IMG/VR virus record: IMGVR_UViG_3300033233_000005
Reading direction: 5' to 3' (one strand)
Origin: a virus
Lineage: Duplodnaviria > Heunggongvirae > Uroviricota > Caudoviricetes
Length of the DNA: 64,000 bases
In this document: piece after piece, positions 1 through 64,000 of the stretch
How the letters are laid out: each line of letters opens with the position of its first letter
Position numbering within the stretch: the stretch's first letter is position 1
The notes under the pieces: model-generated
What the model saw: the letters and a program-made list of their open reading frames with translations, nothing else
What the model was told of the DNA's origin: nothing
Databases searched by the model: none
Made by a program: the position numbers and the translations under genes

Positions 1-245
1 ACCCTGTCCACGCCACTCATGTCAGTTCCCCCATATATCCATCTTATAAACCTCTACAGTATTCAAGAATTTAGATATTAGCATTATTTCTTCAATATCC
101 TCCCAGTACCCTGGCAGCACTTACAGGGCTTATATTGCCTATCTTCTTTAGCAGCCTCTTTTATAGTCATCCGTATTGCAAACCCAACCATACCTACTAA
201 TATAACCGCTAGCAACTCCAATAATACTTTCTCCATATCTCCTCC

Positions 246-512
246 CTATAGTCCAAACTGCCCAAAGTCACAGCTTTGGCACCTTATATACCCAGGATAG
301 ATATCCTCAGCCCTATGTTCCATACTTTTGAGTATCGGTTCCATTCCATGCAAAAGTCTCTCATAATTCCCGTCGTTTAGGTAATTGGTAATCAACTGGA
401 ATACTCCGGGTATAGGGTTATGTATGCCAAGCTGGTTGAGTATATCAACTCCAACATCTATGCCACAACTTCCACACTTCCATGTCGTCTCAAATTTATC
501 CGGTATACCCAT
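246..512 (-). CDS. hypothetical small protein with two CxxC pairs (Zn-ribbon-like)
   Basis: 88 aa ORF; belongs to the only minus-strand ORF block, at the AT-rich window start. Confidence 0.3.
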   Translation of the reverse strand: MGIPDKFETTWKCGSCGIDVGVDILNQLGIHNPIPGVFQLITNYLNDGNYERLLHGMEPILKSMEHRAEDIYPGYIRCQSCDFGQFGL

Positions 513-755
513 CAGGGAAGGCCAGGTGCAATCCGGTAAACGGGGGATATCAAGGTTTATCTACCCACTCCGACTTGACTACATTATCAACCAATAGATA
601 CCCCATAAGTCCGGTCTTGTCTATTCTAACTAGTATATCCCCGTCGCTTCCATCGCCTATAACTATACCACTAAGCAGAGTGGCAGTATGTTTGGTGCCT
701 ACCCAAACGCCAGACTTTTCCTCATCGACTTCCTTCCACCAGACTCGTAAGTGCA

Positions 756-974
756 TTAGTGTATGAGCTCCCTCTTGAAGGCCCTCTTGCAGACTGGCCT
801 ATACTTATCGGCCAGGTCCTTTATTGCTAGCCTGAGAGACGTCCTATCTACCAGGAAACTGTCCTGCCAGACCTTGCTGTATGCTGGATAGTCCTCTAGC
901 AGGGCATGGACCCTAGTGAGGACCATTTGAACCTCCATCAGATATTTAGGTGTCTTAGTCAATTTTGGTACCAT
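756..974 (-). CDS. hypothetical protein
   Basis: 72 aa minus-strand ORF in the AT-rich leader region. Confidence 0.3.
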   Translation of the reverse strand: MVPKLTKTPKYLMEVQMVLTRVHALLEDYPAYSKVWQDSFLVDRTSLRLAIKDLADKYRPVCKRAFKRELIH

Positions 975-1435
975 CTGGCAGCATTACTGAACCATCCCCA
1001 GGTAGTAGAGCAACCAGATAGCATAGTACTACTAAACCACTGCACACCAACATTTGTTCAATATTCATATTCATATCTTCCTCCCGGTGATCTGGTAAAA
1101 CTTTTTCTTGAATCTTCTAACAAATAGTTCGCCCCGAAATAGAACATACGCAGTTAGAATCCAGTAGATAATAACCAGAATCCAGATCAACTTGGACATC
1201 AGAAAGATACCACCGACCCTAGTAAGATAGCCAAGGCTATAGCAAATAGGCCAGCCGGTACCCAATCCTTCTTAAAGGATAGAAAAACCATGCGGTTCAC
1301 TATGAACAGACCAAACAGACCACGTACTAGAATTAGAGCGTTCATCCACTCGAATTTATACGCTGAGCAGGATTACCCTATAATATACTATATACCCTAC
1401 TATTACTATTCAGCGAGAGGAAGATTGAGCTCCGT

Positions 1436-1538
1436 GTTGGGAGGGGCGGGCGGCCGGGGGCCTCCCCGGACCCCCTCCCAAGGGTGGTGGGGAGTTGTGG
1501 GGTATCTAGGGGAGTGGTAGGGATGTGGAGGGGGTTGG
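1436..1538 (+). repeat. G-tract-rich low-complexity segment (potential G-quadruplex) at strand-switch region
   Basis: runs GGGAGGGGCGGGCGGCCGGGGG, GGTGGTGGGGAG, GTGGGG, GGGG, GGAGGGGG read directly. Confidence 0.4.
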
Positions 1539-1605
1539 TACCTCCAATACCTACCCACGGGTGGCAACATCCGGGGTATACTCTCTGCAACAGGAGGCTA
1601 CTACT

Positions 1606-1872
1606 ATGGCTGGCAACACGACGGTGAAGGTGCAGGTCCGGGATGTCTGTCTCTGGACCGGTGGCAAGGCGGGCGAGGCCGAGGCGGGCTTGGTGAAGGG
1701 GAACCCCAACGGGGTGACCCTGGGTCTGCCCAACGGCGAGAAGGTGAAGTTCATGCCGATGAAGGGGACCTCCGTCCCCGCGCTCAAGCCCACCGAGGGC
1801 AAGGAGGCCTGGACCAAGTTCTACGAGGCGAACCGGGGGAAGACCGTCGATCTGGCGGTCGTGGGGGCGTAA
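1606..1872 (+). CDS. hypothetical protein (high-GC gene)
   Basis: ATG preceded by AGGAGG; about 65% GC versus about 45% background. Confidence 0.5.
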   Translation: MAGNTTVKVQVRDVCLWTGGKAGEAEAGLVKGNPNGVTLGLPNGEKVKFMPMKGTSVPALKPTEGKEAWTKFYEANRGKTVDLAVVGA

Positions 1873-2176
1873 ACCCACCCAACCCCTCAAGCCGAGGGCA
1901 GTCCACGGGGAGAAAACCGTGGGCTGTAAGGCACGAAGGTCGGTCCCAAGTCCGACCTAAACTGGAGGTTAAATTGTGATGCGTTAGTAATATGCGCCCC
2001 ACCCTGTAATGGTTGATACCTAGGTGTGGGCGCAGGTTTCATCTGATTCGCGATAATTGCGAATATCGAAGTAGGGTTGGTATGGCGAACTGCGCCAGGA
2101 AAAGCCTGTGGCGCGATGCGGGGTTAGAGTAACCATCTGGCCTAATTTTATACTAGGCAAAGGTTGGTGGTAAGAA

Positions 2177-2473
2177 GTGGCCAAAATCGATATGGAAGGC
2201 GAGCTGGATATCAAGGAAGTGGAAATTATCCAGCAGACGCTGACCCAGGTGAAGATTAAACTGGGTGGCAGGGAAGTTCCGCACGGCGGGATCCAGTTCC
2301 CGTCTCAGGATGAACTGGATGTCCCGATCAGTATGCTGACCGCAGAGGACTGTGCCAAGGAGTTGCTCCAGGAGGAGATCCCAAGGCTGGTTCGGATCGG
2401 GCACGCGCTGAAGCAGGTGCGGGATGCAAACCTGCGGGATCTGGGAGTCCAGATTGGATTGAAAGTCAGGTAA
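2177..2473 (+). CDS. hypothetical protein
   Basis: 98 aa ORF, acidic, plausible composition. Confidence 0.45.
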   Translation: MAKIDMEGELDIKEVEIIQQTLTQVKIKLGGREVPHGGIQFPSQDELDVPISMLTAEDCAKELLQEEIPRLVRIGHALKQVRDANLRDLGVQIGLKVR

Positions 2474-2533
2474 GGAGGGAGTAACTCCCTTTCCCTGAGA
2501 CCAAGTGTAAACTATATCTCGAAGGAGGTTAAT

Positions 2534-2929
2534 GTGGCCAAGGATGAAAAGAAGGACCTGAAGGTCTTCTCCAAGGAGGAGATCGCTCAGATGGATCAGG
2601 TGTACGACCAAGTGGTAACATTGCTCAAGACGCTGCCCAAGGAGATCGACTATACTCTCCACGTGGGACCCAGACAGGCTGGCTACAATTCGGTGGCGTA
2701 CCGACTGATTGTGTTGGGGAGTGCGATGCAGGCCATTGAGGAAGATGTAATGGAAGACCCTTCTTCCAACCCTCTCCGGATGTTGATGCTCATGACTCTG
2801 TTTGGACAGATGAAGCAGATGCTGGTCAAGCTGGGGATCCAGGAGGTGCTGGCTGACATGGCCAAACAGTGGACCAACGATCCGATGAAGCCAAACAAAA
2901 TGACCGGGCCAGGGCTGGTCGGCAAGTGA
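2534..2929 (+). CDS. hypothetical protein
   Basis: GTG start after GAAGGAGG; 131 aa. Confidence 0.5.
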   Translation: MAKDEKKDLKVFSKEEIAQMDQVYDQVVTLLKTLPKEIDYTLHVGPRQAGYNSVAYRLIVLGSAMQAIEEDVMEDPSSNPLRMLMLMTLFGQMKQMLVKLGIQEVLADMAKQWTNDPMKPNKMTGPGLVGK

Positions 2930-2986
2930 TTGAGATAGTTACTTTGGATCAAGTTTCTAAGTTTCCCAACCTGAAGGAGGTATTCG

Positions 2987-3295
2987 ATGGAACTGCAGAA
3001 GCAGCACCGGTACAAGACGGTTCGGGAGGTGATCGGGGTGCGGGCGCGGTGGACGCACGGGTACGGGGTGGCGGAGGATACGCGGGCGACGGACCCGGAC
3101 CGCATCCGCTACTGGGAGATCCAGGTCCGACACGTGGCTGAATTCCCGCCTGAGGTCCGCGCCAGGATCGCGGCTCGCTACCACTTCGACGCCAAGACGG
3201 GCGAGGCCGAGAAGGGTGGTCGGGTGAAGGTGGTCATCGTCGGCATCACCGACGAGATCAAGGACCAGAGCGACACGAACCCGATCCAGTTCTAG
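2987..3295 (+). CDS. hypothetical protein (high-GC)
   Basis: RBS GAAGGAGG then ATG; 102 aa. Confidence 0.55.
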   Translation: MELQKQHRYKTVREVIGVRARWTHGYGVAEDTRATDPDRIRYWEIQVRHVAEFPPEVRARIAARYHFDAKTGEAEKGGRVKVVIVGITDEIKDQSDTNPIQF

Positions 3296-3568
3296 GAAGT
3301 AAAGCTGGGCTATCTGTTAGGGTAGCCCAGCCGCAATCATCACATCGCAGGCGTCCAGGCTCCTTTGATCTCGGAGCTTTAGCGACTTCATTTGGCCGAG
3401 TCAGCGAAATAGTCGCATATCTGTTAGGGCCTAGTTAGATATCTGTTAGGATATCACTGTGTGGCCACCGCGCATGTAGCTAGCAAAAGCTCGTGAAAAA
3501 TGCGCGCTAGAAGACCGAAGCGATGTTATGGGACAATGTGTATCACAAAGGAGGCTACCGTGGTTTAT

Positions 3569-3805
3569 ATGACTCCTGCTATCCAGAAAATCATTGAGAA
3601 GGCGGTCCAGCGGTGGATTAAGCTTGACTTCAATCCCAGAACGGGCATGGTTAGTATCTCCCCTGACGGCCTCAGGACGATGATACATGGGCTAGTAATT
3701 ATTGCCCTCAACGAGGGAAAGTATGCGCGGAGGGGGCGGAAGCAATCTTCTCCCACTCCTTCCGTTCAGCCCGCGTTTCATTCTGGTACAGTACTTAAAC
3801 AGTAG
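3569..3805 (+). CDS. hypothetical protein
   Basis: internal ATG after AAGGAGG within ORF 3500..3805. Confidence 0.3.
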   Translation: MTPAIQKIIEKAVQRWIKLDFNPRTGMVSISPDGLRTMIHGLVIIALNEGKYARRGRKQSSPTPSVQPAFHSGTVLKQ

Positions 3806-3826
3806 AGCCACCTAACTCGCAATAAT

Positions 3827-4408
3827 ATGCCTACCCACACCCACTATCTCGACCGGGTCTGGACCGGCCCCAAACACTGGTACTACGTACGCATGGACGG
3901 TAACTGGACCAGGATTCAGCCAGTCAAAGTAAATTTCCATGACTCCTTTGAAGAATCTTACCGGTACGTACGGGAACGAATTGAGAACCTGTCCTGCTGG
4001 ATGACCACACACCGGCCCGGCATGTTAGACCTCCCTTTCAGGAACTGGCCTCTATACCAGAAGATGCTAGAACTGGGAGTAACTGTGAAGATTACTGATC
4101 TACTGTACTGGACTCATGCTGGATCGTACTGTTCTGAACTTAAACTTATCTCCCTGAGAGATCCTAAACTCAGTACATGGATGCACGAAATAGGGCATGC
4201 GGCAGAAGATAAACTGAGACTAAAGGCAGACGAGGTAGTGGCGGAAACAGCAGGGTGGGTAACGCGAAAGATGCTGGGCCTGAACTGTGACGAGTATAAG
4301 TCGGCCAGGTATATAAGGAATTATCTGGGTACTTGGACAAGCCGGTATAAGAAGATGTCTGGAGCCAAGAGAAGCGTGAAGCTAGTCGTACAGGAGTTAC
4401 TGTCATGA
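3827..4408 (+). CDS. putative zincin-like metallopeptidase (HEIGH motif)
   Basis: WMHEIGHAAED HExxH motif; ATGA-coupled to the downstream array. Confidence 0.5.
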   Translation: MPTHTHYLDRVWTGPKHWYYVRMDGNWTRIQPVKVNFHDSFEESYRYVRERIENLSCWMTTHRPGMLDLPFRNWPLYQKMLELGVTVKITDLLYWTHAGSYCSELKLISLRDPKLSTWMHEIGHAAEDKLRLKADEVVAETAGWVTRKMLGLNCDEYKSARYIRNYLGTWTSRYKKMSGAKRSVKLVVQELLS

Positions 4409-4680
4409 CAATAAAGTGGTATTGCATGACGCTTAATAGAGGTTCTATCCGTTTTGAGATAGAAGGCAGATTATATAATTGGTATCATGATATTGATAAT
4501 TCAGATACGACTACACCAATAGTAATTACATTCTGGAGGGACACAGTAGACATTAACGTCTTGTTTCCATATAATGCCTCACAACATACGCTGAATCCGG
4601 TTCAGTATAGGGTGATGAAGTTTATAAACGAGAATCCTGAAATTATCTTTGATCCCCTTTGGGACGGAATTATACCATGA
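4405..4680 (+). CDS. DPLW-tail family protein (tandem array member 1)
   Basis: MTIKWY...NENPEIIFDPLWDGIIP; ATGA overlap upstream. Confidence 0.7.
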   Translation: MTIKWYCMTLNRGSIRFEIEGRLYNWYHDIDNSDTTTPIVITFWRDTVDINVLFPYNASQHTLNPVQYRVMKFINENPEIIFDPLWDGIIP

Positions 4681-4988
4681 AGGAATGCGGCAAGGAGATC
4701 ATGAAACTGACATGGCTAGCGCACCCACTTGCTATAGGTAAGTACTGGGTTATGGTCAAAGTTAACGATCAGATTATCATGGTCTCGATGACGATGGCAG
4801 AACGGGTACGACTAACAAAGCGTCGGGAGGAGGAGATAGGATATGTTGTATACCACATCGATGAACTTATCAGAGAATTGGCAAATAATCACGATTCTGA
4901 AAATGTTCAATATAATAAGGCCCTCAAGTTTCTTAATAATCACCCGGAGTACCTGTTTGACCCCCTTTGGAATGGAATTATACCATGA
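4677..4988 (+). CDS. DPLW-tail family protein
   Basis: MKECGKEIMKLTWLAH...LNNHPEYLFDPLWNGIIP; ATGA overlap. Confidence 0.7.
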   Translation: MKECGKEIMKLTWLAHPLAIGKYWVMVKVNDQIIMVSMTMAERVRLTKRREEEIGYVVYHIDELIRELANNHDSENVQYNKALKFLNNHPEYLFDPLWNGIIP

Positions 4989-5308
4989 AGATCACTTGGT
5001 ATCTGATATCAGACCTTGGGACGGCGATGATCCTATTCAAGGTAGACAAAATAGACATATGGTTTACTTATCATTATGTGTACCATACTGAAATGAAACG
5101 CCAGGTAGTAAAGATACTTATGCTGAAAAATCAAAATGGTTGGGTACAGAGTCCGGTAAGTGAATACTCATATAGACTTGCTCATGCTCAGGTGACGCCT
5201 AGGAACCAACCTGTTGGTAATGCTGCTATTATCAAGAAGATAGAGAAGTTTGTTAAAAATAATACAACCATAATATTTGATCCCCTTTGGGACGGAATTA
5301 TACCATGA
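4985..5308 (+). CDS. DPLW-tail family protein
   Basis: MKITWYLI...IIFDPLWDGIIP; ATGA overlap. Confidence 0.7.
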   Translation: MKITWYLISDLGTAMILFKVDKIDIWFTYHYVYHTEMKRQVVKILMLKNQNGWVQSPVSEYSYRLAHAQVTPRNQPVGNAAIIKKIEKFVKNNTTIIFDPLWDGIIP

Positions 5309-5589
5309 AGCACAACCTTGAATGGTACTACTTTATGTCAGGTGTCGATTATGTTTACTCGGTATTTAAGTATAAGGGATTGGTACACGACTGGGTATAT
5401 GACAACAAGGGTCATAAGGTAAACGTACAACTGGGATGCCATTGGGGAGAACATGAAAATAAAGACTTGATACCATTGGGTGCCGAGATGATGGAACGGA
5501 TCAAACCCGATGACATAAGGGTAATAAAATTTCTAGATGAGAATCCAGGCATCTGGAACGATCCGTTATGGGACAGGATAGTACCATGA
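5305..5589 (+). CDS. DPLW-tail family protein
   Basis: ...FLDENPGIWNDPLWDRIVP; ATGA overlap. Confidence 0.7.
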   Translation: MKHNLEWYYFMSGVDYVYSVFKYKGLVHDWVYDNKGHKVNVQLGCHWGEHENKDLIPLGAEMMERIKPDDIRVIKFLDENPGIWNDPLWDRIVP

Positions 5590-5852
5590 AGCTGGAATGG
5601 CTGAGAGATAAGATCACCGGCATAGTGTTTTACAGGGTAAACGGTCTGATCTACCATTGGGTCTTACGTGAAGGCAAGGTTAAACTCGGTAAGCCTGGAT
5701 TCCTACTCAGCCCACAAAGCATGATCATCGCCGCCGATCGTTTGGAACCGTTAATAGATTATTATGGCTTGGATGAATACCGACTGCCGGTGGTGTTGTT
5801 TCTAGATAAGAATCCTGAACTCGTCTTTGATCCCTTTGGGATGGAACTATAA
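5586..5852 (+). CDS. DPLW-tail family protein, C-terminal motif disrupted by a 1-nt deletion in a C-run
   Basis: MKLEWLRD...LDKNPELVFDPFGMEL*; tccctttggg versus tcccctttggg in paralogs. Confidence 0.55.
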   Translation: MKLEWLRDKITGIVFYRVNGLIYHWVLREGKVKLGKPGFLLSPQSMIIAADRLEPLIDYYGLDEYRLPVVLFLDKNPELVFDPFGMEL

Positions 5853-5853
5853 C

Positions 5854-6123
5854 ATGAGGACCTGGTATGTTCGGTATACCAAGGGGTACAGAGAAGGAAT
5901 ACTTGAATCCTTATATTTACAATCTGGAACCAAATGGTTTTCCATCAGGCACAATCTGGCTGGAGGCACGAGCCTGAGTAATTCGTTAATCGTAAATATC
6001 GAACTGATGGTCAAGGTAATAAGCAAGGATCGGATATATCATAAGCATCAGGTAGCCATGGACTTTATGGAAGCCAACCCAGACATTGAATTTGACCCAC
6101 TCTGGGACAGGAGGATACTGTGA
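5854..6123 (+). CDS. DPLW-tail family protein
   Basis: MRTWYVRY...MEANPDIEFDPLWDRRIL. Confidence 0.65.
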   Translation: MRTWYVRYTKGYREGILESLYLQSGTKWFSIRHNLAGGTSLSNSLIVNIELMVKVISKDRIYHKHQVAMDFMEANPDIEFDPLWDRRIL

Positions 6124-6380
6124 AAATCTCCTGGTACATCGGCCACGGGGCTTACTGGGCCAAGGTGAACGACCAGTGGTACCAGATTTACATACTCGGG
6201 CCGTACATGGGTGGTGAATTGATGGTTACCAGAACTCTCTGGAAGGAATTGGATGCTCCTGTCGGTGTGAAACCGGTTGATCTAAAACGTACCTCGTGGA
6301 TTGAAAACAATATGATGGATCACTTCAATTACAACCCCGGCTATCTGTTTGATCCGTTGTGGAATGGGAGGATAATGTGA
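6120..6380 (+). CDS. DPLW-tail family protein
   Basis: GTGA overlap; KISWYIG...NYNPGYLFDPLWNGRIM. Confidence 0.65.
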   Translation: MKISWYIGHGAYWAKVNDQWYQIYILGPYMGGELMVTRTLWKELDAPVGVKPVDLKRTSWIENNMMDHFNYNPGYLFDPLWNGRIM

Positions 6381-6682
6381 GCAAAGCTACCTGGTGGTAC
6401 GATTTCACTGACGATGGAAGGTATGTGGTAGCATGCTTTGAAGTTGAGGGTAAATACTTCTCTTGGAATGCTGAAGGCAAGGTATTAGAATCTCATACAG
6501 CAGATCATAGCGGTTATACCGAATTCGATGAAACCCACTGTAAGCTGGTGTTTAAACTGCTTGAATATAGGTTTCCTAACTCACAAGGCTTTAGTTACGC
6601 CTTTGCTATGACTATGTTTAAACTGATCAACGCCAATCCTCAGATTGTGTTTGATCCTCTATGGGATAGAAAGATTATATGA
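6377..6682 (+). CDS. DPLW-tail family protein
   Basis: GTGA overlap; ...INANPQIVFDPLWDRKII. Confidence 0.6.
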   Translation: MSKATWWYDFTDDGRYVVACFEVEGKYFSWNAEGKVLESHTADHSGYTEFDETHCKLVFKLLEYRFPNSQGFSYAFAMTMFKLINANPQIVFDPLWDRKII

Positions 6683-6996
6683 AGGTTAGATGGTTTAGAA
6701 TGCCGATCCCGTTGGCTGGTGATACTTATCTGGAAGTTAACGGAAGAGAATTTGATGTAGTGGTTGAGGACATAATCCTGCCCTATCCACATGCATCACA
6801 TAAACTTGCTAAACTAGATAGGGCCGCCGTCAAACTGACTCCGGTAATAATAGTGCATCCAGCCAATAAGCAATACCTTAATACCAGGGATTTTAGGCGC
6901 ATGGATTATACATGGCGGCGTTGTATCCTCTACCTGAGCAACAATCCCGGCCTGATATTCGATCCCCTGTGGGATAAGGAGGTACCGCTAACATGA
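6679..6996 (+). CDS. DPLW-tail family protein
   Basis: ATGA overlap; MKVRWFRM...SNNPGLIFDPLWDKEVPLT. Confidence 0.65.
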   Translation: MKVRWFRMPIPLAGDTYLEVNGREFDVVVEDIILPYPHASHKLAKLDRAAVKLTPVIIVHPANKQYLNTRDFRRMDYTWRRCILYLSNNPGLIFDPLWDKEVPLT

Positions 6997-7139
6997 CCGA
7001 ATGGCGTCTGATCGCGTGGGCGTACGACCTGATCCGGCATCGGGTTCAGTTTCACTACTGGCCGGGCAACGGCCTGCGATATTACATCGTGCCGACGGCC
7101 GCCCGCGAGGCCCTGTTGTGGTTGGCATCCAGAACATGA
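6993..7139 (+). CDS. small high-GC ORF inserted in the array
   Basis: ATGA-coupled 48 aa ORF MTEWRLIAWAYDLIRH...; about 62% GC. Confidence 0.3.
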   Translation: MTEWRLIAWAYDLIRHRVQFHYWPGNGLRYYIVPTAAREALLWLASRT

Positions 7140-7444
7140 TGCTAGATAGCTGGGCAGTAGACCTCAACACATCGATGTTTAATTATAAGGGTAAGTTATA
7201 TTCTGCCCTATTAGTAACGCCTAGTGGACCACCTAGCGCCATCTTGATCAGAGAGGAGAGAGGATATATAGATCAAAGGCCGATTGTCAAAGGCGTTAGA
7301 CATTTGATTATTGACAAAGTTCTGGGCCTAGCCAAGGACAGCGGTTTACTAGACGACCCGCTGGCCTGGGATAATATCGGCAGTAATAAGCACATGTGGG
7401 TGAATACCGCTGGCCATTTGGTTCAACTAACGGACAGAACATGA
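7136..7444 (+). CDS. DPLW-tail family protein (DPLAW variant)
   Basis: MMLDSW...LLDDPLAWDNIGSNKH. Confidence 0.55.
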   Translation: MMLDSWAVDLNTSMFNYKGKLYSALLVTPSGPPSAILIREERGYIDQRPIVKGVRHLIIDKVLGLAKDSGLLDDPLAWDNIGSNKHMWVNTAGHLVQLTDRT

Positions 7445-7713
7445 ATAAGTGGTTCGTTGACAAGAACACCATCTATGGACAGCGAGAACTGTACATGCTG
7501 GGAATCGACGGCAACCTGTACATGGTGATTTCAGCAACGATCCTAGAGGGAGCATTGCTTAGGAAGATGCACGATGGGTTAGGCAATCACGATGGTCTGT
7601 TTCCTTTGTCTGACGCACATCAGTTGACCAAGCAGCAACTGGATATGTACGCCTTTATGAATGCTAATCCAAACATTGTCTATGACCCGCTCTGGGATGG
7701 CTGGTCGGCATGA
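7441..7713 (+). CDS. DPLW-tail family protein
   Basis: ATGA; MNKWFVDK...MNANPNIVYDPLWDGWSA. Confidence 0.65.
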   Translation: MNKWFVDKNTIYGQRELYMLGIDGNLYMVISATILEGALLRKMHDGLGNHDGLFPLSDAHQLTKQQLDMYAFMNANPNIVYDPLWDGWSA

Positions 7714-8006
7714 TTAAGATAAAGTTCTTGGTTGGTGGTCGGCACGGGGCGTTCTATCCGTATGCTATTGTCGGCAAGCGCACATACTTTATCGACACCA
7801 GGTGGTATAGCTTTAAACTGGTAGAGGTAGACTCAAATAATAATGAGGCATTTACCACCAGGCAGCTGACCAAAGTCTTAAAAGATAACATCGGTCTGAT
7901 CAATGACCCCCTGGCCTGGAAGGAAAAGAAGATTGGTAGTACGACCGAAAGGACACTTAAAATCGGCAAGTCACTCAACAAAATCAAGAAAGGAGATTAC
8001 ACCTGA
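7710..8006 (+). CDS. DPLW-tail family protein (DPLAW variant)
   Basis: ATGA; MIKIKFL...IGLINDPLAWKEKKIG. Confidence 0.6.
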   Translation: MIKIKFLVGGRHGAFYPYAIVGKRTYFIDTRWYSFKLVEVDSNNNEAFTTRQLTKVLKDNIGLINDPLAWKEKKIGSTTERTLKIGKSLNKIKKGDYT

Positions 8007-8094
8007 TCACCCTCAAGCGTCTGGTGTTCTTCCTGCTGATATTTATTGATGACGCGATTATCGTAGCCCTGGCCCTATGGAGGAAATTTCACGG

Positions 8095-8388
8095 ATGAAA
8101 CGTACCTGGCTGGTGGCCGAAGGTATCCACGAGGGACACTTACAGTTGTTCATGACGGTCGAGGACGAGATGTTTCAACACTGGTTCAAGGTCAGCTATC
8201 AGGTTATCGGATTTGACCACAGGCCGCGCTTGCACGAGTACCATTATGCCCTCAATCTAGAATTCCGTGAGATCGATCCCAACGGAAACCTCTCTATGTT
8301 AGACGCACCTCAGATTGCAGTAATCAGATTTGTAGAATCACATCCTGGCATTGAATTTGATCCCCTCTGGGATAGGATTGCTATATGA
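8095..8388 (+). CDS. DPLW-tail family protein
   Basis: MKRTWLVAEG...ESHPGIEFDPLWDRIAI; upstream ATG at 8077 also possible. Confidence 0.6.
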   Translation: MKRTWLVAEGIHEGHLQLFMTVEDEMFQHWFKVSYQVIGFDHRPRLHEYHYALNLEFREIDPNGNLSMLDAPQIAVIRFVESHPGIEFDPLWDRIAI

Positions 8389-8696
8389 AAATTATTTGGC
8401 GCATGCGTCCATTGCAATATTCTATCACGTTTAAACTGGGTCGGCAGTGGTATGAAGTAGAAGCCACCGATACCCTGTGGAGTTTGACTGGTGGACATAA
8501 GCCGACCGGGATTTTGATTCGCAAGATGCGTAAGCCATACACCCATACTATCGAGCCTAGCCCCATTCACCCTTTGCGTGTCATTATGGAGAAACATCAC
8601 AGCATCGTTAATGACCCGCTGGCCTGGAGTGAACGGTCGTGTCTTATGTTCTTGAAGATATTAAAGAACGACGTGAAGGTAATACAGGCCGGATGA
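8385..8696 (+). CDS. DPLW-tail family protein (DPLAW variant)
   Basis: ATGA; MKIIWRMR...HHSIVNDPLAWSERS. Confidence 0.6.
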   Translation: MKIIWRMRPLQYSITFKLGRQWYEVEATDTLWSLTGGHKPTGILIRKMRKPYTHTIEPSPIHPLRVIMEKHHSIVNDPLAWSERSCLMFLKILKNDVKVIQAG

Positions 8697-8992
8697 AAAT
8701 TACCTGGTTTAGTGGCGATACAGCTCCAAACGGGCGTATCAAAGACGGATTGTGGGTCTACTTCATGGTAGAGGGGGTAGACACCCTCTATACATGGCAG
8801 GGACACAATGATAGCTTTATAAAGATACAGCGTGTGCCCAGTTATATGGAATCCGGCATAGGGCTGACCCAGATATCATCAAACGATGTGAGAATACAGC
8901 CGCTGCAAAGGGACGTCATCAAATTCTTAACAGCACACACAGAACTAATATTTGATCCGTTGTGGAACGGAAACACAGAGGAGGTTAAATGA
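8693..8992 (+). CDS. DPLW-tail family protein
   Basis: ATGA; MKITWFSG...TAHTELIFDPLWNGNTEEVK. Confidence 0.65.
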   Translation: MKITWFSGDTAPNGRIKDGLWVYFMVEGVDTLYTWQGHNDSFIKIQRVPSYMESGIGLTQISSNDVRIQPLQRDVIKFLTAHTELIFDPLWNGNTEEVK

Positions 8993-9171
8993 TCAAGAAA
9001 CCACGCGATGAATGGGTGATAGTTATGCCCATCGATGACTTCTTCCCAAGAAATAGGGTTTTAGCAGTTTGTCTATCCAAATGGAAGGCTGCCTTGGTCG
9101 GATGGATCATTAACTACCTGATTGATCCGCTGGTTGAATCGTACCAGTTCGTAGATGAGGAGGACAAATGA
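8989..9171 (+). CDS. small protein with degenerate DPL tail
   Basis: ATGA; ...INYLIDPLVESYQF. Confidence 0.45.
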   Translation: MIKKPRDEWVIVMPIDDFFPRNRVLAVCLSKWKAALVGWIINYLIDPLVESYQFVDEEDK

Positions 9172-9476
9172 TCATTGTCGTCGCGTTCGATGTTGACAAT
9201 ACACTGATCTGGCAAGAAGCCGATTTGGTCGGCGGAGTTTTGGTTCCCAAGGGTGAACCAGCGCCGCACTACAAGAACATCGATCTGTTCAAGCACTTCG
9301 AACGGTGCGGCTGCCACATGGTGATCTGGTCTGGCGGCGGAATGGATTACGCCAAGCGCTGGGCCGAGAAGCTGGGCCTCAAGGCTGAAATCAGGGAGAA
9401 GAAATTGGCTAACGTAGTGGACATTGCCGTGGATGACCAGGATGTCATACTCGGTAAGGTCAATCTCAAGGTCTAA
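9168..9476 (+). CDS. minimal HAD-superfamily phosphatase-like protein
   Basis: ATGA; N-terminal VVAFDVDNTL (HAD motif I DxDxT). Confidence 0.5.
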   Translation: MIIVVAFDVDNTLIWQEADLVGGVLVPKGEPAPHYKNIDLFKHFERCGCHMVIWSGGGMDYAKRWAEKLGLKAEIREKKLANVVDIAVDDQDVILGKVNLKV

Positions 9477-9485
9477 GGAGGAAAC

Positions 9486-9692
9486 ATGCATTTCGACAAG
9501 AAGGCCGCCTGGCGAGCCTTGGAGATCGGATTAATGGCGTTGGGCATCTGGCACATGGTTGACCGGTTCATCACCGCTGCCGAGAATATCACATATTACA
9601 ACAGGCCGGGACAGGCGCAGGAAGGTGACGACCACACGGACTATGACAGCAAGGCCCCCTTCTCTACGACAGTGTCGGAAGATACCCGATGA
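9486..9692 (+). CDS. hypothetical membrane protein
   Basis: GGAGG RBS; hydrophobic helix. Confidence 0.45.
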   Translation: MHFDKKAAWRALEIGLMALGIWHMVDRFITAAENITYYNRPGQAQEGDDHTDYDSKAPFSTTVSEDTR

Positions 9693-9795
9693 CGCACGAA
9701 CCTGGAATCGTAGATGTCATTCAGTTCTACCACATGCATCCTGGCGCTTGGATTGCGGTTGGTATACTGGTTCTGGTTGCATACCTGGTCAGCCG

Positions 9796-9987
9796 ATGAA
9801 GATCAATTGGAAGAAGGCTTGGTATGCCTACCAACGTCTCAGTGTAAACGATAGGATTAAATTCATCCGCGCACTCTACTCAGAACTGGCCGACCCTGCA
9901 AATGTCGATCCACATAAGAAGTTGATCAAAGATGCATGGCGGAAATGGTGCAACATAGAGATGCGGTTGATCGTAGTAAAAGCATGA
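9796..9987 (+). CDS. hypothetical protein
   Basis: ATGA-coupled MKINWKKAWYAY... Confidence 0.4.
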   Translation: MKINWKKAWYAYQRLSVNDRIKFIRALYSELADPANVDPHKKLIKDAWRKWCNIEMRLIVVKA

Positions 9988-10334
9988 TATTTACACTGGT
10001 CCAGTGGGAAAGTAATATCGGTACCCAGCTGGGCGTGATTCTGTTTAAACATCACGTATGGGAGATTGGTGATATTGGTGTTGCCACCAGTGACCACAAT
10101 GACAAGACGCCTAAGATCGGGATGTATCCTAGTACCAAGGAGATAGAAGAGGTGAAAGTGGTAGCTGATTATCTTGACTATAATCTTGATTTTGATGGTT
10201 GTATCACAGGAGAAGGCTCGCACGTAAGGTATCCTTTGTCATTGGTGGCTGCATCTTTGGAGAAGTTTGATGGACCACTGACGCTCAACAAGCACGGGTG
10301 GCTGACAATACCTTATCTTGAGGAGGGGAAATGA
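9984..10334 (+). CDS. hypothetical protein
   Basis: ATGA-coupled; 116 aa. Confidence 0.45.
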   Translation: MIFTLVQWESNIGTQLGVILFKHHVWEIGDIGVATSDHNDKTPKIGMYPSTKEIEEVKVVADYLDYNLDFDGCITGEGSHVRYPLSLVAASLEKFDGPLTLNKHGWLTIPYLEEGK

Positions 10335-10606
10335 TCGGGCGCACCCTGCTTCGCACATTGTTTACGCCGCGATGCCAATTTGCCGGTACGACACCTGACC
10401 TGTTTGAGAATCACCTTCGATACATGCGGTCGGTCAAAAGCCGTCATGGAGGTCTGGTATTCAGGATTCTACCCAATATCTATGTGGTATCCGGCCACCG
10501 TCCGGATGGCATGCTCGCCATAGCAATTAGTCACCCGGTCAAGAGCATGGTAGGATGGATTCCTGGATACGGCACGTTTAGGTGGTTTGCCTGGAGTCCT
10601 CGATGA
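10331..10606 (+). CDS. hypothetical protein
   Basis: ATGA-coupled. Confidence 0.45.
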   Translation: MIGRTLLRTLFTPRCQFAGTTPDLFENHLRYMRSVKSRHGGLVFRILPNIYVVSGHRPDGMLAIAISHPVKSMVGWIPGYGTFRWFAWSPR

Positions 10607-10848
10607 TCCTGGTCTACGCGTCGCTACTAATCATCACGGTAACGTCCTTCGTAGGTTATATGCACGACTGTGTTACCCACTGTGTACGACGCCCCAATAC
10701 CGGCATGGATGGTTGGTGTGATACAATCGGTCCGTTCCATTTGAGGGGATATCGTGCCAACGGTAAGGGAGACGTAGTTTGGATAATTAGGTGCAAAGAC
10801 AAGATCATCTGGTCTACAATCGTCAATCTACCAATCCAGGAGGTATGA
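10603..10848 (+). CDS. hypothetical membrane/Cys-containing protein
   Basis: ATGA-coupled. Confidence 0.45.
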   Translation: MILVYASLLIITVTSFVGYMHDCVTHCVRRPNTGMDGWCDTIGPFHLRGYRANGKGDVVWIIRCKDKIIWSTIVNLPIQEV

Positions 10849-11162
10849 TGGGAGACGAAGAAATCAGGTTCTACACTTGCGTCGACGGACATGCCTTCGG
10901 ATTTAACGTTGGTGGAGTGGATTTTGGCTGTAGCCCAATGGATGATGAATTCACTGCACACAGAGTTAGCAGTATGCCAATCACAAAACGGTTGAATGAC
11001 AATGATGAACTGCCTATCTGGTTTATACAGCAAGGGCATAGCTTCACTACCAAACAGCTATTGGATACGTTGCGTGGGATGCGGAATCTCTTTACCGATC
11101 CCGAATTTGAGAACAAAAACATTCCATTCAGGGTGAATCAGGAGGACGACAATGCGGATTAA
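10846..11162 (+). CDS. hypothetical protein with variant tail LFTDPEF
   Basis: GGAGG RBS; ...RGMRNLFTDPEFENKNIPF. Confidence 0.45.
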
Positions 11163-11352
11163 AGAGGAGGTTATCGGCACCGACAATCCCTCCGTATGGA
11201 GGAAGGCGCAGCAAATGATGATCAAAATGAAGGACAAGCGCTGCACCCTCTGTCCTCCCCACGGCGGTGAGAATTCCCGCAAGGGACGCAAAATCAAAAA
11301 GAACTGGAAGAAGAAGCGTAAGATCAAATACCAGGTGAAGGAGGTTCAATGA
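11152..11352 (+). CDS. small basic protein with CxxC...HGG
   Basis: RBS CAGGAGG; Lys/Arg-rich. Confidence 0.45.
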   Translation: MRIKEEVIGTDNPSVWRKAQQMMIKMKDKRCTLCPPHGGENSRKGRKIKKNWKKKRKIKYQVKEVQ

Positions 11353-11762
11353 ACACGATTGTGATTGCGCAGTTCAGGGATAAGCACGGTGGGGTCTATT
11401 ATGGTCCGGTAGAGGTCATTGATGGGGCACCGCCCAAGACGGCCACGCTGGAACAGCACGCTGGTATGTTCGAATACGACCACGATGATCACCAGCCCGT
11501 CTATCAGGAGGTGTGAAGTGACGCTTATTACCAGTGGACTAAGATTCCGGGCACGGCACTTCATGAAGCGGTTCATCTACACGCGCCTGATCTGGGACGG
11601 GCACGAGCTGACGGCATTTGACGAAGCCAACCAGCCGAATGGCACAGCGGAGTTCGTGCCCGGATCGCCTGCCCATCGTGCGTTCCTGCACCTGCTGGAC
11701 GCATGCCAGGGCGTAGCCCCCTTTGAAGAGGAATCGGTCTAATCCACAACCAAGGAGGACCA

Positions 11763-12083
11763 GTGAAAATCACAGCAACCGATGAGCAGATCAGTCAGAT
11801 GTGCGCGAATGCCATCAATGCATCTATGGCAGTTGGGATGGGGTTCCTGCACTATAAGGAAGGACACGTCTTCAAGGCCAGCGAGGTGCAGGTCTCGCAG
11901 CCCGGTGTGTTCCTCGACTACGTGGAAGGACGGATGGTGAAGCTGACGGTGCGGCGGATCGGGATGGGCAACACCTGGGATCTGCCCGACAGCGAGCCGA
12001 CGTACGATTACCAGTCCTGGGTGACCAAGTACAAGACCTATCTGGACCTGGCCGCGTCCGTGCCCGGCATCGAGTTGGTCTGA
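11763..12083 (+). CDS. hypothetical protein (high-GC)
   Basis: GTG after AAGGAGG. Confidence 0.5.
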   Translation: MKITATDEQISQMCANAINASMAVGMGFLHYKEGHVFKASEVQVSQPGVFLDYVEGRMVKLTVRRIGMGNTWDLPDSEPTYDYQSWVTKYKTYLDLAASVPGIELV

Positions 12084-12292
12084 TGATACTCAGGATGTTC
12101 TGGCTGATGATTGGTGGTATGGTAACTGGCTTGGGACTGGGGGCACTGTTCTTTGGTCATGATCCGCGTTGGATGAGTTGGGGTGCATTACTGGCTGGTG
12201 TTGGTATGTTTAATGTTCTGATCTCTGGGCAGAGCCTGATTCGCCGTGTGTTTGACGTCATCTCTGGACACCGGGCGGTCACGAATATATGA
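12083..12292 (+). CDS. hypothetical membrane protein
   Basis: TGATG overlap; two transmembrane helices. Confidence 0.45.
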   Translation: MILRMFWLMIGGMVTGLGLGALFFGHDPRWMSWGALLAGVGMFNVLISGQSLIRRVFDVISGHRAVTNI

Positions 12293-12516
12293 AGAAAGCT
12301 ACGATCGTCATCCACCTCAAGAATGGGACGCGTCACCTGCTGGAAGTCAGGGGGTTCAACGTTCCCGAGGCTGGTCGATTTCCAGGTCTGTCCATGTCAT
12401 CCAGGGATAAGGCAATATACTGGATGGAGGAATTTGGTCGCAATCACGGTGCTACGGTTGACGGCGTGTTCTATCCGCTGCACCAGATCAAGAAGATGGA
12501 AGTGAAGGGCGGATAA
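12289..12516 (+). CDS. hypothetical protein
   Basis: ATGA-coupled. Confidence 0.45.
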   Translation: MKKATIVIHLKNGTRHLLEVRGFNVPEAGRFPGLSMSSRDKAIYWMEEFGRNHGATVDGVFYPLHQIKKMEVKGG

Positions 12517-12749
12517 TGCCTCTCCTCAAAGGGCCACCTTGGATATGGAAGGTGACCTATGAGGATGATAGGTTCTCAGTTAAATATAACGTCCTGGGAC
12601 CTAGGACCGGCGTCTATTGGGCACAGGACAAAGAGATCCCGCAATTCAGCTTCCGAGCTTCGGCACTGCACGCTGCCCTGTTGGGTATCTGGTTGAAGTC
12701 CAAGTTTGTTGACGTCAAGGAATACAATGAAACACCAAGGAGGAAGTGA
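12516..12749 (+). CDS. hypothetical protein
   Basis: TAATG overlap. Confidence 0.45.
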   Translation: MPLLKGPPWIWKVTYEDDRFSVKYNVLGPRTGVYWAQDKEIPQFSFRASALHAALLGIWLKSKFVDVKEYNETPRRK

Positions 12750-12894
12750 TGGATATACTAGAAACCAAATACGCGGATGTTGCAGGTGCTGGCATGGATA
12801 AATTGGGTAGCTATCTCACAAATGTAGTAGCGGCGGTGATCTTGTTTCCGTTCTGGTTGATTGGTCTGATGGTTAAGAAGAGACCACTAATTAA

Positions 12895-13206
12895 ATGAAG
12901 GCGGTCTTCAAGTACGTCATCCCAGTGGTTGACGAATTCACGATGGAGATGCCCAAAGGGGCGCAGATTCTCACGGTGCAGGCGCAACGTGGAGTCCCTT
13001 GTATCTGGGCGCTGGTCGATCCGGAAATGGAGAACGAGGAACGATCGTTCGTTATGCGGGGCACTGGCCATCCCATTGATGATAACATGGTTCCGTTCCT
13101 AAATTACGTTGGTACGATGCAGATGATGGAAGGCACATTGATCTGGCACCTATTTGAGAAATGGAAGGTCATGCCCGCCAAACCACTCGTAGGGAGGGTA
13201 CCGTAA
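12895..13206 (+). CDS. hypothetical protein
   Basis: 103 aa ORF. Confidence 0.5.
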   Translation: MKAVFKYVIPVVDEFTMEMPKGAQILTVQAQRGVPCIWALVDPEMENEERSFVMRGTGHPIDDNMVPFLNYVGTMQMMEGTLIWHLFEKWKVMPAKPLVGRVP

Positions 13207-13207
13207 T

Positions 13208-13585
13208 ATGAATCCCGAGCTGTACAGCAGGATCATCGAAGTGGAGGTTGAGGCGGCTAAAGCCTGCCTGGCCGATGAGGATATCACGATGGAGGTGAGC
13301 GCCAAGGCTGCGGTTCTGCCTCACGACCTGACCGAAGACGAGTTGACCATCTGCAAGCATATGCTCAAGCACGGGATCGATCTCCCGTCGGACACGCAGT
13401 TGATCCGCCAGATCATCTGGGAGAACGGCAAGTTTCACGCGATGCAGGTGTTCAAGGACATGTTGGCCCACGCGATGGGCATGCAGATTCCGGACGGCGA
13501 CGAGCCGGAGCCTGCGGGAACCAGGGGTCTCAAGCCTCTGGACCCGCACATGCAGAAGATCGTCAGGCAGGCGCACAACAATTAG
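13208..13585 (+). CDS. hypothetical protein
   Basis: 125 aa ORF, acidic. Confidence 0.5.
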   Translation: MNPELYSRIIEVEVEAAKACLADEDITMEVSAKAAVLPHDLTEDELTICKHMLKHGIDLPSDTQLIRQIIWENGKFHAMQVFKDMLAHAMGMQIPDGDEPEPAGTRGLKPLDPHMQKIVRQAHNN

Positions 13586-13599
13586 ATAGGAGGTGAACC

Positions 13600-13917
13600 A
13601 TGGACACCCTGCCACACCTGGATGCGATATTAACTGCTATCCGTATGGTGCTGGCTGAATCTGAGAAGGAGACCCAATTAAAGACATTTGATGGGCACAA
13701 CCTCAGGGCGATGTTACGGGACATGTACGATCGGGTATCGTCTCGCAAGACGATGATAGTCCGCAAGGTAGAAACGATGGAGCCGCTGACCGAATCCGAG
13801 CGTAGCCTGGTTTATCATGGTGAGGTACTTGCCACTATTCAGTTATACAAGGATCGAACCGGCAGTGGGATGATTGAATCACGCAACCGCGTTGATTACG
13901 AACGCGCACAGATGTAA
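13600..13917 (+). CDS. hypothetical protein
   Basis: RBS AGGAGG. Confidence 0.55.
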   Translation: MDTLPHLDAILTAIRMVLAESEKETQLKTFDGHNLRAMLRDMYDRVSSRKTMIVRKVETMEPLTESERSLVYHGEVLATIQLYKDRTGSGMIESRNRVDYERAQM

Positions 13918-13929
13918 AGGAGGGAATCA

Positions 13930-14322
13930 GTGGAAGCAAGAGTCGCTGTAAGCGTACAAATGGAGAATTTGAAGGCACATGTATTCGATCTGGCTATGAT
14001 GTCGGGCGCGCTGGTGCTGGGAGTCCTGCACATCGTAACTGACGGGTTTGTGATCCGCCATCTCTGGAACTGGTTCGTCGTGCCGGGTATTCACGTTGCC
14101 CGTATTACCCAGGTAACCGGCATGGGGTTGAATCTCCTGGTCGGCCTGCCGCTCCTGCCCTGCGCGATGCTCATGCGCGATACGCTCAGGGAAATCCGGA
14201 AGCTAGACACGGGGGATGCCAAACAGTCACCTACGGCGATGTTCACTACCGTATTGATAGCACACTGCGCGTCCATGATGGTCTGGTGCACCGGATACGT
14301 CATCCACAGGTGGTGGATATAA
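13930..14322 (+). CDS. hypothetical membrane protein
   Basis: GTG after AAGGAGGG; multiple transmembrane helices. Confidence 0.5.
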   Translation: MEARVAVSVQMENLKAHVFDLAMMSGALVLGVLHIVTDGFVIRHLWNWFVVPGIHVARITQVTGMGLNLLVGLPLLPCAMLMRDTLREIRKLDTGDAKQSPTAMFTTVLIAHCASMMVWCTGYVIHRWWI

Positions 14323-14705
14323 TGATCTTCTGGATGATAGTGATAAGTCTGATTGCATTTACTCTGAATGCGATTGTGGCAATGCGGCATTGGTGGCACA
14401 GAAACACGATGGGCGCTGCGGTTAATACGATCATTGCATTGCTCGCTCTATATGCTGGCGTATGCGGCGTTCTCCCATGGCGCTGCTGGAATTGCCATCA
14501 CATCACGGCCGTTTGGACCTATCATGTCAGTCACAGTGCACCGAACTATATGGGGTGGTGTAGAGTTGGAACGGAACATTGCCTCCGGTGCGGCGCAGAG
14601 GCGCACACTACGACCACGTTGGATCGAGATGTTAATATCACCGTTAGGCTGCAGGATGGTGGTTGCCCGCACACCGTTGCCACGAGACCAGACCATGAAA
14701 TCTGA
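14286..14705 (+). CDS. hypothetical membrane protein, Cys/His/Trp-rich
   Basis: 139 aa ORF. Confidence 0.4.
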   Translation: MHRIRHPQVVDIMIFWMIVISLIAFTLNAIVAMRHWWHRNTMGAAVNTIIALLALYAGVCGVLPWRCWNCHHITAVWTYHVSHSAPNYMGWCRVGTEHCLRCGAEAHTTTTLDRDVNITVRLQDGGCPHTVATRPDHEI

Positions 14706-15102
14706 CTTTAAGGACATACGTGACCGAATCGCAGAAGAACCTACGTGGTTCGATGCGATCGGTACACCCCGATACGGTCCATTTGATCCTGAACTCTGTC
14801 CGGACATCTATGCCAACGAGGTGCTGCTGGTAGAGATCGGATGCCAGGCCTGTAAGAAACAGTTTATGGTGGAGATGCATACTGATCGCTGGCTCCACAG
14901 CAGCCCGGCCCTCAGTGGTATGATTAAGGAGGGCAATTTGGGATACATACACTACGGTGACCCGCCATATCACAATTGCGTCGGTGACACTATGAACTGC
15001 CTGGACATCAAGGTCATAGAATTCTGGAGTAAGGACACCAGCACCCTTGACTGGATACGGGTGCCTGAACTGGAAATCAATCTACCAGACAAGGAGGTCT
15101 GA
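14695..15102 (+). CDS. hypothetical Cys-containing protein
   Basis: ATGA-coupled internal start MKSDFKDIRD... Confidence 0.45.
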   Translation: MKSDFKDIRDRIAEEPTWFDAIGTPRYGPFDPELCPDIYANEVLLVEIGCQACKKQFMVEMHTDRWLHSSPALSGMIKEGNLGYIHYGDPPYHNCVGDTMNCLDIKVIEFWSKDTSTLDWIRVPELEINLPDKEV

Positions 15103-15491
15103 TGGTACTGAACATCAGCTGGTTGACGCGTATCTTCAATAAGATAACATCGCGCTCGCCCGAGATGTCAGCAGTGCAGAAGCCCAATCCATATGATAAC
15201 CGGCAACCCACGTGGTACAAGATGGGCGGAATTTGGGGTGACAGGATAGAATGGATGCACGAGATGAAGGATGACGGAACCGGCAGGATCGTCGGATGGA
15301 AAACTCCTGCCCCCGAGCCGGGCGATTTTATCATCTGCCCGATGCGGAGCGGCAAGACAGGCCAGTTCAGACTTATGAAGATCGAACGGTGCAACGATCC
15401 TCGCGATATGTTCTTTGCTGACGTCAAATGGGCAGGCTACTTCGGTAACGATAATCGCATGGCGGAGGATAAGAGTGGCAATCCTGTTTGA
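15102..15491 (+). CDS. hypothetical protein
   Basis: GGAGG RBS, TGATG overlap. Confidence 0.5.
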   Translation: MVLNISWLTRIFNKITSRSPEMSAVQKPNPYDNRQPTWYKMGGIWGDRIEWMHEMKDDGTGRIVGWKTPAPEPGDFIICPMRSGKTGQFRLMKIERCNDPRDMFFADVKWAGYFGNDNRMAEDKSGNPV

Positions 15492-15531
15492 ATATTGGTG
15501 GTATAAGATCGATTTCTGGTTCTATTGGACC

Positions 15532-16002
15532 ATGATCAAGCCATGGGATTGGGTCAGGTGGAAGGCGTATGTTTTGTCCTGGAGGTGGATTAATCGCATC
15601 CCCTGGATCTCATGGAAGAAGCGTAGCAAGCACCCGGCAACTAGTTGGTTGTTGTGGAAGGTATTTAACCTGACCAAACACGATGACTTCTGGGGCCAAG
15701 ACATCATTGTTAAGATTGATCCAACCAAGGTCATGCCGGTTTCCATCTGGATTGTCAAATTGGTGATGCAGGCCAGACAGTGTAGCAGGAATGAAGCTAG
15801 CCGCCTGATCAAACAGGGTAGTGTTCTACTGGATTATGACTGTGATTTGAAAACTGGAAAACTGAGTTGGGCCAAGATCACCGACCCTACCAAATCAGTA
15901 GAGTTAATGTTTGGTTCAGTATTGTGGGTCGGTAAGGATCGACCCTTCAGGGTAAGATACGGCTTTATCGATTTCATGCGGTGGGGATACTGGTATCCAT
16001 GA
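15532..16002 (+). CDS. hypothetical protein
   Basis: ATGA start MIKPWDW within ORF 15415..16002. Confidence 0.4.
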   Translation: MIKPWDWVRWKAYVLSWRWINRIPWISWKKRSKHPATSWLLWKVFNLTKHDDFWGQDIIVKIDPTKVMPVSIWIVKLVMQARQCSRNEASRLIKQGSVLLDYDCDLKTGKLSWAKITDPTKSVELMFGSVLWVGKDRPFRVRYGFIDFMRWGYWYP

Positions 16003-17825
16003 AATATCTAGAAGACGATTTTGAACGGGCTAGAAGGAAGGATAATCTGCCTAATGATGCGGTGGACGCAATCAGGGCGTATGGAATAAAGAATGTTGCA
16101 TCGATATTCCCAGATAAGGATGATATAGAATTGCTGGGATACGTTCCAACCACAACAAGGAGAGACATGACCAAAGAGCAGCTGATTACCAGCATGAAGG
16201 AAGCTCTGAAAGGAGCCAGGGAGAAGTTGGCACAGGTTGAACCCTTGGTAGCACGTCTGAAGTCCCCTCCCCTCAGCAGCGGGATCGTAATCAGTTTGAC
16301 CGAGATCGAATTGCCGATTATCGAATCCACCGCCATCAAGAAAGGGTCCAGGGTCCATCTCCGCACGGATAGTCCTTACGCTGATCAGAGCAGTACCGAT
16401 GGTACGGTGACCGAGACACGGGGAGAGGATGAAGGTCAGGTCGCTACCGTCAAGTGGGATGACGGTGGAAGGGACGGTTATGTGGTCAAGCGGGATCTGG
16501 AACCGGCTGCGGTAAATGGTCCTCCCAAGACCAAAAAGGTCCCTGCGGCTGTGACGGTGATGGACGGGCAGATGGTTATCCTGCGAGCTGACGGTATCAA
16601 GGCGAATCCGGGTGATACGGTGCTGATTCATCGGGAAGCCGGGGTCATCGTGGGTCCCGCTCCGTTCCAGATGACCGGTACGATCGCCAGTGTGATGAAG
16701 GCTGAGGGAGATCACATCGAGATCGCGTGGCAGGGCGGCACGCACACGATCATGCGAGCTGGGGTCGGCGCGGTCGAGGTCGGAGACAAGCTGGTGGTGG
16801 ATAACTCCGGATTCGCCGCCCTGCAGAACTTGGGGCAGGAGGAATCCCATACTCACGAGGATGCGACTGATGTGAGCTGGGACGATATCGGTGGACAGGA
16901 TGAGGCAAAGATGGCGATGCGGGAGGCGGTGGAGTTGAGCCGTACGCATGGTGAGCTGTTTCAGGGGTACAGCAAGCAGCAGACCAAGGGGATCCTGTTG
17001 TACGGTCCACCCGGCTGCGGGAAGACGATGCTGGCCAAGGCTGCGGCTACCGCCAATGCCAAGTTCGCCAAGGACACGGGAGCGAAAGGTGGATTCCTGT
17101 ACGTGAAGGGACCTGAGATCCTGAACCGATACGTGGGTGAGACTGAGGCTGCCATTCAGTCCCTCTATGCCGCAGCTAAGAAACACTTCAACAAGACCGG
17201 ATTCCCGGCGACCATCTGCATCGATGAAGCGGATGCCATCCTGGGAGAGCGGGGTTCGGGCAAGAGTTCTGATATCGAGCGCACGATCGTGCCGATGTTC
17301 CTCGCGGAAATGGACGGTCTGGAGAAGACGGGTGCTCTGACCATTCTCCTCACCAATCGGCCTGACGTGTTGGACCCGGCTGTGACGCGGGACGGACGCA
17401 TTGATCGGAGGGTGCGGGTGAGCCGACCCGATAAGGCGACGTCCAAGCAGATCATGGTACTATACCTTAAGAAGGCTCCCTTGGCAAGTGGGACATCGCT
17501 CGAAGAACTCGCGGCGACGGCTACGGATGCGATCTTTAACGAGCAACTGGTGGTCAACCGGTATCGAGAGATCACGCTGCACTTGGCTCATCTGGTGAAC
17601 GGGGCGACGTTGGCTGGTGTGGTGGAACGCGCCAAGTCTCGGGCCATGCACCGGGATATGGCGGCCAGGGTGAAGAAGGCGAGCGGTATCACGAAGGACG
17701 ATGTGATCGCTGCGGTCAAGGGCATCTACGAGGAGAGCCTGCACATCAACCATCGGGACGCGTTCCTGGAAGTGGCTGAGCGTCTCAATATCATGATGGA
17801 GGGAGTTACTCATGCCGGAACGTGA
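15999..17825 (+). CDS. AAA+ ATPase, Mpa/ARC (proteasome-associated unfoldase)-like
   Basis: Walker A GILLYGPPGCGKTMLAKA, Walker B ICIDEADAILG, second homology region NRPDVLDPAVTRDGRIDRRV; ARC-type insertion FLYVKGPEILNRYVGETE; OB-like N-terminal region. Confidence 0.8.
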   Translation: MKYLEDDFERARRKDNLPNDAVDAIRAYGIKNVASIFPDKDDIELLGYVPTTTRRDMTKEQLITSMKEALKGAREKLAQVEPLVARLKSPPLSSGIVISLTEIELPIIESTAIKKGSRVHLRTDSPYADQSSTDGTVTETRGEDEGQVATVKWDDGGRDGYVVKRDLEPAAVNGPPKTKKVPAAVTVMDGQMVILRADGIKANPGDTVLIHREAGVIVGPAPFQMTGTIASVMKAEGDHIEIAWQGGTHTIMRAGVGAVEVGDKLVVDNSGFAALQNLGQEESHTHEDATDVSWDDIGGQDEAKMAMREAVELSRTHGELFQGYSKQQTKGILLYGPPGCGKTMLAKAAATANAKFAKDTGAKGGFLYVKGPEILNRYVGETEAAIQSLYAAAKKHFNKTGFPATICIDEADAILGERGSGKSSDIERTIVPMFLAEMDGLEKTGALTILLTNRPDVLDPAVTRDGRIDRRVRVSRPDKATSKQIMVLYLKKAPLASGTSLEELAATATDAIFNEQLVVNRYREITLHLAHLVNGATLAGVVERAKSRAMHRDMAARVKKASGITKDDVIAAVKGIYEESLHINHRDAFLEVAERLNIMMEGVTHAGT

Positions 17826-18093
17826 ACAAAAGAACAAACCCCAACAACGGGCCAGAACATTTAGTAAGAAGCCTGTAGCCAAACCCAAGGCAGTTGAAAT
17901 GGGTGAGACCATCGATCTTGCTGACCGGGTACTGGCACACGTGGAGTTTGAGGAACAGGTAATCAAAGGAACGGTGAAAAGGAAGAAACGCAAGACCACA
18001 TGCGGATGTGACGGTGGATGCGGATGCTCAAAATGCACTCCAACCAGTTGCTGCGCCAAACCCGGTTGCAAGGAGAAAAACAACAATGAGTGA
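17812..18093 (+). CDS. small protein with Cys-rich C-terminus (CGCDGGCGCSKCTPTSCCAKPGCK)
   Basis: 93 aa ORF, basic N-terminus. Confidence 0.45.
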   Translation: MPEREQKNKPQQRARTFSKKPVAKPKAVEMGETIDLADRVLAHVEFEEQVIKGTVKRKKRKTTCGCDGGCGCSKCTPTSCCAKPGCKEKNNNE

Positions 18094-18289
18094 GCAAGAA
18101 CAGGTCAGGCGTCCACCTGTCAAGCAATTCGGTGGGGCGATGCAGGGTTCGGGCAGGGGATTGGGGTACAACACGGTCGATCTGGACGATGTCATGGCTG
18201 AGATCGACAAGGTATTGGACCTGGCCCAGAATTCTCATCAGATGCAGGAAGGAAAGACGGAACAGAAGGGCTGTGGGTGCTTCGGATGA
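18086..18289 (+). CDS. small acidic protein ending GCGCFG
   Basis: ATGAGTGA overlap; alternative frame 18090..18392 looks non-protein-like. Confidence 0.45.
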   Translation: MSEQEQVRRPPVKQFGGAMQGSGRGLGYNTVDLDDVMAEIDKVLDLAQNSHQMQEGKTEQKGCGCFG

Positions 18290-18612
18290 ACCACTTTATC
18301 GTCATGGCACTGGCGACAAGTGCTATCTCCCTGACGGTTACCAAGTCCAAGCTGTTCAAGACAATGAGACAATTCATCAAGTTTATGGCTGAACCGAATG
18401 TATATGGGCACGGGTGGTTTGAACTGCTCAGTGAACTGTTGTCCTGCCACTACTGTTTCAGCCATTGGGTAGCGTTCCTGATGGTGTGGACATGTAGGAC
18501 AGAAGATGTTAATATCACCACGTGGTTCATCACTTCAATGGCAGTGGTAGGTGCCGCTGCCGTCAATTCGGGCATCGTCTTGTGGCTGGGCCACAACGAG
18601 GCAAAGGAGTAA
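18286..18612 (+). CDS. hypothetical membrane protein
   Basis: ATGA; 3 to 4 transmembrane helices. Confidence 0.45.
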   Translation: MNHFIVMALATSAISLTVTKSKLFKTMRQFIKFMAEPNVYGHGWFELLSELLSCHYCFSHWVAFLMVWTCRTEDVNITTWFITSMAVVGAAAVNSGIVLWLGHNEAKE

Positions 18613-18804
18613 CCGATGATAACATTCGGTGCTGGTATAGTGGTCGGTATTCTGTTTATTCTGGGCTGTCTTGCGTATGCGCTAATTAGTAGGTTGTAGT
18701 AATACTATGAAACAGTGGTGCATGGACAGTCCCTTCCTGACGTTCTTCATCGTCATGGGAGTGCTGGAAGTTCTCAAAGTGTTGGTGCAGCGGATCAATC
18801 GCAA

Positions 18805-19074
18805 ATGATGGGCCACATCCCATTGCTATTTGGAATAGCCGCCTGGCTGTCGGTCTTTCTGTGTTTCACGGGCACGAAGGCTTGGACTCACTATCTGCGG
18901 TGGGCCAGCATATCCTTCGGGGTGCTGTTTGCCTCTATCGCTGCCGTAGTCGCCTTCAGTGGGGCGATGTTGCTGGAACAATTCCACTTGCCATTAACAT
19001 GGTGGTTGGTAATCTGCACATGGCCATATACCGAGGATTGCATCAGAACGTTAATTAGCAATAAGGAGGGATGA
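18805..19074 (+). CDS. hypothetical membrane protein
   Basis: ATGA-coupled MMGHIPLLFGIAAW... Confidence 0.4.
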   Translation: MMGHIPLLFGIAAWLSVFLCFTGTKAWTHYLRWASISFGVLFASIAAVVAFSGAMLLEQFHLPLTWWLVICTWPYTEDCIRTLISNKEG

Positions 19075-19289
19075 TGGATCGAGAATCGCTGATCCTAGCC
19101 AAGCGGCGGCTATACTCAGCGCTGTTGGCTATTCCGCCTGATGATATCTCGGATGGGGACGTAGACCTGATGTTTGCATTGTCCCAGGATGCAGATATCC
19201 AGGCCGTATTAGATACCGCATTAAAGAAGGAAGCACCGGTTGAGGTCGAGGACACCAGCATTGACATGGAGGATGATGAAGATGAATAG
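19071..19289 (+). CDS. small acidic protein
   Basis: RBS GGAGGG then ATGATG. Confidence 0.5.
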   Translation: MMDRESLILAKRRLYSALLAIPPDDISDGDVDLMFALSQDADIQAVLDTALKKEAPVEVEDTSIDMEDDEDE

Positions 19290-19566
19290 AGAATGGGAGG
19301 ATTGTCCAGCATGTAGCCGAGATCGAAGGATCGCCGACGCGATGGGAGAGCCTGCGGGGGACTGTCTAACCTGTGAGACCCACTTCAAGGAGATAGACAT
19401 CGAGAAGGCCAAGACCAGAGCGGAAGTTATCTCTCTAATCAAACAGGCATGGGAAATCACCTTTCATCCGTCACAATTGGGCAAGACCGCTGGTGCCAAA
19501 AAGAGATTCGAGGCCGCTGTTGACATGGTGGAACACCCACACGAAGCGGTAGGTCAGGCATTGTGA
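19279..19566 (+). CDS. Zn-ribbon protein (CPAC...CLTC)
   Basis: internal ATG MNREWEDCPAC. Confidence 0.45.
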   Translation, partial: KMNREWEDCPACSRDRRIADAMGEPAGDCLTCETHFKEIDIEKAKTRAEVISLIKQAWEITFHPSQLGKTAGAKKRFEAAVDMVEHPHEAVGQAL

Positions 19567-19907
19567 GCTGGTCCGTTAGGCTCATGCCAGCCAATGGTGA
19601 AAATCCCGTATCCGTACCCACATTTACGGAAGGCGGGACCTATGCTATAGGTGGGACCAGCGTGGCTGATCTGAATGTAACCTACAATTATAGCAGGGTT
19701 TACAGAACGGTTGGTTTTGAATTTGGAGACATGGATGGGCGGAGGGCTGGTGACCTTATTCCTCAGATGGAGGGAGTGGTGCAGAAACTGGGAACGAAAC
19801 GAGACACCGATTATTGGGCCGCCACACCTGGGAATGCCGGTTATGCCTTAAATATCCTGCTGGGTTGGGCCGAGTTGTATCCAAACGCCAGATTCGAGAT
19901 AAACTGA
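19563..19907 (+). CDS. hypothetical protein
   Basis: GTGA-coupled. Confidence 0.45.
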   Translation: MSWSVRLMPANGENPVSVPTFTEGGTYAIGGTSVADLNVTYNYSRVYRTVGFEFGDMDGRRAGDLIPQMEGVVQKLGTKRDTDYWAATPGNAGYALNILLGWAELYPNARFEIN

Positions 19908-20659
19908 TGATAGATAGTTTCTCTGTCGAACACAGATTTCTGTCCAATTTCTGGCCAGCCAAGGTCAAACTGGATGGAATCGAATATCAGACAGTAGAGC
20001 ACGCCTATCAGGCCGCTAAGACGCTTGACCCCTTCCTGCGCAAGCCCTTCGAATCTATAGAACCGGGGAGGGCTAAACGCCTGGGCAAACGATTAAAGAT
20101 GCGGCCTGATTGGAAACAAGTTAAGATCCCTATTATGAAGGACCTATTATTACAGAAATTCGCTGATCCCGAGCTAAAACAGCTCCTACTGAGCACGGGA
20201 GATGAACTGCTGATAGAGGGTAACACCTGGGGCGACACATTCTGGGGGATATGTAGATCAGAGGGTAGCAATTATCTAGGTCAGATCCTAATGGGCATTC
20301 GTGCTATACTTAAAGAGGGTGATCACAGCATATTTGATAGGATACCGAGTACGCTGGTGTTTGGGTATATCGGCGTGACATTTCCAGCGGTTAGAACAAT
20401 GGACACAATATGGTGGATCTTAGATCAAACAGAGAATCCGGTGGAATTGGCGAGGACTAAACCACCTGCTGATGAATTCCACAGCTTTCATTCGGGCAAT
20501 GCATCACACGGTCAGTATCCTACTTGGGAGCATTGGCTCAAACAGTGGGTATTAGATAATGAGCAACTATTATATGATCCGTTGGCTTGGACCATTAGTA
20601 ATGGTGGAGCAATAACAAATGTCCTAATGATCAACCAGGAGGTTAAACATGCCAAGTAA
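19907..20659 (+). CDS. NADAR (YbiA/DUF1768)-domain protein fused to a DPLAW-tail module
   Basis: TGATGA coupling; MIDSFSVEHRFLSNFW, EHAYQAAK, GNTWGD...ICRSEGSNYLGQILMGIR; C-terminus EQLLYDPLAWTISNGG. Confidence 0.8.
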   Translation: MIDSFSVEHRFLSNFWPAKVKLDGIEYQTVEHAYQAAKTLDPFLRKPFESIEPGRAKRLGKRLKMRPDWKQVKIPIMKDLLLQKFADPELKQLLLSTGDELLIEGNTWGDTFWGICRSEGSNYLGQILMGIRAILKEGDHSIFDRIPSTLVFGYIGVTFPAVRTMDTIWWILDQTENPVELARTKPPADEFHSFHSGNASHGQYPTWEHWLKQWVLDNEQLLYDPLAWTISNGGAITNVLMINQEVKHAK

Positions 20660-21113
20660 GAAGAAAGAACCAGCGGCGGTTGCCGCTGATGCGCCCGTTA
20701 CAGAAGAAAAGAAGGCCGAGCGCCAGCCTGTCAGCAAGGAAGACCTGCAAAAGGCCGAAGCCATCTTTGATCAGATGAGGACCCTGGCCGACACGTTGCC
20801 CAAGGGAGTGGAGTCGATTATCTCAATTGGCCGGTACACGCAGTCCAATGCCAGTGGCTTATATCTGTTAATGATCTCGCACCGGATGCTGGACAACGTG
20901 TTCAATATGAATAAGGACCACGACCAGCACATGGCGATGCTAACCGGATTGCTGGCTTCCGGAGCATTACAGTTGCTTACCCATGATGGCCTGATGGCAT
21001 TGGCCAAGTATTATGGGGCAGATGGTAAGGACATGAAGAATGATAGCAAACAAGCCAAGATAGCACACGTCGAGCGTCTGTTGCGCGGCGATACCGGGTC
21101 GGCTGCGGCCTAG
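20649..21113 (+). CDS. hypothetical protein
   Basis: RBS GGAGG; 154 aa. Confidence 0.5.
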   Translation: MPSKKKEPAAVAADAPVTEEKKAERQPVSKEDLQKAEAIFDQMRTLADTLPKGVESIISIGRYTQSNASGLYLLMISHRMLDNVFNMNKDHDQHMAMLTGLLASGALQLLTHDGLMALAKYYGADGKDMKNDSKQAKIAHVERLLRGDTGSAAA

Positions 21114-21150
21114 TATAAAACTAGCAGCGACAGCTATAAAGCAAAGGAGG
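21110..21150 (+). promoter_or_regulatory. tandem promoter-like elements CTAG-TATAAAA-CTAG and CTATAAAGCAAAGGAGG
   Basis: palindromic stem around TATAAAA; second copy fused to the RBS of gene 21155. Confidence 0.4.
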
Positions 21151-21154
21151 CCGC

Positions 21155-21571
21155 GTGTCACAACAGCAAGCTACTGTCAGTCATATCCAGGCAAACCAAC
21201 AGAGGTTGAGCGATCTAATGTGTAAGGGTGGCAAGATGAAGATCAGACCCACAAATGGCAAATGGTTTGACTGCTATGAGACGTCCGACGATCAAGTGCG
21301 AGTCGGTGAAGCCTGCCCTCTCGGTACCGCTGCCATTGCAGCTGGATTGCCTTCTGCCACTGCCTATAAATTTGAACAAGCCTCTGGTGATGGCGGCGTT
21401 GAAAGGTGGGTAAAGAAACATCTCCCGTCCGTCAATGAAATGGTACAGCATCCAGCAGACAGCGCTGGCAGGAAATTGCGGTCCGTTATGTCTGTGGTTA
21501 TCGACTTGACTGATGAATATGAATGGAGTCGTAAGCGAGTGATCGCTTGGCTGCGTAAGTTGGGTATGTAA
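21155..21571 (+). CDS. hypothetical protein
   Basis: GTG start preceded by TATAAAGCAAAGGAGG. Confidence 0.55.
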   Translation: MSQQQATVSHIQANQQRLSDLMCKGGKMKIRPTNGKWFDCYETSDDQVRVGEACPLGTAAIAAGLPSATAYKFEQASGDGGVERWVKKHLPSVNEMVQHPADSAGRKLRSVMSVVIDLTDEYEWSRKRVIAWLRKLGM

Positions 21572-21824
21572 GTGAAGTGGTGGCTTATCCTCCTGGCCTG
21601 TGTATGTGGCCATCCAGGAGTGGCAGTACTGATTTTCTTCATCATGGATGAGGACTGATGGGAGACAATCTTAAATGGTACCACGCTCCAATATTACTGG
21701 TGGTTGCACGGTGGAGTAAGCTACGAGCATTGTTTTGGCCACTGGCCATAACCTGGATTGTTTGCTCGGTTATAACTTGTGTCTACCTTAAACATCATCT
21801 AATCTTACACTGGAAGTAATCTTG

Positions 21825-21898
21825 GGGGCGGTAGCTCAATTGGTTAGAGCAACCGGCTCATAATCGGTAGGTTGTGGGATCGTTCCCCACCCGCCCCA
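21825..21898 (+). tRNA. tRNA-Met/Ile2 (CAU)
   Basis: GGGGCGG/CCGCCCC acceptor, TAGCTC..GAGC D-arm, anticodon loop CTCATAA; T-loop ATCGTTC. Confidence 0.7.
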
Positions 21899-21905
21899 AG
21901 TCATT

Positions 21906-22625
21906 ATGAAGATACTTATCACTAGTGACACACATGAAGGGATGACTATGCCTGAGATCCTAAATAACTTTTATAAGCAGATGAGCAAAGAGCGTCCCGA
22001 TCTGGTGTTGCATGCAGGTGACTGGGGTACCTGTGACCTACACGATGTTGACATAGCTATGGACATGTACAGACGGCAGTTGCGCAAGGTACAGACCGTA
22101 ACCGTGTTTGGTAATCATGATTACTGGCAGACCGGTGGGTCAATCAATTACAAGAGTGTAGTAGAAATGGGTATAGCATTGCGGGACACAGCAGCAAAAT
22201 ATCATATTGATTACCCGTTCCCACATTCTCATCAACTCCACCCGAATATTAACATCTATGGATTCGATGGCTGGTATGCGCATGATGACCCTCCTACCAA
22301 AGATATCAGATTCATGCCGCGTGATTTTGAGGGTAAACCGATGCATATAGGGATGAGGGGTAGGGCTCAACGGGAATTTAACTACATGTTGACCAATCCC
22401 ACGCCGTTCGCCGTTGGTAAGCCTAAGTTACTACTTACACACTTCCCTATGGCTGACAATCCGTTCTCTGCGCCAGCCCGATGGATGGACTTCGTAGCAC
22501 CAGAATTTGATTACCTAGTGGTTGGACATTCACACAGACCAGCCGATTATACAGTAGGAAAATGTCGAGTGATAAACCCAGGAAGTGATATAAACAACCC
22601 ACGCTACGTCGTACTGGAGGTCTGA
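21906..22625 (+). CDS. calcineurin-like metallophosphoesterase
   Basis: ITSDTHEG, HAGDWG, FGNHDY motifs. Confidence 0.8.
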   Translation: MKILITSDTHEGMTMPEILNNFYKQMSKERPDLVLHAGDWGTCDLHDVDIAMDMYRRQLRKVQTVTVFGNHDYWQTGGSINYKSVVEMGIALRDTAAKYHIDYPFPHSHQLHPNINIYGFDGWYAHDDPPTKDIRFMPRDFEGKPMHIGMRGRAQREFNYMLTNPTPFAVGKPKLLLTHFPMADNPFSAPARWMDFVAPEFDYLVVGHSHRPADYTVGKCRVINPGSDINNPRYVVLEV

Positions 22626-24256
22626 TGTCCAATCTTGGTAAGGCCGCGCCTATGCTCATGCCCAATGTGCCAGTAGCTACAAAGGAAGATGATGTGGTGC
22701 AGATCACTGTCCAGAATTCCGATTTGGAGAAACTGTACAAAGGTCTCAATAAAAAGAAGATCGCGCACATCAAAAAGTGCATGAATGGGAACAATAGGAT
22801 CATGTCGGTAATCAGGGTGAACATGGCCGAAGACTGGTTCATCAAAGCAATGTTCAAGTTTGACCTGGGCAGGCGTGACTACTTCGTCATCCAGGAAACC
22901 TTGAACGGCGATCCAGATATCCATAAGATGGTGATTACCGATCCGGCTCAATTGGAATATGCGATCAACAAGCTGGGTAAGAATGGCCAGTTGAATGCCG
23001 AGATCTTCCTCAACGGGCGCTGGTACCCGATCCATCTAGATGCCGAATACGAGACTGGCATGTTCGGTACCTATACCACTCTGTCTACCCCGTTGCACAT
23101 CGTTAATATCGACTATACGCGGCGGTGGTACGTTACCGACCGGCACTTTAACGATAGTAATGGCAGAAGCGCGTCCTATACGGTAGAGAAGATTCTGGAT
23201 ATGGTCGGTTTGCGTATGTTCCAGACTAATATTGAGGAATATCGGGCGCGGTGTCTCAAAGCCATCGACAACTACGGTCCGGCTGGTACGGTTAAAGAAT
23301 GTGTAGGTCCGGCCTTAAATCTGGGTGGGTTCATGTTCTGGACCATGCTAGATTCAATTGAGTTGGGAGATAAGACCAGTCCGCGCCGGGTGATCCTGGA
23401 GCGGCAACTGGAGACGAAACACGAGATTGACGATGATCCGGAGGATGTTATCCCCAACCGCCCAATGGAACAGAATCTCCCGTTTATCAGGGTATTTGCC
23501 ATCGATCATAAGGCGTATATGTATGTCGATGTGGACGACCTGCGGCCCGGCACTTTCGATGTTAAGGCAGTTGAGCGTCTGGTCCTGCCAGATGAGAAGG
23601 CGAAATTACTCAAGAGCCTGTTTACGGCTGATACCTCTTCCCTATTTGGTGACATGTTGAAAGGAAAGCACGGCGGGATGATCATTCTAGCGAACGGTCG
23701 GCCAGGGACCGGTAAGACCCTGACGGCTGAGGTCTTTGCCGAATACACCAAGCGCCCACTGTATGCCGTGGCCGTGGGTGAGTTGGGGCTGGATCTCGAA
23801 TCCATCGAACGAAATCTGCAGCGTATCTTCCGACGGGTAACAAAGTGGAATGCGGTTCTCCTTCTAGACGAGGCAGACATCTTCCTGGCCAAACGGGACG
23901 AGAACATCGAGCGGAGCGCCATCGTAGGGGTGTTCCTGCGGTTGCTCGATTACTATAAGGGGCTATTGTTTCTGACCACCAATCGGGTTGAGACGATCGA
24001 CGAGGCATTCAGGTCCCGTATCACGATTAAGTTGACGTACCCCGATCTGGAGAAGGAAGCCCGTTTGAAAATCTGGACTATGATGCTTAAGCAGGCAGAA
24101 GTACCTGTGAATGAATCATTGGGTCCTGTGGCCGATATGCCGATGAATGGACGCCAGATCAGAAATATGGTGCGGCTCATCAAGGTCCTTCACAAGGGGA
24201 AACCCGTTGTACCGGTGAAGGAGATCCTTGAGGTCTGCAAGTTCTCCAACGATTAA
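22625..24256 (+). CDS. AAA+ ATPase (C-terminal AAA domain, unknown N-terminal about 350 aa)
   Basis: Walker A NGRPGTGKT, Walker B LLLDEADIFL, TTNRVETIDEAFRSR. Confidence 0.8.
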   Translation: MSNLGKAAPMLMPNVPVATKEDDVVQITVQNSDLEKLYKGLNKKKIAHIKKCMNGNNRIMSVIRVNMAEDWFIKAMFKFDLGRRDYFVIQETLNGDPDIHKMVITDPAQLEYAINKLGKNGQLNAEIFLNGRWYPIHLDAEYETGMFGTYTTLSTPLHIVNIDYTRRWYVTDRHFNDSNGRSASYTVEKILDMVGLRMFQTNIEEYRARCLKAIDNYGPAGTVKECVGPALNLGGFMFWTMLDSIELGDKTSPRRVILERQLETKHEIDDDPEDVIPNRPMEQNLPFIRVFAIDHKAYMYVDVDDLRPGTFDVKAVERLVLPDEKAKLLKSLFTADTSSLFGDMLKGKHGGMIILANGRPGTGKTLTAEVFAEYTKRPLYAVAVGELGLDLESIERNLQRIFRRVTKWNAVLLLDEADIFLAKRDENIERSAIVGVFLRLLDYYKGLLFLTTNRVETIDEAFRSRITIKLTYPDLEKEARLKIWTMMLKQAEVPVNESLGPVADMPMNGRQIRNMVRLIKVLHKGKPVVPVKEILEVCKFSND

Positions 24257-24266
24257 AGGAGGGTGA

Positions 24267-24449
24267 ATGCCTGAGTCACAACGCAGGATTAGGTTCCTAC
24301 GGTCACAACCTCAGCTAGAGGGGGAACACACCGGGCAGATCATATCCGGGTTTATGTCGCCTACCGGATACATTGAAGTCAAGGTAGAAGGGGATGATGG
24401 CAAGATCGTACATGTACACGTTACCGACATAGAATGGATATTCGCATGA
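24267..24449 (+). CDS. hypothetical small protein
   Basis: RBS AAGGAGGG. Confidence 0.45.
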   Translation: MPESQRRIRFLRSQPQLEGEHTGQIISGFMSPTGYIEVKVEGDDGKIVHVHVTDIEWIFA

Positions 24450-24769
24450 ACAAGAGACAACAGGCTGCAATTAGGCGGTTAAAGAAGTACGTCATCAACA
24501 TCGCCAGGAGAAACATGCTGAAAGTGGTCAGTTTTGAACTGGCACCGGATGTACCTGGACCCCTGGATGTTGAGATCCGCACATACGATCGCATGAAGAA
24601 CAAGTTACTACAGAAACATAATGGAAAGTTTGTCGTGATCAAGGGAACCAAACTGTATGGCGTGTTCCTTAGCTTTGAGAATGCCGCGTACCATGGTGTC
24701 GCCAAATTTGGTAATACACCCATGCTGATCAGACAGGTACTGCGCCAGCAACCGGTGTATTTTCTATGA
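24446..24769 (+). CDS. hypothetical protein
   Basis: ATGA-coupled. Confidence 0.45.
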   Translation: MNKRQQAAIRRLKKYVINIARRNMLKVVSFELAPDVPGPLDVEIRTYDRMKNKLLQKHNGKFVVIKGTKLYGVFLSFENAAYHGVAKFGNTPMLIRQVLRQQPVYFL

Positions 24770-25026
24770 ATGAGAAGCCAGAATGGGTAATGGATATTGA
24801 TAACATGTGCCTGTATGTTAAATTTGCGAATAAGTGGTACCTCCCACAATGGGGAACCGACGGTAAGTTGGCCCTGGTAGAAGATGAGCATCCTCCCAAG
24901 GGAGCGCTACTCAAACAGATTAGAGACGAAATAGAACGGGTAGATAAACACTTCCTGTTGATCAATGATCCGCTGTACTCTGGGCGGAGTACCAACCGAA
25001 TCACCATTCCGCCCAAGGAGGAATAA
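24766..25026 (+). CDS. DPL-tail family protein (variant LLINDPLYSG)
   Basis: ATGA-coupled. Confidence 0.5.
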   Translation: MNEKPEWVMDIDNMCLYVKFANKWYLPQWGTDGKLALVEDEHPPKGALLKQIRDEIERVDKHFLLINDPLYSGRSTNRITIPPKEE

Positions 25027-25200
25027 GATGCGATTCAACATTAAAGGCCACGTTAATGTAGAGGCGTTCTCGTTTAAACGACCGGTCAGGGTAGCATATC
25101 TACTGGCAGTTACTGGTGTCGGCGTATACGTGTATGGCCTGGGATTCCTGGCATTTGCCATGTTGTTCACGTCTGATCTAAAGAACGAAGGAACAAAACA

Positions 25201-25599
25201 ATGATGCCTGGCACACCGGTATTACATCGGTACAAGCGTAACGTGGACAATCTGATGAAGGTTGTGATCTTTGATGGTATCCATGAGGACACTGGTGGTG
25301 GATACAGGTTCTTTGATCCTGAATCCGGTAAGACCTTCTTTCAGGAACGGGTTGCGTTCGTAGGATTTGATGGTCAGCCCCTCAATCCGGTTGATGATAT
25401 GATCGATATCGACTGGTCGATCTACGTCGATCAGAAACGACATTCCTGGGGAGAGATCATGGTGATGGGCAAGATGGACCGGCCTCTCATCAGGACGGCA
25501 GAAATCGTGACCGCGATCAACAGCGCCTTGGAGAAATACGGGGAACGGGAAGAGGAACCGAAGGACAAGGATTTAAAGATGTTCAACCTGGAAGCGTAA
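25201..25599 (+). CDS. hypothetical protein
   Basis: ATGATG; 132 aa. Confidence 0.5.
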   Translation: MMPGTPVLHRYKRNVDNLMKVVIFDGIHEDTGGGYRFFDPESGKTFFQERVAFVGFDGQPLNPVDDMIDIDWSIYVDQKRHSWGEIMVMGKMDRPLIRTAEIVTAINSALEKYGEREEEPKDKDLKMFNLEA

Positions 25600-25798
25600 G
25601 GAGGAACATGGACACTGACATCAAGTACCGGCCCTATGGCCTGTACCGCATGATGAATCCGGATATGAATCCCATCCAATTGTGGTTGATCTGGGCCTAT
25701 ACCGAGATCTCCAAGGCAATCCGGCACCGCAAGGCCAGAACCTTGTACAAGGCGATGGCGGAGTAACGGGATGGCGGGCAACCGCCATCCCTGCAATC

Positions 25799-26224
25799 AT
25801 GGCAAGACTACAATTTAAAATCAATGGCAACAGCAGCCACTGGGGTAAGCTAGTAGTTGTCCTACCCGGTTCATGGTGGATGGTTGATTGGATAGCTGAA
25901 CGGGGTATGATGCTACAGCGTATAGGCAAGGAACTTGTATTTAATAGTCATAGAATCGTCAAATCGATAAATTGGGTTCAATGCCGTGGTATGGTTGGCA
26001 CTTTAAAGCAGGATGGTGATACACCAAAGTATAGCTTAAAGACAATAAAGAGCGCCATCAAGCGGGACTTGTGGCAATTGACCGACCCCTTGCATGAAGG
26101 CGCTCATCCACCTACAATGCCAGGACAGAAGGCAGTACAAATAGAACTGTACTTCCGTAAGAAAAACAGGCGAACGATGCCATACTACGGTAAAAGGAGG
26201 GTGTTTGAATGGTACAGCAATTGA
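25799..26224 (+). CDS. hypothetical protein with degenerate tail LTDPLHEG
   Basis: internal ATG chosen within ORF 25682..26224. Confidence 0.4.
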   Translation: MARLQFKINGNSSHWGKLVVVLPGSWWMVDWIAERGMMLQRIGKELVFNSHRIVKSINWVQCRGMVGTLKQDGDTPKYSLKTIKSAIKRDLWQLTDPLHEGAHPPTMPGQKAVQIELYFRKKNRRTMPYYGKRRVFEWYSN

Positions 26225-26601
26225 TCACCCAGGAATTATCGGTGTGCATCGGCAATGGACACCTTTGTGTGCGTGTCTATGGTAGCTGGTGGTTCGTGTC
26301 TCAAGTTGGATCACGGCGTATCTGGTTAGAGAAGGGATTGGAACACATCCAATTGCAGTTGAATCTCAAGCCGACGGTACGTAATATTCACCTTTACGGA
26401 GTGGCAGGATGGGGCACGATACACGAATGTCTTGATGGCAACTACTACTTGGGTCCGCAATCTGCATCATTCTCTGCCCAAGACATTTGGGATAGGGTGA
26501 AAAATTATGCCTATGATCCCATGGTAATGGAGAACGACAAGGCTATCAAGGGGCGTCTGGTGTTTAAGCTCCCTGAGTTTGATGAGTTACGCGTATGGTA
26601 G
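26209..26601 (+). CDS. hypothetical protein (tail YDPMVMEND)
   Basis: 130 aa ORF. Confidence 0.4.
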   Translation: MVQQLITQELSVCIGNGHLCVRVYGSWWFVSQVGSRRIWLEKGLEHIQLQLNLKPTVRNIHLYGVAGWGTIHECLDGNYYLGPQSASFSAQDIWDRVKNYAYDPMVMENDKAIKGRLVFKLPEFDELRVW

Positions 26602-26798
26602 ACACTCTTGCAGTATACAATTGCCCTAGTTGTAAACATGTACACACGATTAATGAGAAGCATTGTATAGATTGTGGCCAATTACATACCAATCGTAGTG
26701 GCATATGTGATAGCTGCTTAGATTACGAATTTGATGATACTGAATGGGAAGATATAGAAAATCCGAATGAGGCTGATGTCTATGGGGAGGGATCATGA
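26595..26798 (+). CDS. Zn-finger protein (CPSC...CIDCG...CDSC)
   Basis: 67 aa, three Cys pairs. Confidence 0.5.
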   Translation: MVDTLAVYNCPSCKHVHTINEKHCIDCGQLHTNRSGICDSCLDYEFDDTEWEDIENPNEADVYGEGS

Positions 26799-27034
26799 AG
26801 ATACACGTCAACAAGGAGCAGTTTATCGTCAAGGTCCAGGTCAGCCTACATACTACCGATCCGAACGGCGCGCAGGTGCTGGTCTACAATGAGGATCGAT
26901 CAGTATGGCACCAAGCACCACTGACCAAGGAGGTTAGCATGCTGATGAAGGGTCTACCCAAAGTATATTGTTTGGCTCACATGCATGATACCATGGTCGT
27001 TTTGGATGAAATGACTGACGAGCAGGACTGGTAA
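26795..27034 (+). CDS. hypothetical protein
   Basis: ATGA-coupled. Confidence 0.45.
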   Translation: MKIHVNKEQFIVKVQVSLHTTDPNGAQVLVYNEDRSVWHQAPLTKEVSMLMKGLPKVYCLAHMHDTMVVLDEMTDEQDW

Positions 27035-27035
27035 C

Positions 27036-27350
27036 ATGGTTGAATTTAAAGTCCTGTATGCCCTAGGGAGAATAAAATCCTTGGCTGTAGACGTCGTATT
27101 TCAATTTGGCGATGCATATGTCTTTCTGGCAGCAGATACGGCGGCTAATGATCCGATACGAGTTGAGCTAGTTAGTGAAGAAGCTAAGGCTGAGATACAG
27201 GCCCTTAAAGCCAATAATAAGGTCATCACCATCGAATCTGCTCTGCATCTATTGGCCACTAATCTAGAACAGATTCGCATGCTGGTCACTGGTGCATCTA
27301 AACATCAGGTGGATTTAGAGAATCAACTCGTACCTCGGGAGAGATCATGA
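27036..27350 (+). CDS. hypothetical protein
   Basis: 104 aa. Confidence 0.5.
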   Translation: MVEFKVLYALGRIKSLAVDVVFQFGDAYVFLAADTAANDPIRVELVSEEAKAEIQALKANNKVITIESALHLLATNLEQIRMLVTGASKHQVDLENQLVPRERS

Positions 27351-27610
27351 TACCAGATGAATCGATAGAAGTAGCGAAATGGTTGGATGACCTGCCCAGT
27401 TACATTAAGAATTCTAACGATCCATCCAGTATGCTTAACAAATTTGCCGATGATCTGGAAAAGACGGTTGCCAAGATACGCGTCCTGGCACAAGTCTGGT
27501 CACACATCATTGCGGCAAGATATCAACTGGATAACCTCAAGGAGCAATATGACAATGTACAACGGCAATTGAAAAAGTTTGATGTCATTAAGAAAGAAGA
27601 CGTGCAGTAA
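27347..27610 (+). CDS. hypothetical coiled-coil protein
   Basis: ATGA-coupled. Confidence 0.5.
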   Translation: MIPDESIEVAKWLDDLPSYIKNSNDPSSMLNKFADDLEKTVAKIRVLAQVWSHIIAARYQLDNLKEQYDNVQRQLKKFDVIKKEDVQ

Positions 27611-28053
27611 TGTCAACACGCTGTCAATTGGGGGTGTATGAAGATGATACGAGGCCCCTGAAAGAATGGGATGTACTATTGTATAGGCACTTTGATGGCT
27701 ATCCACAAGTTGGCAAGAGTGGCGTATTGCCCGACATAACAGAATTCCTGCGTGATTTCATCGAGAAACGTGGTGGAGATTCAGAATATTTGGGTGCGCA
27801 GCTGATGCATCATATGATTAAGACTACTAACGGCCGTATGGGTAAGATAGGTAAGTATGCTGATGCATGGGTAAACGACTATACCGGATATGGCATCTGC
27901 AAGGCAATACACGGTTACATCGAGTTCTTCTACCGTATTACACCGACCAGGATCATCGTATATCAAGTTGACGATCCAGGGACGATGGATACCTGGAAGA
28001 AAATCAAAACGGTGTTATTACAGCGTAAGAACAAGCAGAAGGAGGATAGATGA
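27610..28053 (+). CDS. hypothetical protein
   Basis: TAATG overlap; 147 aa. Confidence 0.5.
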   Translation: MSTRCQLGVYEDDTRPLKEWDVLLYRHFDGYPQVGKSGVLPDITEFLRDFIEKRGGDSEYLGAQLMHHMIKTTNGRMGKIGKYADAWVNDYTGYGICKAIHGYIEFFYRITPTRIIVYQVDDPGTMDTWKKIKTVLLQRKNKQKEDR

Positions 28054-28259
28054 CCTTCACGCATCAGGGGGAGGAACACACGGTCGATGTGGCGTCTGAT
28101 GACGAATTTGTCACTATAGTTAACATCGATGGCATGCAATTCGAATGTGACCACAAGATGATCATCGATCACCGTGACCCCGATGGTGAACTGTCTGATC
28201 GTGGACTACGTAGTATTGCTATTTCGATCTTCAAGGACCTGGACAGATTAGATGAATAA
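28050..28259 (+). CDS. hypothetical protein
   Basis: ATGA-coupled. Confidence 0.45.
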   Translation: MTFTHQGEEHTVDVASDDEFVTIVNIDGMQFECDHKMIIDHRDPDGELSDRGLRSIAISIFKDLDRLDE

Positions 28260-28548
28260 TCGGCCTGAGATCAAATTATACTTGCATCACAGTTACGGTG
28301 TCGTTAAATTATTTGCCACGATCAATGGCAAAGTGTACAGGTGCATGCGTATAGACCCGAATGGAGCGGCCATGACCATAACACGTGACGGATATTTAGA
28401 AGACAAATTGCCACACGGTTGTATCGATCTGACAGCCGTAGTTGATACTGTTGCGTCAAGATTGGGTGAAATCATGGATCCTCTGGCATGGACTAAACAA
28501 CAGGGGTACGATAATGCTACACAGATGAGGTTAAAGAAAAATGTCTAA
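28252..28548 (+). CDS. DPLAW-tail family protein
   Basis: ...LGEIMDPLAWTKQQG. Confidence 0.55.
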   Translation: MNNRPEIKLYLHHSYGVVKLFATINGKVYRCMRIDPNGAAMTITRDGYLEDKLPHGCIDLTAVVDTVASRLGEIMDPLAWTKQQGYDNATQMRLKKNV

Positions 28549-29080
28549 ATTCCTCCCTGCCGATCATTATAGAGATTGGTTCAAGGGTAAAGAACTGTTG
28601 GTTAAACCGGCCATGTTGGACATATCCAAACCGGCTGAGATCAATACCAAAGTGGGTGGCAAAGAAACCAGATTTGTAATGAGTTTCCAATCCATGCACC
28701 ATCCCATGTATGTGATGGACAATAGAGGCCATCATTGGGAAGTGCAGGGCGCGGTTAAAACTTCATTCGGTCTGCAGGTTACCTTGCATGGTCCAATCCT
28801 CAATAAAGATCCTGAAAAAGTAATGATGAGTAGTAATGATGGAGTCTCATCTACAATCACTGATATCGATTTTGTTGAGTTGAAGGAAGACGGTAGTTCA
28901 GTAAATGATAAAGGCGGTCTGGTTAAGACAGACCCGGCATTGCCGTTGGTAATTAATATCATGGCTACGGTTCGGGCCAACATCAATACACTCTTGGACC
29001 CTCTGGCATACGAGGATCGCAAAGTGACTCTCCGAGACTGGCCACCCGGTGAGATAGCTACCCTATATCAAACCGATTAA
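28541..29080 (+). CDS. DPLA-tail family protein
   Basis: ...NINTLLDPLAYEDRKV. Confidence 0.5.
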   Translation: MSKFLPADHYRDWFKGKELLVKPAMLDISKPAEINTKVGGKETRFVMSFQSMHHPMYVMDNRGHHWEVQGAVKTSFGLQVTLHGPILNKDPEKVMMSSNDGVSSTITDIDFVELKEDGSSVNDKGGLVKTDPALPLVINIMATVRANINTLLDPLAYEDRKVTLRDWPPGEIATLYQTD

Positions 29081-29144
29081 GGGAAGTACCTCGTCGTTCA
29101 ACGGAACCATTTTCCCGTAGGGATTCTAAACCACAGGAGGAACT

Positions 29145-29480
29145 ATGGACAGACCGGTAGTAGAAGTAAATGTCCTGACCAATCTAGGTAGGTCAGGAGA
29201 GTTCTTTCATGAGATCGCCGTCAAAGCTGGCGACAAGGTGTGGTCCCTATATGGGATCAGTCAGGATAAGTCCTCTCTAATATTCAAATTGGTTAGGACT
29301 GACAAATATGAGGCTATCAAGCGCGGCTCCTTACACCAGTTTATGCCATTGCGTCAGTTGACCGATCTATTGGAACAGAATATTGGGATCCTATTCGATC
29401 CACTGGCCGTTGACGGTAAGGATGGACGCGATACTATCACGCTGCCTATTCCTGGTCGTTCTCCAGTGGAGAAGAAGTGA
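29145..29480 (+). CDS. DPLA-tail family protein
   Basis: RBS AGGAGG; ...NIGILFDPLAVDGKDG. Confidence 0.55.
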   Translation: MDRPVVEVNVLTNLGRSGEFFHEIAVKAGDKVWSLYGISQDKSSLIFKLVRTDKYEAIKRGSLHQFMPLRQLTDLLEQNIGILFDPLAVDGKDGRDTITLPIPGRSPVEKK

Positions 29481-29680
29481 ATACGCTCCATAAAAATGAT
29501 CACGATGACTGGCAATTGCCTACCGAACGGTGGCGTCCCAATAGGTTTGCTCTGATGTACGGATTTAGTCGCAATATCTTAGGTATGAAGAGGGGTAAGA
29601 AGAAGGTTAATAGATACCGGGCGTGGAGAGTTGGTCTACCAAGTGGTGACCACCCTCAGATGATCAGACAAGGAGCATAA
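29477..29680 (+). CDS. small basic protein
   Basis: GTGA-coupled. Confidence 0.35.
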   Translation: MNTLHKNDHDDWQLPTERWRPNRFALMYGFSRNILGMKRGKKKVNRYRAWRVGLPSGDHPQMIRQGA

Positions 29681-29682
29681 TT

Positions 29683-29913
29683 ATGGCGAGTCAAGTAGTG
29701 CTAATCAGCCCAGACGAATTACGCACAGAATTGAGTCAGGTAAGATCTACTTTATCTGGCTACGGTGGATTGGACAAATTGATGGATGTTCAATCCAGAA
29801 TGAATGATCATGGACTACAGGAGCAGATACAAGAGATTATAACAGCCAAGATTGATCTGATCTATAAGATCAATAGGTTGATCGCGTCTATTCCATCCAC
29901 GATCAGTGAGTAA
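29683..29913 (+). CDS. hypothetical protein
   Basis: RBS AAGGAG. Confidence 0.5.
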   Translation: MASQVVLISPDELRTELSQVRSTLSGYGGLDKLMDVQSRMNDHGLQEQIQEIITAKIDLIYKINRLIASIPSTISE

Positions 29914-29970
29914 CTACCTCGCGTGTATAATTCTTTGTAGAAAGCAGCTAATCGCGTAGGAGGATTACAA

Positions 29971-30162
29971 ATGGCCGATGAGAATGTATCAGTAAATGTA
30001 AAGGGAAGTATTCTAACTATCCAGGTCGATCTCAGCAAGAAGATCGGACCCAGTGCATCAGGTAAGACAATTATGATCGCTAAATCTGGGTCGGGTATCA
30101 AAATACCCGGTCATGATGGTGTGACTGTCAATCTGAACATATATCGGAAGGCAGAACAATAA
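29971..30162 (+). CDS. hypothetical small protein
   Basis: RBS GTAGGAGG; TATAAT-like element at 29925. Confidence 0.5.
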   Translation: MADENVSVNVKGSILTIQVDLSKKIGPSASGKTIMIAKSGSGIKIPGHDGVTVNLNIYRKAEQ

Positions 30163-30174
30163 TATCTGCCGCCG

Positions 30175-30190
30175 TATAAAGCAAAGGAGG
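30175..30190 (+). promoter_or_regulatory. GTATAAAGCAAAGGAGG promoter/RBS element
   Basis: identical 16-mer to 21135. Confidence 0.4.
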
Positions 30191-30194
30191 CGCA

Positions 30195-30599
30195 ATGGAT
30201 GGACAGGCTCCACCGTCTGTTCCAAAGGTGGAGTTTCATACTGCCCACATAACTGAGACTGCCCAAATGCCTGCACTGATAGTAAAGGTGGGCAAGATCA
30301 TGGCAGTGGTTGGATTCAATCCAGAGGGATTTAGGTTTACCGATGTAAGCAAGGCTAGCTACGTTACGGAGCCTATTGACTATGATAGATGGGAGGGGGT
30401 TAGCCCATCTGGGTCACTATATGAGAAGATCAAAAATGACCACGTGTTCTATTGGTGCTTACAATTGGATAAATTAATAGAGATAATAAATCAACACATC
30501 GGTTATATCTGTGATCCATTGGCCTGGAAGGAAACCGATACTGCCAATGGTAAGAATAGGACGATGACAATACCCTACAAGGTAGAAGAGATAATATGA
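30195..30599 (+). CDS. DPLAW-tail family protein
   Basis: TATAAAGCAAAGGAGG upstream; ...HIGYICDPLAWKETD. Confidence 0.6.
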   Translation: MDGQAPPSVPKVEFHTAHITETAQMPALIVKVGKIMAVVGFNPEGFRFTDVSKASYVTEPIDYDRWEGVSPSGSLYEKIKNDHVFYWCLQLDKLIEIINQHIGYICDPLAWKETDTANGKNRTMTIPYKVEEII

Positions 30600-31108
30600 C
30601 TACAAAGATACCAGTTAAAATCAGGGTCATCAAACCATGGAATGCGTCAAAACCCTATGGCGGCGTATTAATGTGTAGGATCATACATGATTTGTGGGTG
30701 TTATCTTATGTAGATCCCGATGACATGTCTATGCATTTCGTTAAGATAAAACATAACTGGTATGCCAAACGGCTTAAGCACAAGAATCCAGGTGTGGCAT
30801 TCGATGGACACATATATGATATGAAGGCCGTGGGTGTTCCTAGTCAAGGCAGCGCAGATGGATTTCTCTGGAAAATAAACAATGAGGCCGGTGTCATCAA
30901 TAGAAACATGTTTTCATCCAGTAAACGATTGGATATCAGGTTATGTGGATTTGGGGTAGCATTGCATGGCACATTGCTCATCCCGTTGAACAAGATACAC
31001 GGCATAATAGTAAGGAATGCAGCCATGTTCCTAGATCCGTTTGCCATTGCCAAACATCCTGATAAATCGCTAGGTATGGGAGACCAATTAGTCATACCAT
31101 GGGGGTAA
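30596..31108 (+). CDS. DPL-tail family protein (variant FLDPFAIA)
   Basis: ATGA-coupled. Confidence 0.5.
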   Translation: MTTKIPVKIRVIKPWNASKPYGGVLMCRIIHDLWVLSYVDPDDMSMHFVKIKHNWYAKRLKHKNPGVAFDGHIYDMKAVGVPSQGSADGFLWKINNEAGVINRNMFSSSKRLDIRLCGFGVALHGTLLIPLNKIHGIIVRNAAMFLDPFAIAKHPDKSLGMGDQLVIPWG

Positions 31109-31497
31109 CAGTGTACAAAGAAATCGAGCTTAGCCAGGCTAAGTCATCTGCCAAAACCGTGGCTCAACATATGTCATATCTGTGTGCAGAGGTTGCTAAA
31201 ACTATTGAATCCATACCAGGACAGAACAGCATGGAACGGACGATTGAATTGGCCGATCGCATAAAACAAATGGGAAATGCATTGTCTTTTGATATCAAGA
31301 TGTTAGCCGTGGCGCATGAGGCTTTACAGACACTTACGCATGGAAAACCGGAGGTAATTACCGATGAGACTAGGAGAGTTCCTGATAGTGCTCCTACTGT
31401 TGTACCTAGCAATATCATTCAACGTATGGAAGGACAGAAAGACAGGACCGGAACAAAAGAAAGACGATCAAGGAAGCAAGTAAAAACAAAAAAGTAA
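31099..31497 (+). CDS. hypothetical protein
   Basis: 132 aa, Lys-rich tail. Confidence 0.45.
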   Translation: MGVTVYKEIELSQAKSSAKTVAQHMSYLCAEVAKTIESIPGQNSMERTIELADRIKQMGNALSFDIKMLAVAHEALQTLTHGKPEVITDETRRVPDSAPTVVPSNIIQRMEGQKDRTGTKERRSRKQVKTKK

Positions 31498-31510
31498 AGG
31501 AGGACAGAGA

Positions 31511-32521
31511 ATGTGGTATTTCCTCGCGGTGGTTGTCGCACTCGGCATCACTGCTACCAAGTGGCGTAAGTTCTACGACGATAAGAAGGAAGCGGTTGAC
31601 GTTCTGGCTGGTGTCCGAATCCTGGGAGTTAATCTACTGATATTCGGTTCCATCGCTACGGTGTTGTCTGCCGTGGTGGTTATCAGTGCCGGTCACCGTG
31701 GAGTCGTATTCGATAGTGTCAAGGGTGTCCGTCCAGTGGCCCTGAATGAGGGATTGAACTTCGTTACCCCATTCATCCAGACCTGTTATGAAATGGACGT
31801 CCGTACTCAGAAAGCTGAATTTGAGTCTTCTGCGGCATCCAAAGACTTGCAGGAAGTGTCTACCAAGATGACGGTCAACTTCTCTCCCGTCCCTGCTGCC
31901 ATTCCGCAGTTGTTTCAGACGGTGGGCATGGATTATGTTGAGAAGATTGTGCACCCTGCCGTGCAGGAAGCACTCAAGGCCGCCACTGCCAAGTTTACGG
32001 CTGAGGAACTGATCACCAAGCGGGAACTGGTCAAACAGAATTTCCACGACCACCTGACCGCCGTGCTCAGCAGGGCTAATGTCACCCTGACTGAAACGTA
32101 TATTACCGACTTCCAGTTTAGTAAGCCATTTGCTGCGGCCATTGAAGCCAAGCAGGTTGCTGCACAGGAAGTCATGACGGCACAGAATAAGTTGTTGCAG
32201 GTCAAGGTCGAGGCCGAGCAGAAGATTGCACAGTATAGGGCGGAAGCCGAGGGTCTGCGACTCAAGCAGGCTGCTATTACTCCGTTGATGGTTAGGATGG
32301 AAGCGATTAGACAGTGGAATGGTGTACTGCCCCAGGTCATGATGGGTGGCGGCGGTGGGAGCAGCGGTGGCGGCGGTATCCCTTTCTTGGATATTAGCCA
32401 TCTGCCAACCTGGGAGTCCAAGCCTAGAGCGAAGAATGCTGCAGAAATGGCTCAGCCTAACCAGCCAGCAACACAGGCCAAGGCCCCTGCAGAAGATAAG
32501 AAGGAAGACGACGACAACTAA
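31511..32521 (+). CDS. prohibitin/SPFH (band 7) family protein
   Basis: N-terminal transmembrane helix; GHRGVVFD...FVTPFIQ...EELITKRELV...AKQVAAQE...AEQKIAQYRAEAEG matches the PHB fold; Gly-rich tail GGGGGSSGGGG. Confidence 0.85.
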   Translation: MWYFLAVVVALGITATKWRKFYDDKKEAVDVLAGVRILGVNLLIFGSIATVLSAVVVISAGHRGVVFDSVKGVRPVALNEGLNFVTPFIQTCYEMDVRTQKAEFESSAASKDLQEVSTKMTVNFSPVPAAIPQLFQTVGMDYVEKIVHPAVQEALKAATAKFTAEELITKRELVKQNFHDHLTAVLSRANVTLTETYITDFQFSKPFAAAIEAKQVAAQEVMTAQNKLLQVKVEAEQKIAQYRAEAEGLRLKQAAITPLMVRMEAIRQWNGVLPQVMMGGGGGSSGGGGIPFLDISHLPTWESKPRAKNAAEMAQPNQPATQAKAPAEDKKEDDDN

Positions 32522-32582
32522 GTCGTAACTCTACGAGGGGAGCCGGGGTAGTGGCGTGGACCCGGCTCCCCAGGAGTATGGA

Positions 32583-32909
32583 ATGAAACAGGGAGTTGAA
32601 ATCTATCTGATCGGTTCAATAGACAAAGCTGATCCATGCTCTACAACTCTATTGGTCAAGGTACAAGATCGGCTGTGGTCTATGGCCCTGGGTAAGAAAC
32701 CCAAATTATACCGGCTTGATGCAAAGGCCATTAATACATTCAATCGTGATTTACAACGCGGGAAGATAGCCAAGTTACAGGATGTAGTGGGGTGGATAGA
32801 CGGTATATACGATCTGCTATTTGACCCATTGGCAATCAATACCGACGCTGGACCTGGATACAAATATGAATTTATAGACGTACCAAAGAAAAAGGGAGGT
32901 AAGAAATGA
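32583..32909 (+). CDS. DPLA-tail family protein
   Basis: ...GIYDLLFDPLAINTDAG. Confidence 0.55.
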   Translation: MKQGVEIYLIGSIDKADPCSTTLLVKVQDRLWSMALGKKPKLYRLDAKAINTFNRDLQRGKIAKLQDVVGWIDGIYDLLFDPLAINTDAGPGYKYEFIDVPKKKGGKK

Positions 32910-33247
32910 AGTTGTACATCGCTCCGCACTTCAAGCGTGCCGGGCCGATCTATCTGATGCTTGAATACAAGAGCAAGTTGTGGCAAGTAGCCTTAAAGAA
33001 CGGGCAGGTTAGAATCTACACCACCAAGCCCAGCGCGATGGCGAGATTGCACAAAGACATCACGGCCAATCAGGTCATGACATTAGATCGCCTTCTGAAT
33101 CTGTTGACTGGGAACGAGAACATCGTATTCGATCCGCTGGCAGTGAAACAGGACGAATCTGGAAGAGATTATGCAGAATTGGTGGAAACGGCCCCTGGTG
33201 TGCCAGCATTGACTCAGAACGATATACCTTTGGTTGGAGGAGATTAA
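32906..33247 (+). CDS. DPLA-tail family protein
   Basis: ATGA; ...NENIVFDPLAVKQDESG. Confidence 0.55.
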   Translation: MKLYIAPHFKRAGPIYLMLEYKSKLWQVALKNGQVRIYTTKPSAMARLHKDITANQVMTLDRLLNLLTGNENIVFDPLAVKQDESGRDYAELVETAPGVPALTQNDIPLVGGD

Positions 33248-33927
33248 TGGAGATTAAACCTTTCGGTGGTATCCTGTATGGTGGACGGCAATTTGGAGTT
33301 GGATTTGAAGGTTCAAACGATATCTTTATAGTCAGGCATGTGTCATTCCATGACCTGTCTATTACGATGGACCGCGTCCCCAAGCCTTATAACAGGATTT
33401 TACTTAGGATAGACAAATTCGATGATAATATCGGTATCAGTAGCGGCGGTGGGATGAACCGGATAGAGAAAACAGTATCTAAACCAGATATGATTAAAAT
33501 CATTACGACAGCTGCTATCGCAGAAGGCGTATCTAGGGACACGATCACAAAGAATGGCGCTACCGTAACAAGACGTGTATTCGACAAAAACGGTAAGAGT
33601 ACGTTGCAAGCCAATATATACATCAGCGCCGCCAACGGTAGCCCTTATCTTACAGATGGACATGAGGGGGTAAAATTGTCATGGTGGAACGTAGATGATG
33701 ATGTTGAACCAGAGCGTGTCGAGCATTGGCGCAGTAAATCTGGTCCATTAATTACGGACCAGATTTATCTATCTGACGCGGGCGCACTATTAATGTCTGT
33801 AGATCAGTTACTCGCTCAGATCACCAAACATGCCACTCTACTATTCGACCCATTGTTCGTCAGTCCCAGACCCAAGGGCTATAGATCAACCTCGGTAAAA
33901 TTACCGGGCATAAAAGGAGGGCAGTAG
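33247..33927 (+). CDS. DPL-tail family protein
   Basis: ...KHATLLFDPLFVSPRPKG. Confidence 0.5.
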   Translation: MEIKPFGGILYGGRQFGVGFEGSNDIFIVRHVSFHDLSITMDRVPKPYNRILLRIDKFDDNIGISSGGGMNRIEKTVSKPDMIKIITTAAIAEGVSRDTITKNGATVTRRVFDKNGKSTLQANIYISAANGSPYLTDGHEGVKLSWWNVDDDVEPERVEHWRSKSGPLITDQIYLSDAGALLMSVDQLLAQITKHATLLFDPLFVSPRPKGYRSTSVKLPGIKGGQ

Positions 33928-33986
33928 CCATCGGATGTGATATTCATGCCTTTACCGAAGTAAAGGAAGGCGGAAAATGGACGTTT

Positions 33987-34523
33987 GTGGATGAATTAGA
34001 AATCTGGCGCAATTACTCTCTATTTGCCATTCTGGCTGACGTACGAAATGGTAGAGGATTTGCTGGTATTAGAACGGGTGATGGGTTCAACGTTATCGGT
34101 GGCCAGCGTGGATTACCCGCTGATGCCAGCGCCCATGTTAAGAAAGAGAGCGAGCGCTGGGGACAGGACGGGCACTCCCATTCCTGGTTCACCCTCAAGG
34201 AACTGCTAGATTTTGACTGGAACCAAGTCACCAAGCATACCGGCGTGGTGGACGATATTACTTATGAGCAATGGAAGAAAAAGGGTGGAACGCCCAGGAC
34301 ATACAGTGCTGGAGTGGCTGGCCCCAATATTAAAATTTACACAGAAGAAGGATATGCCAGTCTTCCTAGCAGGGCTATAAGCATTGACCAGTATATACAG
34401 ATCAGTTGGGATGAAAAATACGGAGACAGTTGTGATCAATTTATTAAGCAGATCCTACCCAAGCTAAAAGACATGGCTAAGAATCCAGAGGATGTCCGCA
34501 TGGCGTTTTGGTTCGATAATTGA
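33987..34523 (+). CDS. hypothetical protein
   Basis: GTG start; 178 aa. Confidence 0.45.
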   Translation: MDELEIWRNYSLFAILADVRNGRGFAGIRTGDGFNVIGGQRGLPADASAHVKKESERWGQDGHSHSWFTLKELLDFDWNQVTKHTGVVDDITYEQWKKKGGTPRTYSAGVAGPNIKIYTEEGYASLPSRAISIDQYIQISWDEKYGDSCDQFIKQILPKLKDMAKNPEDVRMAFWFDN

Positions 34524-34834
34524 TGAAGACCTTTCAACAATTCGAGGCGGATTGGGCCAGATCTAAAGGATACGCGTCAAATCCATTTACCACGCCACCT
34601 GGGACATGCTATCGGTGCGGCAAACATTTTAAAACGTTCAGCCCACGAAATATGTGCTCTCCCTGCTTGGACATAGAATGCCCTCCTGGCCCATTAGATA
34701 AGACCTGCCGATTCTTGTTTGGGAACATGAGTGACGAAGGATTAACGCTAAGGGGAGCCCTGCGGGTCTATATGGGGGCTATCCCATTGCTAATAGTCGT
34801 ATCTGCAATCGCCACGTATATCCTTCCCCACTAA
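34520..34834 (+). CDS. hypothetical Cys-containing protein with C-terminal transmembrane helix
   Basis: TGATG overlap. Confidence 0.4.
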   Translation: MMKTFQQFEADWARSKGYASNPFTTPPGTCYRCGKHFKTFSPRNMCSPCLDIECPPGPLDKTCRFLFGNMSDEGLTLRGALRVYMGAIPLLIVVSAIATYILPH

Positions 34835-34921
34835 AGCGGACACGTCAGCGCGTATAAAACGACGCGGCGATGAGCAATCAGCGCCGCATCCCACAGTGAT
34901 ATCGCTAAAAGGAGGCCACAA

Positions 34922-35275
34922 GTGGTTTCACAGAGCGAGTTGACTCGGTATCTAGAACTATCAGCCGGATCAGTAGAATTAAAGACCCTAATTGATAGAC
35001 TCAAGGGTGCCATCGACAAGATGGAAGACGTAGAAACCGGTAACTTGGGACTTAGGGTAATCAAGAATGGTGGCACATCCCGTAGCTGGAAGGATGTGAT
35101 GACAGTTATTGCTACCCGTCACCCGGAAATTACTCAGAATGAAATTGACCTGGTGGCCACCGCCAAGGCCAAGCCGACCACTAGCTACGAGGTAGAAATC
35201 TACCCGGCTATCAACGGGAACTGCAAGGATTACCAGGATAAGACCACCGTCGTCGGTGCGTTGAACAAGCAATAA
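34922..35275 (+). CDS. hypothetical protein
   Basis: GTG after AAAAGGAGG; TATAAAA element upstream. Confidence 0.5.
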   Translation: MVSQSELTRYLELSAGSVELKTLIDRLKGAIDKMEDVETGNLGLRVIKNGGTSRSWKDVMTVIATRHPEITQNEIDLVATAKAKPTTSYEVEIYPAINGNCKDYQDKTTVVGALNKQ

Positions 35276-35276
35276 C

Positions 35277-35624
35277 ATGGCAACCTATCATCGAGTAGTA
35301 ATGCACGACCAAGATGGTATGGAATGTGAGCATTGGGACGTAAAGGTGTTTATCCCTGCTAATAAACGCAGGAGTAAGAACATACAAGACAATGATACAG
35401 TCCTGGGCAAGGGAACCGTAAAGAGACACATAATGACACCGAGGCGTTGGCCATGGTATCGGCAAGTTCCATTGAGGACACTCACGGATGCGCAGATGAT
35501 AGAAGAGACTGAGAGGGTAACCCAGTCTATTATCGCAAGATGGGAACGGTGGAAAGGCATCTGCGATTTAGCCGACAGCCTGGACGGTCCAGTAAAGGGG
35601 GCCAAGAAAAATGCCAAAAAGTAA
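35277..35624 (+). CDS. hypothetical protein
   Basis: 115 aa. Confidence 0.5.
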   Translation: MATYHRVVMHDQDGMECEHWDVKVFIPANKRRSKNIQDNDTVLGKGTVKRHIMTPRRWPWYRQVPLRTLTDAQMIEETERVTQSIIARWERWKGICDLADSLDGPVKGAKKNAKK

Positions 35625-36186
35625 AGGTAAGCCCAAAGCTGACCTGGATAAATTGCAACCGATGGAGATGTTCGGTTGCAAACTGGGGTTGGTGATTAAG
35701 CGGGTTAAGGATACGGTCCAGTATGTAATCGTCAAGGAAGTCAAACCGGTCAAGGAAATGTTAGTCCGGTATGGCACTTGCCACAAGGCATGTGCGCGTG
35801 ATTACATTTCTCAGAAGGATCCCATTACCGGTGAGGAAGGTATGATCCAGATTAATATAGACTGCGGTCTATTTGGTCTGGATCGGAGGGGTCAACTGAG
35901 GCAGGGAGTTATTACTAAGGTCCCACATCCCAAGGGGCTGTTATTTGACGGCTTCGAGGGTGTTGAAATGGTGACCAACGTCAAGTTCAGGCCATGGCAT
36001 GTAAAGAATGTGAACGGCAAGGTACAATGGGCAGGTGAGGATCAGGAACACACCTACTATCCATATAAGGAATCTCTGGTAGCAATGCCGGATGAACAAC
36101 TCCTGTATGGTGACAAGGTGCTTATTCCAGCTACGGACGCTGTCTCATGGATGAAGCGCTGGTTGTCTTCTACTAAATTAGGATAA
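35611..36186 (+). CDS. hypothetical protein
   Basis: 191 aa. Confidence 0.5.
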   Translation: MPKSKGKPKADLDKLQPMEMFGCKLGLVIKRVKDTVQYVIVKEVKPVKEMLVRYGTCHKACARDYISQKDPITGEEGMIQINIDCGLFGLDRRGQLRQGVITKVPHPKGLLFDGFEGVEMVTNVKFRPWHVKNVNGKVQWAGEDQEHTYYPYKESLVAMPDEQLLYGDKVLIPATDAVSWMKRWLSSTKLG

Positions 36187-36225
36187 TGACTGGACCTGGG
36201 AAACCAACCTTCAAGGAGGCAATGA

Positions 36226-37338
36226 GTGGACGCCAAACAGTATGAGGACGTAATCCGATTCTGTGCAACGGATGCACCGTGGATGAACATCATGTCCTAC
36301 GGGCATTCGGGAATCGGTAAGACGGCCATCCCCAAGCAGATTGCTGCTGAGTTGGGTATCCCGTACATCCATCTGGATGCGACGGGGATGGAACCCTCGG
36401 ATCTGATCGGACTGCCGTTCAAGGAAGAAATGATTGCTGCAGATGGCAAGACCAAGGAAATGGTGACGCGGTTCCTGCCGCCCCGATTCCTCAAGGCCAT
36501 GGAACAGTCCCCCAACGGGATTTTCATCATGGATGAGGTTACGCGGTTGGACCTCCAGGTGCGTAACACCTGGATGCAGTTCCTCTCTGAGGGAACCCTG
36601 GGTGAGGTCAAACGACCTCTCGGGACAGATGAGAAGTCTGGCAAGCCCACCGGCTGGCTGGTGGTGCAGACGGCTAACCCGGCTGACGAGGGATACCAGG
36701 TCACGGACCTCGACATTGCGCTCGTCCGGCGTAGCATCGTGCTAGAACTTGGGTACGATCTGGAAGTCTGGCGGGATTGGGCCGCTGGCAAGTACCGCTC
36801 TCGGGGTGGCCAGCCGATCTCTGCACGTGTAATCGCGGCTGCGGGACGGATGAATAAGGGGCTGGTCAAGCCGATCAAGAACAAGATCATGCAGACCCTG
36901 ACCCCTGACGGACTGCGGGTGTGCTCGGAGTTGGTGGAAGTCGGGATCATGGATAAGATGGACCGGGATACGGCACTGGCAGTCCTGTCGGGTGCGGCAG
37001 GGTCTGAGGCAGCGTTGGCCATCTACCAGTCTCTCAATGACAAGCGTCTCCAGGAGTTGCTGGATCAGGCAATGAAGGGAGAGAAGGTGAAGTTCGGGGG
37101 CAACGACCACGACGTGGCGGTGGACCTCCTGTATGTATTCTGGGAGAAGGTGGCCAAGAATGCAAAGAAATACGCCAAGGAGATCACGAACCTGTATCAC
37201 TGCCTGCCAGAGGATATCAGGATCGCTCTGATCAAGGCGTGTTACTCCAATTTCGCCAAGCACAGGGAGGAATTCCAGGAGCTTGCGAAGGAGTGGCGTG
37301 AGTGGTGTACTAAAAATGCTTTGGCCCAGGGTCGGTAA
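36226..37338 (+). CDS. MoxR/CbbQ/CobS-like AAA+ ATPase
   Basis: Walker A YGHSGIGKTAIP, Walker B IFIMDEVTRL; AAA_5-like. Confidence 0.8.
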   Translation: MDAKQYEDVIRFCATDAPWMNIMSYGHSGIGKTAIPKQIAAELGIPYIHLDATGMEPSDLIGLPFKEEMIAADGKTKEMVTRFLPPRFLKAMEQSPNGIFIMDEVTRLDLQVRNTWMQFLSEGTLGEVKRPLGTDEKSGKPTGWLVVQTANPADEGYQVTDLDIALVRRSIVLELGYDLEVWRDWAAGKYRSRGGQPISARVIAAAGRMNKGLVKPIKNKIMQTLTPDGLRVCSELVEVGIMDKMDRDTALAVLSGAAGSEAALAIYQSLNDKRLQELLDQAMKGEKVKFGGNDHDVAVDLLYVFWEKVAKNAKKYAKEITNLYHCLPEDIRIALIKACYSNFAKHREEFQELAKEWREWCTKNALAQGR

Positions 37339-37591
37339 GTAATCAAGCAGTACCTGGGCTAGGGATCGAAAGATCCCTGGCCCTCGTCTTCATAAATTCC
37401 TTCACAGTTTTGTTAAATTTGCTAGAATTGCATGGGACGCAGTATAAAGCTTCTTGCTAGTTTTGAGATTTGTTGGGGCCGTTTATTGAACCGTTGCACA
37501 CAAATCTCGTAGTAAAGGCAATAGGGCTTAGGTTATACTTATGAGACACCGCCCTGCGTCCGTATCCTAATAAACGGATGCGCCTGGCATC

Positions 37592-37873
37592 ATGAAAATT
37601 ACCAATCGCAGTGGCCGCTATGAAATTGAACATACTGGTAAGTGGTACCATGCAACATACGATGGACACTATAGTTCTGTGGTAATACGTCACGGACGCG
37701 GTGAACATGGTAGAGCCGAGTATCTATTGGAATCGTTGGTGTGTGACTTGATCACGAAAAATGTTGATTTATTGAATGATCCATTAGCATGGGAAGATCA
37801 TCCTAAAGGACCATCTGACAAAGGTGGGAGAGTGTACGGCATGGAAAATATCCTGGTCATCAGACATGCATAA
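37592..37873 (+). CDS. DPLAW-tail family protein
   Basis: ...NVDLLNDPLAWEDHPKG. Confidence 0.55.
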   Translation: MKITNRSGRYEIEHTGKWYHATYDGHYSSVVIRHGRGEHGRAEYLLESLVCDLITKNVDLLNDPLAWEDHPKGPSDKGGRVYGMENILVIRHA

Positions 37874-38168
37874 AATCAAGATCAAAAAGAGGAAAGACGG
37901 TAGATTTCAATTCCGGGTAGGTCGTAAGTGGTTCTGTGGAGTATTGAGTGACCATTACGTGCATGTATATCGTGGTATGGCTCCCAAGTTTCCAGCTTAT
38001 GGACATCGTATACCGCAGTATAATATGAGTTCCTTATGTAATCGTCATATGGTAGAAACAGTGATCAATAACAATGTCGGGTTATTGTTTGATCCATTCG
38101 CATGGAATAATAAATTCTCCCAGGATGAGACGCAGTTGTTACTTCCGATCCCAAGGAATCATGCTTAA
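37866..38168 (+). CDS. DPL-tail family protein (DPFAW)
   Basis: ...NVGLLFDPFAWNNKF. Confidence 0.5.
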   Translation: MHKIKIKKRKDGRFQFRVGRKWFCGVLSDHYVHVYRGMAPKFPAYGHRIPQYNMSSLCNRHMVETVINNNVGLLFDPFAWNNKFSQDETQLLLPIPRNHA

Positions 38169-38610
38169 ATTTGGAGTAAATCACAGTTCTGGCATGCACT
38201 GGAGCGGGAACAGAGTATCTGGGCGATCTGTACGTACTCCGGATGGAAAGGTCTGGCGCATCAGGGTAACCAAACATGATAAGAGAATCAATCAGCGTGG
38301 CGGTGACATCATAGTATGGGGCGTCCCACCAGAGGCTGAGGACCACTATCAATTTATAGAGAGACCAGAAGAATGGAGTCCAGCATATAAACAGATGCTT
38401 GCTGACAAAGAATGGATGTTCTATGATCCATTATATTGCAAGACTAATAAGATCATGGCATTGCCTCATTTTATCATTAGACGTAGAGTGTTGAAGGCTT
38501 ATGAGAAACGGATGGGTCCTACCGAAGTAGCCCGACGGGGTGAAAAGCGGACTCTGTGGCGGAGGGGCAGTGTTCCACTTGCTGTGCTTACCACTTCCAC
38601 GCCTAGTTAG
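38161..38610 (+). CDS. DPL-tail family protein (DPLY)
   Basis: ...EWMFYDPLYCKTNK. Confidence 0.45.
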   Translation: MLKFGVNHSSGMHWSGNRVSGRSVRTPDGKVWRIRVTKHDKRINQRGGDIIVWGVPPEAEDHYQFIERPEEWSPAYKQMLADKEWMFYDPLYCKTNKIMALPHFIIRRRVLKAYEKRMGPTEVARRGEKRTLWRRGSVPLAVLTTSTPS

Positions 38611-38634
38611 CCCCCGTAAACTAGGTACGGAATT

Positions 38635-39048
38635 ATGAAGAAACTAAATACCAGACTAAGATTCGGGACATATACCGAGGATAGATTCGGTAGTAATAAT
38701 GACCCACGCCTAGCTGTAGCAATAGGTAACGATTGGTGGTATATAACCGACATACGCACAGGTTCAATCAGACTTAAGCGTATTAAGAAGCAAGAAGATC
38801 AGATATTTACCGCAATAGGATCTTTGGATCCCACACAGGGATATGTCGATCACGATGGCCAGGTGTATAATAGAACTATGCTATCGTTGCCAGATATAGC
38901 TAATGAACTAACCAGACATACCGGCTTGCTAGCTGACCCGTTGTATATCACCAGACCTGAACATAGCAAGGAAGAGTATAAAGACCTACAGATTACCAAG
39001 CATTTTAGACGAGAAAACAAAAGGAAGCTTAAACATGAACACCGCTAA
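38635..39048 (+). CDS. DPL-tail family protein (DPLY)
   Basis: ...HTGLLADPLYITRPEH. Confidence 0.5.
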   Translation: MKKLNTRLRFGTYTEDRFGSNNDPRLAVAIGNDWWYITDIRTGSIRLKRIKKQEDQIFTAIGSLDPTQGYVDHDGQVYNRTMLSLPDIANELTRHTGLLADPLYITRPEHSKEEYKDLQITKHFRRENKRKLKHEHR

Positions 39049-39065
39049 GCAAAGGGGGCAACGGG

Positions 39066-40361
39066 ATGTCTGATAACGACAAGCTAGGCCAGATCCTGTT
39101 CCGTATCATACGTGACAACAAGCATATGATCGGACCTCTGGCATATACCAAAAAGATCGAGAATGATCAGATGGAATCCGCCACACGTCTGCGTGGGGAA
39201 TCGCTCGAATATAACCCGGAGAAGCTGCTCGGCATGGACGATGAATGTGTGCCGCAGATGCTCGGGGAAATTGTGCATCTGGCCCTGTTTCACCCTGATC
39301 GGAAGAGGATCATTACCGGTAACATGAAGCAGTATGATGCCGTAGCTGACCTCGCGGCTGATCTGGCGACGTATCACCCTCTATCTAAGAGCGGTAAGTT
39401 CGTGCAGCCAAAGGATCTGGGATTGGATGAGGGGAAGTCGTTTGAAGAATACTTCAAGCTCCTGATGGATAAGATCGACAAGAAGGGTATCGACCTGACC
39501 AAGCTTGGTCAGCAGCAAGGCCAGAGTCAGGGTCAAGGACAAGGTGGCCAGGGCGGGCAGGGTCAGGGTCAACAGGGACAGCAACCGGGGCAGAGTGGTG
39601 GGAATCAACAGCCGAAGGGTCAAGATCCAATGCAGGACCTACTCAATAAGCTGGGGGTAAAGGGTAAAGATCCGCAGGACCATTCGCAGTGGGGGTCCGT
39701 ATCTCAGTCCACCCAACAGCTGGCTCAGCAAGCGATGATCAACGCTCTGAATCGGAATCGGGGAGAACTACCCGGTGAATTGAAACGTCTACTGGACAGC
39801 CTGGAGAAGGATATGCAGCCCAAGTGGTATCAGAAGCTGCGTAACCTCGTGGGCACCAAGATCGCGTCTGACAAGTTCCGGCGTACGATGAAGAAGCCGT
39901 CCCGTCGGATGGGCATACCCTATCCGGGCCGGGTCCGCATGAAGCGGGGGTCTATCATCATCGCGATCGACACCAGTGGATCTATTTCGGATCACGAACT
40001 GGCGGTGTTCCTACACGACGTCAAGGAAATCTGTGACGTGCATCAGGCACCGTTTGAAGTGATCGCATGTGACGCAGCGGTACATCAGGTAGCCCGGATC
40101 GCCAGCAAGGCCAAGATCGAGGATTTCGTGAAGGAGCTAAAGGGCGGAGGCGGTACGTCTCACGTCCCGGTGTTCAAGTACATCGAGAAGGAACGCAAGC
40201 GGCCAGACCTGCTGATCGCCTTCACCGATCTGTACACGGAGTTTCCCAGTGAAGCTCCGCCCTATAAAGTGATCTGGGCGGTTATCGGGGATCAGGGTAA
40301 GGAAGGAACAAAGGTCCCATTCGGGGAAGTGTTCCCTGTCGAGCTAGAAGAAGAGAAGTAA
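39066..40361 (+). CDS. von Willebrand factor A (vWA) domain protein with Gly/Gln low-complexity linker
   Basis: MIDAS IIIAIDTSGSISD; partner of the upstream MoxR-like ATPase (CobT/NorD-like arrangement). Confidence 0.75.
   Translation: MSDNDKLGQILFRIIRDNKHMIGPLAYTKKIENDQMESATRLRGESLEYNPEKLLGMDDECVPQMLGEIVHLALFHPDRKRIITGNMKQYDAVADLAADLATYHPLSKSGKFVQPKDLGLDEGKSFEEYFKLLMDKIDKKGIDLTKLGQQQGQSQGQGQGGQGGQGQGQQGQQPGQSGGNQQPKGQDPMQDLLNKLGVKGKDPQDHSQWGSVSQSTQQLAQQAMINALNRNRGELPGELKRLLDSLEKDMQPKWYQKLRNLVGTKIASDKFRRTMKKPSRRMGIPYPGRVRMKRGSIIIAIDTSGSISDHELAVFLHDVKEICDVHQAPFEVIACDAAVHQVARIASKAKIEDFVKELKGGGGTSHVPVFKYIEKERKRPDLLIAFTDLYTEFPSEAPPYKVIWAVIGDQGKEGTKVPFGEVFPVELEEEK
39508..39625 (+). repeat. GQ-rich low-complexity coding repeat
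   Basis: GQQQGQSQGQGQGGQGGQGQGQQGQQPGQSGGNQQ. Confidence 0.7.
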
Positions 40362-40362
40362 G

Positions 40363-40935
40363 ATGAACGGCGTATACACCGCTTATAATAGGGTGTATGT
40401 TGTCAATGGATCGGAGGCGTGGCACGTGACGGGCGTGAATGCTATCACGTCCACCCTCCGGTTGTTGAAGTGGCCGGGTATAGCTCAGGTTGATGTAGAT
40501 GGTCTAATCAAACGGGCTGCCGACAAGCCAGTAAACGAAGATACATATGGGATGAAGGCTACCAATGGCGGTATGCTGCCGATCAAGCACACCTTTACTG
40601 CCGCTGAATTAGCCAAGCACATACTAGACGATATGCGTGGACGTAGTGGATACGCATTCCCGATTGGTGAAACGCATATCACAGTATTTGCCGGATTTCC
40701 GTGTATCTATGACGATCTATCTACGTACAGATATTACATTGGTAGTAAAGTGCATAGATTCATGAAGAGCAGGGTTAATGCAAGAACGACTGTGGACACG
40801 ATCTACCTATCCGCATACGGACGGGTACTGGTGCCTCTTAAGACGGTGATTAAACGGCTTAAAGACAACATCAACATATTCAACGACCCGCTGGCAGTAG
40901 TAACCGACGGTAAGAAATCCGTCATCACCGTATAA
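40363..40935 (+). CDS. DPLA-tail family protein
   Basis: ...NINIFNDPLAVVTDGKK. Confidence 0.5.
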   Translation: MNGVYTAYNRVYVVNGSEAWHVTGVNAITSTLRLLKWPGIAQVDVDGLIKRAADKPVNEDTYGMKATNGGMLPIKHTFTAAELAKHILDDMRGRSGYAFPIGETHITVFAGFPCIYDDLSTYRYYIGSKVHRFMKSRVNARTTVDTIYLSAYGRVLVPLKTVIKRLKDNINIFNDPLAVVTDGKKSVITV

Positions 40936-40950
40936 AGGAGGTATACAGTC

Positions 40951-41682
40951 GTGGGAGCATTGAATTGGCTGCTGATCGTTCGGGATTTAAGAGGATACCG
41001 TGTGGTCAACGCGCTAGAATACGATGGGGCCGTGTTCCTGGTTGATGGTGGGGATAAAATTGGTAAGCAAGCCGCGTTCATCGCTGACCAGAGTAATATC
41101 ATGCTGATGGCCCAGGGACAGCCGATGCGACCGCCCGAGGATATGTATCTGTTGCCCTTAGAGCCAGCCCCTATGATAAAGATGATGGAGAATTATGGGT
41201 TTGGATTAGACCACGAACTCAGAATTCGGCGGCGGATGCAGAATCCCTGGATGGCGATCAAGGCTGGCCATATCGCACCGATTGTCATGGCGCACGTGAC
41301 CTATAACGAGAAGAATGGCAAGAATCCGGAGAGCCAGCCGCTCAATCTACTGTGGCACGATGAGGCACAGAAGATCGCCATGCTGATCGGGGAAGACCTG
41401 TTTGCCCTGCCTGAGGCTCAGAATGAAATCGGGCATATCAACCTATACGATAACAAGCAGGTGGTCCTGACGTTCCAGGATTATCACATCGTGCCCAAGA
41501 ACTCCAATGTCGGTACCATGATTAAATTCCTAAAAGTTGACCAGACCGGAGCCGATTCGGTGCAAGAATTATGTGGTAAGGATAAGTTCCTGACGGAAGA
41601 TGGCATCCTGCTCAAGCGCGGGGACGCGAAGTTGTCCATGGCCAACCTTAGTATAGACGATTTCCTGAGTGGAGGTGCATAA
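40951..41682 (+). CDS. hypothetical protein
   Basis: GTG after AAGGAGG. Confidence 0.5.
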   Translation: MGALNWLLIVRDLRGYRVVNALEYDGAVFLVDGGDKIGKQAAFIADQSNIMLMAQGQPMRPPEDMYLLPLEPAPMIKMMENYGFGLDHELRIRRRMQNPWMAIKAGHIAPIVMAHVTYNEKNGKNPESQPLNLLWHDEAQKIAMLIGEDLFALPEAQNEIGHINLYDNKQVVLTFQDYHIVPKNSNVGTMIKFLKVDQTGADSVQELCGKDKFLTEDGILLKRGDAKLSMANLSIDDFLSGGA

Positions 41683-42287
41683 TGCATAGAGGAACGCCTC
41701 TACTCGATCTCTCATCCAAATATATCTGTGTATATCATGCCGATGCCGACCCAGATTATAATGCGCCAAGGGCATGGGTATATACCCCATCTGAATCTGA
41801 CCTTCTGGTGGCTAAGCACATAAGCAATCTGCGATTATTGAACGGACAACCTTTTGAGCCGACTAGTCTAGTAACTTTATCTTGGGAAGCGATACAACCA
41901 TACGAATTGTATGTACACAATGATGCGCGTTATCAGCACATGTACGTTGAACAGGATAATACTAAGGTATTCAGCATCATGGAAGACTCAAATGATTGGG
42001 GTGCTTTAATAGGAGCAGATCATGTTAGGGTAGAATTGAATAGAAAATTACCATCTGAATGCCTAATCAACAGCATGGGTGGAATGATCAAGAAGGATAT
42101 GTATGTCAGAATGCGCCCTGGATTCCAAGTGGTCATCAGACCGGTTAGACAAACCGATCGAAATGACCATGTATGGCTGAAATATAATCCTGGTCAGAAT
42201 CCACAGGATTGGTCCCATGTAGCTAAGCAGAACATCAATAATATACTCAATGCCTACAACGAATTCGCCAGACAACACCCTGAGTAA
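41682..42287 (+). CDS. HRGTP-family paralog 1
   Basis: MHRGTPLL...LLNGQPFEPTSLV; paralogs at 42979, 43730, 63365. Confidence 0.5.
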   Translation: MHRGTPLLDLSSKYICVYHADADPDYNAPRAWVYTPSESDLLVAKHISNLRLLNGQPFEPTSLVTLSWEAIQPYELYVHNDARYQHMYVEQDNTKVFSIMEDSNDWGALIGADHVRVELNRKLPSECLINSMGGMIKKDMYVRMRPGFQVVIRPVRQTDRNDHVWLKYNPGQNPQDWSHVAKQNINNILNAYNEFARQHPE

Positions 42288-42296
42288 GGAGATAAT

Positions 42297-42659
42297 ATGA
42301 ACAGGAAGAAGGGTGAATCCGGTTTCACCTTGATTGAGACAATGATCGTTATCACGGTCATTGGGATTATAACTGCGCTGGCATTGCCTAAGTTTAAATA
42401 TCTGCTTGAACGAGCCAGGATCGCTCAGGCCAAGGAAAATGGCACCTATGTGCCACAACCTTCACCGCGTACTGAACCGTATGTAGAACGACCAAACGGG
42501 TCGTCCGTGTCTAATATAGATCAAACAGAACGCGATAGGTTAGCTAGAGCCATTTATATCGCCATCGTAGCCAAACACGATGGGTGGATTAGCGATGGCC
42601 GTGCACAGAGATACAAGGAACTGGCTTACGCAGCAGCGGATGCGTATTTAACCCCGTAG
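42297..42659 (+). CDS. type IV pilin-like protein (prepilin N-terminal motif)
   Basis: KKGESGFTLIETMIVITVIGIITALA matches the G/FTLIE class III signal plus hydrophobic helix. Confidence 0.6.
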   Translation: MNRKKGESGFTLIETMIVITVIGIITALALPKFKYLLERARIAQAKENGTYVPQPSPRTEPYVERPNGSSVSNIDQTERDRLARAIYIAIVAKHDGWISDGRAQRYKELAYAAADAYLTP

Positions 42660-43055
42660 ATGTGGTATAATCTCACGCTTGTAAATCAGGGATATGAACG
42701 TATCCGGGTGATCAGAAACAGGCGGGAGATATTCAGGGGAGCGGTTCCCGCTGGATTTTCTATGGAGCTTACCATCGGGGATGTAGTAGCAATGCATATT
42801 CCCAAAAGGGGTTGGATAAGGAAGTTTAAGATCATAATATGGCACAACCTACCACATATTCGATTCGGTAGTGCTTTTGCCATTGGCAATTTGCACATTA
42901 GCCTGGACAAATTACCTCACATTCCTGGGACTACATGGGGTGGAAAATTAAGAAAGACAGTAAAGACAGGAGGCACACATGCACCGAGGTACGCCAGTAC
43001 TGATGGACGGGGATCGCCTGTACATCTATCACAAGGGCGGCACAGAAGGGTCTGA
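42660..43055 (+). CDS. hypothetical protein
   Basis: TAGATG; overlaps the next gene by 77 nt. Confidence 0.3.
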   Translation: MWYNLTLVNQGYERIRVIRNRREIFRGAVPAGFSMELTIGDVVAMHIPKRGWIRKFKIIIWHNLPHIRFGSAFAIGNLHISLDKLPHIPGTTWGGKLRKTVKTGGTHAPRYASTDGRGSPVHLSQGRHRRV

Positions 43056-43602
43056 CCGTCTCAAGTTTTTCAATGTCTCTAGTGGTGAGATTCAAGTCAA
43101 GATCAAGTCTGCTTGGGCCATCCACACTATTGATGGGAAAGATTTCGATCCAGCATCTATGATCAGCTACGATTGGCATAAAGTGCTGCCACCTGACATG
43201 TATCTAAGGGAATTGAATGTCACGCATGTAGGAAAGGTAGCAGAGAGATCCAAATACCTGCACCTATTGCGCATGGCACCGATTGACTGGCCACGTAAGG
43301 GGAAACGCAAGGAATTGGATACGGATGTGATAGCTACATGGGACCCGCTTCCGTGTTTATTCCATCCTGGTACTTCTCAGGTCATGGCCGATGGGTATTC
43401 CATAGATGACAGCTACAGAGGTGCCGATATCAACGGGTATGATCAAGACGACATCAAAGGTACCATGACTTTTGATCCCAAGCTGACAGTCCAGAAATGG
43501 CAAATTGATACGGTAAAAGCGATAGAAGCTGCCCTAGCCAAATACGAACGTAAAGTCTCTGGTGTAGGCGAGAAGAATACGATTCAATTTAAGGAAGAGT
43601 AG
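42979..43602 (+). CDS. HRGTP-family paralog 2
   Basis: GGAGG RBS; MHRGTPVL...IDGKDFDPASMI...KWQIDTVKAIEAALAKYE. Confidence 0.55.
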   Translation: MHRGTPVLMDGDRLYIYHKGGTEGSDRLKFFNVSSGEIQVKIKSAWAIHTIDGKDFDPASMISYDWHKVLPPDMYLRELNVTHVGKVAERSKYLHLLRMAPIDWPRKGKRKELDTDVIATWDPLPCLFHPGTSQVMADGYSIDDSYRGADINGYDQDDIKGTMTFDPKLTVQKWQIDTVKAIEAALAKYERKVSGVGEKNTIQFKEE

Positions 43603-43729
43603 TATAAAGCGCCGTGGAGGTCCGGAAGTGGCGACACTCCGGGGGCAGGGAAGTCTCCGGCCTGAGTAGCCTCCCGGCGCTATGTCATAATGATGAATAT
43701 CTATCCATCTATCAAACAGGAGAGAACGC
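43603..43729 (+). ncRNA. candidate structured RNA / regulatory leader
   Basis: GTATAAAGC followed by nested inverted repeats (AGCGCCGTGGAGG...CCTCCCGGCGCT; CCGGAAGTG-GCGA-CACTCCGG). Confidence 0.3.
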
Positions 43730-44440
43730 ATGAGTGAAATAGCGGACATGATAGCCACAATCAGAGAAAATATCGACAGGAATAAACAGTGGACCGACAA
43801 CAATGTAAAAAGGAGGAAGACCCAAGTGATCCCAGGCACTCCGTTGGTACACAGTACTGATAGACAGGGGATGATCCTGGCTATCTATCATCGTACGATA
43901 GAAGGCGATTCTAGCTATCCCCACTGCTGCTATGTCCCATCAATACACAAGTGCATTAACATACCTACCGGATCACTTAAATTGCTTAATGGGACTAGAT
44001 TTGATCCAGGCAGCATGATCGATACTAGCTGGGAAACTATGGTTCCGAACGACATGCTGTTGCATCAGCATACTATCAGTGTGGTTAAGAACTGGCTTAA
44101 TAGGGCCAGATTAGCTAGCCTATTGGACCTACAAACTAGTCATTGGCACGACATGCTTATCGGTGAACGCAAGCCAGTTAGGTGCTTACTGCCTGTCGAT
44201 GCCGATACGTCCGGTGCTCTAAGAAATGGGTTGTATATAGTTGGTGGAGAAGATAAAATAGAAGTGACTAGAGCATTAGCCGAATACCAGTATGCAGTAG
44301 AGTACGACCCCGGTGTTACAAAACAAAAATGGCAGGTGGATACGATGGCTGGAATACAAGCTGCCATATCCGAATATGATAATCACGTCCGGGTGGCTAA
44401 GGAGATCAGTCTTGCCGCGAGAGAAACAGAAACATCCTAA
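43730..44440 (+). CDS. HRGTP-family paralog 3
   Basis: VIPGTPLVH...LLNGTRFDPGSMI...KWQVDTMAGIQAAISEYD. Confidence 0.5.
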   Translation: MSEIADMIATIRENIDRNKQWTDNNVKRRKTQVIPGTPLVHSTDRQGMILAIYHRTIEGDSSYPHCCYVPSIHKCINIPTGSLKLLNGTRFDPGSMIDTSWETMVPNDMLLHQHTISVVKNWLNRARLASLLDLQTSHWHDMLIGERKPVRCLLPVDADTSGALRNGLYIVGGEDKIEVTRALAEYQYAVEYDPGVTKQKWQVDTMAGIQAAISEYDNHVRVAKEISLAARETETS

Positions 44441-44477
44441 GGTACAATACATACAGTTGGATTCTAGGGATGCGGCT

Positions 44478-44666
44478 ATGGCGTTTCCCTATAATGGATT
44501 ATATGGGGTAAAAAGGATGCGGACACGGGCTGTGATAAGTGTAGGAGAGGCCGCATATATAGTGGATTACGCTGATTTGCATGACCCGCTAATAAGCGAA
44601 ATCAAGAACGACACAACCTTCGTAGAAGCCATAGTGGATGAGCTTTTACACAGGAGGACCAAGTGA
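44478..44666 (+). CDS. hypothetical small protein
   Basis: in-frame ATG after upstream stop. Confidence 0.35.
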   Translation: MAFPYNGLYGVKRMRTRAVISVGEAAYIVDYADLHDPLISEIKNDTTFVEAIVDELLHRRTK

Positions 44667-44962
44667 GTACCGCTACTTTGTCGAAGGAAGAGGCTATCAG
44701 TAAGCTCAAGGGACTGCTGGAAGCCAACGAGAAGGATGCCAATAGGGTACAATATACATATAAGTCTGTCGGTAGTAAGATGAAAGCATTGACCGACCTA
44801 CGTATGGAAAAAGAATTTATTGAGCATGAGTTGGAGATACTTGGCTGGGTGGACGACCGCATTGAAAAGAGTGAGAAACTGGGTACTATTATAAAGCCCA
44901 AAGACGACGGCGGCGAAGCTGGCGGAGGGGATGATACCCATAAGGAGCCCGTTCTAGTCTAA
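44663..44962 (+). CDS. hypothetical coiled-coil protein
   Basis: GTGA-coupled. Confidence 0.5.
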   Translation: MSTATLSKEEAISKLKGLLEANEKDANRVQYTYKSVGSKMKALTDLRMEKEFIEHELEILGWVDDRIEKSEKLGTIIKPKDDGGEAGGGDDTHKEPVLV

Positions 44963-44973
44963 TTGTTCGCGGC

Positions 44974-45003
44974 GTATAAAACAAGAATAGCAAAGCAAAG
45001 GAG
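44974..45003 (+). promoter_or_regulatory. GTATAAAAC ... GCAAAGGAGG element
   Basis: same motif family upstream of 45016. Confidence 0.4.
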
Positions 45004-45015
45004 GCCAAGAACACG

Positions 45016-45573
45016 ATGCATCCAACTGAGCAATTGATATTCGATTTTGTTAAAGCCCACCCAGCCATGACACACAAGGACCAGTATAAGGCACTAAAGG
45101 GGAAGGGGATTAAATTCAACAGCAATCTGTTGAGCAAGTGCAGGAAGGCATTAGGGACGGCTGGCCCTTCCAGAAAGAAGAAAAAGCCAGTTTTGTATAC
45201 TTCCCAGCACAAGCAGCACACAGACCAGAATGTGCCTACTCTGGTAGATATAGCGCAGGCAGCTGTCATCTCCAATACCAGCAGGAGTCTAATATTCTCC
45301 CGTATCAAGGATGGCACATTGAAGGTAGCTGGTGCTCTTACCAGACGGGGTGGGAAGGCATATGCACTGCGCAAGGATGTGGTAGAGAAGTGGGCCGCGA
45401 CCTTACAGCAGAAAGTTAGTACCCCTACCAATCGCGCAAAGAAACAATTACGGCAGGCATTAAAGGAAGTAGCTACCCTAAAGGCTGCACTGGCTAAGGC
45501 CAATATTCCAGTGGAACCTGTAGTAAAGACGGGCGAGGCCGAGGGGGCACTTCCACACAGCGTCGAAGCATGA
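45016..45573 (+). CDS. putative HTH DNA-binding protein (excisionase/MerR-like turn)
   Basis: TATAAAAC...AAAGGAGG upstream; LVDIAQAAVISNTSRSLIFSRIKDGTLKV. Confidence 0.45.
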   Translation: MHPTEQLIFDFVKAHPAMTHKDQYKALKGKGIKFNSNLLSKCRKALGTAGPSRKKKKPVLYTSQHKQHTDQNVPTLVDIAQAAVISNTSRSLIFSRIKDGTLKVAGALTRRGGKAYALRKDVVEKWAATLQQKVSTPTNRAKKQLRQALKEVATLKAALAKANIPVEPVVKTGEAEGALPHSVEA

Positions 45574-45609
45574 TATACTGGTAAATTCGAAGGGAGAAGG
45601 AAGAGGATA

Positions 45610-45816
45610 ATGCCTACGTTAGAAATAAACGATTCAGAGGAAGTTCAGTACTTCGTATCCAGTACCTACGGGGTGCATATCCAGACCATGCCTAAGTGGG
45701 CTACACCAGAAATGCGCCTCAAATCTATCTATGGAGCAAGCCTAGTTGGATATCGATTAGCCACTCCAGCAGATGTTGACTGGGTAAAGGCCACAGGCGG
45801 GTTCGTTCCGAAGTAA
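45610..45816 (+). CDS. hypothetical protein
   Basis: RBS GGAAGAGG. Confidence 0.5.
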   Translation: MPTLEINDSEEVQYFVSSTYGVHIQTMPKWATPEMRLKSIYGASLVGYRLATPADVDWVKATGGFVPK

Positions 45817-45846
45817 GTCTGCTTGTGGTATAATAAAAAAGCAGAC

Positions 45847-45917
45847 GGGGCCATCGTCCAGTGGGAGGATGACGCCATGGCATGGCGTAGACGGGAGTTC
45901 AAATCTCCCTGGCTCCA
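45847..45917 (+). tRNA. tRNA-Ala (GGC)
   Basis: G3-U70 pair, anticodon loop ATGGCAT, T-arm GGGAG-TTCAAAT-CTCCC. Confidence 0.65.
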
Positions 45918-45931
45918 CAGTTTTATAAAAT

Positions 45932-46002
45932 GGGGGCGTGGTGAAGTAGGATCACAGATCCCTTGCAAGGATCAGTCGCGGGCGCACTTCCCGCCGTCTC
46001 CA
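45932..46002 (+). tRNA. tRNA-Ala (UGC)
   Basis: G3-U70, anticodon loop CTTGCAA; unusual T-loop CGCACTT. Confidence 0.55.
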
Positions 46003-46018
46003 GGTATAATTTAAAAAC

Positions 46019-46090
46019 GGGGCATTAGCTTAAATAGTAGAGCGGTACGTTCGCATCGTACAGGACCCGGAGCGTTACCGGGATGCTCCA
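46019..46090 (+). tRNA. tRNA-Ala (CGC)
   Basis: G3-U70, anticodon loop TTCGCAT; unusual T-loop AGCGTTA. Confidence 0.55.
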
Positions 46091-46100
46091 CGGTTTTATT

Positions 46101-46181
46101 GCGGGAGTGGTGGAACGGCAGACACATACGCTTGAGGTGCGTACGGGGAAACTCGTGAAGGTTCAACTCCTTTCTCCCGCA
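46101..46181 (+). tRNA. tRNA-Leu (GAG)
   Basis: class II, anticodon loop TTGAGGT, T-loop TTCAACT, A73. Confidence 0.75.
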
Positions 46182-46193
46182 GGTTTTATAAAT

Positions 46194-46273
46194 GCCGGGG
46201 TGCTGGAATTGGTATACAGGGTGGACTCAAAACCCACTGCGAAAGCGTGAGGGTTCAACTCCCTCCCCCGGTA
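46194..46273 (+). tRNA. tRNA-Leu (CAA)
   Basis: class II, anticodon loop CTCAAAA. Confidence 0.65.
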
Positions 46274-46290
46274 GGTTTGATACAAATGAT

Positions 46291-46373
46291 GCCCCGGTGG
46301 TGGAACTGGCAGACACGCTACGTTCAGGGCGTAGTGCGAAAGCGTGAGGGTTCAACTCCCTCCTGGGGCACCA
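46291..46373 (+). tRNA. tRNA-Leu (CAG)
   Basis: class II, anticodon loop TTCAGGG, CCA encoded. Confidence 0.7.
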
Positions 46374-46384
46374 GCATTATAAAT

Positions 46385-46466
46385 GGGAGCGTGGCGGAAC
46401 TGGCATACGCATTCGCCTTAAGAGCGAACGCCGCAAGGCTTGAGGGTTCAACTCCCTCCGCTCCCA
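46385..46466 (+). tRNA. tRNA-Leu (UAA)
   Basis: class II, anticodon loop CTTAAGA. Confidence 0.75.
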
Positions 46467-46482
46467 CGGTATAAATGACGTT

Positions 46483-46722
46483 ATGACAATAGAAATCGGC
46501 AAGATTAAAAGATGGTTCTCGGGGCTGTTTACCAGAATAACAAAATGGAAGTCGACAGAGTATACTAGTGTCCATAAATTAAATGGTAGAACCTTGGACC
46601 CGGATAGAGATTCTGCTATAATCGAAGAAATGAATAGGCATATTGATCATTTAGATAAGAGATTAGACGAAATGCATGACATGCTTGATGGCATCCCTAG
46701 AATGTCAAGTTTCTTTAAATAA
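46483..46722 (+). CDS. hypothetical protein inside the tRNA island
   Basis: 79 aa ORF. Confidence 0.45.
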   Translation: MTIEIGKIKRWFSGLFTRITKWKSTEYTSVHKLNGRTLDPDRDSAIIEEMNRHIDHLDKRLDEMHDMLDGIPRMSSFFK

Positions 46723-46724
46723 AT

Positions 46725-46809
46725 GCGCTTGTGGTGGAACTGGCAGACACGTTAGCCTTAGGAGCTAATGGGTAAAACCGTGGGGGTTCGAATCCCTCCA
46801 GGCGCACCA
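46725..46809 (+). tRNA. tRNA-Leu (UAG)
   Basis: class II, anticodon loop CTTAGGA, CCA encoded. Confidence 0.75.
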
Positions 46810-46815
46810 GGACTT

Positions 46816-47049
46816 ATGGATTTTATAGTTAATGCAGCAGTGCCTCGCAACAAGGTATATTTCACAACGGCACCGCATAAGATCACGATACCGGCCCACA
46901 TAGATGTAGAGGTTAAGGTCTTTGACAACGCGCCGTCATTACGATATACAATCACGGCATTTGAACAGATGGGTACGGGAATCTTTAATACAGGTATATT
47001 GCCACCTGATATCTATGGAGAAGAAGATGGGCACTGGGCGCTGGTATAA
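46816..47049 (+). CDS. hypothetical protein
   Basis: ATG 7 nt after the tRNA CCA. Confidence 0.4.
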   Translation: MDFIVNAAVPRNKVYFTTAPHKITIPAHIDVEVKVFDNAPSLRYTITAFEQMGTGIFNTGILPPDIYGEEDGHWALV

Positions 47050-47092
47050 AATCCTCAGCAATAAAACAGAATAAACAAAGCAGGAGGCTGAC

Positions 47093-47374
47093 ATGACCAT
47101 TTCTCAAGCTATCGGTTGGTTGAAGACCCTCAGGGAACGCCATACGGAGTTGGTGAACCTTCGGAATACCAACTCCCACCGTGAAGATCGGTTGTTCGGT
47201 GACAAGCAGACAATCAAGCGGGAACCGACTTATGACGTCAAGAAACTGGACAAGTTAGTCAATAAGGTAGCTATGGAAGTCCGCAAGCTGGACGAGGCTA
47301 TCAAGGAAACCAATGCTAAGACCGAGGTAATCGGTTTCAAGAAGGATGAGAACGCTCTCGGTCAGGTAGAATAA
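47093..47374 (+). CDS. hypothetical coiled-coil protein
   Basis: RBS AGGAGG. Confidence 0.5.
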   Translation: MTISQAIGWLKTLRERHTELVNLRNTNSHREDRLFGDKQTIKREPTYDVKKLDKLVNKVAMEVRKLDEAIKETNAKTEVIGFKKDENALGQVE

Positions 47375-47379
47375 ATCTA

Positions 47380-47740
47380 ATCCTACGGGAAAGGGTGGTG
47401 AACGGTCGGGGCTATAAACATAACGATCTCATACCTCACACTGCATTAACCGAGCCATGATATCAGCATGGCACAGTGTGGAGTTGGCATCTTAAAAACG
47501 AGTACGGCGGGGATGGGGCAGGATAGTCCGGTTGTTTGGACATGTCTCCGGACGATAAACTCTAAAGAAATGTAAATGTGAGGATACTCACTCCAAAATA
47601 TGGACATCCCTTACAGGATACCATTATTACTTGTTGCTGATTGGTGTAGTGGCTATATGCCCTTGATTGTTACCCTAGTTGATAGTTGGTAACATAACCC
47701 TCTTGCGACCTGTCCGTGCTCCTGGTATAATATACATAAT
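47380..47740 (+). ncRNA. candidate structured noncoding RNA
   Basis: no ORF; nested inverted repeats CACACTG..GCCATG-ATATCAG-CATGGC..CAGTGTG, GTCCGG..GACATGTC..CCGGAC, GTTACC..GGTAAC; ends at a TATAAT-like element before tRNA-Pro. Confidence 0.3.
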
Positions 47741-47817
47741 CGGGGTGTGGGTTAATGGGAGACCGCCTGCCTTGGGCGCAGGAGTTTGAGCAGGTTCGAT
47801 TCCTGCCACCCCGACCA
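47741..47817 (+). tRNA. tRNA-Pro (UGG)
   Basis: anticodon loop CTTGGGC, T-arm GCAGG-TTCGATT-CCTGC, CCA encoded. Confidence 0.7.
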
Positions 47818-47862
47818 GCTTTATTCTACACCGCTTCGCGCTTGGCGCGGGCGGCGAAGCTG

Positions 47863-47869
47863 TATAAAA
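47863..47869 (+). promoter_or_regulatory. TATAAAA in the loop of AAGCTG/CAGCTT hairpin
   Basis: GAAGCTG-TATAAAA-CAGCTTGCGG. Confidence 0.3.
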
Positions 47870-47893
47870 CAGCTTGCGGACAGCCACCTCGGC

Positions 47894-48160
47894 ATGATAC
47901 AATCTAAGATAGAACAATACGCAATGGCGGTAGAAGGAATGGCAGACATTATTTGTACTGAGATTGAACAACGGCATATGTCAATATTAATTCCTGGCAT
48001 GCGAATGATGACAGACGCATCCCGAACCGATTCGGGGCGACAGGAAGCCCTCCTATATTTGAAACCGCAGTTGGAACGAATTAGAGACACGGCAGAGCGA
48101 CATGGAGTTATAGAGGTCCGAGATCAAGCAGTAAGTTGCCTGTCGTACTTCTCGAATTAA
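47894..48160 (+). CDS. hypothetical protein
   Basis: in-frame ATG downstream of tRNA-Pro. Confidence 0.4.
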   Translation: MIQSKIEQYAMAVEGMADIICTEIEQRHMSILIPGMRMMTDASRTDSGRQEALLYLKPQLERIRDTAERHGVIEVRDQAVSCLSYFSN

Positions 48161-48199
48161 AGGTTCCAACAACTCAGGTTTCCAGTGGATATGATCAAT

Positions 48200-48271
48200 G
48201 CTAGCGTGGCAGAATGGCTATGCACTTTCCTTGTAAGAAAGAACATGGGGGTTCGATTCCTCTCGCTAGCT
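48200..48271 (+). tRNA. tRNA-Thr (UGU)
   Basis: anticodon loop CTTGTAA. Confidence 0.65.
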
Positions 48272-48332
48272 CGGCATTTTAAAGCCCGACTTTAATAAGT
48301 CTTGGGCGGGTACTTTGACAACTGAGGGCTTT

Positions 48333-48383
48333 GGTAATGCGGTAGCAGCAGTATTGTTGCCGCATTACCTGCATTTATATATT
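48333..48383 (+). terminator. hairpin plus U-rich tail (intrinsic terminator or processing hairpin)
   Basis: GGTAATGCGG...CCGCATTACC 10-bp stem then TGCATTTATATATT. Confidence 0.4.
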
Positions 48384-48466
48384 GCGGGGTCGCCTAACTG
48401 GTCGGGCACCTGACTTTGGATCAGGAGCGGGAAACCGCACTCTAGGTTCGAATCCTAGCCCCGCAG
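48383..48466 (+). tRNA. class-II-architecture tRNA with anticodon UUG (Gln anticodon), G73
   Basis: long variable arm GCGG-GAAA-CCGC, anticodon stem CCTGA/TCAGG, loop CTTTGGA, U1-A72. Confidence 0.45.
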
Positions 48467-48478
48467 GTCTAGTATAAA

Positions 48479-48566
48479 GGAAGGTTGGCAGAGTGGCCTA
48501 TCGCGCTTGTTTGCTAAACAAGTGGGTGTAACAACTCCACAGGTTCGAATCCTGTACCTTCCGCCA
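48479..48566 (+). tRNA. tRNA-Ser (GCU)
   Basis: class II, anticodon loop TTGCTAA, G73, CCA encoded. Confidence 0.7.
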
Positions 48567-48569
48567 GGT

Positions 48570-48998
48570 ATGATAAACACATATGTATTACTCGGTGGAA
48601 GCACCAATATGCGAAAGGCAGTGATTGAAACTCCGTGTGGAAAGTGGGAAATTAGCGGAATCGAAGAAAATACAGTTTTTCTTGCATTACGTACCAAACA
48701 CATAGAGATTGTAACTGACCCGAATACCTTATCAAGATTACGGGTGCCAATGATGCAGCACCTGAGATTTAGGCTGGTCCCATTTAAATTCAAATGGTAC
48801 CATCGAATAGATTCAAAGGGTTACATTGAGAGACCCTTTCCCTTTGGTGTCTGTTTAGGCGATTGGGTCCGGGCACAAAGATTGATCCATACGATTGAGA
48901 GAGATATGACATACTTCTGCGATCCTTTGATGAAAGAGGATACGGAAGTCAGCATCAAGGTGAAACCGATCAAACAGATGTTTTCATTGCTCCCATAG
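48570..48998 (+). CDS. DPL-tail family protein
   Basis: CCAGGTATGATAAA junction; ...MTYFCDPLMKEDTEV; 3' end overlaps tRNA-Asp. Confidence 0.5.
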   Translation: MINTYVLLGGSTNMRKAVIETPCGKWEISGIEENTVFLALRTKHIEIVTDPNTLSRLRVPMMQHLRFRLVPFKFKWYHRIDSKGYIERPFPFGVCLGDWVRAQRLIHTIERDMTYFCDPLMKEDTEVSIKVKPIKQMFSLLP

Positions 48999-49062
48999 TT
49001 TAGTAGTAAAACACCCGCCTGTCACGCGGAAATCAGGAGTGCGATTCTCCTTGGGAGCGCCA
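48989..49062 (+). tRNA. tRNA-Asp (GUC)
   Basis: anticodon loop CTGTCAC; T-loop TGCGATT; CCA encoded. Confidence 0.65.
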
Positions 49063-49063
49063 G

Positions 49064-49138
49064 CAGGGGATAGTGAAAAAGTATCACATTCGCTTGGGGT
49101 GCGAATAGTCCCGGTGCAACTTCCGGGTCCCCTGACCA
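49064..49138 (+). tRNA. tRNA-Pro (GGG)
   Basis: anticodon loop TTGGGGT; 8-nt T-loop TGCAACTT. Confidence 0.55.
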
Positions 49139-49157
49139 GCTTATTTTGATGTGAAGC

Positions 49158-49230
49158 CAGGCTTTAGCTCAACGGTAGAGCATCGCCCCCTGATAGGGCG
49201 AGGTAACTGGTTCGACTCCAGTAAACCTGG
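49158..49230 (+). tRNA. tRNA-Ile(GAU)-like scaffold with register-shifted anticodon loop (reads as CCUGAUA)
   Basis: TAGCTCAACGGTAGAGC D-arm; CGCCC-CCTGATA-GGGCG with C33 and one extra nt at the D/anticodon junction; acceptor C-A mismatch. Confidence 0.4.
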
Positions 49231-49243
49231 ATAAGCATCATTT

Positions 49244-49317
49244 CGGGGAATAGTGAAAAGGCATCACACGTGTTTCGGGTACACGCAGTCCGAGTTCGAG
49301 TCTCGGTTCCCCGACCA
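49244..49317 (+). tRNA. tRNA-Pro (CGG)
   Basis: anticodon loop TTCGGGT, canonical T-loop TTCGAGT, CCA. Confidence 0.75.
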
Positions 49318-49337
49318 GCTTATTTTGACATGAAGTT

Positions 49338-49414
49338 AGGGTTGTAGCTCAGCACGGAGCGGCAGGAGGCGTGGACCTCCCCAGCGGTAGCGGGTGAAAC
49401 TCCCGTCAAACTAA
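49338..49414 (+). pseudogene. degenerate tRNA-like element (pseudo-tRNA)
   Basis: canonical D-arm TAGCTCAG..GAGC and T-arm GCGGG-TGAAACT-CCCGT but 6-nt anticodon loop, 4-nt D/anticodon junction and 2 acceptor mismatches. Confidence 0.45.
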
Positions 49415-49442
49415 ATAATGTCACGGTCAGCTAGCATGAAGT

Positions 49443-49546
49443 CAGGCTGTAGCTCAGTAATGGAGCAAACCCCCGCCATAAGGGGATCAATTCCGATCCT
49501 TTTACGGGGGGGCCAAAGGTAGCTGGTGAAACTCCAGTCAACCTGA
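49443..49546 (+). tRNA. tRNA-like gene with CAU-containing loop and about 33-nt insertion (possible intron or degenerate tRNA)
   Basis: acceptor CAGGCTG/CAACCTG, D-arm, T-arm GCTGG-TGAAACT-CCAGT; CCCC-GCCATAA-GGGG plus hairpin GGATC-AATTCC-GATCC insert. Confidence 0.4.
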
Positions 49547-49560
49547 ACAGTGCTATTTAT

Positions 49561-49649
49561 TGGCAGGACGCGAATGTTGGTTAGTCGCATCCGGCTGTTA
49601 CCCGGAGATCATCGAAAGATGAACGTAGGTTCGATCCCTACCCTGCCAG
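49561..49649 (+). tRNA. class-II-architecture tRNA with anticodon GUU (Asn anticodon), G73
   Basis: anticodon stem TCCGG/CCGGA, loop CTGTTAC, variable arm CATC-GAAA-GATG, U1-A72. Confidence 0.45.
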
Positions 49650-49659
49650 GATTTATAAT

Positions 49660-49734
49660 GGTGAGTGTAGCTCAATGGTAGAGCGCTGGTCTGTGGCACC
49701 AGAAACGCGGGATCGATACCCGTCATTCACCCCA
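49660..49734 (+). tRNA. tRNA-His (GUG)
   Basis: G-1, C73, anticodon loop CTGTGGC, CCA. Confidence 0.75.
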
Positions 49735-49872
49735 GCTTAGTAAGGATACTGGAAGTAGCCAACTTGCGTAAAATAGGAGCCGGTGTTTCCTTAGTAGGTC
49801 CTCTCAAACTGGACCGAAGGGTTGCCAGTGGCTGTCCGTGCGCGGGATAATCGGGCCCAGTATCCCTTTAAT
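49735..49872 (+). other. unassigned structured spacer in the tRNA island
   Basis: hairpins GGTCC-TCTCAAACT-GGACC and GGGATA..TATCCC; no tRNA fold found. Confidence 0.3.
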
Positions 49873-49946
49873 GGGGATGTCGTCTAGAAGCAGGACACCT
49901 GGCTTTCATCCAGGAGAAGAGGGAGCATTACCCTCCATCCCTACCA
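49873..49946 (+). tRNA. tRNA-Glu (UUC)
   Basis: anticodon loop CTTTCAT; T-loop AGCATTA; CCA. Confidence 0.6.
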
Positions 49947-49956
49947 GTTTCTTAAT

Positions 49957-50031
49957 GGGCGATTAGCTCAGCAGTAGAGCGCTTGATTCACATTCAAGAG
50001 GTCGCAGGGGCAGCACCTGCATCGCTCACCA
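49957..50031 (+). tRNA. tRNA-Val (CAC)
   Basis: anticodon loop TTCACAT; T-loop GGCAGCA; CCA. Confidence 0.65.
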
Positions 50032-50034
50032 TTT

Positions 50035-50109
50035 GGCCCCGTAGCTCAGCGGTAGAGCGTCTGGTTTACATCCAGAAGGCCGTAGGGTCAGCACCTACCG
50101 GGGTCACCA
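50035..50109 (+). tRNA. tRNA-Val (UAC)
   Basis: anticodon loop TTTACAT; T-loop GTCAGCA; CCA. Confidence 0.65.
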
Positions 50110-50112
50110 GGT

Positions 50113-50430
50113 ATGATAAATCTAAAGAAGCATCCAATCAGATTTTACCAGATAGACAATGACGGCGATAACTATCTATATTTCGCTTATGGTCGTAAAT
50201 GCTATGATTGGGCATCCAATAGACCAGACAGAGATGGGATAAGCATTACAGAGATCACAAAGGAAGACATGATGCAATCGGGTATACAGAGAATAACCAA
50301 TTTAGCCGATTTTTATAGTCTAAATGCGATTCAATTTGCGGTGGCTAAATATTTACTGAATCACCCAGATATTTTGAATGATCCGTTGTGGACTGGCGCA
50401 GATGTTGAATTACCAAGTCTTGAGAAATAA
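50113..50430 (+). CDS. DPLW-tail family protein
   Basis: CCAGGTATGATAAA junction; ...NHPDILNDPLWTGADVE. Confidence 0.55.
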   Translation: MINLKKHPIRFYQIDNDGDNYLYFAYGRKCYDWASNRPDRDGISITEITKEDMMQSGIQRITNLADFYSLNAIQFAVAKYLLNHPDILNDPLWTGADVELPSLEK

Positions 50431-50433
50431 CAT

Positions 50434-50519
50434 GGAGGGAATCCGGATGGTTGAGGAACCTGTTTCGAAAACAGCTGGCCCTAATAGGCTCGTGGGTTCG
50501 ATTCCCACTCCCTCCGCCA
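50434..50519 (+). tRNA. tRNA-Ser (CGA)
   Basis: class II, anticodon loop TTCGAAA, G73, CCA. Confidence 0.65.
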
Positions 50520-50565
50520 GCTATTATGATGAAGATATGTGGGAAGTAGGATCTGACTAATTAAC

Positions 50566-50653
50566 GGAAAGTTGGCCGAGTGGTTTAAGGCGTACGCTTG
50601 GAGAGCGTAAGAGTGTAACAACTCCGTAGGTTCGAATCCTACACTTTCCGCCA
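50566..50653 (+). tRNA. tRNA-Ser (GGA)
   Basis: class II, anticodon loop TTGGAGA, G73, CCA. Confidence 0.8.
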
Positions 50654-50654
50654 T

Positions 50655-50729
50655 GGTGGGGTAGCCAAGTGGTAAGGCAACTGCCTGCAAAGCAGTTCTA
50701 CGTCGGTTCGAATCCGACCCTCACCTCCA
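50655..50729 (+). tRNA. tRNA-Cys (GCA)
   Basis: anticodon loop CTGCAAA, U73, CCA. Confidence 0.75.
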
Positions 50730-50758
50730 GCATTATAAACTTAAAAATAGGAGAGAAA

Positions 50759-51028
50759 ATGAAACTGCAATTTCCATGTTGGTTGACCGGCCACAAATGG
50801 GAACTGTACGGTACCGCCAGGCATGATAGAGTAAGACATGATAGATTAGGCAACGAAACCACAAGGTGGGAGGAGGTACCAGCAATAGTTAATCAGTGTA
50901 AATGCTGTGGAAAGAGAGTAGGATTCACAGTATTACCCGATAGTAATGAATCAACCAATGTAGATTGGCTAATGAGTCTGGCCAGCTTCGGTAAAATACG
51001 ATCTCCGAACAGGATGTCCGAGGATTAA
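50759..51028 (+). CDS. Cys-containing small protein (CKCCGK)
   Basis: in-frame ATG after GGAGAG. Confidence 0.45.
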   Translation: MKLQFPCWLTGHKWELYGTARHDRVRHDRLGNETTRWEEVPAIVNQCKCCGKRVGFTVLPDSNESTNVDWLMSLASFGKIRSPNRMSED

Positions 51029-51030
51029 TT

Positions 51031-51105
51031 GGCCCTGTCGTCTACTGGCTAGGACAGGTCCCTCTCAAGGACCAGAAACGAGTTCAATTCTCGTCAGGGC
51101 CACCA
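51031..51105 (+). tRNA. tRNA-Glu (CUC)
   Basis: anticodon loop CTCTCAA, T-loop TTCAATT, CCA. Confidence 0.75.
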
Positions 51106-51117
51106 GTACTATATAAT

Positions 51118-51188
51118 GCCCCCGTAGGTAAATAGTATACCGCACCCTTGATAAGGGTTAATCCTTGGAGCGTAACCAAGCGGGGGCA
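51118..51188 (+). tRNA. tRNA-Ile (GAU)
   Basis: anticodon loop TTGATAA; T-loop AGCGTAA. Confidence 0.6.
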
Positions 51189-51194
51189 GGAATC

Positions 51195-51578
51195 ATGAAG
51201 ATAGAACGCTCGATTCGATCTGAATACTTTGGTGCGGGTTCAAAGTACATGCCGGTTCTGATAATTGGAGATCATTGTTATAGTATGCGCATTGCAAATC
51301 GACATTTTATAATTAGACGTCACTCATCAATGGATTCCCTTTTATTACCCCAAAATAGGTTGGAGTTAATTGGCTATGTTGATATGCACGGCTATTTGGA
51401 GGCATCTTGGCACCAACCCTGTGTAACGTTAAACGGGTGGTATGAAATGCTAGAAGCTAAAATCCCATTTATATGTGATCCACTAGCCTGGGATGGCGAT
51501 CAGCAGGAGATAGAAATAGAAGGCGAACCGGCTGGTATTCTCGTAGACAAATTATTAAAGGAGGGTGAGCCGTGTTGA
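51195..51578 (+). CDS. DPLAW-tail family protein
   Basis: ...KIPFICDPLAWDGDQQ. Confidence 0.55.
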   Translation: MKIERSIRSEYFGAGSKYMPVLIIGDHCYSMRIANRHFIIRRHSSMDSLLLPQNRLELIGYVDMHGYLEASWHQPCVTLNGWYEMLEAKIPFICDPLAWDGDQQEIEIEGEPAGILVDKLLKEGEPC

Positions 51579-52114
51579 ATTCGGCGGTCCTATTGTTGAA
51601 TTCTACCTACGAGCCTCTTAACATAATCAATGTGAAGCGTGCCCTTCGTCTACTATTTACAGATAAGGCCAATGTAATAGAAACGGATGGATCAATGGTG
51701 CGGTCTTCCAGGAAGAACACCAAGATGCCTTTGGTGGTCAGATTGAGCTACTACGTCAAACGGCCTCACCAGCACGTCCGGTTTACTAAACAGGCCGTAT
51801 TCGTTCGTGATCAATTCACTTGCCAGTATTGTGGCATACAGTCCAGAGATCTAACTCTTGATCACGTGGTACCTAAAACCCGCAATGGTGAAACTACCTG
51901 GGGTAACGTCGTAGCAGCTTGCAAATCCTGCAATTCTGCCAAGAGTGACAAGTCTCTCAAGGATGCTGGATTGAAGCTCAAGCATCAGCCGAAGGAGCCT
52001 AAATTCCTACCGTATTTGAAAGCAGTCAATAGGGAACGTCATCAGGAATGGAATAAGTATCTATTCACAGATACTGACAGTCCGTTCCTTCTGCAAGGGC
52101 CGCTTCCGGTATAA
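51572..52114 (+). CDS. HNH endonuclease
   Basis: GTG after GGAGGG; CQYCG...LDHVVPKTRNG...N..AACKSCNSAK. Confidence 0.8.
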   Translation: MLNSAVLLLNSTYEPLNIINVKRALRLLFTDKANVIETDGSMVRSSRKNTKMPLVVRLSYYVKRPHQHVRFTKQAVFVRDQFTCQYCGIQSRDLTLDHVVPKTRNGETTWGNVVAACKSCNSAKSDKSLKDAGLKLKHQPKEPKFLPYLKAVNRERHQEWNKYLFTDTDSPFLLQGPLPV

Positions 52115-52133
52115 AGCTCGGCGTCGGGTCGTG

Positions 52134-52209
52134 GCAGAATGGATATGCACTCCCCTCCTAAGGGAGCATGAAGTGGGTTCGACTCCCACCGACCCGGCCA
52201 TGGTATAAT
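52134..52209 (+). tRNA. tRNA-Arg (CCU)
   Basis: anticodon loop CTCCTAA, CCA; TATAAAG element 9 nt upstream. Confidence 0.65.
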
Positions 52210-52223
52210 AAAACTGCGGGATA

Positions 52224-52298
52224 GCCTAGCGGTGCAGGCATGTGGCTCATACCCATACCAGGTAGGTTCGACTCCTACTCCCGCACCCATCTTCATTC
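52224..52298 (+). tRNA. tRNA-Met/Ile2 (CAU)
   Basis: anticodon loop CTCATAC, U1-A72, CCA. Confidence 0.6.
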
Positions 52299-52315
52299 GA
52301 TTTTATCCTGGGGTA

Positions 52316-52391
52316 GCTGAGATTAGATTAGCGCCTCCCTGAAGAGGAGGAGAGGTTGGTGCAATACCAATCCCCAGGACCAGGAATTATG
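52316..52391 (+). tRNA. tRNA-Phe (GAA)
   Basis: anticodon loop CTGAAGA; T-loop TGCAATA; CCA. Confidence 0.6.
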
Positions 52392-52397
52392 AGAAAT

Positions 52398-52544
52398 TAC
52401 CACGGCAATAAACAGTGTGAGTTGTGCGGTAAACCTACGAATGAGCATTTACGGTTGGTCAGGGTGGCTATATATCACATGGCTTGGTGCTGTCTTAGCT
52501 GTTGGTTGCTTCCGTTAAAGCTTCGCGTACAGAGATGGGGATAA
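52398..52544 (+). CDS. small Cys-rich (Zn-ribbon-like) protein
   Basis: CELCGK...CC..C; 48 aa. Confidence 0.3.
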   Translation, partial: YHGNKQCELCGKPTNEHLRLVRVAIYHMAWCCLSCWLLPLKLRVQRWG

Positions 52545-52549
52545 ATAAC

Positions 52550-52622
52550 GCCAGCGTAGCTCAGTTAGTAGAGCGCTCCGCTCATATCGGAGAGGTAGTG
52601 GGGGCAGAACCCACCGCTGGTA
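52550..52622 (+). tRNA. tRNA-Met/Ile2 (CAU)
   Basis: anticodon loop CTCATAT; T-loop GGCAGAA. Confidence 0.6.
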
Positions 52623-52628
52623 GGCATT

Positions 52629-52757
52629 ATGAATAAGCGAGAGGGATACGAGAAGATTAAGGGTAAATGCGAACGATGTGGTAAATGGAGAGTATTACGG
52701 ACTGCATTGGAATGGTGGTATTGCTCTAGGTGCTACAAGATTGCAATGTCGAAATAA
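52629..52757 (+). CDS. small Zn-ribbon protein (CERCG...CSRC)
   Basis: 42 aa ORF between tRNAs. Confidence 0.3.
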   Translation: MNKREGYEKIKGKCERCGKWRVLRTALEWWYCSRCYKIAMSK

Positions 52758-52758
52758 C

Positions 52759-52840
52759 GGGTGTGACCCCTAATTGGTCAGGGACTAGCCTCTTAAGCTA
52801 GCGACGCAAGTCACAGTGGGTTCGATCCCCACCACACCCA
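52759..52840 (+). tRNA. class-II-architecture tRNA with anticodon CUU (Lys anticodon), A73
   Basis: anticodon stem CTAGC/GCTAG, loop CTCTTAA, variable arm GAC-GCAA-GTC. Confidence 0.45.
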
Positions 52841-52851
52841 GGTTTTATAAC

Positions 52852-52922
52852 GGGTTGGTAATTCAACAGCAGAATAGCGGGCTTTTAACCCGTCCACGAG
52901 GGTGCGACTCCCTCCCAACCCA
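52852..52922 (+). tRNA. tRNA-Lys (UUU)
   Basis: anticodon loop CTTTTAA; T-loop TGCGACT. Confidence 0.65.
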
Positions 52923-52930
52923 GGAATAAT

Positions 52931-53146
52931 ATGGAACTAAAGAAACTTACAATCGAGTTTGACGAGGCAGAAATGCATGCTCTAATTACCACTGGGGAGC
53001 TATTGCACCAGATGTCTATCAGTGGTAAATTTAGTGAGTGGAAGCGCAGTTTAACATTATACGACAGGAGAAGGTATACTGTCGCCATGGACAGAATGGC
53101 GCTATTAGTCTTCAAATTACAGAAGGCATTGAAAGACGTCAAATAA
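52931..53146 (+). CDS. hypothetical protein
   Basis: 71 aa. Confidence 0.45.
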   Translation: MELKKLTIEFDEAEMHALITTGELLHQMSISGKFSEWKRSLTLYDRRRYTVAMDRMALLVFKLQKALKDVK

Positions 53147-53147
53147 C

Positions 53148-53233
53148 GGGTAGGTGGCCGAATGGTTAGGCGACAGTCTGTAAAACTGTGGAGCTTGTCT
53201 CTGACGGTGGTTCGATTCCACCCCTACCCACCA
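53148..53233 (+). tRNA. tRNA-Tyr (GUA)
   Basis: class II, anticodon loop CTGTAAA, A73, CCA. Confidence 0.8.
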
Positions 53234-53246
53234 GTTTCATAAATTC

Positions 53247-53320
53247 GCGGGGTTGGCGTAATAGTAACGCACTTCCTTGCCAAGGAAGGGTCACCGGAGC
53301 GTAACCGGTACTCCGCTCCA
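53247..53320 (+). tRNA. tRNA-Gly (GCC)
   Basis: anticodon loop TTGCCAA, U73; T-loop AGCGTAA; CCA. Confidence 0.65.
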
Positions 53321-53338
53321 CCTTCATAGGAGTTCATC

Positions 53339-53590
53339 ATGTGGGACAAGATCACCGATTTCACCGATCAGCTAGACTGGTCTGACGTGTTTTTCATTGT
53401 ATCGGGTTTCTCATTCGGCATAACGGCGGCTACGTTCTGGATAAATTTCTTTGATGACGTTAGGGAATGGGGAGCGGGGCTGACCCTATTATTGCTATTA
53501 ATATGGGTGTCAGCTGGCATTATATCAATGCGTGGCGCGCTAAAGTATAAAGAGAGCGTCAGCAAAAAGGCCGGTGTCGTACAAAAGTAG
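53339..53590 (+). CDS. hypothetical membrane protein
   Basis: RBS AGGAG; two transmembrane helices. Confidence 0.5.
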   Translation: MWDKITDFTDQLDWSDVFFIVSGFSFGITAATFWINFFDDVREWGAGLTLLLLLIWVSAGIISMRGALKYKESVSKKAGVVQK

Positions 53591-53595
53591 TACAC

Positions 53596-53610
53596 GCCCT
53601 TGGTAAGGGC
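53596..53610 (+). terminator. short hairpin after gene (weak terminator candidate)
   Basis: GCCCTT-GGT-AAGGGC; no U-tail. Confidence 0.2.
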
Positions 53611-53651
53611 GAAACAAGGGGGCAGTACCCTTCACTGGCTTGGCATTATAG

Positions 53652-53725
53652 GCGGGATTCGTATAGTGGTAATACCCTAGACTTCCAATCTAGAGACGTG
53701 GATTCGATTTCCACATCCCGCTCCA
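53652..53725 (+). tRNA. tRNA-Gly (UCC)
   Basis: anticodon loop CTTCCAA, U73, T-loop TTCGATT, CCA. Confidence 0.8.
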
Positions 53726-53731
53726 GTCATT

Positions 53732-54211
53732 ATGAGATTTATCAGCGCATATTGGCATGTCAATAAACATCTGAGTATATCATGTGGCAAGCACATATGG
53801 ATAGTTAGTAGAATAACTAAGAATAGAATCACAATAATACGCAGAATGCGGGTCGTAGGGCACACGGACGATGGGCATGAATATCATGGTACCTACAGGC
53901 TCCCTAGAAACGTGAAATGGATTCAACCTAATGGTGAATTGGGTAGTATAGAAACCAGTTATGGGCCGAATCGGCGTAGAGAATACGACACCACTCATAG
54001 ATATTCGATCACACAGATAAAGAAGGAAATACGAGACAGTAAGATATTCTACGATCCATTAGCTCCGTATAAAGGGTTTCACGGGCTAACCATCGATATA
54101 TTACGGGAGAATCGTATAGTAGCTATTACTTCCGCCTCCAAAGCGGAAAACAGTGGTGCGATTCCACTTTCTCCCGCCAGCAATAATCAACAAGTAAAGG
54201 AGAGCAAATGA
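53732..54211 (+). CDS. DPL-tail family protein (extended C-terminus)
   Basis: ...DSKIFYDPLAPYKGFHG. Confidence 0.45.
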   Translation: MRFISAYWHVNKHLSISCGKHIWIVSRITKNRITIIRRMRVVGHTDDGHEYHGTYRLPRNVKWIQPNGELGSIETSYGPNRRREYDTTHRYSITQIKKEIRDSKIFYDPLAPYKGFHGLTIDILRENRIVAITSASKAENSGAIPLSPASNNQQVKESK

Positions 54212-54744
54212 ACAAGCAAGAATGGATAGATGCATATCACGCTCTGGCCAAGAAAGTGGCTCCCAGGTTACCCTCTGTTACCGAATTGGGTGCCGCTTGT
54301 CAAATGACCAGAGAACGTGCCAGGCAGATAACCAATAAATACAAACTGCCAGTTGATCATTTATCTAGCATCAGGAAAGCTAAACGCATAGAAGCGGTCA
54401 TAAGCGCACACAGTGCATTAGAATCAGAATTACATAGACCACCACAGTTACGTGAAGTGCATAAGAAGCTTGGTAATTCCTATGAATTGCAGGGTATTAG
54501 GCTGGCGTTGCGTTCTAACAAGATGCATTCTATTCATGGTAGTGTAAAAACAGATCGAAGGGTTAAATTCATCAAATATTATAATGAATTTAAACGAACA
54601 TTTCACCGTGTTCCATATGGAGCAGAGATGGCTAGGAAACTTAATCTTTGGACCCTGACTGCCATTAGAATGGCGCACGAGCTAAAATTGCCTCTATTTA
54701 AGGGCACACTTCTACCGGTATCACAGAGGGGTACCTACTGGTGA
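54208..54744 (+). CDS. putative sigma-70 region-4-like HTH protein
   Basis: ATGA; ELGAACQMTRERARQITNK resembles the sigma region 4.2 helix. Confidence 0.4.
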   Translation: MNKQEWIDAYHALAKKVAPRLPSVTELGAACQMTRERARQITNKYKLPVDHLSSIRKAKRIEAVISAHSALESELHRPPQLREVHKKLGNSYELQGIRLALRSNKMHSIHGSVKTDRRVKFIKYYNEFKRTFHRVPYGAEMARKLNLWTLTAIRMAHELKLPLFKGTLLPVSQRGTYW

Positions 54745-55475
54745 GTGTGCTAGACACCGGTATTAAGGGATATACCCAATTAGATAGGCAGGCTATGGCT
54801 AAGGGTGGTGGATCAGTAATCATAGGGATAGACGAAGTTGGAATGGGGCCGTTGGCCGGTCCCGTTTGCGCGTGTGCTCTGATTGTCGGGAAGGAACCTA
54901 AGCAGGGGGAACTGGTGGTAAACGATTCCAAGCTGTTGTCACCCAAGAGGCGCGAGGAATTGTTCCCCAAGATCAGAGATAACAGCATCTTTGAATTGGG
55001 ATGGGTGACGGTCAAAGAAATCAACAAACTACAGAACCTTAACGCTGCTGGAAATCTGGCTAGGGAACGGGCATTAAAGAAACTGATCAAAACGATAGGC
55101 TGGCTGCATCCGAATGCGATTATTTGCGATTTCTTCCCGATAGACGCCGGTAACATACCCGTTCTCGCGGTTCCCAAGGCCGATGCCAATTCCTTCATCG
55201 TAGCGTGTGCGTCAATCGTGGCCAAGGTAGCTAGAGATAGATGGATGATCGCGCAAGCCAAGAAATATCCGGAATACATGTGGGATAAGAATAGCGGATA
55301 CAGAACACCAGAGCATCACATGGCACTAAAGATGCATGGCATCACCCCGATACATAGGACTTATCTGGTAGACAAATATTTAAAGGACTACACTATTGCT
55401 GGGTCGCCTAATGGTATGGCAACTGTCTCTGAAACAGTCACAATGGAGGTTCGAACCCTCCCCCAGCAGGAATGA
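54741..55475 (+). CDS. rnhB: ribonuclease HII
   Basis: GTGA; VIIGIDEVGMGPLAGPV and DSKLLSPKRREELF motifs; 3' end overlaps tRNA-Gln. Confidence 0.9.
   Translation: MSVLDTGIKGYTQLDRQAMAKGGGSVIIGIDEVGMGPLAGPVCACALIVGKEPKQGELVVNDSKLLSPKRREELFPKIRDNSIFELGWVTVKEINKLQNLNAAGNLARERALKKLIKTIGWLHPNAIICDFFPIDAGNIPVLAVPKADANSFIVACASIVAKVARDRWMIAQAKKYPEYMWDKNSGYRTPEHHMALKMHGITPIHRTYLVDKYLKDYTIAGSPNGMATVSETVTMEVRTLPQQE
55397..55469 (+). tRNA. tRNA-Gln (CUG)
   Basis: anticodon loop CTCTGAA, T-arm GGAGG-TTCGAAC-CCTCC, U1-A72; lies inside the rnhB ORF. Confidence 0.6.
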
Positions 55476-55660
55476 TGCATAAACTTAGCATACCAATAGC
55501 TAAATTACTGTTGATTAAAGAGAAATTACCAGAAGAATTGGCGATGCAACTAGAGGCATACAAGGTGGCAGGAGAGATAGTCAATGCTGACCTGAGTATA
55601 CTGGTCTCTGTATCAGAAGAGACTTATAACATATTACTTAGCTCCGAATTCCATGATTGA
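55472..55660 (+). CDS. hypothetical protein
   Basis: ATGA-coupled. Confidence 0.4.
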   Translation: MMHKLSIPIAKLLLIKEKLPEELAMQLEAYKVAGEIVNADLSILVSVSEETYNILLSSEFHD

Positions 55661-55895
55661 TACCAATCCTTTACTGAATAAGGAGATAATGGATCAGACT
55701 TTCAGCTATGAATGCGTAGTATGCGTTTCTAGAAATTGGGCATACGGATACTGGCATTTATTTGGATGGAGATTATTTTGGACTATACACATATATGAAT
55801 TCTGTACAGAATGCTACAAAGAATCCGATGTCTTACAGCCCGAAAGTAGATTTACTAAATGGCTATTTAAACATGGCTGGCTAACCACACCATAG
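55653..55895 (+). CDS. hypothetical Cys/Trp-rich protein
   Basis: ATGA-coupled. Confidence 0.4.
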   Translation: MIDTNPLLNKEIMDQTFSYECVVCVSRNWAYGYWHLFGWRLFWTIHIYEFCTECYKESDVLQPESRFTKWLFKHGWLTTP

Positions 55896-55903
55896 GAGAA
55901 GAT

Positions 55904-56407
55904 ATGAAGAATAGGATGCGCGAGCCAGTAAAAGAGGAACAGGGCATACACAAGAAGTGGTATGAAGAGGCCAAGAAGATGACTCTTAAAGATCTTCCTA
56001 AATTCATAGAGAAGTTGGATGAGATGTACGAACACGATTACGGCACTGTTTGTCATTCTATAGCCGCCGCTGCTTTAGCCACTGCCAACGCCATGAATAG
56101 GGGTAAGGGGAGTCGTGGAGGTATTACTGGATTTCAGTCTGGCGCAGTTATGTGGCAGTTTATAACTGGATGGGGATTATATGAGAAAGATGCCCCTCTG
56201 CACATTATCGACTATAACGACATGCTATACCCACAGTCTGTTGGTAAGTTCACCGAGATCAGCGCTGACACGTGGGAACATCTACAGAAAGAGGCTAAGA
56301 CCAGATTAAAAGAAGATAAGGATAAGTCGGCGCATCCCAATGTACGTGCCCATTGGCAATTAATAATAGATGGGGTCGTCCCATTTGGGTATAAAATAGA
56401 GAAATAA
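55904..56407 (+). CDS. hypothetical protein
   Basis: RBS AGGAG; 167 aa. Confidence 0.5.
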   Translation: MKNRMREPVKEEQGIHKKWYEEAKKMTLKDLPKFIEKLDEMYEHDYGTVCHSIAAAALATANAMNRGKGSRGGITGFQSGAVMWQFITGWGLYEKDAPLHIIDYNDMLYPQSVGKFTEISADTWEHLQKEAKTRLKEDKDKSAHPNVRAHWQLIIDGVVPFGYKIEK

Positions 56408-56413
56408 AACGTT

Positions 56414-56489
56414 GGACCGGTAGCCTAGAGGACAGGCACTGAGCTTCTACCTCAGCTTCACGCGGGTTCGATTCCTGCCCGGTCCGCCA
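56414..56489 (+). tRNA. tRNA-Arg (UCU)
   Basis: anticodon loop CTTCTAC, CCA. Confidence 0.7.
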
Positions 56490-56529
56490 GCATTATAGCC
56501 AACGAGATAAATACGATTTGACACGATGC

Positions 56530-56604
56530 GGGGAATTCGTCCAATGGCTAGGACATTAGCCCGACATGCTAAAAACACTGGTTCGAATCCAGTATTCCCT
56601 ACCA
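56530..56604 (+). tRNA. tRNA-Val (GAC)
   Basis: anticodon loop CCGACAT (C33), T-loop TTCGAAT, CCA. Confidence 0.6.
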
Positions 56605-56605
56605 T

Positions 56606-56680
56606 CGGGTTGTGGTCCAATAGATAAGACAGCAGCCTCCGAAGCTGCAAACGGGAGTGCAAATCTCCCCAACCCGGCCA
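56606..56680 (+). tRNA. tRNA-Arg (CCG)
   Basis: anticodon loop CTCCGAA, C1-G72, CCA. Confidence 0.65.
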
Positions 56681-56688
56681 GGAATAAT

Positions 56689-56949
56689 ATGATAAATAAA
56701 CTTGAATTAAAATGCGCATTGTCTGGCAAAAACATACAATGGATATTTATGGCGATGCTACTGATAATATTCAATACACTTATGGTATATGTTAATTATC
56801 CGCATAAGCGTTGCTTGATTAATGTTCTAGCTGCGTTGGTCCCACTTAGTATACTATGGGACAGAATCCGCATGGCTAGAATAGACTTGAAATTGCAGAA
56901 GGAGATAGACGAGCTAATGGAGTTAATATACAAACATGAAACGCATTAG
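56689..56949 (+). CDS. hypothetical membrane protein
   Basis: ATG after the tRNA; two transmembrane helices. Confidence 0.45.
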   Translation: MINKLELKCALSGKNIQWIFMAMLLIIFNTLMVYVNYPHKRCLINVLAALVPLSILWDRIRMARIDLKLQKEIDELMELIYKHETH

Positions 56950-57406
56950 TAAATCTCAGTATTACATGTCTCTGGTGAACGTAGTTAAATTGCGTTCACA
57001 TGACGCCGAGACACAGGCTGGCGCGGTTTTGATAAAGAAAGACACAGGTGCGGTGATCGCCACAGGATTTAACGGATTCGTAAGGGGTGCCAATGATGCA
57101 GCATTACCCAATACCAGACCAGAAAAATACAAGCACATAATACATGCAGAAGAGAATCTGATAGCCCATTGCGCTAGGCATGGCATATCAATGTCCGGTT
57201 GTGAGATATACATCAACTTCGCACCGTGCGAACATTGCGCCAGATTGTTATGGCAGTGCGGAATAGATACTATAATCATTGAAAGTACCGATGCGACTCC
57301 GTCATTTAAGAAATATTTTGAGGCTATGACCACTATGAAGGATATAGCAGTAAAGATGACCACTACGCCAGAGCATCATACGGTATTAAAATTAAAATCT
57401 AAATAA
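56936..57406 (+). CDS. dCMP/cytidine deaminase (CDA fold)
   Basis: HAEENLI...PCEHCARLL zinc-binding motifs. Confidence 0.8.
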   Translation: MKRISKSQYYMSLVNVVKLRSHDAETQAGAVLIKKDTGAVIATGFNGFVRGANDAALPNTRPEKYKHIIHAEENLIAHCARHGISMSGCEIYINFAPCEHCARLLWQCGIDTIIIESTDATPSFKKYFEAMTTMKDIAVKMTTTPEHHTVLKLKSK

Positions 57407-57407
57407 T

Positions 57408-57499
57408 GCCCCTGTAGCATAATGGTAGTGCAGCAAGCTTATACCTTGCAAGCCCTAGATTGGGGCGCGATGGGGGTTCGATTCCCTCCAGGGGTACCA
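57408..57499 (+). tRNA. class-II-architecture tRNA with anticodon UAU (Ile anticodon), A73
   Basis: anticodon stem GCAAG/CTTGC, loop CTTATAC, 22-nt variable arm GCCC-TAGATTG-GGGC, CCA. Confidence 0.45.
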
Positions 57500-57505
57500 G
57501 TTATC

Positions 57506-57835
57506 ATGATCAAGATAATGAAGACCATAGACAGACCGAAGTATGAGGGTAATTTCTATGTCCAGACACCCGTTGGTCTATGGTGGTTAAATGGAAACGC
57601 CGATGGTTGGTTAGAATGGATGTCCACCGCAGCCCGTAGTATATTGGATAGACCAGAAGCCAAATTACACAGGCTAACTGCAGAAGACATAATTAGACCA
57701 TGGGTAGCAGCTATGATCAGATCCGTAGAAGAACACCAATACATGTTCTTTGATCCGTTCGCGCAGATAGAATACAACCATAGTATGTTACATAGAACTA
57801 AGATCGTAAGAATGCCATACAACGATCCGAATTGA
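57506..57835 (+). CDS. DPL-tail family protein (DPFAQ)
   Basis: ...HQYMFFDPFAQIEYNH. Confidence 0.5.
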   Translation: MIKIMKTIDRPKYEGNFYVQTPVGLWWLNGNADGWLEWMSTAARSILDRPEAKLHRLTAEDIIRPWVAAMIRSVEEHQYMFFDPFAQIEYNHSMLHRTKIVRMPYNDPN

Positions 57836-57839
57836 ATAT

Positions 57840-57911
57840 GCTGGCGTGGCAGAATGGCTATGCACTCCGCCCGTAACGGAGACAATGTAGGTTCAATTCC
57901 TACCGCTAGCT
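57840..57911 (+). tRNA. tRNA-Thr (CGU)
   Basis: anticodon loop CCCGTAA, T-loop TTCAATT. Confidence 0.65.
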
Positions 57912-57921
57912 CGTCTTAATT

Positions 57922-57993
57922 GGGCTTGTCGTTCAACAGATAGGACTAGCGCCTACGAAGCGCTGAATGGGGGTGCGACTCCCTCCAAGCCCG
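57922..57993 (+). tRNA. tRNA-Arg (ACG)
   Basis: anticodon loop CTACGAA; T-loop TGCGACT. Confidence 0.65.
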
Positions 57994-58008
57994 GTATTAT
58001 CTCCGCGT

Positions 58009-58054
58009 CCTCCGAGTATAAAACGCTACGGAGGCGCATATGAAGCAAAGGAGG
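58009..58054 (+). promoter_or_regulatory. promoter-like GTATAAAAC in a hairpin loop plus GCAAAGGAGG RBS
   Basis: CCTCCG-AGTATAAAACGCTA-CGGAGG then GCAAAGGAGG; start ATG at 58064. Confidence 0.45.
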
Positions 58055-58063
58055 CTCAAGCAC

Positions 58064-58969
58064 ATGACCCTGATTACCCACCCTATGTTTGCTGGCCGCA
58101 TAGCAGACGGGAATTTCGGTAAACTCAAATATCCGATGGCCGTGACTAAGAAAATAGATGGGATCCGGTGTCTGATTATTAATGGCAAAGCCCTCAGTCG
58201 TACATTTAAGCCCATTCCGAATAAGCACATTGCCAAGCTCCTAACCGCAACCTTCCCCGATGGTACCGATCTGGAATTAACTTCCGGTGCCAACTTTCAG
58301 GACAGCACTTCCGCCGTAATGAGCGAGGATAAAGTTCCTGAATTTAAGGCGTGGGTAATCGATTACGTCAAAGACGACTTGACTGAATCCTATTCTACCC
58401 GCATGGAAAATGCAGCCCGCATCGCGGCAAAGCAAATGCGCGGCGCGGGGTTCCAGATCGAGGTCTTGACCCCCAAGATCATCAATACTGAGGCCGAACT
58501 GCTGGAATATGAGAAGCAAGTATTGGCAGAGGGATTCGAGGGCGTCATGATCAGGCAGATCGACGGACGCTACAAGTGTGGGCGCTCCACCTTCAATGAG
58601 GGATTGTTGATCAAGTTGAAGCGGTTCAACGATCAGGAAGCCAGGGTCGTCGATTTTGAAGAACTGTATCACAACCAGAACACCGCAGAGAAAGACGCAT
58701 TCGGCCGTACCAAGCGGAGCACCGCCCAAGACGGGATGGTAGCTGCGGGTACGCTAGGGAAATTGATCGTGGTTGGTATCGGTGGGGACTATAATAATGT
58801 CCAATTCTCCGTCGGATCTGGATTCGATCAAGCCACGCGTGACAGACTATGGAAGAACAAGGGTGAATTGGTTGGGAAGGTCGTGCGCGTGAAATACTTC
58901 CCGACTGGCGTCAAGGATGCACCCAGATTCCCTATTTTCCAGGGATTCCGGGATAAGAGGGATATGTAA
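58064..58969 (+). CDS. ATP-dependent DNA ligase (minimal, about 300 aa)
   Basis: motif I KIDGIR, IV EGVMIR, V LLIKLK, VI RFPIFQGFRDKRD. Confidence 0.75.
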   Translation: MTLITHPMFAGRIADGNFGKLKYPMAVTKKIDGIRCLIINGKALSRTFKPIPNKHIAKLLTATFPDGTDLELTSGANFQDSTSAVMSEDKVPEFKAWVIDYVKDDLTESYSTRMENAARIAAKQMRGAGFQIEVLTPKIINTEAELLEYEKQVLAEGFEGVMIRQIDGRYKCGRSTFNEGLLIKLKRFNDQEARVVDFEELYHNQNTAEKDAFGRTKRSTAQDGMVAAGTLGKLIVVGIGGDYNNVQFSVGSGFDQATRDRLWKNKGELVGKVVRVKYFPTGVKDAPRFPIFQGFRDKRDM

Positions 58970-59218
58970 ATGAAAAACTTTGTAGCTGGAGTGATAGTGG
59001 GAGTGTCAATTGTAGCTGGGGTAGCCCTGGCCAATGATTGGGTCAAGGAATTGAGTTGGAATCGCTACTATGCACGAAGTATATCTCAGAGAGATGCCCT
59101 AATCATGGTGATTACCCATGCCTATATATCGGGAAATGCGGATGTAAATGCTAATCAAGTTTATATGGCCAGCAAGATCGTAGGACTGGCCAATGAGATA
59201 GCTAAGCAGGCGGAGTAA
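58970..59218 (+). CDS. hypothetical membrane protein
   Basis: TAAATG overlap. Confidence 0.45.
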   Translation: MKNFVAGVIVGVSIVAGVALANDWVKELSWNRYYARSISQRDALIMVITHAYISGNADVNANQVYMASKIVGLANEIAKQAE

Positions 59219-59219
59219 C

Positions 59220-59411
59220 ATGTTAGTAAATGTGTTTCTCCCTGTTTCTCTCACCGGGTTAAGCCTATTGGGTGGCTGGATGACCTTTGACCATATCCTA
59301 TCACACAATGGTGCACCAGGTGTAATTGGTCCAGTGGTATGTGGTACAGGGGCTCTAACATTTAAGATTATTTGGGCGTACCTACGTCAACAGGATGAGG
59401 GGAGGGTGTAA
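59220..59411 (+). CDS. hypothetical membrane protein
   Basis: 63 aa. Confidence 0.4.
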   Translation: MLVNVFLPVSLTGLSLLGGWMTFDHILSHNGAPGVIGPVVCGTGALTFKIIWAYLRQQDEGRV

Positions 59412-59589
59412 TGCAAATCATAGTCATCGAAAGTAACGCATTCCAGAAGAAGTATATGCCAGCTAAGGACGTCAGCGACGCCACCAGCAGATTTTTAATA
59501 TGGGCTAAAAAGACTGGTTTATCATTTGAGATAACCAAAGTTGAAGTGCTAGCTAATAATGACCAAGTCATTGCTGAATAGGAGTATAA

Positions 59590-59814
59590 ATGAAGATTAG
59601 AGTATGTAATATCAGATGGAATGCTGCCATGAAGAAGCACTATAAAGACGAGGGGAAGAAATTACCCATTCGCGTTGTGATAATATTAGACCCATGTGAA
59701 TTAGAGGATAACGCCAATGAATGTCTACACACCCTGATCAACTGGCAGGTCGATGAGTATTTTGGGGACAAATATCGCACCACGCTAGATGGTTTTAATT
59801 GGCATTTCGTATGA
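59590..59814 (+). CDS. hypothetical protein
   Basis: RBS AGGAG. Confidence 0.45.
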   Translation: MKIRVCNIRWNAAMKKHYKDEGKKLPIRVVIILDPCELEDNANECLHTLINWQVDEYFGDKYRTTLDGFNWHFV

Positions 59815-59826
59815 TCAAGGAGAAAT

Positions 59827-60058
59827 AATGGCAAAAGCTGGTTCCGTATTGGAGATAAACGTTAGTGAAGATGAGTCTAACAAGCTATTCCATCGGGTCG
59901 AAGGGACCATGAATAGGTTTAAATGCCTGATCAAAGATAACGGTACCGGATATACACTATGGGAGAGCAAGAATAGGGTATCTAAAATCAGGCTAGACCA
60001 GATACGCCTAGCCCTGCAGATATTGGATTCAAGCCTGACCGTAACCATAAGGGAGTAA
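59827..60058 (+). CDS. hypothetical protein
   Basis: RBS GGAG; internal start MAKAGSV. Confidence 0.45.
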
Positions 60059-60060
60059 TA

Positions 60061-60243
60061 ATGCCATTACATGAACATGGCTGGCCTATCCCATTCTGGC
60101 TGAGAGTAGTAACATGGGTCGCCGTATTCGGATTTAGTTTCTACGCGTTCTGGCCTCCGTCTAGCCAGCCATGTTTATTCTTAGTCGCAGTATGCATGGC
60201 TGGCTATTATGCCAAACAAGTTGTGGGATTCTATAGGAGATAA
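60061..60243 (+). CDS. hypothetical membrane protein
   Basis: 60 aa. Confidence 0.4.
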   Translation: MPLHEHGWPIPFWLRVVTWVAVFGFSFYAFWPPSSQPCLFLVAVCMAGYYAKQVVGFYRR

Positions 60244-60245
60244 TA

Positions 60246-60458
60246 ATGCCATTACAAATGTCATCTGTACGCGACGCTGCCAGCACTATGGTTGATCTGG
60301 TAAAATACACGGTAAGCAAGGCGATATTCCTGGGAATACTGTACGTCGTGGCACTCGCATTCTGGCATTTGGAATTAAACGTCAGTCTAACTCCATTATC
60401 AGTTCAGAAAAGTCCAGATTCTTGGACATTGAGGATACTCAATGACACGAAGCGTTAA
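60246..60458 (+). CDS. hypothetical protein
   Basis: 70 aa. Confidence 0.4.
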   Translation: MPLQMSSVRDAASTMVDLVKYTVSKAIFLGILYVVALAFWHLELNVSLTPLSVQKSPDSWTLRILNDTKR

Positions 60459-61002
60459 AGTCGAATCAATCCAGCACCTATTTGACCCCAGGCTGCAAAT
60501 CGGCCAGGGTAATCACCCTAGCATAGATAAGAACCGCACATGGATGTTTGAAAATGGCAATAGTAGCTTATCTCTAAAATTTAATAATGAAGTATGGTGC
60601 CCAAGCCTAAGGCGTATATTGGGCGAAGATGGACCTAAAACGGTTGGCAGCACATGGGTACACGGATTGAGTCTGTCCAGTTATTACAACAAGCATGGTA
60701 AATATCCAGATATTGCTCTATTCATCAGTGGCAGCGTCATAGACAGCCACATGGGGTGGAAGAAGATACATAGATTACAACCTCATCTTAGAATGCGTGC
60801 AGATGGTGAATTGTTTTTCCATGGTGGACCCAAGCATTTCTCGCCTATTGGAGTAACTTATCTAGTTAACAAGCATATTGATGAATTAATAGACCCATTC
60901 TTCTGGCAGGAAAAGGCCAATAGGCAGTTTATGTGGAATGAGGCTGTTTTCGTACTCACTCCCAAAGAGTTTCAAATCGCCAAGACGGGCGACATAGGAT
61001 AA
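60442..61002 (+). CDS. DPF-tail family protein
   Basis: ...HIDELIDPFFWQEKANR. Confidence 0.45.
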   Translation: MTRSVKVESIQHLFDPRLQIGQGNHPSIDKNRTWMFENGNSSLSLKFNNEVWCPSLRRILGEDGPKTVGSTWVHGLSLSSYYNKHGKYPDIALFISGSVIDSHMGWKKIHRLQPHLRMRADGELFFHGGPKHFSPIGVTYLVNKHIDELIDPFFWQEKANRQFMWNEAVFVLTPKEFQIAKTGDIG

Positions 61003-61235
61003 GGGGATATGCTTAAAAGAACATTAAAATTCGGACGTAGGTGGTTTCAAGAAGGCATCTTCCGCGCCGCTCCGGGCGCATTTCTACAATCGGCTTTCTC
61101 TTATATACAGAGTTTGGACAAAACTTGCCATAGGCATATCACTTGTATAGTTACATTATCACCATACGCTTTTATACACATTGTCATTGCTATATGTGTC
61201 ATAAATATTCCCAATCCCCATATAGGATGGGAGAT

Positions 61236-61898
61236 ATGAAGCTCCAAGTATCAATCAAGGATGGTAAGTTGCGCATCAACGTAAAGGATTACCAAACCTG
61301 GATCGTGATTAGCATAGATGAATCCAAAGGGGAGATAATACTACACGACGATACCATAGCATATGAGCCGAGTAGTACATGGTTAGATAAATTCACGCAT
61401 ATCAAGGATTGGTTCGAACAGTACACCAAGCACCCCGAGAGATTCGGCATGGACGTTGGTGGGAATATTATGCCAATATATTATGTTAAGGCGGATGAAA
61501 TGCGGGTCAGGATAAACGAGATAGCCACAAAACAGTTCCATAAAATGGCTATAGAAAGCGGTATAATGACGATTGCAGATAAGGAACAACATCCATCCTG
61601 GGCATTGAGTGCACTTCATCCGGCATTATCAGACGCAGATGACACTTACGTATATATGGGAGCTATCTTTGGGGCGCGTACTGGAGGGCTAAAATTGGTG
61701 CCGACAATAATTCATCTCCCATATGGGATAACTGAAAGCCCTCAATTTGACGTATACCCGTTGAATTCCAATGGAGAATTAGCCATGCCAGTTAAGACTA
61801 TAATAGACATGTTGGAACAGAACGTAGGCGTTCTAGTAGATCCATTGGCAGTTGATGAAAACGGGTATTTGAGAATACATTACCTAGATATTAAGTAA
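61236..61898 (+). CDS. DPLA-tail family protein
   Basis: ATGA; ...NVGVLVDPLAVDENGY. Confidence 0.5.
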   Translation: MKLQVSIKDGKLRINVKDYQTWIVISIDESKGEIILHDDTIAYEPSSTWLDKFTHIKDWFEQYTKHPERFGMDVGGNIMPIYYVKADEMRVRINEIATKQFHKMAIESGIMTIADKEQHPSWALSALHPALSDADDTYVYMGAIFGARTGGLKLVPTIIHLPYGITESPQFDVYPLNSNGELAMPVKTIIDMLEQNVGVLVDPLAVDENGYLRIHYLDIK

Positions 61899-61911
61899 AG
61901 GAGGCAAGAGA

Positions 61912-62598
61912 ATGTCCCATTTTGTAGCGGTAGTGCTGGTGCCCCCGAAGGATAAGAATATACTCAAGACAGTTGAGCGTCTGATGAAGCCGTATGATGA
62001 GGCCATAGAAGTAAAAGAATATGACGACAAATGCTGGTGTATCGGGAAAAAGGCTGAACACCATGCATTTGATATAGCCAACAAGAAGAAGGATATTAAA
62101 GTATTAAGGTCTGAGTATGACGCCCTGCCTGAAACACAACGCCCAGCCTGGTCTGAATTTATTTCAGAATGGGAATCTGACATGAATAAGGCCATAGGAA
62201 AGCATCCGTTACGCGGGAAGCCCGATCCCAGATGTGACAGTTGTAAGGGCACTGGAACCATGAAATCTACCTATAATCCAAAGTCAAAATGGGACGGGTG
62301 GAGAGTGGGTGGTAGATGGGACGGTGAGATCCTAGGTGATAGTGTTCAGAGTAGCAATGGATTTAATTTTAGTGGGAACCATGAGAGTCTAGAACATAAT
62401 ATGGCCAAGGTAAAGAAGATACACAAGGATTTTAAAGCATTCGCCGTAGTTACACCTGACGGAGAATGGCATCAAGAAGCTAAGATGGGATGGTTCGGTA
62501 TTACCAGCGGTGAAAATACCAATTGGGAAGCTGATTACAAGAAGATAATGGCAAAATACGGTGACCATTGGGCCGTATCTGTCGACTGCCACATCTAA
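61912..62598 (+). CDS. hypothetical protein
   Basis: RBS AAAGGAGG; 228 aa. Confidence 0.55.
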   Translation: MSHFVAVVLVPPKDKNILKTVERLMKPYDEAIEVKEYDDKCWCIGKKAEHHAFDIANKKKDIKVLRSEYDALPETQRPAWSEFISEWESDMNKAIGKHPLRGKPDPRCDSCKGTGTMKSTYNPKSKWDGWRVGGRWDGEILGDSVQSSNGFNFSGNHESLEHNMAKVKKIHKDFKAFAVVTPDGEWHQEAKMGWFGITSGENTNWEADYKKIMAKYGDHWAVSVDCHI

Positions 62599-62613
62599 AA
62601 AAAGGAGAAAAAT

Positions 62614-62841
62614 ATGGGTCTGTTGGGCAGGATGTTTGGGGTTAAGCGCCGGTATAACCGGGAATTCAAGTACGGTGAGTTATATAGTATAATCAGGCAT
62701 GCCATGGGACGTAGACCAATGGCACTGGCTGAGATCGTAAGGCGCACAGAGGTTCAATCAAAGAAAGTATCTGCTACATTAAACTATCACGATGACCAGT
62801 TTATGCATGTCAGTCATGGACAGTGGAAGGTTAGGGGATAG
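62614..62841 (+). CDS. hypothetical protein
   Basis: RBS AAAAAGGAG. Confidence 0.5.
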   Translation: MGLLGRMFGVKRRYNREFKYGELYSIIRHAMGRRPMALAEIVRRTEVQSKKVSATLNYHDDQFMHVSHGQWKVRG

Positions 62842-62882
62842 ATTGCTGGCTGAGTTGATATAGATCAACCAGCCCAGATATT

Positions 62883-63368
62883 ATGATAAATATTAAACCT
62901 AATCCTTCCAAATCTGAAATAAGGAAGTGGAAGGAATCAGGCGGGATGCGCACATTGTTTAAGCATTGGTGCAAGAATAGTGTTGGAATATTTGTAACAC
63001 CCGATGATGTAGTCACCAGATTAATTACCAGACCGGTCGTTGATGGTACTGGAATAATCGGCAAGGAGGTATTGGATGATAACAAATTTACGGTTATCGA
63101 TCACCTTGAAGTCAGATTTATGTGGGATCAGATCACATCTAGACTAGATTCTGTAACCACCAAACAGCGTTGTGGTAAAAATATTCCACCAGATCGGATA
63201 GTGGTGGTGAAACCAGAGGATGTTATGATCCACATTGGCGGCAATCAATCGGTATGGTTCTATACTCCTAGAAAGGCATTGATCGATCCGATGTTAAACC
63301 TTATTGAAGATCCGTATGAATTCATCGTGCAATACGTCAGAGATTTAATGGATAGGAGGATAAAGTGA
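62883..63368 (+). CDS. hypothetical protein with degenerate tail (LIDPMLNLIEDP)
   Basis: 161 aa. Confidence 0.45.
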   Translation: MINIKPNPSKSEIRKWKESGGMRTLFKHWCKNSVGIFVTPDDVVTRLITRPVVDGTGIIGKEVLDDNKFTVIDHLEVRFMWDQITSRLDSVTTKQRCGKNIPPDRIVVVKPEDVMIHIGGNQSVWFYTPRKALIDPMLNLIEDPYEFIVQYVRDLMDRRIK

Positions 63369-63748
63369 TTCAAGGCATTCCCATGGTGCTTTTAGGAGAG
63401 TCTAATCACGATCTATGTGTAGTATATAATGTTAGGGCTAGGGCCGATGACACGAAGTGGGAGGCTATCATATACGAGCCATACACTGACGCACTGATGA
63501 TAGTGAACAGTATGGATTGCACCTTATCTTATCTTCATGGAGAGAAATTTGATCCTAAGAATGTCGTTGATTATATTTGGCAGAAGATGGTGCCTATAAA
63601 TATGCTAATTAATAATGAATTTTCTGTGACATTTGCAGATGGGCCGATATTAAATCCGACCGATGCATCTAAGGTTATTAAATCGGCTATGGAAAAATAT
63701 GCCAAACATTTAGCAACCTGGACGTTTGAAATGGGAGGCCAACAATGA
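63365..63748 (+). CDS. HRGTP-family paralog 4
   Basis: GTGA; GIPMVLL...LHGEKFDPKNVVDYIWQKMVP...VIKSAMEKYAKH. Confidence 0.45.
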   Translation: MIQGIPMVLLGESNHDLCVVYNVRARADDTKWEAIIYEPYTDALMIVNSMDCTLSYLHGEKFDPKNVVDYIWQKMVPINMLINNEFSVTFADGPILNPTDASKVIKSAMEKYAKHLATWTFEMGGQQ

Positions 63749-64000
63749 ATATATGTTTAATCGGTCCTAGCAGATCAGGCAAGAGTCTATTAGCCACTAA
63801 TCTGGCGTCCAGATTGAAGATGCCCATAATAGATACTGGGCAGATAATAAGGCTAACTGCCGATCCAGAAGATCAAGCTAGACTTGCCGCTGGTGGATTA
63901 TCACAACGTGGTGGTAAAGGTACCACTTGGGCTAATGAATTGGTTGATAGGGCATTAGCTGACGAAGAGCATATTATAGTTGGCTATCCACGTAGTATTG
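63745..64000 (+). CDS. adenylate kinase-like P-loop NMP kinase (3' partial)
   Basis: ATGA; ICLIGPSRSGKS P-loop, DTGQIIR, GYPRS; runs off the window end. Confidence 0.6.
   Translation, partial: MNICLIGPSRSGKSLLATNLASRLKMPIIDTGQIIRLTADPEDQARLAAGGLSQRGGKGTTWANELVDRALADEEHIIVGYPRSI

Follow-up and report, generated by a model that had tools for sequence, protein, structure and literature searches.

A phage-encoded Mpa/ARC-like AAA+ ATPase in a conserved module with Pup-like small proteins and a DUF1360 membrane protein

Recognition of Pup by the ATPase Mpa is regarded as a trait of the proteasome pathway, found in actinobacteria and a few other phyla and dependent on the ligase chemistry of Dop and PafA. 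Corynebacteria, which lack a 20S proteasome, still use ARC together with pupylation; they retain Dop and PafA, and ARC unfolds pupylated proteins without degradation. Here we analyze an ATPase gene in a 64,000-nucleotide stretch of DNA (hereafter the window) from a virus of the Caudoviricetes (IMG/VR record IMGVR_UViG_3300033233_000005), which a preliminary description, made from the sequence alone, had singled out as an Mpa/ARC-like unfoldase.

The ATPase ORF starts with ATG at 15999 and stops with TGA at 17823-17825; an alternative GTG start at 15981 would give a product of 614 aa (Table 1). It contains each of the motifs quoted in the preliminary description (LLYGPPGCGKT, FLYVKGPEILNRYVGETE, and MFLAEMDG...NRPDVLDPAVTRDGRIDRRVRVSRPD). 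Recognizable motor motifs include Walker A (GPPGCGKT, residues 336-343), a pore loop (RYVG), Walker B (IDEAD), sensor-1 (TNR), and arginine fingers (RDGRIDR), and all of these catalytic columns are conserved in an alignment of 41 family sequences. The Pfam AAA family (PF00004) matches at E = 6e-30, with 104.8 bits against a gathering score of 21.2. The window ATPase thus carries every motif expected of an active translocase.

Table 1. Features of the ATPase locus, with positions in the window
Feature	Positions	Strand	Basis or remarks
Upstream gene, 175 aa, weak S4-like match	15475..16002	+	ATGA overlap with the ATPase gene
ARC/Mpa-like AAA+ ATPase, 608 aa	15999..17825	+	ORF, motifs, Pfam, NCBIfam, Foldseek, 41-sequence alignment
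N-terminal coiled-coil helix of the ATPase, residues 59-88, ending ...LKSPP	16173..16262	+	AF2 helix
Two beta-rich OB-like domains of the ATPase, residues 93-169 and 178-288	16275..16862	+	AF2; Foldseek span
AAA module and C-terminal helical region of the ATPase	16866..17798	+	Insertion of ~9 residues after the Walker A helix, shared with Mpa
Small protein 1, 93 aa, basic N-terminus MPEREQKNK..., center GETIDLADRVLAHVE, long Cys-rich tail CGCDGGCGCSKCTPTSCCAKPGC	17812..18093	+	
Small protein 2, 67 aa, start MSEQEQVRR..GG, helix motif VDLDDVMAEIDKVLDLAQ, end KGCGCFG	18086..18289	+	Pup-like
DUF1360 membrane protein, 108 aa, three predicted TM segments	18286..18612	+	Pfam PF07098

The N-terminal region had been described as beta-rich and OB-like, with structure prediction proposed as a check for a coiled coil and OB domains. 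The AlphaFold2 (AF2) model (mean pLDDT 82) agrees with this account and shows a coiled-coil helix, two beta-rich domains, and then the AAA module. The helix corresponds to the coiled coil with which Mpa binds Pup; its "QLTSPP"-type end is kept across the ATPase family, and an N-terminal coiled coil occurs in every ATPase that bears the gene cassette considered below. The N-domains of the family otherwise vary, with one or two OB domains. Pfam recovered a weak match to Prot_ATP_ID_OB_C at residues 188-218. In the PDB, phmmer with the N-domain as a single query sequence gave nothing significant (Mpa 3M9B at E = 1), so the case for OB homology is built on the full-length profile match and on comparison of folds.

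Both comparisons point to Mpa. The best NCBIfam model for the window ATPase is TIGR03689 (pup_AAA), with 281.6 bits over query residues 65-580 and profile positions 19-482 of 512, as against 176 bits for CDC48, 167 for PAN, and 139 for FtsH. The same model is the best for 41 of the 41 aligned family members, with a best E-value of 1.9e-106. When the AF2 model was compared with the PDB in Foldseek, the best 30 matches were chains of M. tuberculosis Mpa, aligned over ~460-470 columns; for the same query region, the single-domain score of Mpa (186 bits) exceeds that of VAT D2 (147 bits). An inserted segment in the AAA module, claimed in the preliminary description, is real and shared with Mpa, since the spacing from Walker A (GKT) to GPE is 27 residues in the window ATPase, 27-30 in Patescibacteria-type proteins, and 30-31 in genuine Mpa, versus 18 in Cdc48. 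The closest known relative of the window ATPase is thus Mpa/ARC, as had been proposed; with pup_AAA as the best model and the best Foldseek matches all from Mpa, it is not a generic phage AAA protein devoid of ARC affinity.

The profile searches also returned weak PADLOC and NCBIfam matches to IetA/IteA and TRIP13, which could indicate a defense or counter-defense AAA+ system of the IetAS/IteA or TRIP13 type, and one related locus (L004) has restriction-modification, Fic, and recombinase genes in the island around it. However, these matches cover only the generic AAA core at 48-68 bits, far under pup_AAA (the NCBIfam IteA model gives 54.8 bits against a cut-off of 510), and the small proteins and the DUF1360 protein encoded downstream match no PADLOC model. 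We consider a defense system of this kind highly improbable.

Though its affinity lies with Mpa, the window ATPase is not an orthodox Mpa. Its score stays below the TIGR03689 equivalog threshold of 504.75 bits. The GQYL/HbYX docking motif is absent: the C-terminal residues are ...EGVTHAGT, and no GQYL-like ending is seen among the listed C-termini of the family, whereas 37 of 74 Mpa-tier proteins end in GQYL, GHYL, GTYL, or similar. No dop, pafA, or 20S genes were found in the 64-kb window, in 7 Patescibacteria-type loci, or in 80 IMG/VR loci, the relatives having been searched over 4-10 kb on either side of the gene. Of the Mpa-tier loci, by contrast, 63 carry Dop/PafA and 41-43 carry PrcA/B. 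All-against-all clustering of 31 loci with the cassette found only the ATPase and DUF1360 conserved, and no protease or ligase.

These results count against the proteasomal role that the preliminary description associated with ARC/Mpa proteins, and against a broader reading in which the ATPase is a true activator of the proteasome or another protease and the Pup-like proteins are degradation tags or adaptors. Such a role would fit with the nearest relatives in sequence and fold being the proteasomal ATPases Mpa and Rpt, and the survey took in a portion of the phage genome and the near surroundings of the gene in its relatives. Yet the C-terminal docking motif is lacking throughout the termini listed, the 20S, Dop, and PafA genes are missing from the window and 87 related loci, unlike the surroundings of most genuine mpa genes, and no protease recurs in the 31 cassette neighborhoods. 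Additionally, Patescibacteria, the cellular carriers, are not known for 20S proteasomes. A protease activator therefore seems quite unlikely to us. The Corynebacterium ARC proteins in two of the compared loci (L020 and L036) likewise lack GQYL, in agreement with the precedent of proteasome-free ARC in corynebacteria.

The nearest relatives of the window ATPase, at 40-47% identity, come from phage contigs and Patescibacteria, while Mpa proteins of Actinobacteria, Nitrospirae, and Verrucomicrobia form a separate cluster and show 33-40% identity over OB2 and AAA only. A neighbor-joining tree of the AAA module, read as unrooted, also sets the Mpa cluster apart from the phage/Patescibacteria cluster. 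Rooting this tree on the second AAA protein of the window produced a long-branch artefact, and the tree includes no PAN/Rpt outgroup; because the rooting is unreliable, no sister relationship is claimed. Sequence comparison thus places the window ATPase in a clade of its own kind, distinct from Mpa, whose members are common in Patescibacteria and in phage contigs from metagenomes.

This placement does not favor acquisition from a high-GC, actinobacterial host, which the preliminary description had suggested partly on the basis of a local GC content of ~65%. That figure is too high, as the gene has 57.0% GC with a 300-bp peak of 61.7%, but a local excess is real (+9 points relative to 48.0% for the window), and the gene is the most GC-rich stretch of its own length in the window. 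Raised GC3 is also found in several other longer genes of the window, and the small genes coupled to the ATPase have ~50-54% GC. Phage copies are indeed unusual among cultured and reference phages, as the preliminary description proposed, but not among metagenomic ones: IMG/VR contains more than 500 matching stretches, although some of its very large "viral" contigs could be misclassified Patescibacteria genomes.

At the DNA level the locus shows no similarity to GenBank phages, and protein-level matches between GenBank phages and the ATPase cover the AAA core only. The "proteasome-associated ATPase" of Brevundimonas phages was considered and set aside, as its N-terminus differs and the cassette is absent. 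No full-length structural counterpart of the ATPase was found in BFVD, no DUF1360 match was obtained by tblastn against GenBank phages, and IMG/VR contains no exact copy of a 35-mer taken from the locus.

The preliminary description passed over the genes directly downstream of the ATPase, which encode Pup-like proteins with CxC ends and a DUF1360 protein and are the more informative neighbors. Consecutive genes overlap by 4-14 nt: the 14-nt overlap is that between the ATG of small protein 1, which public assemblies also annotate as a gene, and the ATPase stop, and the DUF1360 gene has an ATGA overlap with that of small protein 2. The ATPase gene is in this way translationally coupled to the two small ORFs and the DUF1360 gene. 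A promoter and terminator scan found no plus-strand terminator-like site inside the five coupled genes and was otherwise uninformative. The fifth of these, the gene upstream of the ATPase, is doubtful as a member of the module because it is not conserved in other loci.

The downstream arrangement recurs elsewhere. When redundant loci are removed, 31 of 31 cassette loci encode DUF1360 a short way downstream, and both DUF1360 and the small CxC ORFs are absent from all 74 Mpa-tier loci. Members of the small-protein family stand directly 3' of the ATPase in ~30 loci, and small proteins that were found independently, by profile search, lay between an AAA gene and a ~110-aa gene in 3 of 3 cases. Among 54 non-redundant viral loci with ATPases scoring at least 250 bits, DUF1360 and a small CxC ORF within 1 kb are strongly associated (2 x 2 counts 25, 4, 1, and 24; Fisher p = 3e-10). 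The ATPase, a small Pup-like protein, and DUF1360 thus form a conserved gene module common to large phages and Patescibacteria. No published description of this three-gene module was found in the literature on DUF1360, UBact, or Pup and its ATPases in phages or candidate phyla.

In 24 of the same 54 viral loci, neither partner occurs within 1 kb of the ATPase gene, so the ATPase can work in another way or with other partners. That roughly half of the viral homologs stand without the small CxC ORF and DUF1360 would be expected of a general-purpose phage AAA+ chaperone or remodeler, acting in replication, assembly, or host takeover and using its Mpa-like N-domain as a substrate-binding ring. The viral loci also place the gene among replication- or early-type genes (primase/helicase, DnaB, HNH), and the variation between one and two OB domains would suit such a role. 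However, the trio is found together in 31 otherwise unrelated neighborhoods, of phages as well as bacteria, and is translationally coupled; moreover, the small protein carries the same motif by which Pup binds the coiled coil of Mpa. A general-purpose chaperone is for these reasons rather unlikely in our view, and to the same degree we doubt that the small ORFs and DUF1360 are neighbors with no direct mechanistic link to the ATPase.

Other candidate partners within the window were rejected. A second AAA+ gene, correctly reported in the preliminary description as having an unrelated N-terminus, is located at 22625-24256; its N-domain has no relative in other loci, and it was not retained as a module member. 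The same description speculated that the ATPase might recognize the shared C-terminal tails of an expanded protein family. This family (13 copies ending in FDPLWDGIIP) is confined to this phage, with none in ~160 other loci that have a related ATPase, and it was likewise discarded as a partner.

The similarity of the small proteins to Pup is seen at the level of the family. Alignment of the small-protein family with genuine Pup in hhalign gave a probability of 93.4 (E = 2.5e-7; score 37.7, compared with 20.0 when the alignment was reversed and 7.9 +/- 1.7 when its columns were shuffled). The similarity is confined to a motif of ~17 columns, and no small protein taken singly reaches a curated Pup threshold. 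The family HMM retrieves ~25 genuine Pups (best E = 1.2e-5, among 17,797 ORFs). Matches to the Pup model TIGR03687 score 12.0 and 13.7 bits (cut-off 41.45) and cover profile positions 2-17 only, the helix part. This model is one of two weak NCBIfam matches of small protein 2 (E = 0.16), the other being an Msp porin model (0.15), and a Pfam scan of the small proteins returned no Pup match at E <= 10. By these comparisons, the small proteins share the central helix motif through which Pup binds Mpa. Small protein 1 barely matches the family HMM (E = 0.023 with Z = 1) and is possibly a divergent paralog of small protein 2.

The C-termini of the small proteins differ from those of Pup. All ~35 small proteins seen end in CxC, CC, or CxxC, and none in GGQ or GGE, while genuine Pup/UBact-type proteins from Mpa loci (n = 33) end in GGQ or GGE, or in one case TGE. 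Long Cys-rich tails occur in small protein 1 and in one other locus (L117). A "GGQS" end on an upstream beta-rich protein in two loci (L004 and L005) was dismissed as a Pup-like terminus, as it is not conserved in two others (L006 and L007). When a single small-protein sequence was searched against a large database, its one match was itself; the small-protein profile had 8 matches in 5.8 billion proteins and 15 in 1.84 billion representatives. These low numbers reflect that the small proteins are short and divergent.

The third gene product matches PF07098 with 29.2 bits (gathering score 21) over profile positions 5-97 of 102. Its CHYCFSHW motif (family consensus CPYCxSHW) lies at the predicted start of TM2, the Cys pair is invariant, and a positive-inside analysis places the CxxC on the cytoplasmic face of the membrane. 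C-termini of the CxC and CC(C) type resemble eukaryotic lipidation sites, and the CPYC consensus of DUF1360 equals the glutaredoxin active-site tetrad. The position of this consensus at the membrane interface and the long, Cys-rich nature of some tails could mean that the Cys-terminated small proteins are substrates of a membrane modification by DUF1360 (S-acylation/lipidation, disulfide, or thioether), with the ATPase unfolding, presenting, or recycling them to yield a modified peptide or a lipoprotein-like anchor. But DUF1360 proteins have only ~110 aa and a Pfam DUF match, with no recognizable catalytic domain, and a modification pathway would not explain why the small proteins conserve a helix and an N-terminus like those of Pup. 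We judge it very unlikely, as regards both the substrates and the part assigned to the ATPase.

We instead favor, at about even confidence, an Mpa-type unfoldase that works independently of the proteasome as the motor of a three-part module with a Pup-like handle at the membrane. The first part would be a hexameric Mpa/ARC-type AAA+ unfoldase, with a coiled coil, an OB ring, and one AAA ring, acting without 20S or pupylation enzymes. The second would consist of one or two short Pup-like proteins that are probably disordered. Their central helix, which is acidic (..DDV[LM].E[IV]D.[AV]L..), may bind the ATPase coiled coil as Pup binds Mpa, with the basic, Gly-rich N-terminus being fed into the ATPase pore. 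The third would be the three-TM DUF1360 protein, with its CxxC at the cytoplasmic face. A CxC end would stand in place of the GGQ/GGE ligation site of Pup, and its cysteines could couple to the DUF1360 CxxC through a shared metal site of the zinc-clasp type or a mixed disulfide. The Pup-like handle would thereby be shown at the membrane, where it might either recruit the unfoldase or hand DUF1360 (or a bound cargo) to ATP-driven pulling and unfolding. For the substrate of the module and its benefit to the phage, we likewise offer inference.

A narrower version of this proposal is that the module is a ligase-free cousin of pupylation, in which two terminal cysteines, in place of an isopeptide bond, attach the handle to the CxxC of a dedicated membrane protein via a zinc clasp or a redox-controlled disulfide. 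We hold this version tentatively, and would not expect it to prevail. Its Mpa-like motor would be recruited to the membrane, or would pull out and unfold proteins there, without a proteasome, and the module might be switched by metal or redox state in Patescibacteria and large phages.

If the proposal is correct, the combination of disordered handle, coiled-coil receptor, and AAA+ pore has been reused with a new attachment chemistry and without proteolysis: the motor and handle helix would have been kept, the ligation site replaced by cysteines, a membrane partner added, and the proteasome dropped. DUF1360, an uncharacterized Pfam family, would gain a concrete hypothesis. The module would also be a candidate protein-remodeling machine for Patescibacteria and a recurrent auxiliary module of large phages.

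Several known systems resemble parts of this locus. Like Mpa/ARC (5KWA, 5KZF, 7PX9, 3M9B), the window ATPase has a coiled coil followed by tandem OB-like domains and one classical AAA module, in which an insertion follows the Walker A helix; its pore-loop, Walker, and arginine-finger motifs are intact. It departs from Mpa/ARC in scoring below the equivalog cut-off, in lacking the C-terminal GQYL and a dop/pup/prcBA/pafA neighborhood, and in belonging to a separate sequence cluster of phages and Patescibacteria. As in the proteasome-free ARC of corynebacteria, there is an Mpa-type unfoldase with neither a 20S partner nor a GQYL tail; corynebacteria, however, have a genuine Pup ending in GGQ/E, whereas the module described here has no ligase chemistry, and the partner that is always present is a membrane protein. 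PAN/Rpt1-6, Cdc48/VAT, and FtsH have the AAA core and pore-loop mechanism in common with the window ATPase; PAN/Rpt also have a coiled coil and OB domain, and Cdc48 and FtsH work on membrane proteins. These differ from the window ATPase in having a single OB domain (PAN) or other N-domains, and a Walker A-to-GPE spacing of 18 rather than 27.

The small proteins resemble Pup (PF05639, TIGR03687) and UBact in their length (~60-90 aa), basic Gly-rich start (M.EQEQ..R..GG), and adjoining Mpa-like ATPase gene, and their central acidic amphipathic motif matches the Mpa-binding helix of Pup. Unlike Pup, they lack the C-terminal half (..EFV..YVQKGGQ/E), through which Pup binds Dop/PafA and becomes ligated to lysines; they end instead in CxC, CC, or CxxC, and their partner is DUF1360, never Dop/PafA. 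For the proposed coupling, the nearest analog is the intermolecular zinc clasp between CD4/CD8 (CxC, CxCP) and Lck (CxxC), in which Zn2+ tethers two proteins, one of them membrane-anchored (PMC7355011). The motif arithmetic is the same, with a CxC tail on one protein and a CxxC on the other; the proteins of that clasp are unrelated to those described here and eukaryotic, and in the phage module it is the motifs and their co-occurrence that suggest metal binding.

The ORF at 15999-17825 runs from an ATG, which overlaps the upstream gene's stop codon as ATGA, to a TGA at 17823-17825 and encodes 608 amino acids; every sequence motif quoted for it in the preliminary description is present. As proposed there, the protein is Mpa/ARC-like. 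A Pfam scan recognised the AAA core alone; the best NCBIfam model is TIGR03689 pup_AAA (E = 1.2e-83, 281.6 bits; CDC48 scores 176 bits, PAN 167, and FtsH 139), aligning profile positions 19-482 of 512 with residues 65-580, N-domains included, and it is also the best model for 41/41 aligned family members. Against PDB sequences, Mpa gave a higher single-stretch score (186 bits, query 260-506) than VAT D2 over the same region (147 bits). An AlphaFold2 model built from 41 homologues (pLDDT 82) agrees with the beta-rich N-terminal region read earlier, placing a helix (59-88) and two beta-rich domains (93-169 and 178-288) ahead of the AAA module; in a Foldseek comparison of the model with the PDB, M. 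tuberculosis Mpa chains took all of the first 30 places (~460-470 aligned columns), followed by 26S Rpt subunits. The Walker A-to-GPE spacer, at 27 residues, is near that of Mpa (30-31) and unlike that of Cdc48 (18). Conservation within the family of Walker A/B, the pore loop (RYVG), sensor-1, and the arginine fingers leads us to expect an active translocase.

The ATPase is not, however, an orthodox Mpa. Its score lies far under the TIGR03689 equivalog cut-off for Mpa (504.75 bits), and the GQYL docking motif—GQYL-like ends occur in 37/74 Mpa genes from GTDB genomes—is absent from its C-terminus (...THAGT) and from the family C-termini listed. Of the 76 genuine mpa neighbourhoods fetched, 63 contained Dop/PafA and 41-43 PrcA/B, as detected with seeds from one actinobacterial locus (L061; mpa-dop-pup-prcB-prcA-pafA) and one Nitrospirae locus (L013); with the same seeds, the whole 64-kb window, 80 IMG/VR loci, and the Patescibacteria-type loci gave no match to either. 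The nearest relatives, at only 40-47% identity, come from viral contigs and Patescibacteria MAGs (Kerfeldbacteria, Staskawiczbacteria, Paceibacterota, Saccharibacteria); in a neighbour-joining tree, the rooting of which is unreliable, Patescibacteria sequences nest among viral ones and the genuine Mpa sequences form a separate cluster. The view that a phage copy is unusual holds in part: no full-length counterpart was found in reference viral proteomes (BFVD) or GenBank phages, but more than 500 IMG/VR stretches match the ATPase, on contigs of up to 607 kb.

The local GC content of ~65% previously ascribed to this region was an overestimate. The ATPase gene measures 57.0% (300-bp maximum 61.7%) against a window mean of 48.0%, and there is thus a genuine local excess of ~9 points; no other stretch of its length in the window is as GC-rich. 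Its GC3 is 67.5%, several other longer window genes also having raised GC3, and the small genes coupled to it are at ~50-54% GC. Relative to its flanks, the gene averages +1.5 points in related viral loci and +6 in Patescibacteria-type loci.

The ATPase belongs to a conserved module, the order of which (ATPase, ~60-aa protein, DUF1360) was first noticed in three long cellular contigs. The window has the same order but two small genes, and each junction overlaps by 4-14 nt. DUF1360 lies a short way downstream of the ATPase in the window, 5 Patescibacteria-type loci, and ~27 viral loci, and never adjoins a genuine mpa among the Mpa loci examined; DUF1360 and the small ORF with C-terminal cysteines (CxC ORF) were each found in 0/74 Mpa loci. 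The two co-occur (both in 25 loci, DUF1360 alone in 4, CxC ORF alone in 1, neither in 24; Fisher p = 3e-10), and three of the four DUF1360-alone loci are regex misses of the CxC ORF. Roughly half of the viral homologues occur without these partners, so the motor has no obligatory tie to them. An independent profile search found three further small proteins, all three between an AAA gene and a ~110-aa gene. Clustering of every ORF of 70 aa or more in 31 non-redundant cassette loci showed only the ATPase and DUF1360 to be conserved, with no conserved protease or ligase; the viral cassette loci have phage replication-type genes in their flanks. In Patescibacteria-type loci, a fourth conserved gene, absent from viral loci, directly precedes the ATPase and encodes a beta-rich protein of ~85-108 aa without a family match.

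The small ORFs have three features in common: a basic N-terminus that gives way to a Gly-rich stretch, the motif [VI]DDVL.E[IV]D.AL at the centre, and CxC, CC, or CxxC at the C-terminus. An HMM from only four of them finds genuine Pup genes at the expected mpa-dop-pup position in actinobacterial loci. A second HMM, built from 27 CxC proteins and run on 17,797 ORFs, placed ~25 genuine Pups right behind its own family (best E = 1.2e-5), small protein 1 of the window being only a marginal member. Comparison by hhalign of 28 CxC proteins with 23 genuine Pups (probability 93.4, E = 2.5e-7, score 37.7) aligned 17 columns, which are the Pup helix that binds the Mpa coiled coil; 60 column shuffles scored 7.9 +/- 1.7, at most 13.6, and reversing the alignment gave 20.0. 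In NCBIfam scans, small protein 2 had only two weak matches, of which the Pup model was one (E = 0.16), and P0137, another small protein, matched this model alone (E = 0.046); in both cases the alignment fell in the model's first half. The CxC proteins lack the C-terminal half of Pup and, with it, GGQ/E. In some small proteins, a long Cys-rich tail replaces the terminal CxC; in one such locus, L117, DUF1360 was not detected.

Several features suggest that the window belongs to a large phage. Almost every gene is on the same strand, 38 tRNA genes cover nearly all amino acids, and many ORFans accompany several phage-typical genes: a MoxR-like ATPase with a DUF2201 partner, DNA ligase, RNase HII, and an SPFH protein; the identical ATPase protein is encoded on a 163,875-bp metagenomic contig. 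Most tRNA genes form a 12-kb array with small ORFs in between, resembling the arrays of very large phages. The suggested link between the ATPase and the tails of an expanded family is not upheld, as that family, which has 13 copies with the ending FDPLWDGIIP, is confined to this phage, with none in the other fetched loci. The second AAA+ protein does have an unrelated N-domain, and no other locus pairs it with the ATPase; locus L167, too, has an additional AAA and a metallophosphatase close to its cassette. PADLOC showed no more than generic AAA similarity. The MoxR-like/DUF2201 pair, 1.7 kb apart, is common in phages, and the DUF2201 protein matches 389 GenBank phage records. The PHROG of the window SPFH protein also flanks two other cassette-bearing viral loci; in bacteria, FtsH, a membrane AAA protease, is under the control of SPFH proteins, and a link to the membrane-directed module is conceivable. 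The proteins downstream of the cassette in L003 (bacterial GCA_040961635.1) are components of ubiquitin-like conjugation systems.

Coordinates of the module and other features in the window and in fetched loci
Feature	Locus	Coordinates	Remarks
Expanded family	window	4405-8992 (most, tandem array); 50113-50430	~90-105 aa; N-terminus MK(I/L)TW(Y/F); conserved tail NP.I.FDPLWD(G/R)II(P)
Protein with Cys-containing C-terminal domain	window	14368-15102	upstream of module; ..PRYGPFDPELCPDIYANEVLLVEIGCQACKKQF..
Homologue of preceding protein	L088	119-577	cassette-bearing viral locus
Small protein 1	window	17812-18093	Cys-rich tail CGCDGGCGCSKCTPTSCCAKPGC
Small protein 2	window	18086-18289	
DUF1360	window	18286-18612	
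NADAR-domain protein	window	19907-20659	
tRNA genes	window	21825-21898; 45847-57994	
Metallophosphatase	window	21906-22625	
Second AAA+ ATPase	window	22625-24256	phrog_29662, unique 330-aa N-domain
SPFH/Band 7 membrane-scaffold protein	window	31511-32521	phrog_200
MoxR-like AAA_5 ATPase	window	36226-37338	upstream of DUF2201
DUF2201 VWA/putative metallopeptidase	window	39066-40361	
Type IV pilin-like N-terminus	window	42297-42659	..GFTLIETMIVITVIG.., read from translation
Small protein	L117	7350-7646	Cys-rich tail CCGILPCKGRTPACYGCAICMDCITGAGCGH
Second AAA ATPase (558 aa), Prok-JAB (weak match), ThiF/E1-like protein	L003	11068-16603	1.4-6 kb past cassette
Upstream beta-rich gene	L004	7708-8004	
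Upstream beta-rich gene	L005	7708-8004	
Upstream beta-rich gene	L006	3618-3872	
Upstream beta-rich gene	L007	5444-5770	
Weak N_methyl (pilin-like) gene	L005	10479-11009	Kerfeldbacteria; directly downstream of cassette

Where the second hydrophobic segment of DUF1360 begins, the 31 cassette copies have an invariant C-x-[YW]-C pair (consensus CPYCxSHW). Lys and Arg together average 4.9 in the loop before this CxxC, versus 0.6 and 0.16 on the opposite side; the positive-inside rule thus puts the CxxC on the cytoplasmic side, where the small protein and the ATPase are. In the Mpa-Pup system, the Pup helix binds the coiled coil and the Pup N-terminus is threaded into the pore. The analysis shows what the ATPase is, that the module exists, and that the small proteins resemble the Pup motif; from this, by analogy, we infer that the small protein would be a handle recognised by the ATPase, and that its C-terminal cysteines would link this handle, at the membrane, to DUF1360. 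Its role may be either to localise the unfoldase or to deliver the membrane partner for pulling; proteolysis would not be involved. Since CPYC is the active-site tetrad of glutaredoxin, the coupling could alternatively be a thiol-disulfide link rather than a zinc clasp. The zinc clasp has a parallel in CD4/CD8-Lck, where a CxC and CxxC pair makes one between molecules (PMC7355011). No description of an ATPase-small protein-DUF1360 module was found in the literature searched; we rate it as Pup-Mpa recognition logic combined with a different attachment chemistry and a membrane partner, and without a proteasome.

Follow-up and report, generated by a model that had tools for sequence, protein, structure and literature searches.

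A near-complete tRNA set, with added variable arms on four tRNAs, in a putative tailed phage

Introduction

Why would a phage carry tRNAs for nearly every codon? We studied a stretch of viral DNA of 64,000 nucleotides ("the window"), in which the original prediction, made by reading the sequence, had placed 44 tRNA genes in an island at 45847-57993 and one more at 21825, all on the plus strand. Large tRNA arrays are already known from phages, and complete huge phages have up to 67 tRNAs (PMC7162821). This array was rightly described as very large; its size is high but lies within the published range.

Results

As our gene set, we used the union of ARAGORN's default calls and the matches to the Rfam tRNA covariance model (RF00005) above its gathering score. 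This gave 44 plus-strand genes at 45847-57994 and one at 21825, which is exactly the predicted count; the predicted start of the island is also correct, but the last gene reaches 57994. ARAGORN had been proposed as a check, and with default settings it made 38 calls in the window, all on the plus strand (37 in the island and the one at 21825). Rfam had 44 matches (43 and one). Since ARAGORN made just one default call in the 52 kb outside the island, the clustering is not due to chance. The genes are as follows (called by both ARAGORN and Rfam unless stated otherwise), with the armed tRNAs given further below.

45847..57994, +, tRNA island; 44 genes
21825..21898, +, outlying tRNA(CAU), elongator Met or Ile2 type, not initiator; T-loop AUCGUUC (Rfam 66.3 bits)
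45847..45918, +, Ala(GGC), G3-U70
45932..46003, +, Ala(UGC), G3-U70, T-loop CGCACUU (G55) (Rfam 51.7 bits; ARAGORN at lower threshold only)
46019..46091, +, Ala(CGC), G3-U70, elbow variant: D-loop AAAUAGUA, T-loop AGCGUUA
46101..46182, +, Leu(GAG)
46194..46274, +, Leu(CAA)
46291..46373, +, Leu(CAG), CCA encoded
46385..46467, +, Leu(UAA)
46725..46809, +, Leu(UAG), CCA encoded
47741..47817, +, Pro(UGG)
48200..48272, +, Thr(UGU)
48479..48566, +, Ser(GCU)
48989..49062, +, Asp(GUC), elbow variant (AGUAGUA / UGCGAUU)
49064..49138, +, Pro(GGG), elbow variant
49158..49231, +, Ile(GAU) copy 1
49244..49317, +, Pro(CGG)
49660..49734, +, His(GUG), encoded G-1, C73
49873..49946, +, Glu(UUC), elbow variant (AGAAGCA / AGCAUUA) (Rfam)
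49957..50031, +, Val(CAC), T-loop GGCAGCA, D-loop without GG (Rfam 53 bits)
50035..50109, +, Val(UAC), T-loop GUCAGCA
50434..50519, +, Ser(CGA), 7/5 acceptor/T-stem layout, G73 and CCA, irregular D-arm region (Rfam 34.8 bits)
50566..50653, +, Ser(GGA)
50655..50729, +, Cys(GCA), U73 (ARAGORN; Rfam 68.4 bits)
51031..51105, +, Glu(CUC)
51118..51189, +, Ile(GAU) copy 2, elbow variant (AAUAGUA / AGCGUAA) (Rfam)
52125..52200, +, Arg(CCU)
52215..52289, +, tRNA(CAU), U1-A72, C73; Met or Ile2
52307..52382, +, Phe(GAA), elbow variant
52550..52622, +, tRNA(CAU), T-loop GGCAGAA, D-loop without GG (Rfam 51.5 bits)
52852..52922, +, Lys(UUU), ordinary length, elbow variant
53148..53233, +, Tyr(GUA), normal bacterial class II
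53247..53320, +, Gly(GCC), elbow variant
53570..53640, +, Thr(GGU), T-loop GGCAGUA, D-loop without GG (Rfam 44.1 bits)
53652..53725, +, Gly(UCC)
54105..54179, +, Trp(CCA), elbow variant
55396..55470, +, Gln(CUG), ordinary length, U1-A72, G73
56414..56489, +, Arg(UCU)
56530..56604, +, Val(GAC)
56606..56680, +, Arg(CCG), elbow variant
57840..57912, +, Thr(CGU)
57921..57994, +, Arg(ACG), elbow variant

Seven loci that were called by Rfam lack a default ARAGORN call (45932, 49873, 49957, 50434, 51118, 52550, and 53570). In six of them the T-loop is non-canonical; in the other one, Ser(CGA) at 50434, it is the D-arm region that is irregular. A lowered ARAGORN threshold brings back four of the seven, and five of them form a cloverleaf at minimum free energy. 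The only island gene that the Rfam tRNA model misses, because of its long variable arm, is Asn at 49561-49650, whose best match is to the tRNA-Sec model (31 bits); it is called by ARAGORN and folds as a five-arm cloverleaf. About half of the intergenic gaps (22 of 43) are just 1-19 nt, and small ORFs divide the sub-clusters. As had been expected, many of the genes (26 of 45) encode CCA; the other 19 do not.

The contact between G18 and U55 at the elbow is universal in tRNA. In 15 of these tRNAs there is a coordinated change, with A18/G55 replacing G18/U55. We count this covariation of the T-loop and D-loop, which had gone unnoticed, among the unusual parts of the island.

Together, the 45 genes have 42 different anticodons and represent all 20 amino acids. 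By simple wobble rules they match 60 of the 61 sense codons, with UCA as the only sense codon that lacks a matching tRNA. Most of the predicted isoacceptor sets held up: five for Leu (GAG, CAA, CAG, UAA, UAG), three for Ala that each have G3-U70 (GGC, UGC, CGC), three each for Pro (UGG, GGG, CGG) and Val (CAC, UAC, GAC), four for Arg (CCU, UCU, CCG, ACG), and three for Ser (GCU, CGA, GGA), as did His with G-1 and C73 and Cys with U73. Other sets were undercounted. Thr has three genes rather than two (UGU, GGU, CGU), Gln and Lys have two each rather than one, Ile has two GAU genes and a UAU gene rather than a single gene, and Asn and Trp, which were not listed, are both present. There are three CAU genes, as predicted, but only two are inside the island. 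The phage's mRNAs contain many AUA, AGA/AGG, and CUA codons: in the 110 ORFs of the window, AUA accounts for 29% of Ile codons, and AGA and AGG account for 42% of Arg codons.

Several protein-coding genes lie within or beside the island:

51572..52114, +, HNH endonuclease ORF in the island (PF01844, 1.3e-13)
54741..55475, +, RNase HII ORF in the island (PF01351, 1.2e-32; exact protein on a 163,875-bp ENA contig)
56936..57406, +, dCMP/cytidine deaminase-family ORF, ComEB-like, not TadA
58040..58969, +, ATP-dependent DNA ligase ORF flanking the island (phrog_114, 7e-60)

Because the window contains no structural phage gene, we infer the phage assignment from context: the single-strand gene order, the PHROG matches, and the HNH, RNase HII, and ligase ORFs are phage-like, and relatives of the ligase sit on viral contigs. 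An identical 19.3-kb stretch is found on a 163,875-bp metagenome contig. The region is probably the tRNA array of a large uncultured tailed phage.

Four of the tRNAs combine class I anticodons with a class II shape, a feature that the original prediction overlooked. Their variable arms are long, as in Leu, Ser, and Tyr tRNAs:

48383..48467, +, Gln(UUG), 16-nt variable region (4-bp stem and GAAA loop) (ARAGORN; Rfam 54.6 bits)
49561..49650, +, Asn(GUU), 18-nt variable region (5-bp stem and GAAA loop) (ARAGORN; under the Rfam tRNA cut-off)
52759..52840, +, Lys(CUU), 14-nt variable region (3-bp stem and GCAA loop) (ARAGORN; Rfam 49 bits)
57408..57499, +, Ile(UAU), 22-nt variable region (ARAGORN; Rfam 61.1 bits)

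The minimum free energy folds of these tRNAs are cloverleaves, and all four keep the acceptor-stem and discriminator features of their own amino acid. Gln(UUG) shares U1-A72, G73, and the D-arm start U8-C9-G10-C11-C12 with the ordinary Gln(CUG) of the island. Asn(GUU), with U1-A72 and G73, is the sole Asn tRNA of an otherwise complete set. Lys(CUU) has a GGGU acceptor start and A73, and Ile(UAU) has A73 and CCA, C4-G69, C5-G68, and a class I D-arm.

Each of the four types is also found in other phage contigs, and the arm stems of Ile and Asn show covariation. We found relatives of tRNA-Gln(UUG) with long variable regions in 54 viral contigs and the armed tRNA-Asn pattern in 41 (about 30 distinct long sequences, nearly all with U1-A72 and G73). 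Mesorhizobium phage Cp1R7A-A1 has an arm that is homologous to that of Asn(GUU), as well as a GCAA-capped arm like that of Lys(CUU), with a compensated stem. Viruses also encode further armed Lys tRNAs, and arms occur on Thr, Gly, Pro, Glu, and Met tRNAs.

The armed tRNA-Ile(UAU) is abundant: a search for its AGATT pattern found it in at least 120 viral contigs, in some cultured phages, and in acidobacterial genomes. In 185,579 species genomes, the pattern has 103 sites. In our island the hairpin is GCCC-U-AGAUU-G-GGGC, and across the family the arm is a 4-bp stem and a 7-nt loop with GAU almost always at its centre. The two variable stem pairs are paired in 97-99% of sequences, versus 42-46% for shuffles, with five pair types each. 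A second scan, which left the sequence of the arm unconstrained, added another 33 distinct long sequences of tRNA-Ile(UAU). GAU is at loop positions 3-5 in 32 of these (e.g., CAGAUAA, UAGAUGA, CUGAUUA, or UUGAUAG), and the remaining sequence has a UUCG loop. In about 15 contigs, the arm contains exactly the anticodon loop of tRNA-Ile(GAU), CUGAUAA. At the place in the arm that corresponds to 29-41, 96 of 98 sequences have C-G, and the "38" place is A. The real anticodon arm of this family differs: it has C at position 38, and its 29-41 pair is C-G in only 41% of sequences, as compared to 72% for ordinary phage tRNA-Ile(GAU). Of 119 family members, 118 have A73.

Discussion

What might the arms do? 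tRNA-Ile(UAU) reads AUA and does not need lysidine synthase. GAU is the anticodon of the major tRNA-Ile and C29-G41 is an identity pair of tRNA-Ile; the arm has counterparts of both. In E. coli, the identity elements for Ile are G34 or L34, A35, U36, A38, A73, and C29-G41 (PMC9976931), and IleRS is about 360-fold less efficient with a UAU anticodon than with LAU (PMC3575796, Table 1). We infer that the added hairpin would serve IleRS as a surrogate for the anticodon arm of tRNA-Ile(GAU). It would supply the host's IleRS with G34-A35-U36, A38, and C29-G41, which are absent from the real UAU arm. The variable arm of known class II tRNAs points away from the place at which a class I synthetase holds the anticodon arm. 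For IleRS to use the mimic, the five-way junction would therefore have to be able to rearrange. The mimicry of an anticodon loop is also partial, since in most of the arm loops the "33" place is A and the "37" place is U. Nor is the arm obligatory: Bacillus subtilis can live with a tRNA-Ile(UAU) suppressor that has no such arm (PMC3919564), and a few phage tRNA-Ile(UAU) genes are unarmed.

For Gln, Asn, and Lys, we propose more weakly that the GNRA-capped hairpins may be a steric shield or a structural brace. This would leave the tRNAs usable and hinder those nucleases of the host which hold a tRNA by its anticodon stem and D-loop. Class II synthetases such as AsnRS and LysRS approach the tRNA from the side of the variable loop, so an arm there might hinder charging, not help it. 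The nuclease AriB, which touches the D-loop, cuts Lys(UUU), Thr(UGU), and Asn(GUU) at 40|41 (PMC12409363). Arms also occur on Gly, Pro, Glu, and Met tRNAs, so the fact that some armed species are known targets of nucleases is no more than suggestive.

As for the island as a whole, its purpose may be translational autonomy or evasion of defences. The near-complete set of 42 anticodons covers common codons as well, and fits better with general independence from the host's tRNA pool than with a topping up of selected tRNAs. Insulation from tRNA-targeting defences is plausible, on the indirect evidence that arms are found on Lys and Asn tRNAs, which are among the target species of PARIS/AriB (PMC12409363), and that elbows are remodelled. 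The tRNAs still depend on host enzymes: the window shows neither a synthetase nor a CCA-adding enzyme, and CCA is not encoded by 19 of the 45 genes.

Overall, we lean towards the view that this is the phage's own, partly remodelled set of adaptors, with a surrogate arm on Ile and, more tentatively, a shield or brace on Gln, Asn, and Lys. If expressed and charged, the 44 + 1 genes would give the phage its own adaptor for each amino acid and for 60 of 61 codons. They would supply tRNAs for codons whose decoding is poor in many hosts, and would also stand in for host tRNAs lost to depletion or cleavage in the course of infection. Translation of the phage's mRNAs would then not hinge on how many tRNAs the host has or on what becomes of them.

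The tRNA genes of the island

With default settings, ARAGORN called 38 tRNA genes in the 64-kb window, all of them on the plus strand: 37 lie at 45847-57994 and one is at 21825. The Rfam tRNA model (RF00005) gave 44 matches at or above its gathering score of 29 bits, of which 43 are in the island and one is the locus at 21825; these loci scored 34.8-68.4 bits. The union of the two methods is 44 genes within 12.1 kb plus one outlier, which is the same total, on the same strand, that the original prediction had reached by manual folding. Most of the predicted loci were called by a tRNA finder, as ARAGORN at default settings called 37 of the 44 genes in the island. The remaining 52 kb of the window yielded a single default call, so the clustering in the island is not due to chance. 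Within the island, 22 of the 43 intergenic gaps are just 1-19 nt.

Seven of the loci were found by Rfam alone (45932, 49873, 49957, 50434, 51118, 52550, and 53570). Four of these were recovered with a lower ARAGORN threshold, and the cloverleaf is the minimum-energy fold in five. One more locus, a tRNA-Asn at 49561-49650, was found by ARAGORN alone; because it has a long extra arm, its top Rfam match is the model for tRNA-Sec (31 bits). Annotation thus has a blind spot here, as ARAGORN misses 7 of the 44 island genes and Rfam misses one.

The 45 genes carry 42 different anticodons (Ile-GAU occurs twice and CAU three times) and serve all 20 amino acids. CCA is encoded in 26 of the 45, in line with the earlier statement that many of the genes encode it. 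Other details of the original prediction also held up: all three Ala genes have G3-U70, tRNA-His has G-1 and C73, and tRNA-Cys has U73. Its list of isoacceptors needs some correction. We found three Thr genes rather than two, two genes each for Gln and Lys rather than one, and GAU twice plus UAU for Ile rather than a single gene. Asn and Trp, which were left off that list, are both present. None of the three CAU tRNAs (21825-21898, 52215-52289, and 52550-52622) has initiator features. The one at 52215-52289 has U1-A72 and the discriminator C73 and is a candidate for Met or Ile2.

We found no tmRNA, suppressor tRNA, or alternative genetic code in the window, nor any tRNA introns (the intron mode of ARAGORN returned the identical 38 genes). 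We considered whether Ser(CGA) at 50434 might be a tRNA-Sec-like or 8/4 tRNA and rejected this: manual inspection showed a fully paired acceptor stem of 7 bp and a T-stem of 5 bp, with G73-CCA at the end. We also dropped a low-threshold ARAGORN call at 14057-14146, which has mismatched stems and no Rfam match.

An altered elbow in one third of the tRNAs

T-loops with G55 (as UGC.., AGC.., GGC.., or CGC..) instead of U55 occur in 15 of the 45 tRNAs. The D-loop of 14 of these 15 has A-G at the place of G18-G19, while GG is present in all 30 of the U55 tRNAs; the canonical elbow (G18G19 with U55C56) is found in 30 of the 45 genes. Examples of the variant are at 48989-49062, 52852-52922, 49957-50031, and 53570-53640, and three genes have a GGCAG.A T-loop. 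At other viral loci, G55 is rare, with 17 cases in 1,284 ARAGORN-called tRNAs, which is probably an underestimate of the background since ARAGORN misses tRNAs of the G55 type; GG is absent from 16 of those 17. This is a coordinated change of the G18-U55 contact in which G19-C56 is kept. The A18/G55 elbow removes the sites that are used by the host enzymes that modify positions 54 and 55 and that form Gm18.

Four tRNAs with an inserted hairpin

Four tRNAs of the island have a hairpin inserted in the variable region:

48383-48467, plus strand: armed tRNA-Gln(UUG), variable region of 16 nt
49561-49650, plus strand: armed tRNA-Asn(GUU), variable region of 18 nt
52759-52840, plus strand: armed tRNA-Lys(CUU), variable region of 14 nt
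57408-57499, plus strand: armed tRNA-Ile(UAU), variable region of 22 nt

These genes are 82-92 nt long, and each has a stem-loop in the variable region as in the Leu, Ser, and Tyr tRNAs of bacteria. All four form a five-arm cloverleaf at minimum free energy. By their variable regions (over 10 nt, with a stem-loop) all four would be class II tRNAs, but none has an anticodon for Leu, Ser, or Tyr. The rest of the molecule resembles what the anticodon would suggest. The armed tRNA-Gln has U1-A72, G73, and a D-arm that starts with U8-C9-G10-C11-C12, all of which it shares with the ordinary tRNA-Gln(CUG) at 55396. The armed tRNA-Asn, which is the sole Asn tRNA of the set, has U1-A72 and G73. The acceptor of the armed tRNA-Lys starts with GGGU and it has A73, like the ordinary tRNA-Lys(UUU) at 52852, and the armed tRNA-Ile has A73-CCA, C4-G69, C5-G68, and a class I D-arm. 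As the acceptor, discriminator, and D-arm features fit the amino acid of each anticodon, we read the four as tRNAs for Gln, Asn, Lys, and Ile into which a hairpin has been inserted, and not as Ser or Leu tRNAs whose anticodons have changed.

The opposite reading is that these are mis-charging adaptors, modelled on allo-tRNAs and on the nev-tRNAs of nematodes: the long arm would make them substrates for SerRS, LeuRS, or TyrRS, and Gln, Asn, Lys, and AUA codons would partly be read as Ser or Leu. We consider this very unlikely. It is true that SerRS reads a long variable arm together with G73, and that the armed Gln and Asn tRNAs have both G73 and G2-C71. Also, nev-tRNA-Ile(UAU) is leucylated in vitro (PMC3333845), Mukai et al. 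report that allo-tRNAs put Ser at Leu codons in E. coli (PMC5389517), and the Mesorhizobium phage Cp1R7A-A1 has Lys tRNAs with U73 and a D-arm like that of tRNA-Ser. However, bacterial tRNA-Ser has G1-C72, and nearly all of the armed Asn and Gln tRNAs have U1-A72; the armed tRNA-Gln is a close paralogue of the island's ordinary tRNA-Gln; the arms are short, at 3-5 bp; and the D-arm of tRNA-Ile(UAU) is of class I. Furthermore, the only tRNA-Asn of the set is armed, and replacing Asn with Ser across the proteome would harm the phage itself.

An anticodon-like loop in the extra arm of tRNA-Ile(UAU)

BLAST searches with the four armed tRNAs found full-length matches to tRNA-Ile(UAU) in Synechococcus phage DSL-LC02 and Lactobacillus phage LpeD. 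Neither of these cultured-phage copies is annotated, which is a second blind spot. From these two sequences and that of the window we built a first family pattern (TTATAC..AGATT..GGTTCGANTCC), which matched more than 120 viral contigs as well as 103 sites in a collection of bacteria and archaea with one genome per species, mostly in Acidobacteriota and often inside tRNA arrays. Since these scans require exact patterns, all of the counts for the family are lower bounds. The matches listed include 98 distinct viral sequences, and in these the arm consists of exactly four base pairs and a loop of 7 nt. The two variable pairs of the stem are paired in 97-99% of these 98 sequences, compared with 42-46% after shuffling, and each of the two takes five pair types.

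The sample obtained with the AGATT pattern is biased by construction, so as a correction we used a scan that leaves the arm unconstrained (CTTATAC, then 20-34 nt, then GGTTCGANTCC). It gave 58 new loci among the matches listed, with 33 distinct long tRNA-Ile(UAU), and 32 of these 33 have GAU at loop positions 3-5 (for example, CAGAUAA, UAGAUGA, CUGAUUA, UUGAUAG, or UGGAUUG); the other one has a UUCG loop. Overall, at least 109 of 120 distinct sequences have G at position 3 of the loop, and the same holds for A at 4 and U at 5; most of the remainder is explained by register shifts of our simple hairpin finder, while the flanking positions of the loop vary. A scan for CTGATAA within the arm identified about 15 true tRNA-Ile(UAU) genes in which the loop of the arm is exactly the anticodon loop of tRNA-Ile(GAU), CUGAUAA.

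For comparison, we numbered the loop of the arm as an anticodon loop, from 32 to 38. The pair at the place of 29-41 is then C-G in 96 of 98 sequences and "38" is mostly A (among the matches listed). In contrast, the real anticodon loop, CUUAUAC, has U34 and has C at position 38, and the 29-41 pair of the real arm is C-G in only 41% of the family. In the ordinary tRNA-Ile(GAU) of phages, from the same loci, C29-G41 is present in 72%. Elsewhere in the molecule, among the matches listed, 118 of 119 family members have A73, 97 encode CCA, 78 have C4-G69, and 76 have C5-G68. C5-G68 is a determinant for TilS. The window's copy fits the family: its hairpin is GCCC-U-AGAUU-G-GGGC and its acceptor (GCCCCUG...CAGGGGU-A) has the Ile-type features.

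Six further loci (L303, L312, L319, L305, L316, and L341) contain tRNA-like sequences with a CUUAUAC loop, a TTCGA T-arm, a paired acceptor, and an irregular middle region. ARAGORN does not call these as tRNAs.

Might the extra arm be read by the isoleucyl-tRNA synthetase?

In E. coli, the identity of tRNA-Ile depends on G34 or lysidine, A35, U36, t6A37, A38, A73, C4-G69, U12-A23, and C29-G41 (PMC9976931), and IleRS is about 360-fold less efficient with a UAU anticodon than with lysidine-AU (PMC3575796). The window's tRNA has the anticodon UAU and not the C34 that becomes lysidine in tRNA-Ile2. A tRNA with U34 would read AUA independently of TilS, but a phage tRNA could not alter the IleRS of its host. 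The real UAU arm bears this Ile identity set only in part, and the extra arm supplies G, A, U, and A at the equivalent places, so it would bear exactly the elements that the UAU arm has lost. For this reason, we propose that the extra arm may act as a surrogate anticodon arm for IleRS. The D-arm is followed by two hairpins and then by a 5-nt spacer that leads to the T-arm, and in principle, either hairpin could stack as the anticodon branch. The armed tRNA-Ile(UAU) would then be a natural "two-headed" tRNA, with a UAU hairpin for the ribosome and a GAU hairpin (with C-G at 29-41 and A at 38) for IleRS. We put this forward tentatively, as a possibility that we would not yet bet on.

Several points count against a surrogate arm. 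In the usual orientation, a variable arm faces away from the site where IleRS binds the anticodon arm. Also, "33" is A and "37" is U in most of the loops. And B. subtilis is viable with an unarmed tRNA-Ile(UAU) (PMC3919564), so an arm is not needed there; the few unarmed copies of phage tRNA-Ile(UAU) that exist count against it as well.

Alternatively, the arm might not be a determinant for a synthetase at all: it could serve as a second working anticodon arm, or something else (a toxin-antitoxin system, the ribosome, or an enzyme that modifies tRNAs) could act there. In favour of this, about 15 contigs have an arm whose loop is a perfect CUGAUAA anticodon loop. Mukai et al. found the allo-tRNA(UAU) genes of Acidobacteria, which have the same kind of arm (CAGAUUA), near toxin-antitoxin loci; six of them were inactive when tried as amber suppressors, which led those authors to suggest a non-translational role (PMC5389517). 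Nevertheless, we think that this alternative is improbable. Most of the arms lack U33 and a purine at 37, both of which are needed for decoding. Swapping UAU for CUA, as was done for the suppressor test, may itself have cost these tRNAs their Ile identity or affected how they fold. And the C-G at the place of 29-41 and the A at 38 specifically match determinants for the synthetase.

Armed Gln, Asn, and Lys tRNAs in other phages

The arms of the window's Gln, Asn, and Lys tRNAs have stems of 3-5 bp that are capped by GNRA tetraloops (GAAA or GCAA), with no anticodon-like signal in the loops. Similar genes of 88 nt are annotated as tRNA-Asn and tRNA-Lys in Mesorhizobium phage Cp1R7A-A1. Its Asn arm (CAUC-GAAA-GAUG) is nearly identical to the window's, and its Lys arm keeps the GCAA loop while the stem shows compensatory changes. 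The annotated Lys tRNAs of this phage (CUU and UUU, at 2561-2648 and 2882-2969 of locus L016, from MT188704) combine the Ser-like D-arm with a variable arm and the discriminator U73.

With a strict pattern, we found armed tRNA-Asn in 41 viral contigs. There are about 30 distinct sequences, with covarying stems of 2-6 bp, and U1-A72 and G73 are present in nearly all of them. A pattern scan for tRNA-Gln(UUG) with a long variable region matched 54 viral contigs, most of which have U1-A72 and G73; these comprise one abundant lineage with a weakly predicted variable stem and several independent lineages with clear hairpins. Phage arrays also contain armed tRNAs for Lys, Thr(UGU), Glu, Gly, Pro, Met, and Ile(GAU). 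One IMG/VR contig (L111) has six armed types side by side at 6630-12584 (Glu, Thr, Lys, Met, Ile(GAU), and Gln), which implies that the inserted hairpin is a general feature of the tRNA set in some phages.

What might these arms do? [quoted passage not shown] Both of these contacts would adjoin a hairpin at 44-48. For this reason, we weakly favour the idea that the GNRA-capped arms are a steric shield or a structural brace.

What is the island for?

We examined codon coverage with simple wobble rules, using 110 plus-strand ORFs of the window (15,325 codons). Under these rules, phage tRNAs cover 60 of the 61 sense codons, or all but UCA. Codon usage in these ORFs is fairly even, with a GC3 of 0.54. 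AUA occurs at 19.6 per 1000 codons and makes up 29% of the Ile codons, CUA makes up 14% of the Leu codons, and AGA and AGG together make up 42% of the Arg codons; each of these codons has a dedicated tRNA. The best-supported explanation is that the island is a near-autonomous decoding set, which would both supply tRNAs for the codon usage of the phage and make it independent of the host's tRNA pool. This merges two ideas, compensation for codon usage and insulation from defences, that the original prediction had offered as alternatives. That the set is complete argues against purely selective compensation, and the changes to the tRNA scaffold argue that the host's synthetases, nucleases, and modification enzymes have shaped these genes.

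Compensation for codon usage is the classical explanation for phage tRNAs, and taken alone it would hold that the island only supplies tRNAs for codons that the phage uses often and its host seldom, and that the odd structures are neutral drift. In its favour, AUA, AGA, AGG, and CUA are rare in many bacteria and are used by this phage. But the set is unselective, as its 42 anticodons also cover the commonest codons and all 20 amino acids. Drift does not explain why an invariant GAU would sit on covarying stems across over 100 unrelated contigs, nor the strict coupling in the elbow, with GG absent from 14 of 15 G55 tRNAs and from 0 of 30 U55 tRNAs. We therefore judge this explanation, in its pure form, to be unlikely. 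Evasion of defences as the main driver is somewhat easier to believe, if still doubtful: the island would replace host tRNAs that are cut or inactivated, and the arms and altered elbows would confer resistance. Phage tRNAs do neutralise PARIS, retron Eco7, and Septu (PMC11464382, PMC11555353, PMC13096335). An arm that leaves at positions 44-48 adjoins both of the sites used by AriB on its Lys(UUU), Thr(UGU), and Asn(GUU) targets (PMC12409363), and armed versions of the Lys, Asn, and Thr(UGU) tRNAs turn up repeatedly in phages. Comparing sequences, the phage's Lys(UUU) reads U36-A-A-C-C-C, as against U36-A-A-U-C-A in the E. coli target (PMC12409363). The elbow changes also delete sites (G18, U54, and U55) that host enzymes use. 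On the other hand, tRNA species without a known nuclease have arms too, and the sequence-specific signature of the Ile arm points to a synthetase rather than to shielding. Evasion also overlaps with the near-autonomous decoding set and is compatible with it.

Genomic context

Positions 44741-64000 of the window also occur, with full identity, on a metagenome contig of 163,875 bp (ENA ERZ27248239, k141_1314216). The genes of the window run on one strand, and small ORFs with no assigned function lie between the sub-clusters of tRNAs. Four larger features lie within or beside the island:

51572-52114, plus strand: HNH endonuclease ORF, between tRNA sub-clusters
54741-55475, plus strand: RNase HII ORF, between tRNA sub-clusters
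56936-57406, plus strand: ORF of the dCMP deaminase family, next to Ile(UAU) and Arg(ACG)
directly after the island: ATP-dependent DNA ligase ORF, by a PHROG match

We had wondered if the deaminase beside Ile(UAU) and Arg(ACG) was a phage TadA, but it matches models for dCMP deaminase and ComEB. We found no synthetase, CCA-adding enzyme, or tRNA repair enzyme in the window, and a family scan of its other ORFs found no tRNA-processing enzymes. Downstream, beyond the window, are an adenylosuccinate synthase, a RecA-like protein, and a helicase.

The window does not include a capsid, tail, terminase, or other virion gene, so we infer its phage origin from the context, which fits with its being part of a large tailed phage. 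If it were instead a tRNA array from a bacterial chromosome or plasmid, as in Acidobacteriota and Actinomycetota, then the lack of capsid, tail, and terminase genes would be expected, and many of the bacterial loci with an armed tRNA-Ile(UAU) do contain 10-30 tRNAs per 8 kb. We give this very little credence, given the single-strand gene order, the dense arrays of ORFs of about 100 amino acids without assigned functions, the PHROG matches, the relatives of the ligase on IMG/VR contigs (41-46% identity), and the adenylosuccinate synthase, RecA-like protein, and helicase downstream; the contig, at about 164 kb, is also of a length that suits a large phage.

We did not find a near relative of the island among 50,697 phage records, whether by megablast, by blastn, or by tblastn with a window protein; there were matches to single tRNAs only. 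The best protein relatives of an AAA ATPase from the window are about 33% identical. In viral contigs and the protein collection, a search for syntenic islands via RNase HII and the ligase gave relatives at 33-50% identity without nearby tRNA genes. An exact 29-mer of the armed tRNA-Gln had no match in viral contigs, and no record matched the flanking ligase ORF as delimited here.

Other parts of the window have features of their own. A match to the type-P5 twister ribozyme (RF02684) lies at 1891-1955 on the plus strand, among small ORFs near the start of the window; it scores 48.4 bits (the gathering score is 37.6) and the conserved core is aligned. From 4400 to 14400 there is no ORF of 150 amino acids or more, and about 40 plus-strand ORFs of 75-147 amino acids are densely packed. 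The small ORFs that were tested in this stretch had no family matches, and it looks like an early-gene region. The 163,875-bp record has the island at 3290-24024, and the window begins 41 kb ahead of the record's first position; the protein encoded at 3827-4408 of the window is on record solely on a 3.7-kb contig from a different sample. Probably, the genome is circular or circularly permuted, or the window is from another assembly.

Relationship to known systems

The island as such is a further example of the large tRNA arrays of phages. T5, T4-like phages, and cluster C mycobacteriophages have large tRNA clusters. As in other big phages, dozens of genes are packed tightly on one strand, with small ORFs and an HNH homing-type endonuclease in between, their sequences are unlike those of any host, and they are presumed to support translation of phage genes. 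Huge phages have up to 67 tRNAs (PMC7162821). What differs is that the set is nearly complete (42 anticodons for 60 of 61 codons) in a genome of about 164 kb, that the elbow deviates from the canonical form in one third of the genes, and that a variable arm has been inserted in four.

Allo-tRNAs and nev-tRNAs come closest to the armed class I tRNAs, but the latter fit neither definition, given their 7/5 layout, class I D-arm, and cognate acceptor features. The allo-tRNA(UAU) of Acidobacteria shares the UAU anticodon and the long variable arm with the window's tRNA-Ile(UAU), and UAU is the commonest of the non-Ser anticodons among allo-tRNAs. Allo-tRNAs are defined by an 8/4 or 9/3 layout of acceptor and T-stem and by a long D-stem with a tetraloop (PMC5389517). 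The window's tRNA-Ile(UAU) has a 7-bp acceptor and a 5-bp T-stem instead (119 of 120 viral family members have 7/5, among the matches listed), and its D-arm (GCAU-AAUGGUA-GUGC) has a 4-bp stem and a 7-nt loop that contains GG. The acidobacterial allo-type genes that we fetched have the arm GCGC-CAGAUUA-GCGC and A73-CCA on an acceptor and D-arm layout unlike the phage type. Many Acidobacteriota have near-identical allo-type tRNA(UAU) genes (L138, L139, L146, and some 35 further loci), and these often share an 8-kb stretch with 10-30 more tRNA genes. Mukai et al. discuss the UAU group as possible Ser acceptors or non-translational RNAs, and the part of their paper that is available does not describe the GAU loop (PMC5389517). 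The nematode nev-tRNA-Ile(UAU) also combines a long variable arm with a UAU anticodon (PMC3333845, PMC4300185), but it is eukaryotic, has a class II body, and is charged with leucine in vitro, whereas the window's tRNA has a class I Ile body and a GAU-loop arm.

Unarmed tRNA-Ile(UAU) are known from Mycoplasma mobile (PMC3575796) and from a B. subtilis suppressor (PMC3919564); these read AUA with U34 and bypass TilS, as do those of lactic acid bacteria (cited in PMC9976931). In such systems the charging problem is solved by a change in IleRS: M. mobile has Arg865 where bacteria with tilS keep Trp (PMC3575796). The phage tRNA has a GAU-bearing arm instead. The tRNAs that are known to neutralise defences, such as tRNA-Tyr against retron Eco7 and Septu (PMC11555353, PMC13096335) and the Lys, Thr, and Asn tRNAs of T5 against PARIS (PMC11464382, PMC12409363), are the phage's own copies of the species that is cut and differ from the host's at the recognition sites. 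Those differences are point substitutions in the anticodon stem-loop or D-loop, while in the window a whole hairpin is inserted, which might confer resistance.

In the literature, with most subscription journals outside our search, we did not find a description of the phage-type armed tRNA-Ile(UAU), the GAU loop, armed Asn, Gln, or Lys tRNAs, or the A18/G55 elbow. Some GenBank records annotate such armed genes plainly as tRNA-Ile, tRNA-Asn, or tRNA-Lys. A very large tRNA array is expected biology for a phage; this one shows that the changes made by phages extend beyond the anticodon loops to the scaffold of the tRNA. All of our statements about function are drawn from sequence.

If the two-headed reading is true, then amino acid identity and codon reading are physically separate on one molecule, and phages and some Acidobacteriota could decode AUA in any host without TilS or a change in IleRS. 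Phages would then have re-engineered the tRNA scaffold in other ways too, with the GNRA-capped arms of Gln, Asn, and Lys tRNAs and with the A18/G55 elbows. In any case, the armed Lys, Asn, and Gln tRNAs and these elbows are concrete candidates for studying how phages escape immunity that targets tRNAs. Finally, as a surrogate identity element, if it is one, the arm of tRNA-Ile(UAU) would be a new solution to the problem of telling AUA from AUG in decoding and a natural precedent for uncoupling the identity of a tRNA from its anticodon, which would be useful in genetic-code engineering. It would also explain the abundant and puzzling allo-tRNA(UAU) genes.
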